From a virus, in the IMG/VR virus record IMGVR_UViG_3300045258_000084, positions 1-44,352 of that record: a stretch of 44,352 bases of DNA; one strand, given 5' to 3'. The translations under genes were made by a program, and so were the position numbers. Shown piece by piece: positions 1 through 44,352 of the stretch. A model generated the notes under the pieces. That model was not told the DNA's origin. It was given only the letters and a program-made list of their open reading frames with translations, and made no database searches. Numbering within the stretch: position 1 is the stretch's first letter; each line of letters begins with the position of its first letter.

Positions 1-127
1 GCAGACTTTCGTCAATAACCCGGCTGGATGCAGCTTTATAGACACCCTTGCTGTACCGGCTGGTTATTAAGCTTTAAAGTTACATAGAGGTAAAAGAAAA
101 TGCATAAGTTCTTTAAGTTTCTTCGAG
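1..127. repeat. Terminal direct repeat copy 1, identical to 44226..44352 (circular-assembly overlap)
   Basis: All 127 nt at the window start recur verbatim at the window end. The repeat cuts through the capsid gene 3' end (1..70 = 44226..44295) and the 5' end of the next gene, so the unique genome is 44,225 bp. Confidence 0.95.
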
Positions 128-465
128 ACCATGAAGGTAAATACTTCGATGTTGAAAGCAATTGGCAGAATTATTCTACCATTAACTCTCCTACTGGAAA
201 TCCTAATGGTGGAAAACCAAGTGTAATCGCCTCCGCAAACGTAATCGCGCCTGTTGGATTCTTAACTAAGCTAACAGGTAATACAGTAGTTAAGACAATC
301 ACACCTCCATACACTGATAGAGTTCATATGATTGCTATCATGTATGCTGGTGTGGCAGGAAGTGACGCGACTGGTAATATTACAGTTTTGGTTACTTCAA
401 TTGCGCTTCAGACTGTGCTATATATTTTTGAACCATTAACTCAAAAATATACGCCGGTTCAGTAG
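100..465 (+). CDS. Virion-module protein of unknown family (possible minor capsid/decoration protein)
   Basis: 121-aa ORF about 30 nt after the capsid gene, with gaggtaaaag upstream. Its N-terminus MHKFFKFLRDHEGKY mirrors the capsid N-terminus MYNWFKFVNDHGGTY. A hairpin follows. Confidence 0.6.
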   Translation: MHKFFKFLRDHEGKYFDVESNWQNYSTINSPTGNPNGGKPSVIASANVIAPVGFLTKLTGNTVVKTITPPYTDRVHMIAIMYAGVAGSDATGNITVLVTSIALQTVLYIFEPLTQKYTPVQ

Positions 466-474
466 TTAGTTATA

Positions 475-505
475 GGGGAGATGGGTATAAACTCATCTCT
501 CCTTT
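475..505 (+). terminator. Hairpin plus short T-run after the capsid gene pair
   Basis: ggGGAGATGggtataaactCATCTCtCC followed by tttaaaaa. The stem is 6 bp plus 2 bp with one bulge. Confidence 0.45.
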
Positions 506-521
506 AAAAAGGAGAACAAAA

Positions 522-929
522 ATGGCAAATGTTGGTGAAATTATTAAAGATTTTATTGAATTAGGTTATAATTACCTTTTAACTCATAATAAGTATGTTG
601 CTGAAATGAAGGAAAATGAACATACTATTGCTATTGCAAATTCTCCTGGACATGAAGCTCAATTGAAATTAAATTTATTACATAATTTAAATAAGAATGG
701 GGAGTTACCAGTTAAGCCAGTAGTTGCTAAAGTTAAGGATGAAGTTAAGGGAATTGAAAAGTCTGAAGAACCAACTAAAGTTGATATGGATGGACTTAAA
801 AAAGAATTAGAGAAACTAAGGACCAAAGAAGCAGAAAAATTAAAAGTAGAAGGCGGAGTGTTCGGAAAGTTCGAAAATCAAAAGGAAGAAAATAAGGAAA
901 AGGGAGATGGACAACAGAATAATTCCTGA
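522..929 (+). CDS. Lys/Glu-rich coiled-coil-like protein, morphogenesis module
   Basis: 135-aa ORF with a GGAG Shine-Dalgarno (aaaaggagaacaaaaATG) and a charged K/E-rich C-terminal half. Confidence 0.6.
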   Translation: MANVGEIIKDFIELGYNYLLTHNKYVAEMKENEHTIAIANSPGHEAQLKLNLLHNLNKNGELPVKPVVAKVKDEVKGIEKSEEPTKVDMDGLKKELEKLRTKEAEKLKVEGGVFGKFENQKEENKEKGDGQQNNS

Positions 930-1509
930 TTTTATAGTAAGAATAAATAACCAATTAGCTAGTAAATATGGTTATTTTGAAGGGATGAAAAATTGCCCAA
1001 ACTTTCGGGTAGTGTGGTCTAATGATCAATATGAACATAGATTAACTGCTTATACTAAGGAAGGATTACAATTAATTCATCCCGAAGTTAGATATCTACC
1101 CAAATATAGTCAGTGGTTAAGTAGTAGATGGGTAATTGAAAAATGTGTTCCTATTCCAGAACTTAATCGAAAAGATTTAGTCGCGGAGAAGTTTTCATAT
1201 GAACCACTGCATGGTTTTATAAATGTTTATACAGATAAACCTATAGATCCTACATATAGAGCTTGCGAATTTTTAGTTGAAAATGTTTTAGCTCAATTAA
1301 GAGTGAGAAATGGAATTCCCCAAGCTAAATATGAGGATCCACTCTTTAATGCAAGTGATCCTAAAATTTCTCGTGAAGTGAAAGAAGCTCATTTAAATGA
1401 ATTAGAGAGAGAATTATTCGGTAATGATACTTCTGTAACGGATAAATTAATGACTCAAGAAGCTGTGATAGTTCCATCTAATTTCGAAAAAATGGTAAAG
1501 GAAATTTAG
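907..1509 (+). CDS. Hypothetical morphogenesis-module protein
   Basis: 200-aa ORF overlapping the upstream gene by 23 nt. I recognise no motif. Confidence 0.6.
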   Translation: MDNRIIPDFIVRINNQLASKYGYFEGMKNCPNFRVVWSNDQYEHRLTAYTKEGLQLIHPEVRYLPKYSQWLSSRWVIEKCVPIPELNRKDLVAEKFSYEPLHGFINVYTDKPIDPTYRACEFLVENVLAQLRVRNGIPQAKYEDPLFNASDPKISREVKEAHLNELERELFGNDTSVTDKLMTQEAVIVPSNFEKMVKEI

Positions 1510-1511
1510 TC

Positions 1512-2243
1512 ATGCCCAGTACTTTAGATTTAGTAAAAGAAGGATTAGCAGTTCCAGTTCATTATAGTAAGGCTCCCATCAACCCTCTAGATAAATGCAC
1601 TATTGTGAGTGTATGGCCTAAACCTATTAAAGAAACTAAGCCAATGATTCATCCATCTGTATGGCAAATGCCAGCAGTAGAGGTGGGTAAAGTTTATACT
1701 GATTATGAAATTAGTGTAATTGGTCCCGCTTCGTGGTGGAAAGAAATGGAGCCTAATCAACCTTGGTTAGAAATTGTAACTAATTCATTAGATATGGCTA
1801 AGGCTTGGATTGGCGACTATTGTAAGATGTTAGGTGTAGATGGGGAAAAGATGCCAGGACTATTTTGGGTCCCAGGTAAATTTTCTAAGTTAACAGTTAA
1901 GAGCTATAAGAATGAAGATACTGGTGAGACTTTTGAGAGCTTAATAACTAAAGCAAGAACGATGCAGGATAATTTCTTTAAGGAATTAGTTAGAATTGCA
2001 GATATTGGTTGGGCGCGGAGTAATGGTAATCCATTAGCTATTAGTGATGATGCAAGGTTAGGCGCGGAATTATTAGGGACTAGTAATAAAAAGGCTTGGA
2101 TGCAGGATTTCAAGGCTTATGAATTAATTAATTGCAAAGCCTGCGGACATATGGTTAATCCAATGTATCCCATTTGTTCTAATTGCAAGGCTATAGTTAA
2201 TGAAGCAAGAGCAAAGGAATTAAATATTAAATTCGCTGAGTAA
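1512..2243 (+). CDS. Hypothetical structural-module protein with C-terminal zinc ribbon
   Basis: 243-aa ORF starting 3 nt after the previous stop. The C-terminus has CKAC-x10-CSNC. Confidence 0.65.
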   Translation: MPSTLDLVKEGLAVPVHYSKAPINPLDKCTIVSVWPKPIKETKPMIHPSVWQMPAVEVGKVYTDYEISVIGPASWWKEMEPNQPWLEIVTNSLDMAKAWIGDYCKMLGVDGEKMPGLFWVPGKFSKLTVKSYKNEDTGETFESLITKARTMQDNFFKELVRIADIGWARSNGNPLAISDDARLGAELLGTSNKKAWMQDFKAYELINCKACGHMVNPMYPICSNCKAIVNEARAKELNIKFAE

Positions 2244-2254
2244 TAGGAAAATAA

Positions 2255-2947
2255 ATGCCAGTTCAGATTACGGCTAAAGATGTATTTAATCGCGCCAGAG
2301 TTCATTTAAATGATGCTCAAGCGCAGGTTTATACTGATATTGTTTTAAAGGAATATCTCCAAACTGCGTTAGATGAACTGGCAGAGGTATATGAGGATAA
2401 TGGACTTCCATTAACCGATAAAGTAACTCCAGTTGCCCTACAATTAGCTGCTGGAGTTCGGGATATTGGGGGACCAATAGGTCCAGCTTTACCCAATGAT
2501 TTAGTTGAGATTACTGCATTATATGAAAGAACTTCAGGAAGTAATCAAGATTTCAATCTAATGCGTCGTATGGATTTTCTTCCTGAATATACAGTTCAAA
2601 CCGCGTATAATGTTTACTGGGTTTGGCAACAGCAATTTATTAGATTGTTAGGGGCTACTACTGCACTAGAAGTTATGATTGAATATGTGGCTAACTTATT
2701 TCCAACTATAGTTGATGCAAATACAGTTATTCCAATTATCAATGTTAAAAATACTTTAGCTTTTAGAGTTGCGGGTTTAGCAGCAGAGTTTATCGGTGAA
2801 AATGCTAGTAGAGGACAATCTTTAAATGGACAAGCTGGAAATGCATTAGATAGGTTAATGAATCTTTCAGTGAGGGGTGAACAATTCGTTACAACTAGAA
2901 GGAGGCCATTTAGAGCTAATTATAAACAACGTAGTAGGGGTTGGTAA
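2255..2947 (+). CDS. Hypothetical virion protein (adaptor / tail-tubular-A position)
   Basis: 230-aa ORF. The call rests on position only, between capsid-proximal genes and large tail genes. Confidence 0.5.
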   Translation: MPVQITAKDVFNRARVHLNDAQAQVYTDIVLKEYLQTALDELAEVYEDNGLPLTDKVTPVALQLAAGVRDIGGPIGPALPNDLVEITALYERTSGSNQDFNLMRRMDFLPEYTVQTAYNVYWVWQQQFIRLLGATTALEVMIEYVANLFPTIVDANTVIPIINVKNTLAFRVAGLAAEFIGENASRGQSLNGQAGNALDRLMNLSVRGEQFVTTRRRPFRANYKQRSRGW

Positions 2948-3009
2948 ATAGTAGTGCAGTTATATATTCCAATTTCTGGAAATATAACGAAGATATCCTA
3001 CAGGAGTAA

Positions 3010-3633
3010 ATGATGCCTTACAGATTTATTAAGAATATGAATGCCATGATTAACCAGTTGGTTAAGAATGACATTTATCTCGCAGTTGATACAGGAGTTC
3101 CTACTTCTGGTTCTACAGGAACTGGAGCTGGATTTGCAGGGACAGGTTCCCCATATATTAACTTAACTACTGGTATTGCATATGTTAATATTGGAACTAA
3201 AGCCATTCCTCAGTGGCAATTAGGTGGTGGAACTGCTATTGCCGGTGTGGGTAGTGACCAGGCTTTAAGATTAAGATTTACTACCGCGCAAGTTAATGCT
3301 GGTGCCCCAATTTTACCAGCTATTCCAGGATGGCGCTATAGAATCTTGGATATGACCATGATTGCTATTGGTGGTGCTGCTTCAGGTGCCACTGATGTTA
3401 GAATTAATGCTACTCAGGCTACAATTGCAGTTGCATTATTAACAGTAGCAATTGCTGCATTAACTCAATCTACAGTAGTTAGAGCAGGCGCGGCTAATGC
3501 TGTAGTTTTAGCAGATGGAGCTTCATTTGTTCAGAATGATGTGAATACTCCAATTCTTATTGCTAAAACTGGTGGCGCTTTAGCTACAGCAACCGCAATT
3601 GATGTGATTATTTCCTATCAGATTGAGCAGTAA
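3010..3633 (+). CDS. Ala/Gly/Thr-rich structural protein
   Basis: 207-aa ORF with a GGAG SD (acaggagtaaATGATG), followed by a perfect 9-bp GC-rich hairpin, which suggests a highly expressed structural gene. Confidence 0.6.
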   Translation: MMPYRFIKNMNAMINQLVKNDIYLAVDTGVPTSGSTGTGAGFAGTGSPYINLTTGIAYVNIGTKAIPQWQLGGGTAIAGVGSDQALRLRFTTAQVNAGAPILPAIPGWRYRILDMTMIAIGGAASGATDVRINATQATIAVALLTVAIAALTQSTVVRAGAANAVVLADGASFVQNDVNTPILIAKTGGALATATAIDVIISYQIEQ

Positions 3634-3639
3634 TTATTT

Positions 3640-3664
3640 GAGGGGAGGTAATTAGCCTCCCCTC
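3640..3664 (+). terminator. GC-rich hairpin (terminator/attenuator-like)
   Basis: GAGGGGAGG-taattag-CCTCCCCTC, a perfect 9-bp stem 7 nt after the stop codon. The trailing T-run is poor (acttatt). Confidence 0.55.
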
Positions 3665-3680
3665 ACTTATTGGGTATATA

Positions 3681-5765
3681 ATGTCACTGAGAGATCACGA
3701 ACCAATAACATATGATGAGTTTAATGGTTTATGGGCGCGTGGTGACTTTGATAGTTGTCCCCCAGACCATTTTACTGCATGTAATAATATAGATTACTCT
3801 GAAACCTCTGTTATTACTAGAGGCCCATTTACTAGGGATTACTCTGGTAATATTTTGATGGTTCGGCAAAGATTATTTATAACTAATATTGTGGGACAAC
3901 AAACTATTTTTTCAATGGGATTGGATGCCGCGTCGAATTTCTATAAACAGCAATTATCTCCAGCTTTGGACCCAAATCCTATTCAATTAATACCTCCAGA
4001 TTCCCCACCTAATGCGCCATCAATTAGAGGAAATCCAATTGATTTTGATTTGGTTAATATTAATGGGCGCGCTTATATTACATTTTCCTATGCTACAGTT
4101 GGATTAACTTTTAATCTTGCGGGATTTTCGGGTTGGGTTTATATTTATGATGGAGTTACATTTAGAGTTGCGGGTAATTCCAGACCATTATTGGGCGCGT
4201 GGAACGTAGTTGCTGGAGGTGCTGGAAGTGGTTCAGTGGATATGGGCTATCATAGTTTCGCGGTAGCCTTTGAATCATCTTCAGGTGCTATAAGTGCATT
4301 AACATTTTTTCCCGCGCCAGTTCAATTTGTTGATAACACGCGCCAAGTCCAAATGACTAATATTCCAGTTGATGCTGGAACATTTACCGCAGCAGCTACA
4401 GTTGCTAGAAGAATATATGCAACTAAAGCTAATGCTCAAGCTGCTTCATTAGGTCAATATTATTTAGTAACTCGAATCGCGGATAATGTAACCGCGGCCT
4501 TAAATTTTACATTCTTTGATTCTCAATTATTGGAAAATGATACTTTTTTAACTACTTCATTAGATCAAATTCCATGTGGTGTGGGAATTGGAAAATATCA
4601 TAATAGATTAGTTTTATGGGGATTTCCTTATGAAACTATTACTATTCGCACTGCTACTATTGGAAGTGCTGCGGTAACTTTAAATTTAACACCCTCCACA
4701 GTATTATTTTCAAATGTAAACGCGCCCGAAATATTTGATACTTTAAATAACTTAGTTATTCTTGATGCTAATGCCGTAGGTTCTATTGCGGATATAAGTG
4801 GAAATTCTTTACCTGTGGGTATAACCGCGGGCCAAGAATATCGTGATATATTTTATGCATTTAAATTAACTAAAACTTATGCGTTACAGGATAATCAAGA
4901 TGTTCCCGCGACTTGGCCGGTTACCGCAGTAGATGAGGGAAGTGGCGCATTTGTTAAAGGTGTATCAACCGTATTAGATACTAGTGGTGTTAATTATGAA
5001 TATTTAGTAGTATCTAATGTAACAGGAATGTATACTTTTAATGGATTATTTGTTAGACCTGAATTAACTTGGAAAATTGCAGATTTATGGAAAACTATAT
5101 TTAAAACTCCAGGAAATAATCTTTCAGCACCTAATTATCTTCAGGGCAAATTTCATACAGTTTTGGATACTATTAATAAGAAAATTTATATTTTATTAAC
5201 CTTTAGTTCTGATATTAATGCGCGATTTATCTTATTATGTGATTTCACTAATACTTTTATTGGGGATCCCAATTTTAGTAAAAGTTGTAAATGGGCCTTA
5301 TGGTCATTTTCTGGAACTGCTACTACAACTAATATCTATACCTTATTTGGTTGGGATACTGGCACATTCTTAGCTTTATTAGGATGCGGTCAAGATGGTG
5401 GCAATTATATTTATAACGGGGGAAGCACTACTAGAGAATTAGTTCTAAATCCATTTTTTCAATCTAATTATATTACAGATGATAATGAAGGAATTATTCA
5501 TTTAGCAGGAATTAGATTTAGAGTTACGGGGCTTAGTGCTACCCCCTCAAATCTTACAGTAACTGTTTTTGGGGAGGATAAAACTCAAAGTAATGTATTA
5601 GCCCCATTACCTATTACTTTGACTCCTGGAATATCTCCAACTCTATTAGCTAATTTTATTTCTCAGAAAATTTTAATAAGAGTAACCGCGCCAAATGGTG
5701 GATATTTTAATATTAATAAGATATTCGCTTTTGTCAAATCAATTTACGCAGCCTTACCACAATAA
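3681..5765 (+). CDS. Large tail (nozzle / tail-tubular-B-like position) structural protein
   Basis: 694-aa ORF, the largest in the tail region. Called on size and position, with no family motif recognised. Confidence 0.6.
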   Translation: MSLRDHEPITYDEFNGLWARGDFDSCPPDHFTACNNIDYSETSVITRGPFTRDYSGNILMVRQRLFITNIVGQQTIFSMGLDAASNFYKQQLSPALDPNPIQLIPPDSPPNAPSIRGNPIDFDLVNINGRAYITFSYATVGLTFNLAGFSGWVYIYDGVTFRVAGNSRPLLGAWNVVAGGAGSGSVDMGYHSFAVAFESSSGAISALTFFPAPVQFVDNTRQVQMTNIPVDAGTFTAAATVARRIYATKANAQAASLGQYYLVTRIADNVTAALNFTFFDSQLLENDTFLTTSLDQIPCGVGIGKYHNRLVLWGFPYETITIRTATIGSAAVTLNLTPSTVLFSNVNAPEIFDTLNNLVILDANAVGSIADISGNSLPVGITAGQEYRDIFYAFKLTKTYALQDNQDVPATWPVTAVDEGSGAFVKGVSTVLDTSGVNYEYLVVSNVTGMYTFNGLFVRPELTWKIADLWKTIFKTPGNNLSAPNYLQGKFHTVLDTINKKIYILLTFSSDINARFILLCDFTNTFIGDPNFSKSCKWALWSFSGTATTTNIYTLFGWDTGTFLALLGCGQDGGNYIYNGGSTTRELVLNPFFQSNYITDDNEGIIHLAGIRFRVTGLSATPSNLTVTVFGEDKTQSNVLAPLPITLTPGISPTLLANFISQKILIRVTAPNGGYFNINKIFAFVKSIYAALPQ

Positions 5766-6373
5766 TGTCTCTTCAATCTCTTAATGAATCCGCGATTGCT
5801 CAGTCTAATAATGCTCTGTATCAGACTATTAGAGATTTAATCGCGGCGAATGATAAAACTCAAAAGCAACTTGATGCATTAGGATTAAGTATTGGTCCTA
5901 ATGCAGGATTAAACGCGGCATTAACATCTTTAAATTTACTAAGTGGACAAATTGCATTCCCAGTTACACCAAATTTATCCCCTCTTCCAAATGTATTAGA
6001 TGATTATCGTGAAATTACGAATGGGTGGATTATAGTTGATACTAGCGGCGCGGGATTGGCTTTAACTACAACTAGTTCAACTGTAATTAAAATTGGTTCA
6101 CTTGTTATTATTGGAATATTATTTAATTATCCAGTAACCGCTAATGGCGCGAATTCTTTAGTTGGTAATTTACCTTATACATGTGAACCTACTCCAGGAA
6201 ATCAATGGAGTGGGTTTTTTGGATTCTCTACTTTAGGGGCACCTATTAAAGCTTTAGTTCTTCAAAATACTAAAACTGTATTATTTACGGATGATGCGGG
6301 AGTTCCTAAAACTAATGTACAATTAAGTGCTAAACAATTCGCTCTTGTATTAGTTTATAGAACTAATGAATGA
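5765..6373 (+). CDS. Tail-associated protein (fiber/spike-like), unknown family
   Basis: 202-aa ORF coupled to the upstream gene by a TAATG overlap. Confidence 0.55.
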   Translation: MSLQSLNESAIAQSNNALYQTIRDLIAANDKTQKQLDALGLSIGPNAGLNAALTSLNLLSGQIAFPVTPNLSPLPNVLDDYREITNGWIIVDTSGAGLALTTTSSTVIKIGSLVIIGILFNYPVTANGANSLVGNLPYTCEPTPGNQWSGFFGFSTLGAPIKALVLQNTKTVLFTDDAGVPKTNVQLSAKQFALVLVYRTNE

Positions 6374-6761
6374 TATGGTTAAAATTAGATTGCTTGAATT
6401 AGAGGATTTACCGCGCCTAGTAGAAATTCATAAAAAATTCTATGCAAATGATTTTCCATTTCCTATTGGAGTTCATCGTAAGCAATTGGATAAGTATATT
6501 GTTACTGATACTGATGATAATATTCTTATTTTTGGAACATTGGAAGTTAACGCGGAATTAATCGCTTTAAGTGATTTGGATGCAGATATTAAGCTTAGGA
6601 GAGAAGCCTATAGTAAATTAATAGCCGCGAATTTATTTGGCGCGGTGAATTATAATTTACCATTTGTATATGCCTCTGCTACATCTGAGGCAATGGAAAA
6701 ACATTTACGACATAGAGGTTTTGAAACTCCTAAACATCCAATTTTAATTCATAAGGTGTAA
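6366..6761 (+). CDS. Hypothetical protein with weak GNAT-like (acetyltransferase-fold) features
   Basis: 131-aa ORF. The N-terminus VKIRLLELEDLPRLVEIHKKFY and C-terminal EAMEKHLRHRGFE resemble GNAT termini, but no clear acetyl-CoA-binding motif is present. Confidence 0.35.
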   Translation: MNDMVKIRLLELEDLPRLVEIHKKFYANDFPFPIGVHRKQLDKYIVTDTDDNILIFGTLEVNAELIALSDLDADIKLRREAYSKLIAANLFGAVNYNLPFVYASATSEAMEKHLRHRGFETPKHPILIHKV

Positions 6762-6763
6762 TT

Positions 6764-8029
6764 ATGAACTTTATACAGAAGCTGATGTATGGTGATGGGG
6801 TTCTCCTAGCTAAAGGAGATCATGATAAGGCAATGACTGCCATCACTAATCAGCAAGCTACTAATAATCAAAATATTGGTAATTTAAGAACTCAGTTTCA
6901 AAATCAATATAAGAATGCTTATACTTCTGACCAAGATTTAAAAAATACTGTTACTCAGGGCTATAAAAATTATCTTGATCCTGATAATTTAGATAATTTA
7001 TTTAAATCTCTTACGGGTGGTGGTAGTGGTGGTTGGGGTGGTGTAAGTGGTGGTATTGACCCATCTTTAATTGATAAATTTGGCGCGGATACCTTTGGCG
7101 GATATGAAGCATTATCACATGGTCTGAGTAATGATTTTAGAACTAAATTTGAAAAATCGATGGGGGATTTAGATACTGGTATTAATAGTTATAAGAACTT
7201 TATTGATACTGGTGGATTCTCTCCTGAAGATATAGCTGCTATGCGCGCCCAAGGTGTAGCACCTACTAGACAAATATATCAGAATGCTCAAGATAATTTA
7301 GCTACCGCGATGAATACTGCTCATGGAAACATGGGTAATGAATCAGTAGCTAGATCAAGAATGGCTGCTGATGCTGCTGATAAAATTGGCGCGGTTAATA
7401 CCTCTACTGAAGCTAATCTTGCTCAACTTAAACAGCAAGGTAAAGAATTTGGAACTACAGGTCTTACCCAAGCATCTCTTGGACAAGCTCAAGCTAGAAC
7501 TGCTGTTGAGCAATTAGATGCTCAATTAAAAGAAGCTGGTTTAGGTGGGATGACTGATATTGAGAAAACTAGGTTGCAGGCTCAATTACAGAATGCTTCA
7601 CTTAATCAATCAGCTTCAGGAAGTAATGCTTCATTAAATGCTCAAATGGCCGCTCTTAAAGCTCAATTACCTTTAAGTGCACTTAAAGGTTTAACTGATT
7701 TATATGGAACTACTCCCGCCGATACAGCTTTAGGGGATAATACTTTACTTCAACTTCAAAATTTGGACCAAAATGGTGGGCAGAATTTAATTAATGCAAG
7801 AATTGGTGCATCTCAAATGCCAAGTAATTTTGATATTGCTATGGGTCGCGTTGGAACTGGATTAAAAATTGCTGGACAAGTTGGCGCGGCTATTGGAACT
7901 GGTGGAGCTTCATTAGCATTACCAGGTGGCGGATTATATGGACCTGGTAGTATGTTTGGTGGTGGTGGGAGTAAGAGTCCATATCAATCATTTGATTATG
8001 GGGATTATTCTAACGCAGCCAATTTCTAA
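6764..8029 (+). CDS. Gly/Gln/Ala-rich internal-virion (ejection)-like protein
   Basis: 421-aa ORF with Gly tracts (GGGSGGWGGVSGG, GGGGSKS) and Q/A-rich coiled segments, located upstream of the giant protein. Confidence 0.55.
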   Translation: MNFIQKLMYGDGVLLAKGDHDKAMTAITNQQATNNQNIGNLRTQFQNQYKNAYTSDQDLKNTVTQGYKNYLDPDNLDNLFKSLTGGGSGGWGGVSGGIDPSLIDKFGADTFGGYEALSHGLSNDFRTKFEKSMGDLDTGINSYKNFIDTGGFSPEDIAAMRAQGVAPTRQIYQNAQDNLATAMNTAHGNMGNESVARSRMAADAADKIGAVNTSTEANLAQLKQQGKEFGTTGLTQASLGQAQARTAVEQLDAQLKEAGLGGMTDIEKTRLQAQLQNASLNQSASGSNASLNAQMAALKAQLPLSALKGLTDLYGTTPADTALGDNTLLQLQNLDQNGGQNLINARIGASQMPSNFDIAMGRVGTGLKIAGQVGAAIGTGGASLALPGGGLYGPGSMFGGGGSKSPYQSFDYGDYSNAANF

Positions 8030-8043
8030 GATAGGGGAAAATA

Positions 8044-9084
8044 ATGTTAGATATTATGGGCATGTTACCTTATCTTAGATTAAGAAATGCTATGCAGCCT
8101 CAAGGTATATCAGGGGAGGAAAATGACCCCGCAGATATCCCATATGATGCTGGTCAAAGGATGAATGATTTATATCATCCCTCCACTACTATGCAAGATA
8201 GATATAGTAGTGAGTTAAATAATAGACCCGACCCGAATAATTTTCAACCAAGTAAATTTCAAAGAATATTCGGGGGAATGGCAGCGTTAACTAATCCTGA
8301 AGTTGGTGAACATATTATTCGGGGGCCATATGAACATGCTATGGCAGATTTTAATACCAATACTAAACAACTTCATGATGCTGCGGATCTTGAATATAGA
8401 AATAATACTAATTCTAGAATACTTGCAAATGATACTATCTCTCGTGAAGAGGGGGATAGGAGAAATGACATTAGTTTAAGGGAAAGTAAGCGTAAAAGTA
8501 AGAAAGATGAAGTTACTCAACAACAAAATGAAGAGAAGATTCAAATTCAGAGAGATAGAGCCCAAGCATATGAATGGTCAAAAACTCATCCTAATTATGA
8601 TGGTAGAATTGATAAAGATGGTAAACTTGTATACGTAAATAAGACTAATCCATCTGATATAGTTCATACTAATATTGATACTGGTAAGATGAATGATTTT
8701 GAAAAGATTCAGGCTAATATTAAGGGTAGGTTAGAAGAAATTGGTTTACAAGGTAAAAATGCTTCTGAGTTAGAAGATAAGAGGCAAACTAATCGAATTG
8801 GTTCAATTGATGAAAAAGCCAGATTAACTCCACCTAAATCTAGTGGTAAAACTACAACAACTACTATTGACCCAAGTGGTAAATCTAAAACTGTAATTTC
8901 TACCAACTTACCAAATCCAGATTCTACCACTACAAATAAGGGAGTAACTCCTGGAAATAATCCCCCTAATAATATGAATATTGATGAAATGGTTTCAGTT
9001 ATTAATCCTCAAGGTAATCGAGTTAAGATTAAGAAATCTCAATTAAATGATGCACTTAAATCGGGTTATAAGCAGGTGCAATAA
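8044..9084 (+). CDS. Internal-virion-like protein with low-complexity C-terminus
   Basis: 346-aa ORF with a T/N/P-rich tail. No CGCG motifs occur in this gene. Confidence 0.5.
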   Translation: MLDIMGMLPYLRLRNAMQPQGISGEENDPADIPYDAGQRMNDLYHPSTTMQDRYSSELNNRPDPNNFQPSKFQRIFGGMAALTNPEVGEHIIRGPYEHAMADFNTNTKQLHDAADLEYRNNTNSRILANDTISREEGDRRNDISLRESKRKSKKDEVTQQQNEEKIQIQRDRAQAYEWSKTHPNYDGRIDKDGKLVYVNKTNPSDIVHTNIDTGKMNDFEKIQANIKGRLEEIGLQGKNASELEDKRQTNRIGSIDEKARLTPPKSSGKTTTTTIDPSGKSKTVISTNLPNPDSTTTNKGVTPGNNPPNNMNIDEMVSVINPQGNRVKIKKSQLNDALKSGYKQVQ

Positions 9085-12000
9085 TGGGTGGCCCAATTGA
9101 AGAATTTCCTGATATAACTGAATATCCTGATAATACTGAACCTAATTTTAAGGGTGAAAGTGAACATCCATTAGCTGGAATTGAAGATTGGATGGATTCT
9201 AAAAGGGCCGCATTTGTAAAAAATCATCCGATTATTTCTCATCTTATTCAGGGAACTGGAGATTTTGCTAAGGGATTATATCATTCTGTAGACGAAACTG
9301 GAAGAAATGCTGCTAAAGCTTTACATGAAGGAAATATTCCAGGCGCGTTTCAAGCTGTAACTTCACCCTTAACTGGAGTAGTTAATCAGGTTAATGAAAA
9401 GTTATTAAGTGGAGATATATCATTTCAACCTGACCAAGCTAGACATGAGGCTATTAGTCAAGTAGTTGGAATGGCTGGATTACCTGGCAATGAAATGCAG
9501 GAAGCTTTCCATAATAGAGATTATCCGCGCCTAGTAGGTCAAGGTGTAGCTGCATTAGGTTTAGGATTATTAACTCATGGTATGGGTTCAAATCGGAGTG
9601 AAATTAATAAGTCCCTTGAACCTACTGGACCAATAGATACATCATTCACACATGGTGTAGAGAATTTTAAAACTGATGAAATCCCCCACAATGTTCCACC
9701 TGATTTAGTTCCAGTTGGTGGTGAGGCTATTCATAATCAGCAATTTGATTTACCACTCAGAAAGACTCATGAAGATTTGGCATTACAAAATCATCCTGAA
9801 TTACCTGCTAAATTAGGCGCGCCTCAAGATGCAGCTTTACATGATAAGATATTTAAAACTGGCGCGGAAACTGGAGATAATATTGAACAATTACCAGAAG
9901 GATGGCATAGACCCGCTGAAGCTGCATCAAATGATAAAATGGTTAGATTATATAGGGGTGAAACTGCTGAAGGAATTCCTGGAGATAAAGCAGGACAAAA
10001 CTTTACTACTGACCCATTAGCAGCTACATTTTATGCTAAGCAAAATGGTGGAAGTGGTAAAACTTATTATATTGATTTGCCAGAATCTGAAGCAGCTAAA
10101 TATGCTGACCCAAATGCAACTGAAAATGGTGGGCATATACTTTCACCTGAATTGGCTGAACAAGCTAGGCAAAATGAGTTGGGTAAAGGAATAGAAGAAG
10201 GAACTTCAGTTATTAAGCCTAAAGAAGAATCTCCTGAATTAGTTAAACAAGTTGAAGCTGCGCGCCAAGAAAATGAAAGATTAAAAGGTCAAGTTGAACC
10301 CCCAACTCAACAAACAATTAATAAGCCAGTTCAAGATGGTTTTGCTGAGCCTAAGTTTGTTGAAGATGCTAAGTTAAAAGATGTAGGTTCACCAGAAGTT
10401 CCTCCACCTGGTCAAATTACTTCTGCAAATGATAAGGGTGGGGAAAATACCCCATTTAAAGATGTTTCTGGAACTAGAGCAGAATATAGTTCAGTTCATA
10501 AATTATTAAGTTTAAAACCCGAAACTAAACCCATTGCAGATGCATTACTTTATGCACAGGATAAAGGTGGCGAATGGTTAGCTTCTAATATGCGTGATTT
10601 TGAAGAAATTTCGCGGGAATTAGATAATAGTCAGAAATCTCAATTAGGTCAATTAATTGATCACGGAACTAAGGATTTAAAATATAACCTTGATCCTAAA
10701 AATGGGGTTACTCCTGATTTAATTAATAGGGCTAACCAGGCTAAACAATTACTAGATGAAGTATTTGTTAAAGCTAGAACTGCAGGGGCTACGAATGAAA
10801 GTGGAAAACCTATTGGGTATTTAGACCAGTACTTTACCCATATGGCCAAAGAACCCGAAGGAATGATTAATCAGATTAAAGAAATCTATAATCATTACCT
10901 GGGTAGAAATGCGCCTATCCCTGAATTATTTTTAGGTAAGAAGGAAATTCCTCAAGATAAGGGAATGGGAGTAACTGGGGATATTTACGATAAAGGAATG
11001 GGAAATCCTTGGTCACCATATACTCAAACTAGAAGTGGGATGAATCCCGCGGAAATTGAATGGAATTATAATAAGGTAATTCCAGCTTATCTTGAATCAA
11101 TGAAGAAGGTTTTATTCGACGCGCCAGCAATTAATAAGGCTACTGCGCAATTAGAAAAAGTTCCAGATTCAAACCTGAAAGATACCGCAACCTGGGCTAT
11201 TAAGAATTTTTCAGGTTATGATGCAGATAAAAACTTACATGGTGCGTTTGATGCAGCAGCTAATCAAGTGGCGCGGGTTACTGCTAGGTCTTTTGTCAAT
11301 CTTAATCTTTCTTTACATGCTTTACACCTTGGTGAAATACCAGTCAATATCTATCCTGAATTAGGCGCGAAATATACTACTATGGGCGTGGCGGATATGT
11401 TACGTCATCCATTACAAAATTATACTGAAATGGTGCGTTTAGGTTTATTGCAAGGCGAAACTAAACCTTGGGCATTTAAAACTGTCGCAGAGAGAATGGA
11501 TAGTGCTAGTTATTTCTTCAGTTCAATAGAATCAATGGTTAAAGGTATAGCCTATAATGGCTCAAAACGTATGTATCTTGACCAAGGTATGTCACCTACT
11601 GAAGCTAAATATGCTGCACTAGCTAAGGCGAAAGATTTAACTTTAACTGTAGATAAAGCGCGCCAGATGAAAGGTTTATCTCCTGAAGCTAATGTAGCGG
11701 GGGGTCCAGTATTTTCTAGACTTGGTAATCAATTTAAAGCTATTCCATCTAAGATTGTGGAACAGTATATTGATATTGCACGTGAGGTAGGTAAAGATCC
11801 TGCAAAAATGGAACCTTATTTAAAAATGATGAAAGCTGTAGCAGGTTCAACTGCCGCGGGAGTAGCAACTGCATATGGCGCGCATATGTATCATGTTAAT
11901 CCTAAGTCATTAGTTGCAACATCCGCATTTGGGCCATTTGCTAATACTATGTATCGAATTTTCGCGAATGATATTTACAATGCAGGTAAAAGGTTCCATG

Positions 12001-12194
12001 AAGGTGATGATAATGGTGCGAAGCAATACTTAATGCAAGCTATAATTGATACCGCGGCTTGGGCAACTCCAGGTGGCAATACTCTTAAAAAAGGTGCCTC
12101 ATTATTAGGCATGGATACTGAACCTGGTAAGAATTCTCAAAGACCTATGAAGCTTAAATTTAGCAACCCGGTTAAGGTTAATCTTAATCAGTGA
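9084..12194 (+). CDS. Giant internal-virion / DNA-ejection-like protein
   Basis: 1036-aa ORF, the last gene of the late block. Size and position resemble podovirus core proteins. It contains the segment LYRGE...NFTTD...PESEA. Confidence 0.55.
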   Translation: MGGPIEEFPDITEYPDNTEPNFKGESEHPLAGIEDWMDSKRAAFVKNHPIISHLIQGTGDFAKGLYHSVDETGRNAAKALHEGNIPGAFQAVTSPLTGVVNQVNEKLLSGDISFQPDQARHEAISQVVGMAGLPGNEMQEAFHNRDYPRLVGQGVAALGLGLLTHGMGSNRSEINKSLEPTGPIDTSFTHGVENFKTDEIPHNVPPDLVPVGGEAIHNQQFDLPLRKTHEDLALQNHPELPAKLGAPQDAALHDKIFKTGAETGDNIEQLPEGWHRPAEAASNDKMVRLYRGETAEGIPGDKAGQNFTTDPLAATFYAKQNGGSGKTYYIDLPESEAAKYADPNATENGGHILSPELAEQARQNELGKGIEEGTSVIKPKEESPELVKQVEAARQENERLKGQVEPPTQQTINKPVQDGFAEPKFVEDAKLKDVGSPEVPPPGQITSANDKGGENTPFKDVSGTRAEYSSVHKLLSLKPETKPIADALLYAQDKGGEWLASNMRDFEEISRELDNSQKSQLGQLIDHGTKDLKYNLDPKNGVTPDLINRANQAKQLLDEVFVKARTAGATNESGKPIGYLDQYFTHMAKEPEGMINQIKEIYNHYLGRNAPIPELFLGKKEIPQDKGMGVTGDIYDKGMGNPWSPYTQTRSGMNPAEIEWNYNKVIPAYLESMKKVLFDAPAINKATAQLEKVPDSNLKDTATWAIKNFSGYDADKNLHGAFDAAANQVARVTARSFVNLNLSLHALHLGEIPVNIYPELGAKYTTMGVADMLRHPLQNYTEMVRLGLLQGETKPWAFKTVAERMDSASYFFSSIESMVKGIAYNGSKRMYLDQGMSPTEAKYAALAKAKDLTLTVDKARQMKGLSPEANVAGGPVFSRLGNQFKAIPSKIVEQYIDIAREVGKDPAKMEPYLKMMKAVAGSTAAGVATAYGAHMYHVNPKSLVATSAFGPFANTMYRIFANDIYNAGKRFHEGDDNGAKQYLMQAIIDTAAWATPGGNTLKKGASLLGMDTEPGKNSQRPMKLKFSNPVKVNLNQ

Positions 12195-12358
12195 TCTTTT
12201 TTACCATAAAAACAAGATTTACAACATTTATAAATTTTAACTAAACCACTACTATTTACATAGGGTTTATAAAATGTTGCATGTTTTGAACTTAAATGAT
12301 TTGGACAGAATGAGCATAAATCTTTATTATTAGCTTGAACTCTAAGTTGGTGATCCAT
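12188..12358 (-). CDS. Small zinc-ribbon protein (56 aa, hand-called)
   Basis: ATG at 12358 preceded by GAGGAAGTAA. Protein: MDHQLRVQANNKDLCSFCPNH...KCCKSCFYGKKDH. Its stop lies 7 nt inside the convergent plus-strand gene. Confidence 0.5.
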   Translation of the reverse strand: MDHQLRVQANNKDLCSFCPNHLSSKHATFYKPYVNSSGLVKIYKCCKSCFYGKKDH

Positions 12359-12542
12359 TTACTTCCTCAATTGAAACTACATCCTCACTATAATAAGCAT
12401 CCCATGTGTGTGAATCCCAAGTAAATTCACCTTTATCTTGGGTAAAGTTAGAATCAATTATTACAAAATCCTCATCAATAAGAATTTTGATATTTCCGTG
12501 ATATCTTGAAATGTGGTTATTTTTTAGCTTGAGAATTATCAT
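12342..12542 (-). CDS. Small protein, paralog family A
   Basis: 66 aa. It shares MIILKxK.NNH...IDE.F and a C-terminal EDV.SI with the 13320..13544 product. Confidence 0.6.
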   Translation of the reverse strand: MIILKLKNNHISRYHGNIKILIDEDFVIIDSNFTQDKGEFTWDSHTWDAYYSEDVVSIEEVNGSPT

Positions 12543-13015
12543 TGCTGTCTACCGTGCATATAATTTAACCAAGTTAATTTACATTTGTAACAAAATTTTT
12601 CATTTCTAATTCGATCTATTTCCCAATCATGGTTACAAATTATTTCACGATTAACAAAATCTCCCAAGTTTCTCTCATTCTTGGTCCAAGCATGATAACT
12701 AGCCCACAATCCACAATATGTAGTTAAATCTAAAAAAGAATCATCAATTGATTCAAAATTAGGGGAATTAGTTTTATCTAGTAAAGTAGCCAACCGCGCC
12801 AATTTCACTGCAACTAAACCTGCAAATGCTTTATCAATATCACGTTTAAACCAACCCATTATTTCAGCCTGGCGCGTGAAATTCTCATAATAGCCGACTG
12901 AGGAATAATCCTCACTCTTCTTTGAATGAATTTCCTTCATCTTCTCTAAGATTTGCATGAATTCTGGGTTCAAGGCCATTTTGTCTAATCCTTTCACGAT
13001 ATCTTTCCCTAGCAC
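12539..13015 (-). CDS. DUF1599/Nmad1-like all-alpha domain protein with C-terminal Cys cluster
   Basis: HSKKSEDYSS...NF...VAVKLARLATLL matches my recollection of the DUF1599 pattern (K..DY...K..R...L). The likely true start is the internal Met at 12979 (MALNPEF). Confidence 0.4.
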   Translation of the reverse strand: MLGKDIVKGLDKMALNPEFMQILEKMKEIHSKKSEDYSSVGYYENFTRQAEIMGWFKRDIDKAFAGLVAVKLARLATLLDKTNSPNFESIDDSFLDLTTYCGLWASYHAWTKNERNLGDFVNREIICNHDWEIDRIRNEKFCYKCKLTWLNYMHGRQQ

Positions 13016-13127
13016 TTGATTGACATTTCTTACAATAACGGGATAACTTAGTATCTAATTTTTTACCACATCTTGTGCATAATTTTCTCAAAATGCGTTG
13101 AATTCTTAAACATTGCCAGTAATTCAT
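12912..13127 (-). CDS. Small basic zinc-ribbon protein
   Basis: 71 aa with CTRC-x12-CKKC followed by a basic helix (ARERYRERIRQ). Its 3' tail overlaps the next gene out of frame. Confidence 0.55.
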   Translation of the reverse strand: MNYWQCLRIQRILRKLCTRCGKKLDTKLSRYCKKCQSSARERYRERIRQNGLEPRIHANLREDEGNSFKEE

Positions 13128-13330
13128 TTTTTTGTCATATTAAGTTTAAAATATCCTTCAACCATTTTAAATACTTCTGTAGTTCCAACTCCTATTCGAG
13201 CAGTTTCAATAACCAATTTAGAATCAGAATTTATCGCATCAACAATTTTATTAGCTATGTCATGTTGATAAATAGTGGGCTGCCAATTTCTTAATTTACA
13301 AAATTCATTAAATGTCATTTCAAACTCCAA
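13124..13330 (-). CDS. Hypothetical early protein
   Basis: 68-aa ORF in operon orientation with overlapping start/stop junctions. Confidence 0.5.
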   Translation of the reverse strand: MEFEMTFNEFCKLRNWQPTIYQHDIANKIVDAINSDSKLVIETARIGVGTTEVFKMVEGYFKLNMTKK

Positions 13331-13544
13331 TTATAGATAATACATCTTCAATATAAAATTTATCCAATACTTTACTTGGTTCCATGAGACGTGTAAACAT
13401 GGGATTATTTAACATAAGATTTACATCAAATGTGTATAGTCCCGAAACATAAATAAATTCCTCATCAATCTGCAAATCAATTTTGCCTTCATAATTAAAA
13501 GTATGATTATTTGTCTTAGTTTTAAGTATTATCATTTTTTTCAT
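13320..13544 (-). CDS. Small protein, paralog family A
   Basis: 74 aa, paralogous to the 12342..12542 product. Confidence 0.6.
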   Translation of the reverse strand: MKKMIILKTKTNNHTFNYEGKIDLQIDEEFIYVSGLYTFDVNLMLNNPMFTRLMEPSKVLDKFYIEDVLSIIGV

Positions 13545-14091
13545 ATTGGAGAAAACAACTATGACATATAAATGGATTCATTCTTGTAAAATATTCAACT
13601 TTACAATATTTACAAGCACATTTAATTTTGGGATTTTTTTCAGTATAAGGATTTTGATTAAAACTTTCCTTTCCAATACAATCTATACACATGAATTGAG
13701 TATGATGACCTACAAATTCTGTGGATTTATGATGACCACATTTTTTACATTGTAAAGTTCTTTTGATAGGTTCTTTTATAGGATCATCATACCAATCATA
13801 TTTAAATCCTCTGGGAGGATAATTCCATGGATTAGTATAGGGATCACTTGGTCTAGCTTTAGGCCTAGTAGCTTTATTTTTAATATATTCATTCATCCAA
13901 TCCCATGAGGATTGTCTAGGATTTGATGCACCTCTAATTATAGGTTCATGAATATTAGATTTAACTTGAATCGGAAATTTATAATCATTTAATAATGAAC
14001 ACACCTTTCTTGCAGCTAGATTAGCCTCATTCTCATTCGGATTATTGTTAGCTAATCTAATTAATTTCTGAATTTTGTCAGTATCAATCAT
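13522..14091 (-). CDS. DUF2786-like N-terminal domain protein with C-terminal Cys-rich zinc-binding region
   Basis: KIQKLIRLANNNPNENEANLAARKVCSLL is the typical DUF2786 helix pair. The C-terminus has CKKCGH...CIDC...CKYC...CHSC. Confidence 0.55.
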   Translation of the reverse strand: MIDTDKIQKLIRLANNNPNENEANLAARKVCSLLNDYKFPIQVKSNIHEPIIRGASNPRQSSWDWMNEYIKNKATRPKARPSDPYTNPWNYPPRGFKYDWYDDPIKEPIKRTLQCKKCGHHKSTEFVGHHTQFMCIDCIGKESFNQNPYTEKNPKIKCACKYCKVEYFTRMNPFICHSCFLQYEKNDNT

Positions 14092-14092
14092 T

Positions 14093-14371
14093 TTAGAATT
14101 CCAATGGTAACCCTAACCGTTGAAGAATTTCCTTACTAACCTCTTTACTTACCTTCTCCTGAACTGATTCTAGAATAGGTTTAATTAACTCGTCACGGTG
14201 ATGTTTGAATAAATAACCAACTATAATGTTAGCTAATCGATTAAGAATAAGATTCTCAAAATTTCTTAATTTGTTATAACCTGGACCATTAGCTTCAAAT
14301 TCTTGGTCAGTAATAGATACTATGAAAAGTGACCTTGCATTAAGGGAATCATCTTGAGTTGAATATTTCAC
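14093..14371 (-). CDS. Hypothetical early protein (GTG start)
   Basis: 92-aa ORF whose annotated start codon is GTG with a weak SD. Confidence 0.45.
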   Translation of the reverse strand: MKYSTQDDSLNARSLFIVSITDQEFEANGPGYNKLRNFENLILNRLANIIVGYLFKHHRDELIKPILESVQEKVSKEVSKEILQRLGLPLEF

Positions 14372-14388
14372 ATTCTTTTAACCAATCT

Positions 14389-14538
14389 CTATTTAGTACG
14401 AGTTTCATTTGGTTCAATTTTATAAATACTAATAAAATTATTATTGGTCCATTCGGCTAATTTTTCAAGTAATTCTGTTTCATAACCTTCAGCCCATTTG
14501 TTAAGTAATCTAACAATTTCTTCTTGAGTTTTTTGCAT
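14389..14538 (-). CDS. Small hypothetical protein (49 aa, hand-called)
   Basis: ATG at 14538, 15 nt downstream of the tRNA 3' end. Protein: MQKTQEEIVRLLNKWAEGYETELLEKLAEW... No clear SD. Confidence 0.35.
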   Translation of the reverse strand: MQKTQEEIVRLLNKWAEGYETELLEKLAEWTNNNFISIYKIEPNETRTK

Positions 14539-14552
14539 TAGCATATATAAAG

Positions 14553-14636
14553 TGCCGGCTATCGGGATCGAACCGATATGTCATTTCTGACGTAAGATTT
14601 TAAGTCTTATGCGTATACCAATTTCGCCAAGCCGGC
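14553..14636 (-). tRNA. tRNA-Leu, anticodon UAA, type II (long variable arm)
   Basis: Hand-folded cloverleaf: 7-bp acceptor GCCGGCT/AGCCGGC; 3-bp D stem; anticodon stem TAAGA/TCTTA with loop CTTAAAA (anticodon TAA); 15-nt variable arm with a GTCA/TGAC stem; T arm ATCGG-TTCGATC-CCGAT; discriminator A. No CCA is encoded. Confidence 0.9.
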
Positions 14637-14644
14637 TTTTAAAG

Positions 14645-14938
14645 TTACCACCTATCTATCATTTGATGCCCATCATGATATAGACAAACCGTTCGATTAC
14701 ATTTCATACATTTTTGAAAAATTCCCATATCACTTTCAATCTTAATTATGAAGTGATCACATGTAAGTGAATGAGAATATCTATCTAATGCTATGAGAAA
14801 ATCGCGCCTATCTTTATCATTATTCCATTTATTATATTCCGAATCACTTTCTATAAATGGGTATCTTTCGATATCCCCAATAAACATATACTCATAGGCG
14901 CGAAATTCATGAGCCATATTACTTATTTTTACTATCAA
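14645..14938 (-). CDS. Hypothetical Cys/His-rich protein
   Basis: 97 aa with C-terminal CDH...CMKCNRTVCLYHDGH. Confidence 0.5.
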   Translation of the reverse strand: MIVKISNMAHEFRAYEYMFIGDIERYPFIESDSEYNKWNNDKDRRDFLIALDRYSHSLTCDHFIIKIESDMGIFQKCMKCNRTVCLYHDGHQMIDRW

Positions 14939-15122
14939 ATTTATCTATTTTATTATCTGGATGTTTAGGCGCGCCCGGTAAAAATACATATCTAATTCTA
15001 TCTGGTTTAGAGGATTTTAATTCTCCATTTTTAATTTTTCTCTTAATAGTACTTTCACTAACTTTTAATTCCTTAATAGCTTGTTTAATTGTAATTAACA
15101 TATTACTTACCCAATTCAACAT
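14919..15122 (-). CDS. Excisionase/MerR-type helix-turn-helix DNA-binding protein
   Basis: ITIKQAIKELKVSESTIKRKIKNGELKSSK fits the Xis-family HTH pattern. An alternative start lies at 15098 (MLITIK). Confidence 0.55.
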   Translation of the reverse strand: MLNWVSNMLITIKQAIKELKVSESTIKRKIKNGELKSSKPDRIRYVFLPGAPKHPDNKIDKFDSKNK

Positions 15123-15303
15123 TACTGGCGCGTGGACCTTTAGGAGTTGACTTACTTATAAATCGAACATCATCACCTTCACTTAAAGCTTCCCAATCTC
15201 CCATAAAATCACTCTTATGGAAGAAGTATTCATGGCCAGAATCTACCTTGATAAATCCAAACCACTTATCTCTAACTAATTTTTTAACTTTTCCGGCTTG
15301 CAT
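15103..15303 (-). CDS. Cold-shock-domain (OB-fold) nucleic-acid-binding protein
   Basis: 66 aa with RNP1-like KWFGFIK and RNP2-like YFFHKS motifs. Confidence 0.65.
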   Translation of the reverse strand: MQAGKVKKLVRDKWFGFIKVDSGHEYFFHKSDFMGDWEALSEGDDVRFISKSTPKGPRASNVELGK

Positions 15304-15488
15304 TATATATTTCCTCTTTGATTATAAAGTTCGGCGCGGATTAAACCAATGATATCATTTTCATATGCTTCTCTATCCTTGCCTAATAGTAAGGGAAACA
15401 TATCTGGTTTAATAAGAATGGATATACTTAAATTAGTATTCATTACGCTAAATGCTAATACTTTATCACCTCTTTTCACTTCGTGCAT
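15303..15488 (-). CDS. Hypothetical early protein
   Basis: 61-aa ORF, start/stop-coupled to its neighbours. Confidence 0.45.
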   Translation of the reverse strand: MHEVKRGDKVLAFSVMNTNLSISILIKPDMFPLLLGKDREAYENDIIGLIRAELYNQRGNI

Positions 15489-15490
15489 AA

Positions 15491-15736
15491 TTACCTCTTT
15501 TCAAAAATAGGATTGGGTAAATATGGAATAGGATCTCCATTTTTAACTTCTGGAAATTCCTTACTTTCAATTACGATACCAATATAGCCCCATCCAGTAT
15601 TATCATTAAGATAGGTTCGAACATATTTAGCATCATTGGGAAGCATATTTCTAGCTACTATAGCTCCCTTACTCTTATCCTGACATATGGCAATAATAAC
15701 CTCGGGGCTAATTAGCATTGTTTTGAATTTAGCCAT
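15491..15736 (-). CDS. Hypothetical early protein
   Basis: 81-aa ORF coupled to the upstream mini-lipoprotein ORF by a TAATG overlap. Confidence 0.5.
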   Translation of the reverse strand: MAKFKTMLISPEVIIAICQDKSKGAIVARNMLPNDAKYVRTYLNDNTGWGYIGIVIESKEFPEVKNGDPIPYLPNPIFEKR

Positions 15737-15891
15737 TATTTATCACACACTTTCTCTCTAGTATAGAATTGAGAAGTTGTATCTTTATCATCTAGTGCTA
15801 TTGTAGGAGATGTTAATCCTTGATAGCAGTGGGTATATGTGCATCCGATTGATGATAGTGTAATTAAAATAGGGATTAAAATTTTAACCAT
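15736..15891 (-). CDS. Mini-lipoprotein (51 aa, hand-called)
   Basis: ATG at 15891 preceded by GGAGGGGTA. MVKILIPILITLSSIGC gives a signal peptide plus a lipobox-like SIGC. It overlaps the upstream 402-aa gene by 8 nt. Confidence 0.55.
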   Translation of the reverse strand: MVKILIPILITLSSIGCTYTHCYQGLTSPTIALDDKDTTSQFYTREKVCDK

Positions 15892-17092
15892 TACCCCTCC
15901 CCATAATCTTAGCTTCTACTCCATTAGGTCCAAAACAATGTGGAGCGTTCATTGCCACAGTTCCCCAATCAATACCAGATTGTTCAGACGCGCCATTATT
16001 AAATTGCTGCATGGCATTTAATTCTAGCGCAATCATATCGAAGGGATTACCATCTATACCATTATCATCTGGCATCCCCCATCCTCCGCAAAATCTCTGT
16101 AGGCAGTCACTAATTGAATCGAGAAATTGATTAACATCTTGATAAAGATATTTCTGATAGAGAATTCCATGTAATTTCCCAACTTGTTTCCACCAAAAAT
16201 CTCCAATAGTTTCTTGACCGAATGAAATGTAACCTTCCTGCAAATGAATATAAACTTTAGTTCCCACTGCAAGGAAATCTGGTGACATTGCATTGATAAT
16301 TAATTGGGCCTCTTCTTTAGTTAGCCAAATTGAACCTTCCCAAAATAGGCTAACTCTAGGGATATGAATTTGGGCTAATTTGGTGCGAATTGAAATAGTG
16401 TTATTAATTACATACTGCGGATAGTGCCAAGGGTCAAAATCCTTACTACTCAGAAATACACATGGTCTAAATCCTTCATTAACTAATTCCATACAAATGT
16501 TAATGAATTCATCTTCAGACATTCCCCATGATCTTGCATCCGGCCATGAAAGTAATACATCTAGTAATGGGTCTGAAGAATTGGGTTCCTCATTAATACC
16601 TTTTGATTTCCAATTATTCCTAATGATAACACGTTCATTAATGGGGTAATGCGGATAGAACCAACTTAAAACTAAATCAATAGGACCACCCGTTCCTACA
16701 TCAGACAATCCAGAAATATGAACCCCACACATATTCCCCTTCCAAGTCCGGGGTGCAATCTTGGAAGTATGTTTAAAAGAACATGTTACCGGAATGTTAA
16801 GTGTGGAAGTTCCATTCCAATTAACTGGACCGAAATAGGTAGTGTTTAAGCCTTTCCCAGTTACAGTTCCATATACTGCATATGGTGGGGGGTAACCTGG
16901 GGGTGAATAAGGGATATCCGCGATATAAAAATTAGATTGATTTCTAATTCTTGGTTCCATTGGTGCGGGTTGTCCATTTGCAGCATACATGAATAGAGTT
17001 ATAACTGGGTCTTGAATTGGTGAACCATCTCCCATTTGGGGATTTACATTTAATTGAATACTCATATTCTCTCTCCTGTATCTGAATTCCAA
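15884..17092 (-). CDS. Beta-sandwich plus TIM-barrel glycoside-hydrolase-like protein (candidate lysin/depolymerase)
   Basis: 402-aa ORF. The likely start is MSIQ at 17065 (AGGAGAGAGAAT ATG). The alternating beta/alpha pattern with FWEGS and HLQEGYISFG resembles clan GH-A acid/base and nucleophile motifs. The family is not identified. Confidence 0.4.
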   Translation of the reverse strand: MEFRYRRENMSIQLNVNPQMGDGSPIQDPVITLFMYAANGQPAPMEPRIRNQSNFYIADIPYSPPGYPPPYAVYGTVTGKGLNTTYFGPVNWNGTSTLNIPVTCSFKHTSKIAPRTWKGNMCGVHISGLSDVGTGGPIDLVLSWFYPHYPINERVIIRNNWKSKGINEEPNSSDPLLDVLLSWPDARSWGMSEDEFINICMELVNEGFRPCVFLSSKDFDPWHYPQYVINNTISIRTKLAQIHIPRVSLFWEGSIWLTKEEAQLIINAMSPDFLAVGTKVYIHLQEGYISFGQETIGDFWWKQVGKLHGILYQKYLYQDVNQFLDSISDCLQRFCGGWGMPDDNGIDGNPFDMIALELNAMQQFNNGASEQSGIDWGTVAMNAPHCFGPNGVEAKIMGRGNG

Positions 17093-17247
17093 TGTGTAAT
17101 TCTAACATCTCCCAATTTAACACCTTCTCTAATATAGGGTATTACAGCTTTAGCCCTTTCAGGAATGGAGAGCTCAAATGTGTCATACTTGATTATAAAA
17201 TCTGATTTATCAAGTATTACTATTTGAAGTCTAACTTTGGTCATCAC
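17062..17247 (-). CDS. Hypothetical protein
   Basis: 61-aa ORF with ATGA-type overlaps on both sides. Confidence 0.45.
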   Translation of the reverse strand: MMTKVRLQIVILDKSDFIIKYDTFELSIPERAKAVIPYIREGVKLGDVRITHWNSDTGERI

Positions 17248-18449
17248 TCACCTTTAAAATACTTTCTAAGAGCCTCTACTTCTGTGGGATTTAATGCATA
17301 TATTATTTGCCCTCCTATAGCACCCGAACTAATTAAACCAGCCTGTTCAAATGATTGGATCATTGTATCTAATTCACTTCCCTCAAAATGCATCCAATAT
17401 TTTGATAGTAACATGGCGCGAGAAATTTGATTATTTGGTCTATCAAGTAACTCATTAATGATGAGAGTTTTTTGCGCGGCCATTGATGATTTACCAGATT
17501 TACCAAATGTTACTTGTCTCACACTACCGATGAAGAGTTCACATCGTTTTATAGATTCGATCATATCGTCTAGATCTATAACTAAATCTCGTCTCTTACT
17601 TAATGAGATGAGCATTGCCACTTTTAAAATGCTATCCCCATAACGCTGAATAGTTCCGGTATCATCCTCAATTTTATCAGTATTAATTCGTCCATAAAAT
17701 TCATGATACCATTTCTCAAATAAATCTCCTGCGGGGGTATCACTTATTGGTCTAAATGGGCCTTCTAATTTTCCTACTTCTTGTAAGTAATTTATCCATC
17801 CGGCTTCATTCGGAATTTGTTCAAGATTTCTAATTAAGGGATTTAACTTATTAACATGTTTCTCAGCTATGACGAACATCCTACCAATGAATCCACCCTT
17901 AAAATCCTTATTTGTAATAAAATCTTCAAAGTGGGCTTTATTAGTTGCTACCAATAGTGAAATAGTTGGCGCGTGTAACTTATAACTATCCATCTTCAAT
18001 AGTGAAGCATATTCCCCCGCGTTCCAATTTCTATCAAATAAATCAGTTAATATGGTTAATGCTGCTGGGTCATTTACTAAACTTGAAGTGAATTCACTAG
18101 CAACTATAAATGCGGTAGCTTTCTTATTTACATGTCCACCAGGTTGTGAAGTTGCAGTTCCTAACTTTTGCATGATGCCTTGAATTGAACTTCTTCCTGA
18201 AATAATCGTGGTATTATTTACCTGTTGAACCAATCTTTTAGCAAATGCTACTGGCGCGCCTTTCTTCATTCCACTATCTGCTAGAAGCATAGTGAATATA
18301 TTAGGATAAGTTTTAAACGCGCCACCCCTATCTAAGTATACATTATCTTTTACTATCGCGGATATGGCAGTTAATGTTGACCACCACCAAAAATTCAATG
18401 GAGATTCCATCTCCCTGAAAGAGTATAGAACTTCGGCGAGTAAATTCAT
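17244..18449 (-). CDS. DUF3987-type helicase-like replication protein
   Basis: 401 aa. TLTAISAIV...YPNIFTMLLADSGMKKGAPV matches the DUF3987 N-terminal pattern and carries a degenerate P-loop. Confidence 0.6.
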   Translation of the reverse strand: MNLLAEVLYSFREMESPLNFWWWSTLTAISAIVKDNVYLDRGGAFKTYPNIFTMLLADSGMKKGAPVAFAKRLVQQVNNTTIISGRSSIQGIMQKLGTATSQPGGHVNKKATAFIVASEFTSSLVNDPAALTILTDLFDRNWNAGEYASLLKMDSYKLHAPTISLLVATNKAHFEDFITNKDFKGGFIGRMFVIAEKHVNKLNPLIRNLEQIPNEAGWINYLQEVGKLEGPFRPISDTPAGDLFEKWYHEFYGRINTDKIEDDTGTIQRYGDSILKVAMLISLSKRRDLVIDLDDMIESIKRCELFIGSVRQVTFGKSGKSSMAAQKTLIINELLDRPNNQISRAMLLSKYWMHFEGSELDTMIQSFEQAGLISSGAIGGQIIYALNPTEVEALRKYFKGE

Positions 18450-18625
18450 TATAGCTTCGGTTCAACAAGAATACCTAATTGGTGTACCAAATCTTTAAGT
18501 TCGTAGTTATCATATGGTAAGGATTGAATTCGTAACCATTTCCATAATATTTGAACTTCTTTTTCAGTTAATACAATTTCAAAATTATCATTAGAATCAT
18601 TTGAAATGAATGGGCTATATAACAT
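18449..18625 (-). CDS. Small hypothetical protein (58 aa, hand-called)
   Basis: ATG at 18625 with an AGGA SD and a TAATG overlap with the downstream gene. Confidence 0.45.
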   Translation of the reverse strand: MLYSPFISNDSNDNFEIVLTEKEVQILWKWLRIQSLPYDNYELKDLVHQLGILVEPKL

Positions 18626-18627
18626 AT

Positions 18628-18882
18628 TTATCCTGCAAAAATTTTATCTTCTTTAGGTTTATCTGCTACAAAATTATGAATATCAACCCAACAACTAGCA
18701 CATACATCAAATTCAAAATGTCGTGGTAACTTATCCATTTGATAATTACCCGTTCCACCGTATTCACCTTCCGATTCATTTCTTTTCAAACTAATGGGAT
18801 GTAATCTAGATAATTCTTTAACTTCAGTTTTGCATCTATCGCAGAAGTATTTAATCATGTTGGTTTCACCTCTTGCCAGCAA
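18628..18882 (-). CDS. Small zinc-ribbon protein
   Basis: CDRC...CASC. The probable true start is MIKYF at 18858, in an ATGA overlap with the upstream ORF. Confidence 0.55.
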   Translation of the reverse strand: MLARGETNMIKYFCDRCKTEVKELSRLHPISLKRNESEGEYGGTGNYQMDKLPRHFEFDVCASCWVDIHNFVADKPKEDKIFAG

Positions 18883-19031
18883 TCATCACAAACTACTTGT
18901 CTATTTTCCATTGAGGAATGTGGAAATAGTTTCTTATATTCCTCATCCGCTTTTTCATTATTCCACTCTTCATTTCTAACTAATTCAAATATACCACCAC
19001 ACCATGCACATTTGTATTCATTAGGTTCCAT
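18855..19031 (-). CDS. Small zinc-ribbon protein (58 aa, hand-called)
   Basis: MEPNEYKCAWCGG...VVCDDCWQEVKPT, translated base by base with the stop at 18855..18857. Confidence 0.55.
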   Translation of the reverse strand: MEPNEYKCAWCGGIFELVRNEEWNNEKADEEYKKLFPHSSMENRQVVCDDCWQEVKPT

Positions 19032-19035
19032 TGTA

Positions 19036-19248
19036 TCACTCCCATTCAGCTACAATAAATTCATTTTCATTAACCATATTATATTTTTTTGATAAAATTA
19101 TATTCTTATCATTAGCAACTATATTTAAAATTTCATATAAAAGATTAACGGGTTGTATCATTGAAACATTTTTAAAAATTAATGTAAGTTCTTTATTTTT
19201 AAAGATTTCAATTTTATCCTCATCGAGATTACAATAAATTTTAACCAT
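19036..19248 (-). CDS. Small protein, possible paralog family B
   Basis: 70 aa. It shares the LYEILN helix with the 22011..22226 product. Confidence 0.45.
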   Translation of the reverse strand: MVKIYCNLDEDKIEIFKNKELTLIFKNVSMIQPVNLLYEILNIVANDKNIILSKKYNMVNENEFIVAEWE

Positions 19249-19251
19249 GTA

Positions 19252-21753
19252 TCACTCCTTAAATTTAGAAAAATCTCGATAATTATCACCAATTTCAACC
19301 TCACTTGGAATAACTAAGTCCCTCCTAGATAAACTACAGTTTTTAAATGATATTGGTCGTTCCATCTCTTCTCGTGCAACTCTAGCAACTTCTTTAGCAT
19401 CATTAATTCGCGGGGAGATGAGTAATGCATCGTGAGATTCAAGGATAATCCTGATGCCCGGTAATCTACGTTCAATACGAATTTTTGCTGCTTTAGTATT
19501 ATCACTAACTGTACGTTGGGGTATGTAGCTATATGCTTGTCTAAAAAGGTCATCTGACCACTTATCGTAGAAAGTGCGAAGCCCCCCATATTCTGATTCA
19601 ATTCCATACGGTAACCCCGCGATTAACTTTTGTTTATTTTCGGCTAGTGCGTTTTGCACTCCCATTTGGAAATTTGCGCGAATTTTAGGTTGCTTAACAT
19701 GAAAAATTTTAATTGCAATTCCGGCAAATGCTTCACTAATAGTAAATAATTCTTCAGTCCCCGGTTTCATTATCTTATACTTGCGAGCATCCGTATTAAC
19801 TGTAAGAGAAGCACGATTTTTACTAGCTCCAAGATGGCAAGCATGCCTAAGAGTTTTACCACAGAAGCGAATTGGATGCTCATAACCCCATTTCTTCTTT
19901 GACCAATCGTCCTCACAACCGCCAAAAAACCAACTAGCTGTAAGAGCATGATAATCGTGGTGATCGATAGCATATAGCGCGTCCTCATCATCGGCTAATA
20001 GGAAAACTACTCTAGCTTCAGCTTGTGAAGAATCTATATTTAGGAAGCAATATCCGGGATCAGCTTCATACTGAACTCTAACATCTCCACCAATATCACC
20101 ATGTTTAGTCATGGTTTGAAATGCTTGACCTATATAAACTTCAGTTTTCTTCTTATCTTTCTGAAGTGTAATCGCAGGTCTAATTGGTGGGTCTAATTGT
20201 CCAGTTGATGTTCGGCCAGTATCTAAGCATAGATAGAAAGTTGTTTTCATCCTTCCATCGTAATCGGGAAGGGCCATTAAGTATGTATCAATTGTTTTAT
20301 CAATTTTGCGCTTATCTAATACTATCTCAATCGCTCTTCTATGTATGGGATTCTTAACTGTATTTCCTAATAACTGAGTAAGAACTTCCTCTCCTGTACC
20401 AGACCTGCGAGGGATTTTAAAATTCTCATATAGCATTACATCTACTTGCTTGGGAGAGCCGGTATTAACAAATCCGCCTGCAAGTTGAAATAACTCGAAA
20501 CTTAATTCTTCAGATTTGGTTACATACTTCTTAATTAAATCAAGTTTGACATTATCATTAATGCGGAATCCATAAGCTTCAGTTCGTAAATAACTTTCAT
20601 GAAGTTCCATGAGAAAATTTTGATAATATTCTCTCTGCTTTAATTCATCTAAATCCCCATCCATTGCTTTATCTACTTCAGCAGTGTTACAACTATCCAA
20701 AGCACAACCTATGAAGAGAGATTCTAATGGACCTTCATACATTCCTTCATCTTTATGAAAGGGATTCTCTGTGAAAATACTTATGAAGAAAGCTAACTTC
20801 TTAGGTAATTCCGCATTAATAGCATGGCCTTTAAGCATTACATCGCCGGCTAACTTTCTAATTCTAAACCCAAGACGTTCAATCTTATCCTGGTCATATT
20901 TAAAATTTTGACCAACTATATCGGCGCGGGGATGATACAATAATTCCTGCATCAATAACCAACATCGCGCCATTTCCTTATCTGACATTGTAGTATGGCC
21001 TGGTAAATTCCATAATGGCATTGTCATACCATCAGTTTTATCAAAGGCTATACCAATGCAGACTGGAATACATTCTCTAGCTTCAATATCTACATAAACT
21101 TTAAATCTACCAGTCGCGGGGATTTTACTTCTTAAGAATTCAAATAACTGAGTAGATGATTTTACAACTTGTAAGTTATGATAAGGCTTAATGTATTCTG
21201 GGCTATATGAGTTTTTAATAGCTCTACGGAAATCGAATTTGGTAATAGTTCTTTGCCATCCATCTTTAATAGCATGGTGTATTTCAAAGATGTCGTAGAT
21301 TGGGATAACTTTGATCCCACTATAATTGGGGATAATGGAGCCACGGTAGTTATCAATTGCATCTTTACCAAACTTTCCTAAAGTCGCGAATAATGCTGTA
21401 AGTCCAGTGGCAATGATTATGTTAGGCTTAATATTATTTAGTTCAACCTGAAGTTCATTATATTGCTCTTGAACATTAATACCTACATTTTCGGCGCGCT
21501 TTTTAAATGGCTTCTTTGTGCCGAATCTAGGATTTGGTGGTACAAAGTATTTACATGCATAGGTTTTCCATATTTGACCTAAACTCACATCATGAGGTTT
21601 TAAGTATCCCTCTAAAATACTTGCTTTAATACCTTGAATAGCTAATTCATTCGGAATTTCATTAAGAGATGGAGATTCCCCCACTATAGCTATTTTAGCA
21701 TAGGGGTCTCCATTACCCTTTACATATATCTTACTTAACTCAATTTGTTCCAT
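19252..21753 (-). CDS. DNA polymerase: N-terminal UDG-family-4-like domain + 3'-5' exonuclease + family A polymerase
   Basis: 833 aa. The UDG-like motif is IAIVGESPSLNE. Exo motifs are VYVDIEAR and GQNFKYDQD. Pol A motif A is DSSQAEARV, motif B is RFCGKTLRHACHLG and motif C is ESHDALL. Confidence 0.85.
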   Translation of the reverse strand: MEQIELSKIYVKGNGDPYAKIAIVGESPSLNEIPNELAIQGIKASILEGYLKPHDVSLGQIWKTYACKYFVPPNPRFGTKKPFKKRAENVGINVQEQYNELQVELNNIKPNIIIATGLTALFATLGKFGKDAIDNYRGSIIPNYSGIKVIPIYDIFEIHHAIKDGWQRTITKFDFRRAIKNSYSPEYIKPYHNLQVVKSSTQLFEFLRSKIPATGRFKVYVDIEARECIPVCIGIAFDKTDGMTMPLWNLPGHTTMSDKEMARCWLLMQELLYHPRADIVGQNFKYDQDKIERLGFRIRKLAGDVMLKGHAINAELPKKLAFFISIFTENPFHKDEGMYEGPLESLFIGCALDSCNTAEVDKAMDGDLDELKQREYYQNFLMELHESYLRTEAYGFRINDNVKLDLIKKYVTKSEELSFELFQLAGGFVNTGSPKQVDVMLYENFKIPRRSGTGEEVLTQLLGNTVKNPIHRRAIEIVLDKRKIDKTIDTYLMALPDYDGRMKTTFYLCLDTGRTSTGQLDPPIRPAITLQKDKKKTEVYIGQAFQTMTKHGDIGGDVRVQYEADPGYCFLNIDSSQAEARVVFLLADDEDALYAIDHHDYHALTASWFFGGCEDDWSKKKWGYEHPIRFCGKTLRHACHLGASKNRASLTVNTDARKYKIMKPGTEELFTISEAFAGIAIKIFHVKQPKIRANFQMGVQNALAENKQKLIAGLPYGIESEYGGLRTFYDKWSDDLFRQAYSYIPQRTVSDNTKAAKIRIERRLPGIRIILESHDALLISPRINDAKEVARVAREEMERPISFKNCSLSRRDLVIPSEVEIGDNYRDFSKFKE

Positions 21754-22021
21754 TTGACTTATGTGAGTGTTTGGGTAGAAGTTTCAAAGCCTGTTTCCTA
21801 CTATTAAATACTAAACCATTTCGTAAAGCCTCAGCTATCTTAAGATTCTCACTAATATAACTTGAGGACTTACGAAAGTATTTAGCAGTATTTCTTATCT
21901 TCCACTTTTCACTTCCATGACGAAGTTGAAGCCTCGAATGATAGACCGATACTAATAAAACTTTCCTATCCCATCTTCTTTCTTCGTTGAAGGATTCTCT
22001 ATAGGTCATATCACCATTCAT
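21740..22021 (-). CDS. Hypothetical protein, possible HTH DNA-binding
   Basis: 93 aa. SSSYISENLKIAEALRNG resembles a ParB/KorB-type HTH segment, but the match is weak. Confidence 0.35.
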   Translation of the reverse strand: MNGDMTYRESFNEERRWDRKVLLVSVYHSRLQLRHGSEKWKIRNTAKYFRKSSSYISENLKIAEALRNGLVFNSRKQALKLLPKHSHKSNGTN

Positions 22022-22226
22022 CTATCGTGGTTTGTTTATCTTCATCAATTTCACTTAATCTAATATCTGGGTTGCCAATTTCTGCGGTTTGGGTTGAATT
22101 TAATATTTCGTAAATTAAACCCCCAATCATTTTCATATGACCCGGTTTAGTAAATTCCCAATCTTTCTTTCCATTCTTAAGACAAGTAACTCTATCGTTA
22201 TTATAATCAATAATTATTTCAATCAT
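22011..22226 (-). CDS. Small protein, possible paralog family B
   Basis: 71 aa with an acidic C-terminus and the IYEILN helix. Confidence 0.45.
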   Translation of the reverse strand: MIEIIIDYNNDRVTCLKNGKKDWEFTKPGHMKMIGGLIYEILNSTQTAEIGNPDIRLSEIDEDKQTTIDEW

Positions 22227-22237
22227 TGTTTCAATCC

Positions 22238-22462
22238 TTAATCCAAAACTTGAACTTCATAAATATAATTTCCATACTGACCAGTATCAATCCATCCAAA
22301 ATTTATTATTTGTTGTTTAAGTTCATTTAATGTAGCTTTTCTTAAAACTTTAAATGAACATTTTTGCCAACCAATTATATCATTTTTATCTTGATAACCT
22401 ACCTCATCTAAGTAAGTATCACCGATTTTATAAGGTTCATATCCATGAATTATTATTTTCAT
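22238..22462 (-). CDS. Hypothetical protein
   Basis: 74-aa ORF. It has no SD, and the ATG lies 12 nt downstream of a 16-bp RNA stem. Confidence 0.5.
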   Translation of the reverse strand: MKIIIHGYEPYKIGDTYLDEVGYQDKNDIIGWQKCSFKVLRKATLNELKQQIINFGWIDTGQYGNYIYEVQVLD

Positions 22463-22474
22463 AAAATTAAAGAT

Positions 22475-22540
22475 GGGGCGAATCTTGATAATAACTTTTT
22501 ATTGCCCATGTAGGGCTAAAGTAGTATCAAAATCCGCCCC
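22475..22540 (-). ncRNA. Structured RNA element: 16-bp stem with 34-nt loop (attenuator / processing-site candidate)
   Basis: The arms are GGGGCGAATCTTGATA and TATCAAAATCCGCCCC. The two non-Watson-Crick positions are G-U wobbles only in the minus-strand transcript and A-C mismatches in the plus-strand one. The loop holds a GCCC-tacat-GGGC mini-hairpin. AUCUUUAAUUUU follows the stem. Confidence 0.5.
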
Positions 22541-22643
22541 GTTCACTTATGATATCCTTGTCGCTTTTTTGGCTTAATAGCTTAATTCCTATACAGCAGG
22601 AATGCTTTAATGCTTTCGCAAATGTTTTTAAACCCATCCACAC

Positions 22644-22672
22644 TTTATATGGGAAACAAGCGCCAAATTCAA
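22644..22672 (-). promoter_or_regulatory. Sigma70-like promoter (TTGAAT-17-TATAAA)
   Basis: Read on the minus strand: TTGAATttggcgcttgtttcccaTATAAA. It would give a leader of about 175 nt before the ATG at 22462. Confidence 0.45.
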
Positions 22673-22709
22673 TTTGTGCAGTTATCCTAAGTGAATTTGT
22701 TATGAACTA

Positions 22710-22829
22710 TCAATCCAAATCAGGTAATTCATTTACCTCATCATCATCATCATCATCATCTTCATCTTCAGTATCATCTACTGTATCTTCAGTGTCATCA
22801 TCTTCTGTATCAATTGGTTCATCAGCCAT
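22710..22829 (-). CDS. Poly-acidic 39-aa peptide (hand-called)
   Basis: The ATG at 22829 is preceded by TGAGGTGGGCA. Protein: MADEPIDTEDDDTEDTVDDTEDEDDDDDDDEVNELPDLD. Confidence 0.55.
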   Translation of the reverse strand: MADEPIDTEDDDTEDTVDDTEDEDDDDDDDEVNELPDLD

Positions 22830-23043
22830 TGCCCACCTCACTTGTTGGGTCATTAAATACTACAGCTTTAATAGCCCACATTGCTGAAGTTTCTAGTTCC
22901 GTAACTGCTACCGATTTTTGACGTGAGTTAGGACAAGTATCTTCAATAACTTTCTGAAGATTTGAATATGCTTCTCTCAACTTATTAATTCTATCTAAAC
23001 CCTCTGGAGAAGGCTTATGATAGGCAAATGGTTTATCAATCAT
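22822..23043 (-). CDS. Conserved-looking small phage protein, unknown function
   Basis: 73 aa. YHKPSPEGLDRINKLREAY...ELETSAMWAIKAVV forms a helical pattern that I recognise only as recurrent in phage early regions. Confidence 0.5.
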   Translation of the reverse strand: MIDKPFAYHKPSPEGLDRINKLREAYSNLQKVIEDTCPNSRQKSVAVTELETSAMWAIKAVVFNDPTSEVGNG

Positions 23044-23462
23044 TATGAACCACCTAATGTTCTCTTCTCTGCAACTGGACGATACCTATTGGTCATTTGA
23101 TTCTGAAGATTGTTATTCCACTCTCCGCGACCAATAAATACTTCCAACTCTGCACCCTTAAGATTATCAATTGGAACTCTCACACCAGTTTGTGGGGCAT
23201 ATGTAGGGTCTACAGCCTGAAGAACTGGAATCATCATTCCAATAGCTTTTGTGTTAAACTGCCAAAGATATGGCGTGGGAACTCCTGCAAACTTTTCAGA
23301 ATTATCATCAGCATTCTTAATGATAACTCCCTCAAGTCTAATATTGGTTGACTTACCATCGTCTGAAGCTTTAGTAACAATATCCTCAATACGAACTCGA
23401 TAATATGCAGGGTCAACCAAAACGGCGCGCTTAATATCTTTGTCATCAAATTCAACAAACAT
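23043..23462 (-). CDS. Putative ssDNA-binding protein (DUF669-like)
   Basis: 139 aa, located directly downstream of the Sak4/AAA_24-like ATPase, which is the usual DUF669 position. The N-terminal OB-like pattern is VDPAYYRVRIEDIV...GKSTNIRLEGVI. Confidence 0.45.
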   Translation of the reverse strand: MFVEFDDKDIKRAVLVDPAYYRVRIEDIVTKASDDGKSTNIRLEGVIIKNADDNSEKFAGVPTPYLWQFNTKAIGMMIPVLQAVDPTYAPQTGVRVPIDNLKGAELEVFIGRGEWNNNLQNQMTNRYRPVAEKRTLGGS

Positions 23463-23545
23463 TGTATTTACTCCGTAAATTTTTGAAATGAATTAGCATT
23501 TGAGCAATTAGGATTTGACCATTTAGCATTTGAGCATTTTCTTGC

Positions 23546-24349
23546 CTAAAACATACCCTCACTTTTCGCTTTTTCTGCCGCCTTCATTAGTATTGGGAAA
23601 AGTGGACCATTATCCAAACTAATTACTTCTGGCAGTGGTAGAGAAGTTCGCGCAAAATCATCTCCTGTATGCGTGGTTAATGCTTCATGTTGTGACCCTC
23701 CATTCTTAGTTTGAAAATGGAAAATTTCACTAAAATATGCTGGTATCTTAGCTGCGGCGCGTTTTCCACCTGTTACAATACTTCGTGACATAGTAGATTT
23801 ACCATCTAAAGATTTATATTCAGTTTGAAGAACATGAGCAATTGCGATAATATGAACCTTATGCTTCTGATGAATATCAGTTAGCATGGCCAATAATTCT
23901 TGAAATGCGGCCATCTCTCCATTATAATCTTCAATAGAATTTACCGCGATTCCCCCAATGAATTTACCTTTATTATCTTCACCACTTGCTCTTCCCTCTT
24001 TTTTCACAGCAAGTGTTTGTTGATTGATAGCATCTCCGAGAGTTGTGATAGAGTCAATAATTATTGTAAATATCTTACGACCATCTGACATTCTCGGTAA
24101 GATTTGAAATTGTTCTAACTTAGCCTTAGCTCTCGCCCAATCAAAATAAACATCATATTCAATATCTTCTTTCTTAATCTTGAATTTTTTCGCGGCTATC
24201 CCAACCGATTGCATTTTCTTATCCCAGTCAAATACATATACTGGGCCGCCCATTGCAAATGAAATTGCTTCAGATGATTTCCACGTTCCAATTTCACCTT
24301 TGAAGATTGCAAAGATGAGTGAGGGATCGAGTGAGGATAATAGAGGCAT
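23546..24349 (-). CDS. RecA-fold AAA_24 / Sak4-like recombination ATPase
   Basis: 267 aa with a degenerate Walker A (KGEIGTWKSS) and a Walker B (IFTIIIDSIT). Its gene neighbourhood includes the SSB-like gene and a nuclease. Confidence 0.6.
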   Translation of the reverse strand: MPLLSSLDPSLIFAIFKGEIGTWKSSEAISFAMGGPVYVFDWDKKMQSVGIAAKKFKIKKEDIEYDVYFDWARAKAKLEQFQILPRMSDGRKIFTIIIDSITTLGDAINQQTLAVKKEGRASGEDNKGKFIGGIAVNSIEDYNGEMAAFQELLAMLTDIHQKHKVHIIAIAHVLQTEYKSLDGKSTMSRSIVTGGKRAAAKIPAYFSEIFHFQTKNGGSQHEALTTHTGDDFARTSLPLPEVISLDNGPLFPILMKAAEKAKSEGMF

Positions 24350-24492
24350 TATTTAATCCATTCCCCATTAACTAGTCCATAAGTTAAACATAAATGATAA
24401 TTAGTATAGATTCCATACCAAAATGTAATTTTAAAATCTACTCTTTTCAAACCACCATGTTGAGGTAAGAATAATACATAATTATTAGTCAT
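24349..24492 (-). CDS. Small hypothetical protein (47 aa, hand-called)
   Basis: The ATG at 24492 is preceded by GAGGTAATC, and a TAATG overlap joins it to the downstream ATPase gene. Confidence 0.45.
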   Translation of the reverse strand: MTNNYVLFLPQHGGLKRVDFKITFWYGIYTNYHLCLTYGLVNGEWIK

Positions 24493-24503
24493 GATTACCT
24501 CTA

Positions 24504-24725
24504 CTAACCAACATAAGGATCGTAATAGCTAATGAAGATCCCGTCATAACAATAATGATGTAATCTCTTGTTGCCTGATTCATCTTTGATGTAATATAGT
24601 AACCGCTTACTATTATCATTAAAGCTGCAAACACGTTTAATATCTGCAAAAAGGTCTTGAGTATCATCCCGACTTTTGATAAATTCCTCATATCTAACTT
24701 TCAAATTTTCAATCAATAGTTTCAT
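24504..24725 (-). CDS. Hypothetical protein
   Basis: 73 aa. The ATG is preceded by GAGGAATAAGT, 2 nt after the upstream stop. A 68-aa alternative-frame ORF (24485..24691) is embedded in it. Confidence 0.5.
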   Translation of the reverse strand: MKLLIENLKVRYEEFIKSRDDTQDLFADIKRVCSFNDNSKRLLYYIKDESGNKRLHHYCYDGIFISYYDPYVG

Positions 24726-24727
24726 AC

Positions 24728-25684
24728 TTATTCCTCACTTGAAATATCCCATTTCCTACCCTTAACAAATAACATTCTTAATTTACTTTCACGCGCCATT
24801 TTATCCTCTCTACAAACTTCATAAAAATCACATAGCCCAAATCGTCCTTCACAATGTGCATAATTGGGAGGGAAATAGCCACTCTCTGCATACATTACTA
24901 ACATCTTCGCCCAATATGGAACTATTTCTGTGGCAAATTCAGTTAGTTGATTCTTAGTGTAATACTTCTTTTCCCTTTTAAACTTATCTTTCGGCGCGTA
25001 TGTCGATTGTAAACCAATTTCATTTATTACTATATAAGGGGAATTCAATAACAAAGTTTGACCCATAAATTGATTATTCAAATCGCTCATAGCATAATTG
25101 AATGACATCATTTTATGGTCAACTGATAAGATTCCATCCTCAGTATCTACAATTAAATCATACTTAGCTTTCCATAAAATTCGAATGTCGTCATCCTCAT
25201 AGATAACTTTACCTTTAACACACTCGACTTCTAAGGGAATCCAACTATCATTTATTGTAAACTCAATATAATCTTGAACAGTTTTAATTACTTCTGCCCA
25301 TCCGATAATTTTTTTATCCCCTGTGGTTTTACTTGCCTTTTGGGATTCTTCAGGAGTATTTTTAACTCCAAGAAACTCACCTTCTGGGTGATTGAATGGA
25401 CATTTTTGAGATACAATACAGAAGGGACATCCCTTAATGAATAATGATGCATGTTTTAAACCTAATTGATTTGCCTCGTCGCGTTTACAACCCTTAGTTA
25501 ATGCTTTATAAAATGCTTCTAAATAGTGATGGGCAATAGAACCGCGCTCAATTCCTGTAGGTTTACCAGTTATTAATTGAAGGTCTAAATTAAACCTAAA
25601 ATCAGACCTACGCGCACACCCCATTAATGATGTTAATAGGGTCGCGTCTATCCCTACATTATGTTTCGGGACAATTACTTCCAC
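24728..25684 (-). CDS. PD-(D/E)xK Cas4/RecB-like exonuclease with C-terminal Cys cluster
   Basis: 318 aa with DLIVDTEDGILSVDHK (D...D/ExK), an N-terminal Cys (MGCARR) and a C-terminal CEGRFGLCDFYEVC, the typical Fe-S ligand arrangement. Confidence 0.65.
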   Translation of the reverse strand: MEVIVPKHNVGIDATLLTSLMGCARRSDFRFNLDLQLITGKPTGIERGSIAHHYLEAFYKALTKGCKRDEANQLGLKHASLFIKGCPFCIVSQKCPFNHPEGEFLGVKNTPEESQKASKTTGDKKIIGWAEVIKTVQDYIEFTINDSWIPLEVECVKGKVIYEDDDIRILWKAKYDLIVDTEDGILSVDHKMMSFNYAMSDLNNQFMGQTLLLNSPYIVINEIGLQSTYAPKDKFKREKKYYTKNQLTEFATEIVPYWAKMLVMYAESGYFPPNYAHCEGRFGLCDFYEVCREDKMARESKLRMLFVKGRKWDISSEE

Positions 25685-25977
25685 TTGAGTGATTCCTTAA
25701 TGATATTAAATTCCTGCTGAGTCATCTTCACAATCTCAATCATCAAATAATCCATACCGGGATTAAATGTCTTAACAAATGTTCTATTTCCCATTTCAAA
25801 TCGCTTCCAATAATCTTTATCTTTACCTAACTTAATTATCCACCCATCCCAACATGGGATGTATCTATCTACCTTAATATTTGTATTAACTGGACTAAGG
25901 GGTTTTCTCCGTATAGATTTTATCGAGGATTTCCTCTTGTCTCTCACTGATTCTACCTGACCTTTTAATTTGTTCAT
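25675..25977 (-). CDS. Hypothetical protein
   Basis: 100-aa ORF. Its first 83 nt overlap the upstream gene, so the true start is uncertain. Confidence 0.4.
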   Translation of the reverse strand: MNKLKGQVESVRDKRKSSIKSIRRKPLSPVNTNIKVDRYIPCWDGWIIKLGKDKDYWKRFEMGNRTFVKTFNPGMDYLMIEIVKMTQQEFNIIKESLKWK

Positions 25978-26077
25978 TTAAAGACTCCACGAAATCTTCT
26001 TCCCATGAAGTTAAATCTTGACCTTCAGTTTGGATAAGATGAATCCAATCTTTAATTACTTTAATTGGCTGTTGCAT
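25895..26077 (-). CDS. Small hypothetical protein
   Basis: 60 aa: LTSWEEDFVESLNEQIKRSGRISERQEEILDKIY. Confidence 0.5.
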   Translation of the reverse strand: MQQPIKVIKDWIHLIQTEGQDLTSWEEDFVESLNEQIKRSGRISERQEEILDKIYTEKTP

Positions 26078-26155
26078 ATCTCATCACCAATTCTGCAACG
26101 ATTCTCATCACAAGTAACATCCAAGTTGCAATTACTAAAACCCAAAATTGGAATT

Positions 26156-26413
26156 TCATAGCTTAACTCCAAAATCCTTAGCCATTTCTTTTACAGCTAA
26201 TTCAAATGCATCTGTTGAGGCGCGAAATAATTCAAAAGTTTTTTCATAACCTAATCTTTCAGAAGCTTGTAACATTTGGTCAAATAGGGAGGCTATTAAA
26301 AACTCTATTGCTATTTTATAAATAGGTTTCATTGGTTGATTTTCCAATCCAACCATTACCCTATCTACAGTAGCATCCAACATCATATTAAATTTCTGTT
26401 GGTCAAATTTCAT
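26156..26413 (-). CDS. Hypothetical helical protein
   Basis: 85-aa ORF starting 1 nt after the upstream stop. Confidence 0.5.
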   Translation of the reverse strand: MKFDQQKFNMMLDATVDRVMVGLENQPMKPIYKIAIEFLIASLFDQMLQASERLGYEKTFELFRASTDAFELAVKEMAKDFGVKL

Positions 26414-26414
26414 G

Positions 26415-26834
26415 TTAATATATCCTGGTTAACATTGAGGTGAATTCACTCATTCCTTCAACTAAATCATGTTTTTCAAATGAAATAAAATATTGACCAT
26501 GATAAATAGTGAAATTATGCGCGCCTAAACTCACTTCATTAGCATGAAAATCCCCGTGAATGTTAGTATTTCCAAGATACTTACCATCCATCGATATTTC
26601 GGCTTGATTAATAGATTGTCCATTAGCGCCATTGATAACATGAATATCAATATTAATTGTCCGAGTAATATCAGAAGGAATGGTTGGTGTGTCATTAATA
26701 GTTCCAATCTTGGTTGTGATAGTTGGTAATGGATTGTATGGTTCTACATATGTCTTATCTAATGCAGATGGGGAATTAATCTGAGCACATGCTATAGTTA
26801 AAATAGATAACCCAATTGGAAAATATAATTTCAT
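26415..26834 (-). CDS. Lipoprotein with carboxypeptidase-regulatory-like beta-sandwich
   Basis: MKLYFPIGLSILTIAC gives a signal peptide plus lipobox. IHVINGANGQSINQAEISMDGKYLGNTNIHGDFHANEVSLGAHNFTIYHGQY fits the CarboxypepD_reg-like pattern. Confidence 0.55.
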   Translation of the reverse strand: MKLYFPIGLSILTIACAQINSPSALDKTYVEPYNPLPTITTKIGTINDTPTIPSDITRTINIDIHVINGANGQSINQAEISMDGKYLGNTNIHGDFHANEVSLGAHNFTIYHGQYFISFEKHDLVEGMSEFTSMLTRIY

Positions 26835-26962
26835 GATTTACTCCTATTTGGTCTATTACCCGAACCTGGAACAATTTTATTCATGCAGATTCGGCAGATA
26901 TTACGTTTCTTAGAACTGGCGCGCTTAATTTGTTTACATTCTTTGCATGTGTATCGAATCAT
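26831..26962 (-). CDS. Small zinc-ribbon protein (43 aa, hand-called)
   Basis: MIRYTCKECKQIKRASSKKRNICRICMNK... has an AAGGAG SD upstream and an ATGA overlap downstream. Confidence 0.5.
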   Translation of the reverse strand: MIRYTCKECKQIKRASSKKRNICRICMNKIVPGSGNRPNRSKS

Positions 26963-26975
26963 TGTTTCAATCTCC

Positions 26976-27206
26976 TTAATCCACACTAATTAAATAATAA
27001 TTATGACCTTTACTAAGTTCGAGTAATTTAGGGTCTGCTTTTAGAGCTCGTAAAGATTTACCATCTTCTAATCCTTCAAACCATTCTTCCCATGTAGTTT
27101 CTCTAAGAATTACATAGGGTTGGTCAGGATTAGGATTAGTATCTTTATCTTTTAATCCTGTATACCGCGCGCCAATTTCCAATTTTTTATAAGAACCTAT
27201 AACCAT
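26976..27206 (-). CDS. Hypothetical protein
   Basis: 76-aa ORF in operon orientation. Confidence 0.5.
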   Translation of the reverse strand: MVIGSYKKLEIGARYTGLKDKDTNPNPDQPYVILRETTWEEWFEGLEDGKSLRALKADPKLLELSKGHNYYLISVD

Positions 27207-27219
27207 AGTATCATACCTC

Positions 27220-27405
27220 TCAAAATGGAATCAAATCATCCAACTTAACTTCCCTACTACAATGTAAGCATTTGTATATGGGGATGCTTTCCTTACTTCT
27301 ACCATTATCAAGAATAGATTCAAATCGCTTAAAATCATTACTATAAATAGGTTTACCACAATCCTCGTGATAACCAATTAATAGATGTTCGTGATTTTGA
27401 ATCAT
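27220..27405 (-). CDS. Small Cys-containing protein
   Basis: 61 aa: HEDCGKPIY...YKCLHCSREV. Confidence 0.45.
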   Translation of the reverse strand: MIQNHEHLLIGYHEDCGKPIYSNDFKRFESILDNGRSKESIPIYKCLHCSREVKLDDLIPF

Positions 27406-27406
27406 A

Positions 27407-29569
27407 TTATTTCCCCTTCGTCCTAACCACTCTTAACTTCTTATTCTTCTGATAATCTTCTACTAAAGCTAAAGCTAATTCCTGCATTAATGAGTCAGCT
27501 TCCCAGCTCATTTCATGTTCTGCTTCAGTTTTCTTACAAATCTTACATATATTTTTAACTTGCGACGATTCTATGAAATCATGATTCATAACCGCATTAA
27601 AATTTATTCTCTTACGTTCAACTAACCTATCCAAATGCTCATCTGTAGTTCCTTTAGCATGTGGATATTGTGATTTTATCTTTTTAAGCTGACCAATTCT
27701 TCTACAACGACCTTCAAATTGTTCTTCATTACCTGGATTCCATTGTCTTTCATGGTTATAAACATAATCGCATGTTTGAAGATTTAAACCTTCACCGGCT
27801 GCAAGGGTTGAGGCAATACAAATTGCTCTCTCATTACGATTAAATATATCTTGAGCTTTATTTCTAGCCGCGCCATCCATATCACTTGTAATGTTAACAA
27901 TGGGTATTTTAGGGTGATTTTTTCTACAATACTCTTTAAGTTGATTTGTTAACATAAGACCAACATCTTGATGGTGAACTCCAATTAAAATCTTACCATC
28001 AGTTTCATCAAGATAATCTTGAACATGGTCCATTGTAAATGGAACTTTTGCTAAACCTACTATATGACGCATTCGCGCAAGTTTTGCAATAATCTCTTGA
28101 CTATTAGCCTGCTTACCTTCAAGAGTTAATGCTATGAACCACTCCGCGAATTGGTCCATTTCATTTGCATAAGCTTCTTCTTCAATCTCAGGAATTTCAC
28201 ATACCATTCTAGTTCTAGTAATGGGAGGAAATTCTGGCATAACTTCTTCAGGTTCTCTACGTATGCATAAATCCTTTACATATTCCTTGAAATCTTTTGG
28301 ATACTTAATTCCGCCTTCTTTATACTTTCCACTATTCGAATCGAGATAATAATCCACCCATTGATTAACAAAATATTGGAAAGATGGAAATTTATCGGGC
28401 GCGATTAGGTTAAACATTGTGAAAAGTTCTGAACCCCTATTTTTCCAAGGGGTTCCACTTAGGGGTAATACCTTTACTCCCTTTAACTTAAATACAAGGT
28501 CAGTTACCTCTTGGGCGCGCTTAGAATCTTTATTCTTAATTTGCTGAACTTCATCCAATACTACCATTTTGATACCAAGTTTAACAAACTTATCAGTATC
28601 AAATGTTCTGAGAGTGTCATAACTTATGATATAGTTTTTGAACCCCGGTAAAACTCCATCCTTACCACTCAATATCATAAGTGGGCAGTAACTATTACCC
28701 AATATTCGAAGCATCTCGCCCAAGAATTGATATTTCAATCCACTCTTTACAATCCACAAAACTGGCAAACTTTCAGGCGGGAGAAACTTAACTATACCCA
28801 TTGCTTGGATAGTTTTGCCTAATCCCATGTAATCTAAAATCGCGAAACCATTTCTTATTGAAAATGCTTTCCACGCCGCTTCCATTCCTTGAACTTGAAA
28901 TGGATATGGGCGTTTAGCATTGCATTTTGAGCAAACAGTTTTATGTGTTGCTTTAACTGGTAATGTCCATGCGTGTTTGCATGTATCCAGTCCATCAAAT
29001 ACTATACTTGAGAAATCGGGAGGGCGCGGAATATCTTTAATAATGAAATGACCGCAAGTATATTTAATTAATTTCTTACCTTCAACTTCTTTTTCAAACT
29101 TAACTATGGCTATATTCTCTTTACCTTCTTTTAAGCATACCGGGCAAAGATTAGTTATAGCTTTAATTCGATGTTCCACTTTTTTAATGGTTTCTTCATG
29201 AACTATTGTTTCAATTTCCTGACCATTGGCTATCGCCGCGATTATATTTGGAGGTAATGATAATCCGCATTTTTCAGTATTATCGCAACCTATTTCACGT
29301 GCTTTAGCTTGCCAAATAGAATCATGTTTATGATTAGGGGTTAATGCATGAGCTATTTCATGTTTAATTGTATTGATTACTTCAGTATCGGGATGGATAC
29401 CTATTGAATATGCGTTTAAGAATATAGTTTTTAAACTATAATCACATAAGCCTAAAAAATTCTCATTTGAGATTAATTTAACTTTCCAATCATTTAAATT
29501 ATATTTGGAAAGTAATTCTTTAGTTATGGATATAGCTTGACTTGTATCGAGTTTATTTGCTATGTTCAT
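27407..29569 (-). CDS. SprT-like zinc-metalloprotease domain fused to SNF2-family ATPase/helicase
   Basis: 720 aa. The N-terminus has TIKHEIAHAL (HExxH) plus WQAKAREIGC, followed by Cys-rich linkers. SNF2 motif I is LDYMGLGKTIQA, motif II is VVLDEVQQIKN and motif VI is QFEGRCRRIGQ. Confidence 0.75.
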   Translation of the reverse strand: MNIANKLDTSQAISITKELLSKYNLNDWKVKLISNENFLGLCDYSLKTIFLNAYSIGIHPDTEVINTIKHEIAHALTPNHKHDSIWQAKAREIGCDNTEKCGLSLPPNIIAAIANGQEIETIVHEETIKKVEHRIKAITNLCPVCLKEGKENIAIVKFEKEVEGKKLIKYTCGHFIIKDIPRPPDFSSIVFDGLDTCKHAWTLPVKATHKTVCSKCNAKRPYPFQVQGMEAAWKAFSIRNGFAILDYMGLGKTIQAMGIVKFLPPESLPVLWIVKSGLKYQFLGEMLRILGNSYCPLMILSGKDGVLPGFKNYIISYDTLRTFDTDKFVKLGIKMVVLDEVQQIKNKDSKRAQEVTDLVFKLKGVKVLPLSGTPWKNRGSELFTMFNLIAPDKFPSFQYFVNQWVDYYLDSNSGKYKEGGIKYPKDFKEYVKDLCIRREPEEVMPEFPPITRTRMVCEIPEIEEEAYANEMDQFAEWFIALTLEGKQANSQEIIAKLARMRHIVGLAKVPFTMDHVQDYLDETDGKILIGVHHQDVGLMLTNQLKEYCRKNHPKIPIVNITSDMDGAARNKAQDIFNRNERAICIASTLAAGEGLNLQTCDYVYNHERQWNPGNEEQFEGRCRRIGQLKKIKSQYPHAKGTTDEHLDRLVERKRINFNAVMNHDFIESSQVKNICKICKKTEAEHEMSWEADSLMQELALALVEDYQKNKKLRVVRTKGK

Positions 29570-29601
29570 AATGTTATATCAATCAAATAAATTACTTATA
29601 T

Positions 29602-29641
29602 CTGCTCATATTCCCGATTATGATATATTAAATATGAGCAG
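29602..29641 (-). terminator. Perfect 11-bp inverted repeat (hairpin) upstream of the SNF2 gene
   Basis: CTGCTCATATT-18 nt-AATATGAGCAG lies between the 29649 stop and the 29569 start, with an A/U-rich tail downstream. Confidence 0.4.
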
Positions 29642-29648
29642 TTATAAA

Positions 29649-29831
29649 TTATTTATTCTTTAGTAAATGAGAATTTTCGCGTTGAAATATTAATTGGTTC
29701 ATAATGTCTATCTTAGCTTGCGCGGATTCAATTACTTCTTCGAAATGATTAATTTCTTTTTTTAGCTTTTCAGAAGTTTCTTTATCATAAAGCTTAGTTA
29801 GGTTTTCAATATATTCATTTCTGAATATCAC
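29649..29831 (-). CDS. Small coiled-coil protein
   Basis: 60-aa ORF with a charged heptad-like sequence. Confidence 0.45.
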   Translation of the reverse strand: MIFRNEYIENLTKLYDKETSEKLKKEINHFEEVIESAQAKIDIMNQLIFQRENSHLLKNK

Positions 29832-29857
29832 TTAGTTACCCTCGCTATGCTCGGCGA

Positions 29858-30586
29858 TTATATATTCTTACCTGTAATTCTTCGCCTCGCCTCTTTTTCA
29901 TCAATCTTAAGCAATTTAGCCAAATCCTTAATTGCCTTTTCTTCTTTAGATAATCTCGGCGCGGCTAACTTCATATCTTTTACAGGTTTAGTTAATACTG
30001 GATTATAATTAATATTAGTTAGCTTTAACCTTTCTCTAACCTCTAATCTAAGATGTTGCGCGAAATCATTCATGAATGTGATATTAGCCCTAATCTTATT
30101 ACTAATCTCCGATTCCTTCTCTTGAGTTTCCCATAATACTTTCTTCATATGGTTAAGACGTTCAACCATTCTCTCCGCGATTATATCATTCTTTTTACTA
30201 TCTTCAATCGTGATATCATTCGTAACTTCAAGTTTCAATTCATTAATAGATTGAATTTCCGCGTTGAAATATTGCTGCCTACACTCAATTACATCTTGCA
30301 TCATTCGAATGTTATGTAATTCCATTCTAGTTTCGCCTAGAATTTTAACATCTTCTTCACTAACTTTAACCGCGACAGATTGTTCTAAGTCAATACATTT
30401 TTGACATAGTAACATTTTCGCGGCTATCTTTAATTTACTTAAATCACTAATATGTGGATAGAATTCGCATGTGGTAGTTGAACCACAACTTTCACAATTT
30501 GCTTCATTTGTATGGGATATCTTATCATATCCACATAACTTGCAGATATTAACATCTGCCCAACTTATGGAAAATGCGTGGTTCAT
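29858..30586 (-). CDS. Zinc-ribbon plus coiled-coil early protein
   Basis: 242 aa with N-terminal CKLC...CESC...CQKC and a long helical remainder. Confidence 0.5.
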   Translation of the reverse strand: MNHAFSISWADVNICKLCGYDKISHTNEANCESCGSTTTCEFYPHISDLSKLKIAAKMLLCQKCIDLEQSVAVKVSEEDVKILGETRMELHNIRMMQDVIECRQQYFNAEIQSINELKLEVTNDITIEDSKKNDIIAERMVERLNHMKKVLWETQEKESEISNKIRANITFMNDFAQHLRLEVRERLKLTNINYNPVLTKPVKDMKLAAPRLSKEEKAIKDLAKLLKIDEKEARRRITGKNI

Positions 30587-30587
30587 T

Positions 30588-30716
30588 TTAGTTATTCAAA
30601 TGTGAAAGGTTTGAAATTTTCCAGATAGTTTTATCTAATTTAGCGGCTTTCTCAGCTTCTTCTAATGTTTTATAGAAGCTAAGACCATTTACTTCACTAC
30701 GAGTTTGAAATTCCAT
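30588..30716 (-). CDS. Small hypothetical protein (42 aa, hand-called)
   Basis: The ATG at 30716 is preceded by TTGAGGTTTGATACT, and the stop lies 1 nt before the next ATG. Confidence 0.4.
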   Translation of the reverse strand: MEFQTRSEVNGLSFYKTLEEAEKAAKLDKTIWKISNLSHLNN

Positions 30717-30824
30717 AGTATCAAACCTCAATCTTTTATAGATTCCAATTTCCAGCGAATTTTATCTATCCATAAAACCGAACCAAAAAATTGGCTAATT
30801 TTGTAGAGAAGATAACACATAAAA

Positions 30825-31154
30825 TTAATCCTTCAAAACTTCCATTAATTTATGCGCGATATCGTTCTTTTCAGGTTCTGTAGTATTGATATCATTAAAC
30901 TTCTTAGTCAAATCTAAAATCGGGTCAACTGTTGGATGCGCGCAATTAATACAAATGGGTTTATCCATTTCAATATTATTACTATCTAAAACCATTTGAT
31001 TACCACAATTCCAACAGTAACTTGCTTTACCCAATACCATTCCATCTAAATGCTTAGGCATATAGTGTGAACAATTTGGTAATGCGCAGGCCCAAACCAT
31101 TACAGTATTGAGCGATATTTTATGATACTTATGAATATGCTTCTTGCCTGCCAT
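30825..31154 (-). CDS. Zinc-finger early protein
   Basis: 109 aa: CALPNCSH...CWNCGN...CINCAH. Confidence 0.5.
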   Translation of the reverse strand: MAGKKHIHKYHKISLNTVMVWACALPNCSHYMPKHLDGMVLGKASYCWNCGNQMVLDSNNIEMDKPICINCAHPTVDPILDLTKKFNDINTTEPEKNDIAHKLMEVLKD

Positions 31155-31155
31155 G

Positions 31156-31293
31156 TTATTTCCTATTCATTCTCTTGATAAGTAAATTAGTTAACTTATT
31201 TGCTTTAGTATGGGCTATCCACATATTAACACGAGCATTCCATAACCATTTATCATGGAATTTCTTATCTACGCCGCAAGTTTTACATTTCAT
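31156..31293 (-). CDS. Small basic protein with CxxC (45 aa, hand-called)
   Basis: MKCKTCGVDKKFHDKWLW..., translated base by base. The stop lies 1 nt before the next ATG. Confidence 0.4.
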   Translation of the reverse strand: MKCKTCGVDKKFHDKWLWNARVNMWIAHTKANKLTNLLIKRMNRK

Positions 31294-31297
31294 AATT

Positions 31298-31528
31298 CTA
31301 ATTTAAAATTCTATTAACTCTCATTACTTGATACTTCAGTGTTAATGCAAAAATGCAAATCGCGCATAGTCTATAACTAGCTTTATCCTTATAAAATATA
31401 TCAATTGTATTAGATATTGAATATGCAACATCTTCAGGTTCAAATTCCATTATATATTGTGGATATCCAATATGTTCTAAATATTCAAATACTTTATCAC
31501 GATATTGACTTGAACTCAAATGAAACAT
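31298..31528 (-). CDS. Hypothetical early protein
   Basis: 76-aa ORF with a TAAGGAT SD, the first gene downstream of the internal promoter. Confidence 0.5.
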   Translation of the reverse strand: MFHLSSSQYRDKVFEYLEHIGYPQYIMEFEPEDVAYSISNTIDIFYKDKASYRLCAICIFALTLKYQVMRVNRILN

Positions 31529-31563
31529 TATATCAATCCTTAATATTACATTACTTTCAAAAG

Positions 31564-31581
31564 TGTCCTCAATCGGTGACA
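31564..31581. repeat. 18-bp repeat TGTCCTCAATCGGTGACA (copy 1 of 2)
   Basis: 16 of 18 positions match the copy at 31739..31756. It is an imperfect inverted repeat of the form TGTC...GACA. Confidence 0.7.
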
Positions 31582-31610
31582 GGGGGTATGTATCTCTTAC
31601 TCACTCTCTC

Positions 31611-31639
31611 ATTCTATCACACGGGGGGTAACCTGTCAA
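31611..31639 (-). promoter_or_regulatory. Near-consensus sigma70 promoter (TTGACA-17-TAGAAT, with TG extended -10)
   Basis: On the minus strand: cTTGACAggttaccccccgtgtgaTAGAATgagag. Confidence 0.6.
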
Positions 31640-31738
31640 GTGTCCAGAAATGTGGACGGTTCACTTTCGATAGAAATGTATTGAATATATATGAAAAAAA
31701 ATATATAAAACAAAACACTCCACAACCAAAAAATGAAA

Positions 31739-31756
31739 TGTCCTCATCCGGTGACA
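31739..31756. repeat. 18-bp repeat TGTCCTCATCCGGTGACA (copy 2 of 2)
   Basis: A direct repeat of 31564..31581, 175 bp away. Confidence 0.7.
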
Positions 31757-31780
31757 ACCTTGCCCCTAGGCCCCTCGACA

Positions 31781-31815
31781 GAGAGAGATAGAGAGGTAGA
31801 GAGGTATAGAGATAC
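31781..31815. repeat. Degenerate tandem GA-rich repeat (GAGAGGTA-like units)
   Basis: The sequence gagagagata gagaggta gagaggtata gagata is mirrored by a CT-rich tract at 31594..31616. Confidence 0.6.
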
Positions 31816-31890
31816 ACATGAAAGTAATGTATACATATATATCATATTATAAGTTTGATTATCATTTATAACATCATATATAAATACACG

Positions 31891-31939
31891 AATAGGGTAT
31901 AATCTAATCTAGTATACCTAGACTAAACTATACCCTATT
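31891..31939 (-). terminator. 11-bp stem hairpin after the first early gene
   Basis: AATAGGGTATA-27 nt-TATACCCTATT, with a nested TCTAG-gtata-CTAGA hairpin in the loop. It lies 15 nt downstream of the 31954 stop. Confidence 0.4.
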
Positions 31940-31953
31940 TATGTTAAAGGTTA

Positions 31954-32280
31954 TTACAGGCTGGAAAGAATAACCTTAATTTCATCTGCACTCTTACCCA
32001 TAGCCTTAAGAGTTGAAACCAAACGCTTCTGAACCTCTTCAGGACTATTTGGGTCAGGCTTGTAAGCTTCAATATGCTTCTGATATGCCGAAGCCTTTTT
32101 ATTAAGCCTTTCCTTTTCATTTGCAAGCTTCATGAAGTTATAGCCTGCATTAGAAGCTTCTTCAGGGGATTCAAATTCACTATACTCATAAGTGAATTCC
32201 TGCTTATCCGCGGGGATATCCTGTCCGTAAGCACTTTCCGCTTTAGACTTGCCTGTGAGGTTTTTCATTTCTGACTCCAT
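31954..32280 (-). CDS. First early gene: acidic hypothetical protein
   Basis: 108-aa ORF. The better start is probably the Met at 32268 (GGAGTCAGAA ATG). The protein has acidic/aromatic stretches (EFTYEYSEFESPEE). Confidence 0.55.
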   Translation of the reverse strand: MESEMKNLTGKSKAESAYGQDIPADKQEFTYEYSEFESPEEASNAGYNFMKLANEKERLNKKASAYQKHIEAYKPDPNSPEEVQKRLVSTLKAMGKSADEIKVILSSL

Positions 32281-32328
32281 CTAACTTAGGTCGGCGGGTT
32301 AATTCCCGCTCTTGACCATCTACAAGAG

Positions 32329-32357
32329 AGTATAGCATCTCGCCCAAAGCTTGTCAA
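32329..32357 (-). promoter_or_regulatory. Near-consensus sigma70 early promoter (TTGACA-17-TATACT, with TG extended -10)
   Basis: On the minus strand: gtgTTGACAagctttgggcgagatgcTATACTctc. It lies about 50 nt upstream of the first early gene. Confidence 0.65.
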
Positions 32358-32695
32358 CACCTATTTTGGTCTAGTCGTCCGAAAGTATGCGCGCAATTCG
32401 TAACTGGCGCACGGCATTAACCTGATAGGGTTTCATTCCTGTAACCATTACTTTGTTAGTATGGTTTGTTCCATTGCCCAAAACAATTGTGCTACCGCGC
32501 CATGATAATTCTGTATTGCCTTAAATCGTGCGTATTGGTTTTGCATAATTCTCTCCATTGTTGAAAGTGTTTTTTAGATAATTACATATGCTATAACCAT
32601 GCCAAACTTTAACCCAATGAATATGGTACCTTTCGCTGTTACTTCGCTGTTCTATTTCTATGAAAGTGGACAGTGCTATTCCACTTTTGAGGACA

Positions 32696-32709
32696 TTACA
32701 ATATTGTAA
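32696..32709. promoter_or_regulatory. Perfect 14-bp palindrome TTACAATATTGTAA (operator-like)
   Basis: Seen directly in the divergent intergenic region. A second perfect 12-bp palindrome, TTGATTAATCAA, lies at 32771..32782. Confidence 0.45.
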
Positions 32710-32826
32710 CTCACATGCAATATCCGCGCCATTTCTCAATACAAAACTTTGAACACTTAAACTTTTAACTTTGATTAATCAAACTTATCTCACCTTCCTT
32801 GCATATACCATGCCATATGCCTGCCG

Positions 32827-32944
32827 TAATAGAGTCTCATCTCGGTCTGGCGCACGAAATATTCATCTCTATCTCCAATACATAAAATACTAATAGGGTC
32901 CTATATTTAACAAAATTCAAACTTTAAAATTAATAGAGTCTCAT
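32827..32944. repeat. Three copies of TAATAG(A/G)GTC(T/C)(C/T)AT upstream of the late operon
   Basis: The copies at 32827..32840 and 32931..32944 are identical (TAATAGAGTCTCAT), and the copy at 32891..32904 is TAATAGGGTCCTAT. Copies 2 and 3 run into -10-like TATATT and TATAAT. Confidence 0.65.
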
Positions 32945-32983
32945 ATAATTTAAAAAAGTTGTAAAAGGGAAATTTCACCCTTC

Positions 32984-33013
32984 TTGACTTGTTGTAGTGG
33001 CGTTTGTTACACT
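32984..33013 (+). promoter_or_regulatory. Sigma70-like promoter for the plus-strand block (TTGACT-18-TACACT)
   Basis: cttcTTGACTtgttgtagtggcgtttgtTACACTcacc lies about 45 nt upstream of the first plus-strand ORF. Confidence 0.5.
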
Positions 33014-33055
33014 CACCACAAGGGGTAGTGGGTCCGGGGAGAAGTTTCGAAAGTA

Positions 33056-33616
33056 ATGTATGTTGGAGTTAATAAAATGTTAGGAATTATTTCTTCTGAA
33101 CAACTTGATAATGAAGTTAAGAAGTTAGAGAAGGTTAACTTAGATAGTGATAATACTAAACTTGGGCGCGGTAAGGGTAATATTGAAACGCCAAATGTAT
33201 TGAGGAAAGTTATCGCGGCTGAAATTATTGAGGGCGGAAATGTTAAAGAAGTTAGTGAAGCATTTTCCATCTCGAGATCATCTATCAGTGCATATCTTAA
33301 GGGTGTTAATTCTACTACTGATTATAACTCTGTGGATAAAATTAATCAATCTCTTGTGAATAATAATCTCAAAACTAAAGATAAGATTGTTCGTCTTACC
33401 AGGAGAACACTTCGGCGCGCCGTAAATAATATTACTGATGATAAACTCGCCGCGGCTAAACCTGGTGAATTAGCAATGGTTGCTCGAAATATGTCAGCTA
33501 TTGCTTCAGATTTAGAACCTCAAGTTGAAGTTTCTGAGACAAGGAAAGTTGTAGTAACTTATAGACCTAGAATTAGACCCGAGGAAGATTTTCAGATTCT
33601 TCAGGTTAGTGAATAA
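33056..33616 (+). CDS. HTH DNA-binding protein (regulator or small-terminase-like)
   Basis: 186 aa. GNVKEVSEAFSISRSSISAYLKG is a helix-turn-helix. An alternative start lies at 33077 (GGAG SD). Confidence 0.5.
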   Translation: MYVGVNKMLGIISSEQLDNEVKKLEKVNLDSDNTKLGRGKGNIETPNVLRKVIAAEIIEGGNVKEVSEAFSISRSSISAYLKGVNSTTDYNSVDKINQSLVNNNLKTKDKIVRLTRRTLRRAVNNITDDKLAAAKPGELAMVARNMSAIASDLEPQVEVSETRKVVVTYRPRIRPEEDFQILQVSE

Positions 33617-33915
33617 TGGCTAGAGCTGTTGATAGGGGTTCGAGTTTAATTACTAAAGATAATAAAGGTATTATCTGCGCATGTAGAAATTCAGAATGTG
33701 AACTTTATAATGAGAGAAAAATTAGATCGCGCCGGGAAAATTCTCTTGGAATATGTAGAAAATGTGGAATGAATATGGTCGCGATTGATAATACAAGATT
33801 AAAACTTAAAATGGAAAAGGCGAAAGAAGAATATGAAAAGATTAATGGGATTGGGAAGTTTAGCATTACTAATCTTAATCGTTTCGGTAACGACGGCCAC
33901 AGCTCAAACAGTTAA
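33616..33915 (+). CDS. Zinc-ribbon protein
   Basis: 99 aa with CACRNSEC...CRKCG. Its tail overlaps the next gene by 83 nt. Confidence 0.5.
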   Translation: MARAVDRGSSLITKDNKGIICACRNSECELYNERKIRSRRENSLGICRKCGMNMVAIDNTRLKLKMEKAKEEYEKINGIGKFSITNLNRFGNDGHSSNS

Positions 33916-34201
33916 TAAAACTTTAGTATGGTCCCAACCCGAACTTTTAGTTACAGTTCAGGGATTTAGTTATACACTTAAGATTGATTCCGCCGCGCCA
34001 ATAGTAATTACTCCAACCTGTACTGCTCAAGTTTCCCCATTAACTGGAACTAATTGTACTTCCCCTATTACAATTTCAAACGCGCCTCATACTGTAACTC
34101 TCACAGCGATTAATGCTTTTGGTTCAACTTCATCCTCAATTAGTGGGGCACCCCCACAACCATTTACAGTTTCAATTACTGTCACAGTTACAGTTCCATA
34201 G
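33833..34201 (+). CDS. Secreted beta-rich (Ig-like) protein
   Basis: MKRLMGLGSLALLILIVSVTTATA-QT is a signal peptide, and the mature part is T/S/V-rich with a Cys pair. Confidence 0.6.
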   Translation: MKRLMGLGSLALLILIVSVTTATAQTVNKTLVWSQPELLVTVQGFSYTLKIDSAAPIVITPTCTAQVSPLTGTNCTSPITISNAPHTVTLTAINAFGSTSSSISGAPPQPFTVSITVTVTVP

Positions 34202-34208
34202 GTGATAC

Positions 34209-34382
34209 ATGATTGAACTAATTCTCGGCCTAGCTTTAGTTGGTTTTCTAGCTTGGTTAGTAATTACTTACATTCCAATGCCAGATGCATTTAAGAAAGT
34301 AATTATTGTAATAATTGTAGTATTATTAATTGTATATTTAGTTAGATTGTTCGGATTAGATATTCCCATTCCTCATCGTTAA
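34209..34382 (+). CDS. Small two-TM membrane protein (57 aa, hand-called; holin candidate)
   Basis: MIELILGLALVGFLAWLVITYIPMPDAFKKVIIVIIVVLLIVYLVRLFG..., with a GGTGA SD upstream. Confidence 0.55.
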   Translation: MIELILGLALVGFLAWLVITYIPMPDAFKKVIIVIIVVLLIVYLVRLFGLDIPIPHR

Positions 34383-34405
34383 TTTCAGTAAATAGGAGAA
34401 TTAAA

Positions 34406-34621
34406 ATGCCCGCAGCTACAATGACTATTACAGCTAAGACGGGACCTGGTGTTCAGGTTACAGCAACTGTAGTTAATAACGTAACATCATTTAGTGTGGA
34501 TGTAATTGCGCTAATGCTCACAGGTGTTGCTAATGGAGTTCCATTTCAGTATTCACTGAGTGGCGTTACTACTTTCACAGTTGCTATTTCAGGTACTACT
34601 TACACATTAACAATTTCGTAA
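34406..34621 (+). CDS. Small beta-rich protein
   Basis: 71-aa ORF with an AGGAG SD and T/V-rich beta-strand repeats. Confidence 0.5.
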   Translation: MPAATMTITAKTGPGVQVTATVVNNVTSFSVDVIALMLTGVANGVPFQYSLSGVTTFTVAISGTTYTLTIS

Positions 34622-34670
34622 TTACTACGCCGACCAGAGGGAGGATATCTAGTCCTCAATAAATGGTGAT

Positions 34671-35117
34671 ATGTTTATGAAGAAATTTATCTTAGTATTA
34701 GTTCTATCATTCATTCCAACATTAGTTCATGCTCAGGCATCTGATATATGTAAGAATAGTGCGAATTTAAGAAATGTAAGTATTAGTATCAATTCAGCAA
34801 CTACCACGCGCCTAGTTGATAATTCTACATCACCTAATCGATACATTGTAATTTGTGGTTTGAACTTAACTATTATCGGCGCGGCTACTCCACAAACTCT
34901 ATCATTTATTAGTGGAACTGGCGCGACTTGTGGAACTGGAACAACTACATTAACTCCTGCAATGTCTGGACCCGGCGCGGCTACAGATACAGCATTTTGG
35001 GTAATTCCTCCATTTAGTTTTGGTAAAATTAAAAATGGGGATTCTTTATGTGTAACAACTACTACAGTTCAACAGATTAGCGGCGCGTTAAACTTTGTAT
35101 TTGTTGGCCCTGCGTAA
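34671..35117 (+). CDS. Secreted Cys-containing beta-rich protein
   Basis: MFMKKFILVLVLSFIPTLVHA-QA is a signal peptide, followed by a 148-aa T/S-rich protein. Confidence 0.6.
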   Translation: MFMKKFILVLVLSFIPTLVHAQASDICKNSANLRNVSISINSATTTRLVDNSTSPNRYIVICGLNLTIIGAATPQTLSFISGTGATCGTGTTTLTPAMSGPGAATDTAFWVIPPFSFGKIKNGDSLCVTTTTVQQISGALNFVFVGPA

Positions 35118-35353
35118 TGGAGTCTGAAGTTCTAGAAACAATTAGAACTAGAATTCATGAAGTAGTTGGTAGTCAACAAAAATTAATTACAAAGGTTGCT
35201 TTGATAGACTTAAAAATTAATAATACTCGTAATGATGTAACAGATCATGAAAAAGCAATTAGGTCATTAGAAAAGTTTATGTATACCTCAGTGGGTATAT
35301 CAATCGGCGCGAATTTTGCAATTCAATTGTTGTTTAAGATATTTGGTAAGTAA
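35117..35353 (+). CDS. Coiled-coil protein with C-terminal TM segment
   Basis: 78 aa. The C-terminus is YTSVGISIGANFAIQLLFKIFGK. Confidence 0.5.
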   Translation: MESEVLETIRTRIHEVVGSQQKLITKVALIDLKINNTRNDVTDHEKAIRSLEKFMYTSVGISIGANFAIQLLFKIFGK

Positions 35354-35565
35354 TGATGAGTGAATCTCTAATAGTTGCGGTAATTGCCGCGGTTCCACTC
35401 ATAATAACTTCTACAGCTAGTTTAATTACTGCAGTTAAAACTAGGAAAGCAGTTCAGGAATTACATCTTGCAGTAAATAGTAGATTAACTGAGTTATTAG
35501 AACAAACAGCCAAAGCATCTCATGCTGATGGTGTTGTTGAAGGAAAGGAAGGAAAAATTCAATGA
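35353..35565 (+). CDS. Small N-terminal-TM protein (lysis/spanin-like candidate)
   Basis: 70 aa: SLIVAVIAAVPLIITSTASLITAV followed by AVNSRLTELLEQTAKASHADG. Confidence 0.5.
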   Translation: MMSESLIVAVIAAVPLIITSTASLITAVKTRKAVQELHLAVNSRLTELLEQTAKASHADGVVEGKEGKIQ

Positions 35566-35729
35566 TGATCTCAACAAAACCATCTAAGGATACTTTAGCT
35601 AAATTAGTTACAACTAATCCTGCTGGTTTTAAAGCTGGTATCTTTAAAGGGAAGAAAGATCATATGAATGTTAAATTTAAGAAGAAGGTTCCCTTTATTG
35701 GTGAACGTAAACTGAAACCTAATTCTTAA
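35562..35729 (+). CDS. Small basic protein (55 aa, hand-called)
   Basis: It has an ATGA overlap with the upstream stop. Protein: MMISTKPSKDTLAKLVTTNPAGFKAG... Confidence 0.4.
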   Translation: MMISTKPSKDTLAKLVTTNPAGFKAGIFKGKKDHMNVKFKKKVPFIGERKLKPNS

Positions 35730-35738
35730 GGAGAAGAA

Positions 35739-35870
35739 ATGAAAGCTGGTATTTTAATTTTAGTTATTGGTGATGTTATTAAATTACTTGGGGACAAAGG
35801 TTTTATTAATATAACAACTGGAGACTTTAGCGATTTTAAAGATATTGGAAAAGATTTAATTTTAGTTTAG
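35739..35870 (+). CDS. Small hydrophobic-N-terminus protein (43 aa, hand-called)
   Basis: A GGAG SD lies upstream (aaggagaagaaATG). Protein: MKAGILILVIGDVIKLLGDKG... Confidence 0.4.
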   Translation: MKAGILILVIGDVIKLLGDKGFINITTGDFSDFKDIGKDLILV

Positions 35871-35922
35871 GGAATTGAAAATATTCTAAAGAATCATGGT
35901 GTATTAGTTCCAGGAAGGGTGG

Positions 35923-36267
35923 ATGCCATTATTAATATTCTACCTCTTGTTGCTAGCTTTATTCATTAGTTCCATGTTCAATAGTAATCGGCGTTTAGAT
36001 AAAATAATTCAATTACTTGAGGAGTTAATTAAAATGGATGCAATTTTACAGGCTTCACTAGATAAGTTAAACGCGGAAACTGCGCGCCAGACCACAATTG
36101 AAACATCGGTTGAAACATTGTTAACAGGTTTAGTTAAGTTAATCAATGATCTTAAGGTTGGTCAGACTGACCCGGCAGTTATTGCAGCTATTGATGCAGC
36201 CGCGGCAATTGTTAAGTCTGACAATGATAAGTTAGAAGCTGTTGTGGCGAATACACCTACTACGTAG
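35923..36267 (+). CDS. N-terminal-TM plus coiled-coil protein
   Basis: 114 aa: MPLLIFYLLLLALFISSMF followed by a helical Ala-rich segment. Confidence 0.5.
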   Translation: MPLLIFYLLLLALFISSMFNSNRRLDKIIQLLEELIKMDAILQASLDKLNAETARQTTIETSVETLLTGLVKLINDLKVGQTDPAVIAAIDAAAAIVKSDNDKLEAVVANTPTT

Positions 36268-36273
36268 AATAAT

Positions 36274-36309
36274 TGGGGTGGGTTTATTATAGGGGATAGA
36301 CCCATCCCA
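36274..36309 (+). promoter_or_regulatory. 10-bp stem hairpin upstream of the terminase gene
   Basis: TGGGGTGGGT-16 nt-ACCCATCCCA, with one G-U pair and no T-run. Confidence 0.35.
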
Positions 36310-36324
36310 CTTAAGAAATATCAT

Positions 36325-37923
36325 ATGGAACCATTTGCCTGGGAGCCTACATTTAAACAGGAGAGATTTCTAACAATTCCTCTCACTGTTAAAGAAGGTT
36401 TCTATGCCGGCGCGGTTAATGCTGGTAAAAGTGATGTTCTAATCATGTATCCAATCGTACATGGTTGGCACGAACATCCAAAGTTTAAAGGGGTATTTGC
36501 GCGTCGAACCATGCCTGAATTAAGGCTTGAAGTTATTCCGCGAGCTAAAGAATACCTTAGACATTATGGTGGGGAATATAATCAGAGTGAATCAGTTTTT
36601 AAATTTCCATCGGGCGCGTTATATTTCTTCACTCATTTAGAGAAAGAAAAAGATGTTCACATGTTCGATTCGATGCAGCCTAATTACTTTGCATTCGATG
36701 AGTTAACATCTTTTACTGAGTGGCAGTATTTATATATAACTATTCAACGCGTTAGAAGAGATTTAAAAGTTAAAGATGAATTACCAGCTATTGTAAGATC
36801 AGGAAGTAACCCCGGAAATATTGGACACGCGTGGGTCTATAAAAGATTTATTAAACCTAATCCCAAAGGCGGAGAAATATTACAAGGTAAAGGTGGTATT
36901 AAGCGAATTTATATTCCTGCTACTATTGATGATAATCCTTATGCAGATCCCGTCTATAAAGCAGAATTAGATGCTCTTCCTGACGCGGAAAGAAAAGCCA
37001 AGAAACTTGGCGATTGGACAGCATTTGAAGGAACTGTATTTGCTGAATTTAGAAAGCAACATTATCCAGGTGAACCTGAGTGGGCATTACATAAAATACT
37101 TCCATTTGATATTCCAAGTTACTGGCCTAAGATAGTTGCTATAGATTGGGGCTATCGCGCCATGACTTATGTATGTTATGGGGCAATTTCTCCCAAGGGT
37201 AGGTTATACGTATATAGAGAGCAGAGTTTTACTGAAGAAAAAATTGAAGAATGGGGACCAAAGGTTAAACAATATATTGATAGAGAAAACCCCGCGGATA
37301 TAGTAATATGTCATAGTGCTGGACAACATAGGGGAGAACCCCATACTATTCTTGAATTAGTCTCAGATGCTTTAGATAAAACTATTAGACTAGGTGAGAA
37401 GAATAGATTAAGTGGAAAAGCTTTATTACATGAATACTTAAGGTGGAAACCTAGATTCATACCTATAGATGAAGTTCCTCAGTATGATGATGTATTGGCA
37501 ATGTGGATTATGCGTAATAAAGGCCTAGAAGATTATAAGGCTTATATGCGTAGTCTCACCCCATCACTTCCTGAAGAGAATTTACCTAAATTTCAAATCT
37601 TTGATATTTGTCCTTTATTAATTGAAGCAATATCAGTCGCGCAATACGAATCAACTAAAGGTGATGATAAACCCCCAGAAGATGTAGCAGAATGGAATGG
37701 GGATGATCCTTATGATTGTGTTCGTATGCTTTTACACGCCGCGGATAGATATTTTGAAGAGTCTAGTGAAATAGCTTCACATATGAATAAAGAAGAAGCT
37801 ATTGTTCAAAAATTAGTGGGGAGTCAAGATATGACAGCATATTATAGGAATATGAAGAAGTTGGAAACTGATGAAGATTTAAGTGAAAGACCTATGCGAA
37901 GATTTCATCATAGGGGTCATTAA
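36325..37923 (+). CDS. terL: Terminase large subunit
   Basis: 532 aa with Walker A GAVNAGKS, Walker B NYFAFDELTS and C-terminal nuclease acidic motifs (IVAIDWGY, GDDPYDC). Confidence 0.85.
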   Translation: MEPFAWEPTFKQERFLTIPLTVKEGFYAGAVNAGKSDVLIMYPIVHGWHEHPKFKGVFARRTMPELRLEVIPRAKEYLRHYGGEYNQSESVFKFPSGALYFFTHLEKEKDVHMFDSMQPNYFAFDELTSFTEWQYLYITIQRVRRDLKVKDELPAIVRSGSNPGNIGHAWVYKRFIKPNPKGGEILQGKGGIKRIYIPATIDDNPYADPVYKAELDALPDAERKAKKLGDWTAFEGTVFAEFRKQHYPGEPEWALHKILPFDIPSYWPKIVAIDWGYRAMTYVCYGAISPKGRLYVYREQSFTEEKIEEWGPKVKQYIDRENPADIVICHSAGQHRGEPHTILELVSDALDKTIRLGEKNRLSGKALLHEYLRWKPRFIPIDEVPQYDDVLAMWIMRNKGLEDYKAYMRSLTPSLPEENLPKFQIFDICPLLIEAISVAQYESTKGDDKPPEDVAEWNGDDPYDCVRMLLHAADRYFEESSEIASHMNKEEAIVQKLVGSQDMTAYYRNMKKLETDEDLSERPMRRFHHRGH

Positions 37924-38339
37924 TGAGAGATGTAATACAGGCAATTAAATATTGGATATTATATAAATTAGAGATACCCGCGCCCGAAATTAACCATTTA
38001 GATAATGAAGTTCAGTATCTAAGGAATGAATTAACTATCGCGCGTGAAGAGGTTAGTAGATTAACCAATTTAATGTATAGTGCTGCGATGGTAGATAAGA
38101 ATTCTAATGGAACTAACGAATTAGAGGATGAAAATCCTGAACCAATTCGTGGTAAATATATTCCATGGCCAATTAGACGTGCTCATTTAGAAAAGTTAGA
38201 TAGACAAAGAGCTGCCGAATTAGCAAGAGAAGCCCAGGCTAATAAAGTTAAAATTAATACCCCTAAAATTGAAGAAGCAATTCAAACATTAGAAGAAGAA
38301 TTAGGAGTAAATTCAAATGATGCAATCAGGAATGGCTAA
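37923..38339 (+). CDS. Coiled-coil hypothetical protein
   Basis: 138-aa ORF with an ATGA-type junction to terL. Confidence 0.5.
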   Translation: MRDVIQAIKYWILYKLEIPAPEINHLDNEVQYLRNELTIAREEVSRLTNLMYSAAMVDKNSNGTNELEDENPEPIRGKYIPWPIRRAHLEKLDRQRAAELAREAQANKVKINTPKIEEAIQTLEEELGVNSNDAIRNG

Positions 38340-38634
38340 TCCTCAATTGATGCAAAGATTAATGCAAATGAGACAAGATATGGGTGGTGGTATAAATAAT
38401 ATGCCACAAGGTAACCCAATGCAGGCTAGCCAAATGTTAAATAATCAACAGCCTATGGGAATGGGTAATCAACCTGGAATGACAATGGGTCAACCCAGTC
38501 CACAGATTATGCAGCAATTACTTCAAAGACGAAGAATGATGATGCAGCAACAGCAACCAGGTGTATCTACAATGGGCGTGCCAAATCCACAACCTGGTAT
38601 GAGTAGAATTGATAATGGTGGAATGCAGATGTAA
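38317..38634 (+). CDS. Met/Gln/Pro/Gly-rich low-complexity protein
   Basis: 105 aa. By hand count, 22 residues are Met and 22 are Gln, with repeated MGxxQP and QQ tracts. Confidence 0.55.
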   Translation: MMQSGMANPQLMQRLMQMRQDMGGGINNMPQGNPMQASQMLNNQQPMGMGNQPGMTMGQPSPQIMQQLLQRRRMMMQQQQPGVSTMGVPNPQPGMSRIDNGGMQM

Positions 38635-38647
38635 TGGTTGAATTAAA

Positions 38648-38788
38648 ATGGCAATGAAATTTGGGCCTTCTCAATCTCATATTCCGATGATTAGGAAATT
38701 TGGTCTTAAGAATCGTAAACCTAGATTAAAGAGCGCGCAACCTAAATTATCTAAGATTATGAAATTAGATAATAAGTCAGGTGAGTAA
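38648..38788 (+). CDS. Small basic protein (46 aa, hand-called)
   Basis: MAMKFGPSQSHIPMIRKFGLKNRKPRLK... has a TAATG overlap with the next ORF and a weak SD. Confidence 0.35.
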   Translation: MAMKFGPSQSHIPMIRKFGLKNRKPRLKSAQPKLSKIMKLDNKSGE

Positions 38789-38952
38789 TGCCAGCAGTAA
38801 GTGGTAAACAGTATCGTTTAATGGTTGGAATAGAGCATGGAATGAAACCTAAAAAAGGTTATGGTCCATCTCCAGAAGTAGCTAAAGAATTTGTAAATAA
38901 GGCCTCTACTAAAAAAAGAAAATTATTCATGAAGAAGAATAATGCCCGATAA
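38788..38952 (+). CDS. Small DUF3008-like basic protein (54 aa, hand-called)
   Basis: MPAVSGKQYRLMVGIEHGMKPKKGYG... resembles the MPxxSxxQxRxM small phage protein family. It overlaps the portal start. Confidence 0.45.
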   Translation: MPAVSGKQYRLMVGIEHGMKPKKGYGPSPEVAKEFVNKASTKKRKLFMKKNNAR

Positions 38953-41296
38953 GACTGCTGAACGTAGGAAAAAATATTTCGAACATTCTGAGAATGTTAA
39001 GGTTGCCCTTAAGGTTATATCTGACTATATTGATAAAGATGATGATATCGTAAGGATTAGACAGTTACGAACTTGGAAGAAATATGTTTACATGTGGTCT
39101 GGTTTAAAGAATTTATGGTGGTCAAATACAGCGCATGATTGGCGCGTTTTTGAGGAACCTGTAGAAGGTAGTGATGACCAGAGTTACTATGATAAGAATA
39201 TCAATGTATTCCGCGCTTATCTAGAATCTATCATTGCGGCAATGTCTGCAACTGTACCAGGGGTTAAGTGCTTACCTGATGATGCGAATAATGTTAATGA
39301 TGTTTTAACTGCAAAAGGTGGAACTAAAATTGGTCAGTTAATTTATAAACATGTTGATGCGCCATTACTTTGGGCTAAAGGTTTATATATTTATTGCACT
39401 CAAGGTTTAATTGCCGCATATAATTATACTGATTATAGTGAGAAATATGGTTTCGTAGATACCGCGGATTATTCTAATGTTGAAGAATCCCAATCTATAT
39501 ATCAGTGTCCAAGTTGTGGAAAACCATTAGATGATTTAAATTTTCAGATTGCTATTCAAAAAGAAATTCAGGAATCTGATGAATTTGATCCGGATGAGGA
39601 CGATGTTCTATTACATAAAGTAATGAATGATGGTCAAGTAATTTGTGAACAGTGTCAGGAAAATATTGATCCTGAATTAAAACAGAATAAAGTTGTTGTA
39701 GAAAGAATGACAGGGGTTACTCGTAAACCTAAAGCGCGCCAATGTATTGATGTAATGGGGGGCCTCTACGTAAAAGTCCCAAATTATGCTAGGAATCAAG
39801 CTGAATGTCCATATTTAGATTATAGTTATGAAACTCATTATTCATATGTATATGAAAAGTATCCCTGGTTGAGAAGAGAACTTAAAGAAGTTGAAACATC
39901 TTCCGATACAAGTGGAGATACTTTATATGCAAGATGGGCGCGATTATCCCCCCAATATAATAATGAGTATCCATTAGATACCCCTACTTGTCATAATAAA
40001 TGGATTAGACCTAGTTTATTTGAAATTATTCCTGATGAAGAATGTCGGAAGGAATTATATAAAAAATTCCCAGATGGTTGTAAAGTAGTTTTTGTTAATA
40101 GTGAATTTGCTTCTGCGTGTAATGAGTCAATGGATGATCATTGGACTCTGTCTAAGAATCCATTAAGTGAGAGTATACATTATGACCCACATGGCGCACT
40201 GGTAGAATCTATTCAGGAAATTACTGATGATTTAATTGCACTAACTTTACAAACTATTGAACAAGGAATTCCTCAAACTTTCGCGGACCCATCCGTCTTA
40301 AATTTTAAATCTTATCGAAAAGCTGAAGTTAATCCTGGAGATATATTCCCCGCGAAACCAAAGTCTGGTAAATCTATTGCAGATGGTTTTTATGAAGTAA
40401 AAACTGCTACATTATCTCAAGAAGTAGGACCATTTGGAGATAAGGTTCAGCAATTAGGACAATTTACTTCTGGGGCTATGCCCTCATTATTTGGTGGAGA
40501 TCAGGATAATAGTTCCCGAACTGCATCACAATATGCTATGAGTCGCGCCCAATCTTTGCAGAGATTACAGACTCCTTGGAAGATGATAACTTTTTGGTGG
40601 AAGGATATTTTCGCGAAAGTTATTCCAGCATATATTAAGAATATGATGGATGATGAGCGAATTGTCCAACAACAGGGAAGTAAATGGATTAATATCATAA
40701 TTAAAAAAGCGGAGATGGATGGTAAAATTGGAGATGTGGAATTAGAAGCTGCTGATGATTTACCAATGACAACTGCTCAAGTTAGAGATTTAGTTATGCA
40801 GTTAATGAATATGCAAAATTCTGTTGTTATGGAGGCTTTAACCATCCCCGAAAATTTACCTTATTTATATCAGGCTGGTGGTTTAAATGATATGACTATT
40901 CCTGGGGAGGATGATAGACAAAAGCAATTAGAGGAAATTGATCTCTTATTACAAAGTCAACCAATCCCCAATATTGGCCCCGATGGAATGCCAACGGAAC
41001 AAACTTCAGTTATGCCAGAATTACTTGTAGATAGGCATGAATTAGAAGCTGATGTATGTCGCTCATGGTTAGTAAGTGAAGCAGGTAGACAATGTAAAAC
41101 TGAAAATGCGAAGGGGTATCAAAATATATTATTACATATGAAAGCTCATATCCAGGCTATGCAAGTATTACAAAGTGGGGGTGGTGGTGATAATAGTTCA
41201 CAACCCCCATCACCTGGACCAAATCCATCAAATAATAAAAAAACTAAACCTATAGTTGGACAAACCACAAACGCGGAAACTTCTGCTAAAGTATAA
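38942..41296 (+). CDS. Portal protein
   Basis: 784-aa ORF between the terminase and the scaffold/capsid genes. Called on size and position, with no motif verified. Confidence 0.7.
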   Translation: MPDKTAERRKKYFEHSENVKVALKVISDYIDKDDDIVRIRQLRTWKKYVYMWSGLKNLWWSNTAHDWRVFEEPVEGSDDQSYYDKNINVFRAYLESIIAAMSATVPGVKCLPDDANNVNDVLTAKGGTKIGQLIYKHVDAPLLWAKGLYIYCTQGLIAAYNYTDYSEKYGFVDTADYSNVEESQSIYQCPSCGKPLDDLNFQIAIQKEIQESDEFDPDEDDVLLHKVMNDGQVICEQCQENIDPELKQNKVVVERMTGVTRKPKARQCIDVMGGLYVKVPNYARNQAECPYLDYSYETHYSYVYEKYPWLRRELKEVETSSDTSGDTLYARWARLSPQYNNEYPLDTPTCHNKWIRPSLFEIIPDEECRKELYKKFPDGCKVVFVNSEFASACNESMDDHWTLSKNPLSESIHYDPHGALVESIQEITDDLIALTLQTIEQGIPQTFADPSVLNFKSYRKAEVNPGDIFPAKPKSGKSIADGFYEVKTATLSQEVGPFGDKVQQLGQFTSGAMPSLFGGDQDNSSRTASQYAMSRAQSLQRLQTPWKMITFWWKDIFAKVIPAYIKNMMDDERIVQQQGSKWINIIIKKAEMDGKIGDVELEAADDLPMTTAQVRDLVMQLMNMQNSVVMEALTIPENLPYLYQAGGLNDMTIPGEDDRQKQLEEIDLLLQSQPIPNIGPDGMPTEQTSVMPELLVDRHELEADVCRSWLVSEAGRQCKTENAKGYQNILLHMKAHIQAMQVLQSGGGGDNSSQPPSPGPNPSNNKKTKPIVGQTTNAETSAKV

Positions 41297-41310
41297 AGGG
41301 TGAGATAACA

Positions 41311-42597
41311 ATGAAGATTCAAATGCCATTATACGCGCCTGATGATAACTTGGGTACTGGTGCGGCCCTTGAAGATGGCTCATTAAATGCTGATAAAATT
41401 TTAGATAATTTACTTGATGATTCTGATATTACTGATGAGGGTAAAGATGAGAAATTAGATTTAAAGGATGATAAGAAAGATGAAGGTAAGGAAGAGAAAG
41501 ATGAGGAAAGTGAGAAAGAGGATGAACTTAAATTAGATGAAGAAATTGATGAAAGTAAATTAGAGTTTTCAGATTTGCCAAGTCGGAAAGAAGTGCTTAA
41601 AGCATTTCCTGATTTATATAAAAAGTTCCCCGCGTTGGAAAAGGCTATTTACAGAGAACAGCAATATAGTGAAGTTTTTCCCAATATTGATGATGCTAAG
41701 ACCGCGAAAGATAATGCAGATAATTATGAGAAATTTGAAGCATCTCTATTGGATGGAAACATTTCTTCTGTTCTAAAGTCAGTAAAAGAAGCTGATTCAA
41801 CCGCGTTTGAGAAATTGACAGAACAATTTCTTTTTAATTTATATGAAGTCGATAAGCCTGCTTATTTTGGGGTGGTTTCAAATGTTCTAAAGGATGCCGC
41901 GATTTCCATATTTAAATCTGGTGCTAGTATGGGCGCGGATAATCAAGAAGGTCAGAATTTAAGACGCGCCGCGGAAATTTTACATAAATTCTTTTTTCAA
42001 GATGAAAAGATTACTAATTATAATTATAAACATCAAGTTAATCGCGGCGAATCTAAGGCTGATCCTAAAGAAGAACAACTTACTAAGAGAGAAGAACGAT
42101 TCCTTCAGGATCAATTAGATGTAGCTAGTAATGATGTAAGTTCTTCAGTTGAAAATCTAGTTAGAAGATCAGTAGATAATGCAATTGATCCAACTGGAAG
42201 AATGTCAGATTATGTTAAGAATAAGGCTATTGAGGATATTATTTCTTCACTTGATAGTGAAATAAATTCAGATGCAAGATTTAAGAAAGTTTTAGATAAT
42301 CTTTGGTTAGATAGTGGTAAAAATAGTTTTAATAATGCTAGTAAGACTAAGATTAAAAATGCTCTATTAGGTAAAGCTAGAACTGTTCTGCCTGCTATTA
42401 TGCGTAGGGTTCGGGCAGAGGCCCTTAAAGGTTCAGCCGCACGTAATAGAAATGATAGGGATGAAGATACCCCATTGCCGCGTGGAAGATCGGCTAATTT
42501 ATCTTCTAATACTTCATCCAGAAGTGAGGGAACTAAAGCAGAAAAAGGGGAAAAAATTCCGAAGAAAATGACGACGTTAGAATATTTGAATAGTTAG
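41311..42597 (+). CDS. Scaffolding-like protein
   Basis: 428 aa with a highly acidic D/E/K N-terminal third, a helical remainder and a basic tail. It lies immediately upstream of the capsid genes. Confidence 0.6.
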   Translation: MKIQMPLYAPDDNLGTGAALEDGSLNADKILDNLLDDSDITDEGKDEKLDLKDDKKDEGKEEKDEESEKEDELKLDEEIDESKLEFSDLPSRKEVLKAFPDLYKKFPALEKAIYREQQYSEVFPNIDDAKTAKDNADNYEKFEASLLDGNISSVLKSVKEADSTAFEKLTEQFLFNLYEVDKPAYFGVVSNVLKDAAISIFKSGASMGADNQEGQNLRRAAEILHKFFFQDEKITNYNYKHQVNRGESKADPKEEQLTKREERFLQDQLDVASNDVSSSVENLVRRSVDNAIDPTGRMSDYVKNKAIEDIISSLDSEINSDARFKKVLDNLWLDSGKNSFNNASKTKIKNALLGKARTVLPAIMRRVRAEALKGSAARNRNDRDEDTPLPRGRSANLSSNTSSRSEGTKAEKGEKIPKKMTTLEYLNS

Positions 42598-42614
42598 TCG
42601 AGGTAAAGAAAAAC

Positions 42615-42983
42615 ATGGCAAATACCTCAAATAAATCTTTTTCAATCGCTATTACAGGGGATGGTTCTATATCTTCGATTGCTTGGTCTGAGATATTTAA
42701 TGGATTAAGCAATCCATTATCCCCTGCTCAAAGCGAAATAAAAGATTTAGCATTGGGCGCAAACACAATAACTCCACCTACAGGTGGGGGCACTACGCCA
42801 GTTGGGGTATTAATTATTCCCCCCTCAACTAATGCAAATGCCCTTACTTTAAAAGGTATCGCAGGAGATACGGGAGTTCCAATATCTAAAACTGATATGA
42901 CTTATATTGGTTTGGGCGCGGCTGGAACTTTTGTTATTAATGCTGCGGCTTTAACGAGTGGGGTTAGGTTTATTTGGATTTAA
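42615..42983 (+). CDS. Small virion-module protein
   Basis: 122 aa containing LTLKGIAGDTGVPI, located between the scaffold and capsid genes. Confidence 0.5.
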   Translation: MANTSNKSFSIAITGDGSISSIAWSEIFNGLSNPLSPAQSEIKDLALGANTITPPTGGGTTPVGVLIIPPSTNANALTLKGIAGDTGVPISKTDMTYIGLGAAGTFVINAAALTSGVRFIWI

Positions 42984-42999
42984 TATTTAGGAGTATATA

Positions 43000-44295
43000 A
43001 TGTATAATTGGTTTAAATTTGTTAATGATCATGGTGGAACTTATAAGGCCTTAACCGAAGCTCAAGTTGCGGGCCTTGAATTAGAAAGGGTTATTCCCAA
43101 GGTTAGAACTTTATTTGAAAGGGATGATAAGTTCTATTCAAATATCAAGAAGCGTGATGTTGAAAAAATTTCTAATAGACAGATGCGTGTTCCATTAGAA
43201 ATTAGACCTGGGGGTTCATTTCAATACTTTAATCCGGATGGTGGTGATTTAGGTCGTGGTAGCGGGCCAACTTTTGATAAGGCTGTGTTAAGTTCAGTAT
43301 TCATGAGTGAGAATATTGAATATACTAAGTTAGCACAGTGGGCAACAGATGATGATAGGAAGTCGGTAGCAAAAGGAGTTAAAAGGTTAGTAGCTACAGC
43401 TCTTGATGAAATCCGTAGACAATTAGATAGTCAGATGATGCAGCCTGGTAATGGTGTAATTGGAACTGTTACTACTGATACCCCTGCTGGTGGTTCTAAC
43501 GTAATCACATTAACTACAGATGGTTTTGGCGCGCGTCTGATGAGATTTAATCAGACTGTTCAGATTTTTGATGTTACATTAGCTACCAATAGGGGAAGTG
43601 GTTTAATTACAAACTGGGATGTGCCTGGAAAGACTATTTCCATTACACCTCAGATTGCTGGTGTGATTGCAACGGATGTTATTGTTACAGCAGGATTACC
43701 CGCGCCAGCAACATTACCCGCATTATTTGGGGTTCCTTACCATCACTCAGCTTCTGCTGTAGGAACATGGTTAGGTTTTAATCGTGCAACTACTCCTGAA
43801 ATTCGTGCTAATAGAGTTAATGCTGGGGGTTCTGCGCTTACTTTACCATTACCCAGATTAGCAATTAATAATATTGGCAATCGAATTGGATTGGATAATA
43901 ACTTCTCGCCTAATGCATGGACTCATCCCTGCCAAGCACAGGCTTATGAAGAAATTGGCCAGTTAGTTGTTCAGATTCATAAGCAGGCAAAAGATGAAGC
44001 TTTAGATATGTATTTCGGTGATAACATGCAGTTAGCTGGCGCGCCGATTAAGCGTTCGTTTAACTGGGATAAAACTCGTATTGATTTCATTACAGATGAA
44101 GTATGGGGCCGTGGTGAAATTCTTCCCATTGGATTCTACACAACTGATGGTAGGAAAACGTTTGAAATTCGTGGTGCAAGTGGTGGTGTGGCTACTGCTG
44201 ATATCTTTTATATGGTAGTGGGCATGCAGACTTTCGTCAATAACCCGGCTGGATGCAGCTTTATAGACACCCTTGCTGTACCGGCTGGTTATTAA
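43000..44295 (+). CDS. Major capsid protein
   Basis: 431-aa ORF with a strong SD (aggagtatataATG) after the scaffold-like gene. Size and position are typical of an HK97-fold capsid protein. Its 3' end is duplicated at 1..70. Confidence 0.7.
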   Translation: MYNWFKFVNDHGGTYKALTEAQVAGLELERVIPKVRTLFERDDKFYSNIKKRDVEKISNRQMRVPLEIRPGGSFQYFNPDGGDLGRGSGPTFDKAVLSSVFMSENIEYTKLAQWATDDDRKSVAKGVKRLVATALDEIRRQLDSQMMQPGNGVIGTVTTDTPAGGSNVITLTTDGFGARLMRFNQTVQIFDVTLATNRGSGLITNWDVPGKTISITPQIAGVIATDVIVTAGLPAPATLPALFGVPYHHSASAVGTWLGFNRATTPEIRANRVNAGGSALTLPLPRLAINNIGNRIGLDNNFSPNAWTHPCQAQAYEEIGQLVVQIHKQAKDEALDMYFGDNMQLAGAPIKRSFNWDKTRIDFITDEVWGRGEILPIGFYTTDGRKTFEIRGASGGVATADIFYMVVGMQTFVNNPAGCSFIDTLAVPAGY

Positions 44296-44352
44296 GCTTT
44301 AAAGTTACATAGAGGTAAAAGAAAATGCATAAGTTCTTTAAGTTTCTTCGAG
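44226..44352. repeat. Terminal direct repeat copy 2, identical to 1..127
   Basis: Verified base by base against 1..127. Confidence 0.95.

Follow-up and report, generated by a model that had tools for sequence, protein, structure and literature searches.

The closest described counterparts of the motif reported here are the HIP sequences of cyanobacteria, HIP1 (GCGATCGC) and the alternate HIPs (PMC5861425, PMC4390886): GC-rich palindromes which lie far above expectation (15-300x for HIP1), occur in all frames within genes via codon choice as well as between genes, and share a core whose flanking extensions differ by lineage (PMC4390886). The core resembles a methyltransferase target, a core-specific methyltransferase is found in the same genome (PMC4390886), and the causes are debated, either biased repair or selection being proposed. 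Further comparisons are offered by the inflation of the Dcm site CCWGG in E. coli through very-short-patch (VSP) repair, a neutral, DNA-level, strand-symmetric and position-independent excess of a methylase target, and by Chi, KOPS and DNA uptake sequences, dense, short and GC-rich words whose number counts more than their exact position. In phages, palindromes of this kind are usually subject to restriction-site avoidance.

The window analysed here, a stretch of 44,352 nucleotides with 35.2% G+C, represents, as a circular assembly, the whole genome of an uncultured tailed phage, whose host is probably bacterial; its last 127 nt duplicate the first 127 nt, which is an assembly overlap, so that the true genome length is 44,225 bp. 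Exact counting on the plus strand gives 176 CGCG, 169 coding and 7 non-coding, with a GG or CC flank on 87 of them. GGCGCG was found 52 and CGCGCC 40 times (92 hexamers), GGCGCGG 20 and CCGCGCC 11 times, CCGCGG 13 times, and CGCG with A/T on both sides (WCGCGW) 12 times. The first-pass annotation, counting by hand, had come remarkably close (about 175 CGCG, 85-90 of them hexamer-borne, about 30 heptamers where there are 31, about 12 CCGCGG and about 12 A/T-flanked sites); it had also given number and positions of the five octamers correctly, mononucleotide composition predicts about 42 CGCG on each strand, 2.6 hexamers for both strands together and about 0.1 octamers. Coordinates are compiled in Table 1.

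Table 1. Positions of the CGCG-centred features in the window
Feature	Position	Basis
Genome-wide CGCG set, n=176	1..44352	exact counts, full position list, null-model enrichment
GGCGCGCC octamer 1/5	9816..9823	exact count
GGCGCGCC octamer 2/5	14968..14975	exact count
GGCGCGCC octamer 3/5	18253..18260	exact count
GGCGCGCC octamer 4/5	33414..33421	exact count
GGCGCGCC octamer 5/5	44038..44045	exact count
6 of 7 non-coding CGCG, divergent early-promoter region	31361..33783	sites 31361, 32390, 32496, 32725, 33728, 33780
Seventh non-coding CGCG	38734	count

Four kinds of null model were applied, word counts under mononucleotide and Markov expectation as well as codon-level shuffles with and without dinucleotides fixed, and the excess is confirmed as genuine. 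CGCG lies 4.2x above base composition and 7.4x above the dinucleotide Markov expectation (about 24 per strand; z=44); under the maximal-order Markov model z reaches 15.4 for CGCG and 6.9 for CGCGCC, and GGCGCG is enriched 35x. When protein and codon usage are preserved, the 169 coding CGCG face 40.0±5.8 expected (z=22), with 44 GGCGCG against 4.0 and 45 CGCGCC against 2.9; in the strictest shuffle, with every dinucleotide count fixed too, the expectation is 77.0±5.0 (z=18.5). The non-coding sites (7 observed, 3.5 expected, an about 2-fold excess in small numbers) indicate that the excess extends beyond coding sequence. A trivial compositional effect, which the annotation had suggested recognising by the same excess in unrelated AT-rich genomes, is not borne out: T4 and T4-likes, Flavobacterium 11b, Pelagibacter HTVC115P and Staphylococcus K give observed/expected ratios of 0 to 1.6.

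What is enriched is the tetramer CGCG, extended by GG on one side, and not the octamer: GGCGCGCC occurs 5 times where independent flanks would give 11.8, a deficit which argues against the octamer as the selected unit. The earlier view of a near-palindromic octamer needs correction in this respect. Almost exclusively, the force acts on synonymous positions, where C preceding GCG was found 110 times against 7.1 expected (15.5-fold, quasi-independence fit), and the amino acid change at lineage-specific CGCG sites (0.667) equals the baseline (0.671). In the three frames, CGCG fills 0.19, 0.22 and 0.15 of the synonymous opportunities, and its occupancy is nearly even over genes and modules (0.14, 0.18 and 0.19); the two hexamer orientations are equal on the coding strand (44 vs 45) and balanced in most 4-kb bins. 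The hexamer fills about 50% of its opportunities, 32 of 63 Gly-Ala dipeptides being encoded GGC-GCG and 18 of 32 Ala-Pro dipeptides carrying it. Such a word-specific, equal-frame and strand-balanced excess supports a DNA-level, tetramer-specific force, as had been proposed from the occurrence of the motif in all frames and on both strands and from the Gly-Ala codons. The spacing of about 250 bp, on the other hand, stands as a mean density only, not as a period: distances fit an exponential (KS p=0.38), i.e. Poisson scatter, and no significant periodicity was detected between 20 and 2000 bp in the 44-kb genome. Poisson placement, even occupancy and baseline amino acid change together are the behaviour of a genome-wide neutral or weak process.

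A recount on related phages, proposed in the first-pass annotation, revealed that the excess is found in two separate clades in the PolA tree of the virus family and shared by relatives from many samples. In every enriched lineage no word other than CGCG is strongly over-represented (maximal-order Markov, z 11-15), and the trait is stable within clades across PolA identities of 61-85%, whereas sister lineages just as AT-rich lie at neutral or depleted values (L135/L136 1.1-1.5, L145 0.43). The preferred flank depends on the lineage: GG in the window, TC/CC/GG in L082, AC in L086, AG in L090, and G or (CG)n in L120, L140 and L144. No phage gene tracks the trait across the lineages compared. The patchy clade pattern, the lineage-specific flanks and the lack of a tracking gene form a phyletic pattern as expected of a host property. 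At the level of single sites, the window and L082 (77% nucleotide identity) each have 78 CGCG in 15.8 kb, of which 27 are common and 51 private to each, in agreement with neutral expectation; with L001, one of 45 sites is common. Retention is 0.39-0.46 against a neutral expectation of about 0.36 (for words that include two third-codon positions), conservation in phase 2 being 0.46 for CGCG and 0.37-0.39 for TGCT, AGCT, GGCT and TGCA, and in phases 0 and 1 below that of the average word. Polarised gains of CGCG are observed, and most polarised gains and losses are two-step jumps between CGCG and TGCT, AGCT or AGCA. Individual sites come and go at close to the neutral rate, while every gene keeps a density of about 1 per 250 bp.

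Compared with the systems introduced above, the HIP sequences are a fair analogue overall. The window, too, shows over-representation of a palindrome, all-frame and intergenic occurrence, lineage-specific flanks and a core that resembles a methyltransferase target, but its CGCG sites are conserved no better than control words, and in this part the analogy with HIP1, whose sites are conserved (PMC5861425), fails. The core is 4 bp long (6 bp with flank) instead of 8 bp, it is found in a virus, whereas HIP sequences occupy cellular chromosomes, enrichment amounts to 4-35x, no period was seen at 20-2000 bp (HIP periods being 10-90 kb and the genome only 44 kb long), and the HIP1 core CGATCG itself is missing (0 vs 8.9 expected). 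The phage itself shows no core-specific methyltransferase: Pfam, PHROGs or NCBIfam scans of all ORFs of at least 100 aa and most small early ORFs detected no methyltransferase, thereby upholding what the annotation had read from the sequence, and among the ORFs scanned neither a Vsr nor an m5C methylase was found. About 60% of the phage ORFs are without annotation, which leaves room for a novel phage-encoded factor. Unlike the asymmetric and strongly orientation-skewed Chi, KOPS and DNA uptake sequences, the core is palindromic and the hexamer without skew. Restriction-site avoidance concerns the same class of 4-bp palindromes recognised by type II enzymes, and CGCG is indeed avoided by sister lineages (L145, 0.43) as well as by unrelated phages (0 to 0.15); the sign is opposite in the window, as had been pointed out, although the window strongly avoids GTAC (0.19), GATC (0.34) and, likewise, many 6-bp palindromes.

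Several other explanations deserve attention. We give next to no credence to an effect of protein sequence, codon pairs or translation, or to an artefact of composition or assembly: such a reading could appeal to the raw frame skew, as the NNC-GCG frame holds 110 of the 169 coding sites, but this frame simply offers more synonymous opportunities and the skew vanishes after normalisation; the excess survives the codon-level shuffles, the hexamer orientations are equal, non-coding sequence is enriched, control phages lack the excess, and an independent assembly is 99.98% identical to the window. This reading is refuted. Hardly credible, and contradicted by the turnover data, is a relic of a GC-richer ancestor which drifted from about 47% to 35% G+C with CGCG protected from decay. 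The density (176 per 44 kb) does lie near that of relatives with 45-50% G+C and, by our own arithmetic, near random expectation at 50% G+C (about 173 per strand in 44 kb), but the sites are not inherited, gains occur, retention is not elevated, and the enriched L140 has 40% G+C and normal CpG. Selection of alternating CG tracts as structural punctuation, whether for their potential to form Z-DNA or another non-B structure or because they clamp AT-rich DNA thermally, is very improbable. It would suit the second enriched clade (L140, L144, L131, L128), where alternating C/G runs of 6-9 nt occur about every 0.5 kb; in the window, however, (CG)3 is avoided (3 CGCGCG vs 28.6 expected, Markov) and runs mostly have 4-5 nt (4:88, 5:84, 6:21, 7:2), below Z-DNA length, so that the Z-DNA punctuation considered earlier is largely refuted here. 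Other words made of G and C alone, though just as stable, show no enrichment (GGCC 1.09, CCGG 0.87, GCGC outside CGCG 22 vs 42 expected), which points to sequence-specific recognition, not stability.

Classical VSP repair, in which a Vsr-type endonuclease together with an m5C CGCG methylase would turn T:G into C:G and thereby TGCG/CGCA (or CGTG/CACG) into CGCG, is improbable, too. It would account for a palindromic, DNA-level, position-independent and strand-symmetric excess, for a C/T ratio ahead of GCG 10- to 30-fold above that ahead of GCA or GCT, and for the depletion of CACG/CGTG (0.45 relative to CGCG-poor relatives). Yet the T-products of the outer position, TGCG/CGCA, whose depletion the annotation's VSP analogue entails, are not depleted by any of three comparisons (0.84, at dinucleotide expectation; 1.30 and 1.29 on both strands in the quasi-independence fit; 1.12 in CGCG-rich relative to CGCG-poor relatives), the depletion of the transversion neighbours AGCG/CGCT (0.50 and 0.40, same fit) and CTCG/CGAG is as strong or stronger, which VSP cannot cause, and vsr and dcm-like genes were not seen in the phage. 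The main rival, which we consider rather unlikely but clearly ahead of the foregoing, is selection on site density: a trans-acting factor, encoded by phage or host, would recognise CGCG/GGCGCG, and its benefit would rise with the number of sites, not with their position. The sites might protect against an exonuclease in the manner of Chi, help to prime the lagging strand with GC-rich primers where the DNA is AT-rich, serve to compact or package the genome, or act as a self tag against a CpG-poor host chromosome. Constant density during positional turnover, stability within clades, the half-filled hexamer opportunities, words that appear bistable and the preponderance of transition over transversion neighbours, as in mutation-selection balance with decay from a favoured word, speak for it, as does the large share of unannotated ORFs. 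Against it, no candidate factor and no co-varying gene was found, the asymmetric hexamer is without orientation bias anywhere in the genome, the motif never overrides protein sequence, and retention is barely above neutral; on a rough estimate, a scaled per-site advantage of about 2.7 would predict clearly stronger retention. The patchiness among sister lineages of equal G+C moreover suggests an external, host-side cause.

What is observed is a weak, pervasive, strand-symmetric and frame-independent directional force favouring CGCG, here in the form of GGCGCG; isolated CpG is disfavoured in the same genome. Our tentatively preferred explanation, to which we would grant somewhat less than an even chance, is that this force is host-dependent and tied to CGCG-specific methylation and repair, making the motif a viral analogue of HIP. 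It would be imposed by the cell in which the phage replicates: a host carrying a CGCG-specific cytosine methyltransferase without effective cognate restriction activity, in which methylation-biased mismatch correction may convert near-miss words to CGCG faster than CGCG decays, the phage itself contributing no such enzyme. The mechanism is the one Elhai proposed for cyanobacterial HIP sequences, and even there the ratchet is an unproven model. A palindromic 4-mer is a typical methyltransferase specificity, supporting the methylation reading, and low AGCG/CGCT beside undiminished TGCG/CGCA is as expected of C-to-T flux from a methylated outer cytosine. In environmental prokaryotes and in Caudovirales MAGs, CGCG ranks with the most frequently methylated motifs (PMC8919816, PMC9516812). 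The search for a host led to no more than a contig of phage size, binned with a Saccharibacteria MAG, and a fragment from Anaerolineales. It should also be noted that within-clade stability fits a phage-inherited factor equally well. The 15-fold synonymous bias is much larger than the VSP effect on CCWGG in E. coli reported by Bhagwat and McClelland (1992) and Merkl et al. (1992), and speaks against this explanation; so does the observation that HIP1 sites are conserved and argued to be selected (PMC5861425), which the window sites do not match.

New here is that such a trait is bound to clades of a virus family, with flanks that vary by lineage, and that sister lineages just as rich in AT lack it. 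Where phages usually purge palindromes of this kind, the clade of the window does the reverse, and the trait resembles the HIP repeats of cyanobacteria.

Under every null model applied to the window, CGCG is the highest-ranked tetramer, and the counts made by eye in the first-pass annotation proved essentially exact: 176 CGCG, 52 GGCGCG, 40 CGCGCC, 31 copies of the heptamer GGCGCGG/CCGCGCC, 13 CCGCGG, five full octamers (GGCGCGCC, see table) and 12 CGCG with A/T on both flanks. The tetramer exceeds base composition 4.2-fold and a dinucleotide Markov expectation 7.4-fold (z = 44), with z = 15 under the maximal-order Markov model. It also outlasts a codon shuffle that keeps protein and codon usage (169 CGCG versus 40.0 ± 5.8) and a stricter one, in which all dinucleotide counts including the junction CpGs are fixed as well (169 versus 77.0 ± 5.0, z = 18.5). 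The excess is not generic to AT-rich phage DNA, since the AT-rich control phages (CGCG ratios 0-1.6) either are neutral or strongly avoid the word: T4 and five T4-like contigs range from 0.64 to 1.6, Flavobacterium phage 11b lies at 0.15, and both Pelagibacter phage HTVC115P and Staphylococcus phage K at 0.

Occupancy, the fraction of protein-permitted CGCG places actually written CGCG, is 0.19 for CGC-G, 0.22 for NCG-CGN and 0.15 for NNC-GCG; the raw skew towards NNC-GCG (110/169) is gone once the places at which the protein permits CGCG are counted. The motif thus occupies all three frames, as had been claimed, and with an excess that survives the codon shuffles this upholds the proposal of a DNA-level cause rather than one in protein sequence or codon bias. 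Both strands carry it too: on coding strands the hexamer (GGCGCG/CGCGCC) is found 44 times in one orientation and 45 times in the other, and so fails the test for oriented words of the Chi/KOPS/DUS type. Many Gly-Ala dipeptides are indeed written GGC-GCG (32/63), as are 18/32 X-Ala-Pro in the form NNC-GCG, and rare codons stand mostly in CGCG context (GCG after C 110/180, CGC before G 30/51). In a quasi-independence fit to the table of the preceding codon's last base by Ala codon, C|GCG occurs 110 times versus 7.1 expected, a 15.5-fold excess or a scaled bias of roughly 2.7 (ln 15.5). Non-coding DNA contains 7 CGCG versus 3.5 expected. Occupancy is near-uniform over the three gene modules (0.14, 0.18, 0.19), with heterogeneity across genes at p = 0.03 and no gene individually at p < 0.01. 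Lineage-specific sites meet amino-acid differences at the background rate (0.667 versus 0.671), so the directional force never overrides protein sequence. In a 346-aa tail-module gene none of 20 possible CGCG is occupied (genome mean 0.167); this gene may be a receptor-binding module recently acquired from a lineage without the CGCG excess.

The CGCG sites hold 349 of the 947 CpGs in the window, and the remaining solo CpGs stand at 0.44 of expectation. GCGC without CGCG overlap is depleted (22 versus 42 expected), and A/T-flanked CGCG is rare (ACGCGT 0.11, ACGCGA 0.14, TCGCGA 0.27). The preferred half-flank is GG (92/352 half-sites, 8.5x); a single GG flank suffices, the five full octamers comparing with 11.8 expected for independent flanks, and CGCG lacking any GG flank still reaches about twice the composition expectation (89 versus 42). 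The described iteration about every 250 bp holds as a mean density and not as a period, because spacing is exponential (KS p = 0.38) and no significant period was found in the window between 20 and 2000 bp. Phages commonly rid their genomes of short palindromes, and in this one GTAC and GATC fall to 0.19 and 0.34 of maximal-order Markov expectation, AGCGCT, CAGCTG, CGATCG, GTCGAC, GACGTC and CGTACG are absent, and AGATCT, AACGTT and TGTACA stand at about 0.07. Since the same genome avoids all these words so strongly, CGCG is a specific exception and not the sign of a phage escaping palindrome-directed pressure; its deviation runs, as noted at first sight, opposite to the usual restriction avoidance. 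The avoidance of GATC and GTAC suggests hosts with restriction of the GATC and GTAC types.

The window ends are identical over 127 nt, which is a k-mer overlap from circular assembly, and the true genome measures 44,225 bp. In the independent Logan assembly SRR35384918 the sequence is permuted and 99.98% identical, with three differing positions, none of them inside CGCG. G+C content is 35.2% and the genes lie in three blocks (see table). The leftward block encodes a family A DNA polymerase, an SNF2 helicase, a DUF3987 primase/helicase, a Sak4-like annealing protein, a PD-(D/E)XK exonuclease and tRNA-Leu(TAA); in the terminase block, the 784-aa protein occupying the portal position matched no family. 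The polymerase carries an N-terminal UDG-like domain of the family-4 type, and the same two precomputed Pfam domains recur in nearly all of the 120 homologues listed (734 at E <= 1e-40). The helicase has a SprT-like domain at its N terminus. In the relative L120 the homologous gene codes for 1054 aa and contains a LAGLIDADG (intein-like) insertion. Relatives (L117-L121) carry a small protein, located between the AAA_24 and polymerase genes, that matches Acb2/Tad1-hairpin, an anti-CBASS/anti-Thoeris sponge family; no such match was obtained for the window's small ORFs at the equivalent place. An inverted repeat in the intergenic stretch between two early genes may serve as operator, origin or terminator.

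Features of the window and their coordinates
Feature	Position	Strand	Basis or remark
Identical ends	1-127 and 44226-44352		127 nt
Head-tail adaptor and tail gene block	1-12.2 kb	+	gene annotation
Replication/recombination block	12.3-32.3 kb	-	gene annotation
Large terminase, portal-position protein and major head protein block		+	gene annotation
Tail-module gene without CGCG	8044-9084	+	346 aa
g24	15884-17092	-	402 aa, unannotated
Family A DNA polymerase and SNF2 helicase	19252-21753 and 27407-29569	-	
Sigma-70 promoters (two)	32329-32357 and 31611-31639	-	11/12 consensus matches each
Inverted repeat	31892-31938		20-bp stem, ATAGGGTATAGTTTAGTCTA...TAGATTAGATTATACCCTAT
Full octamers	9816, 14968, 18253, 33414, 44038		GGCGCGCC
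Differences from SRR35384918	35860, 35869, 35881		

No close relative was found among cultured phages by megablast and tblastn (best TerL identity 31%), and a single scan of genome collections returned only a phage-sized contig binned with a Saccharibacteria MAG and an Anaerolineales fragment. Many window genes are preceded by AGGAG-type ribosome-binding sites, and the two promoters (TTGACA, 17-nt spacer, TG-extended -10 of TATACT or TAGAAT) lie directly upstream of leftward early operons. These sites and promoters make a bacterium the most likely host, probably one outside the Bacteroidota. They also oppose an archaeal host, which we rejected: the 'Nitrosopumilaceae archaeon' PolA homologue sits on a purely viral 7-kb contig with CGCG at about 1.5x. 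This contig of the window's family (P0127/L118) lies inside a MAG of that name (GCA_035567735.1) and, since every gene on it is viral, is probably a binning artefact rather than evidence for an archaeal host.

TerL and PolA searches revealed a large family whose members are uncultured contigs about 42-48 kb long, and CGCG is the top tetramer in all the nearest lineages, with observed/expected values of 4.7-5.0 in L082-L085 (TerL 82%), 4.0-4.3 in L086/L087 (TerL 72%), 2.5-2.8 in L088/L089 (TerL 69%), 3.1 in L090 (TerL 63%), 3.8-4.5 in L120/L122 (PolA 63%) and 4.1 in L124 (PolA 56%). In each enriched nearest lineage CGCG is the sole strongly over-represented word (maximal-order Markov z 11-13). 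Flank preference varies by lineage (GG; TC/CC; AC; AG; G or (CG)n), the hexamer preference being peculiar to the window among the lineages compared. In the PolA tree, from which the enriched L124 and L144 were left off, enriched genomes fall in two separate clades, one with the window, L082, L086 and L120, the other with L128, L140 and, more weakly, L131. L144 has a flank and run pattern like the second clade, and in these four IMG/VR relatives (PolA about 50% identical) GCGC is enriched too and alternating C/G runs of 6-9 nt occur about every 0.5 kb in coding DNA of 34-40% G+C, an architecture different from that of the window and potentially Z-DNA-prone. Between the two clades lie non-enriched or depleted lineages: L135/L136 (34.9% G+C) at 1.1-1.5, L133/L134 at 0.5-0.9, L145 (35.9% G+C) at 0.43 and L125 at 1.5. 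Since equally AT-rich sisters are without the excess and L140 is enriched at 40% G+C with normal CpG, the trait is independent of G+C; it is stable inside clades and patchy over the family. No window gene tracks it beyond phylogeny (tblastn of window proteins against all family loci).

In codon-aligned orthologues totalling 15.8 kb (77% nucleotide identity), the window and L082 have 78 CGCG each, of which 27 are common (35%, about 0.77^4) and 51 private to each; the common fraction drops further with more distant relatives. In a phase-matched conservation test patterned on a HIP1 study (PMC5861425), retention of CGCG is close to that of other preferred words in the same context (0.46 versus 0.37-0.39) and, in the other two phases, below that of the average word. 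A CGCG in one genome usually pairs with a word two synonymous steps away in the other (TGCT, AGCT, AGCA), and three-taxon polarised gains and losses, though small in number (8-14), are in many cases the same two-step jumps to and from TGCT/AGCT-type words; they fit two overlaid tendencies, an isolated CpG being disfavoured and a double CpG favoured. Four near-identical L082-type strains differ by 94 SNPs clustered in recombination tracts, 3 of them in CGCG versus 2.1 expected, numbers too small to give the comparison any power. As sites turn over while their density is kept, position-specific elements such as operators and origins are excluded as the cause, as is a protected relic of a GC-rich ancestor.

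The transversion neighbours AGCG (0.50) and CGCT (0.40) are depleted, as are CTCG/CGAG, and transition neighbours exceed transversion neighbours roughly 3-fold on both strands, which suggests that CGCG steadily decays by C-to-T change at its outer cytosines. Very-short-patch (VSP) repair, suggested earlier as an analogue, predicts depletion of its T-product words TGCG/CGCA and does not fit: these stand at dinucleotide expectation, reach 1.3 in the quasi-independence fit and 1.12 when CGCG-poor relatives are the reference, so the defining test of VSP inflation fails and the depleted words are the transversion ones instead. Z-DNA punctuation, also raised at first, finds no support in the window, where (CG)3 is strongly avoided (3 versus 28.6 expected); like the translational, codon-pair and artefact readings it is weak or excluded. 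If the outer cytosines were methylated, C-to-T flow out of CGCG would result, and this loss would be balanced by a process making CGCG from any neighbour word. Elhai's methylation-directed ratchet for HIP, the Highly Iterated Palindromes of cyanobacteria, predicts such a balance of decay and regeneration together with flanks that differ between lineages, GCGCGC among them where the methylase recognises CGCG (PMC4390886), and a flank of this type is the pattern in L120 and the second clade. CGCG ranks among the motifs most often methylated in uncultured prokaryotes and tailed-virus MAGs (PMC8919816, PMC9516812), so hosts with a CGCG methylase are common. Given the neighbour words, the fit to the ratchet, this common methylation and a patchy phyletic pattern as expected of hosts, we tentatively regard a host-imposed, methylation-linked directional bias as the best explanation; the methylation of CGCG, the host and the repair bias we all infer. 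The main rival, selection for site density in the service of some trans-acting factor, accounts no less well for the constancy of density, the stability within clades and the saturation of about 50%, and we consider it possible but rather unlikely.

Profile scans (Pfam, PHROGs, NCBIfam) of all ORFs of at least 100 aa, most small early ORFs and the accessory ORFs of enriched relatives detected no methyltransferase, Vsr or other DNA-modifying enzyme, in agreement with the first-pass annotation, to which no methyltransferase gene was visible. One L086 ORF flagged by a catalytic-motif scan had no Pfam support and was rejected. The sole sizeable protein without annotation in the replication block, g24, was modelled at pLDDT 89.5 as an N-terminal beta-sandwich with a TIM barrel; its best structural matches are glycoside hydrolases (GH5/GH53), and with such a predicted fold we dropped it as a hidden methyltransferase or DNA enzyme. 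The model points to a probable polysaccharide depolymerase or lysin, for which the replication-side block is an odd place; some homologues have a CarboxypepD_reg domain.

The nearest known phenomenon is the HIP family. The comparison with HIP1 made at the outset stands for hyper-abundance, the palindromic core and occurrence in all frames, to which lineage-specific extensions and a methylase-like core can be added, and it breaks down at site conservation. Unlike HIP, the window has a tetramer core in a viral genome; over its 44 kb no periodicity can be detected, and a cognate methylase was not found in the genome. In the literature, with incomplete coverage, we came across no phage clade for which an upward drive of CGCG, or of any palindrome of restriction type, has been described. 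It is conceivable, albeit doubtful, that this is the first HIP-like hyper-abundant viral palindrome, a 4-6-bp word at about 50% synonymous saturation, repeatedly gained or lost in one family and kept because some DNA transaction favours CGCG-rich phage DNA. It might then be a 'self' tag setting phage DNA apart from CpG-poor host DNA in packaging, replication or nuclease sparing, or else reflect a new methylation-guided repair ratchet during phage replication.

The CGCG excess is real and strong. A 15-fold silent-site rise of a restriction-type tetramer, occurring in some lineages and not in equally AT-rich sisters, and despite the purging of GATC and GTAC, points to a sequence-specific DNA process outside the standard list of forces on viral genomes. 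As a k-mer marker the signature is strong and specific to host or lineage; host prediction and binning that rely on k-mers could be misled by it or sharpened, and unusual patterns of digestion by BstUI, BssHII and SacII, or of methylation, are predicted from it. HIP1, the only well-studied analogue, has remained unexplained for about 30 years, partly because the chromosomes that carry it are large. In a small virus whose close relatives include both enriched and non-enriched ones, contrasts come naturally and recoding is easy; if the likeness is true, a 44-kb genome with sisters lacking the trait would open the long-unsolved HIP problem to experiment.
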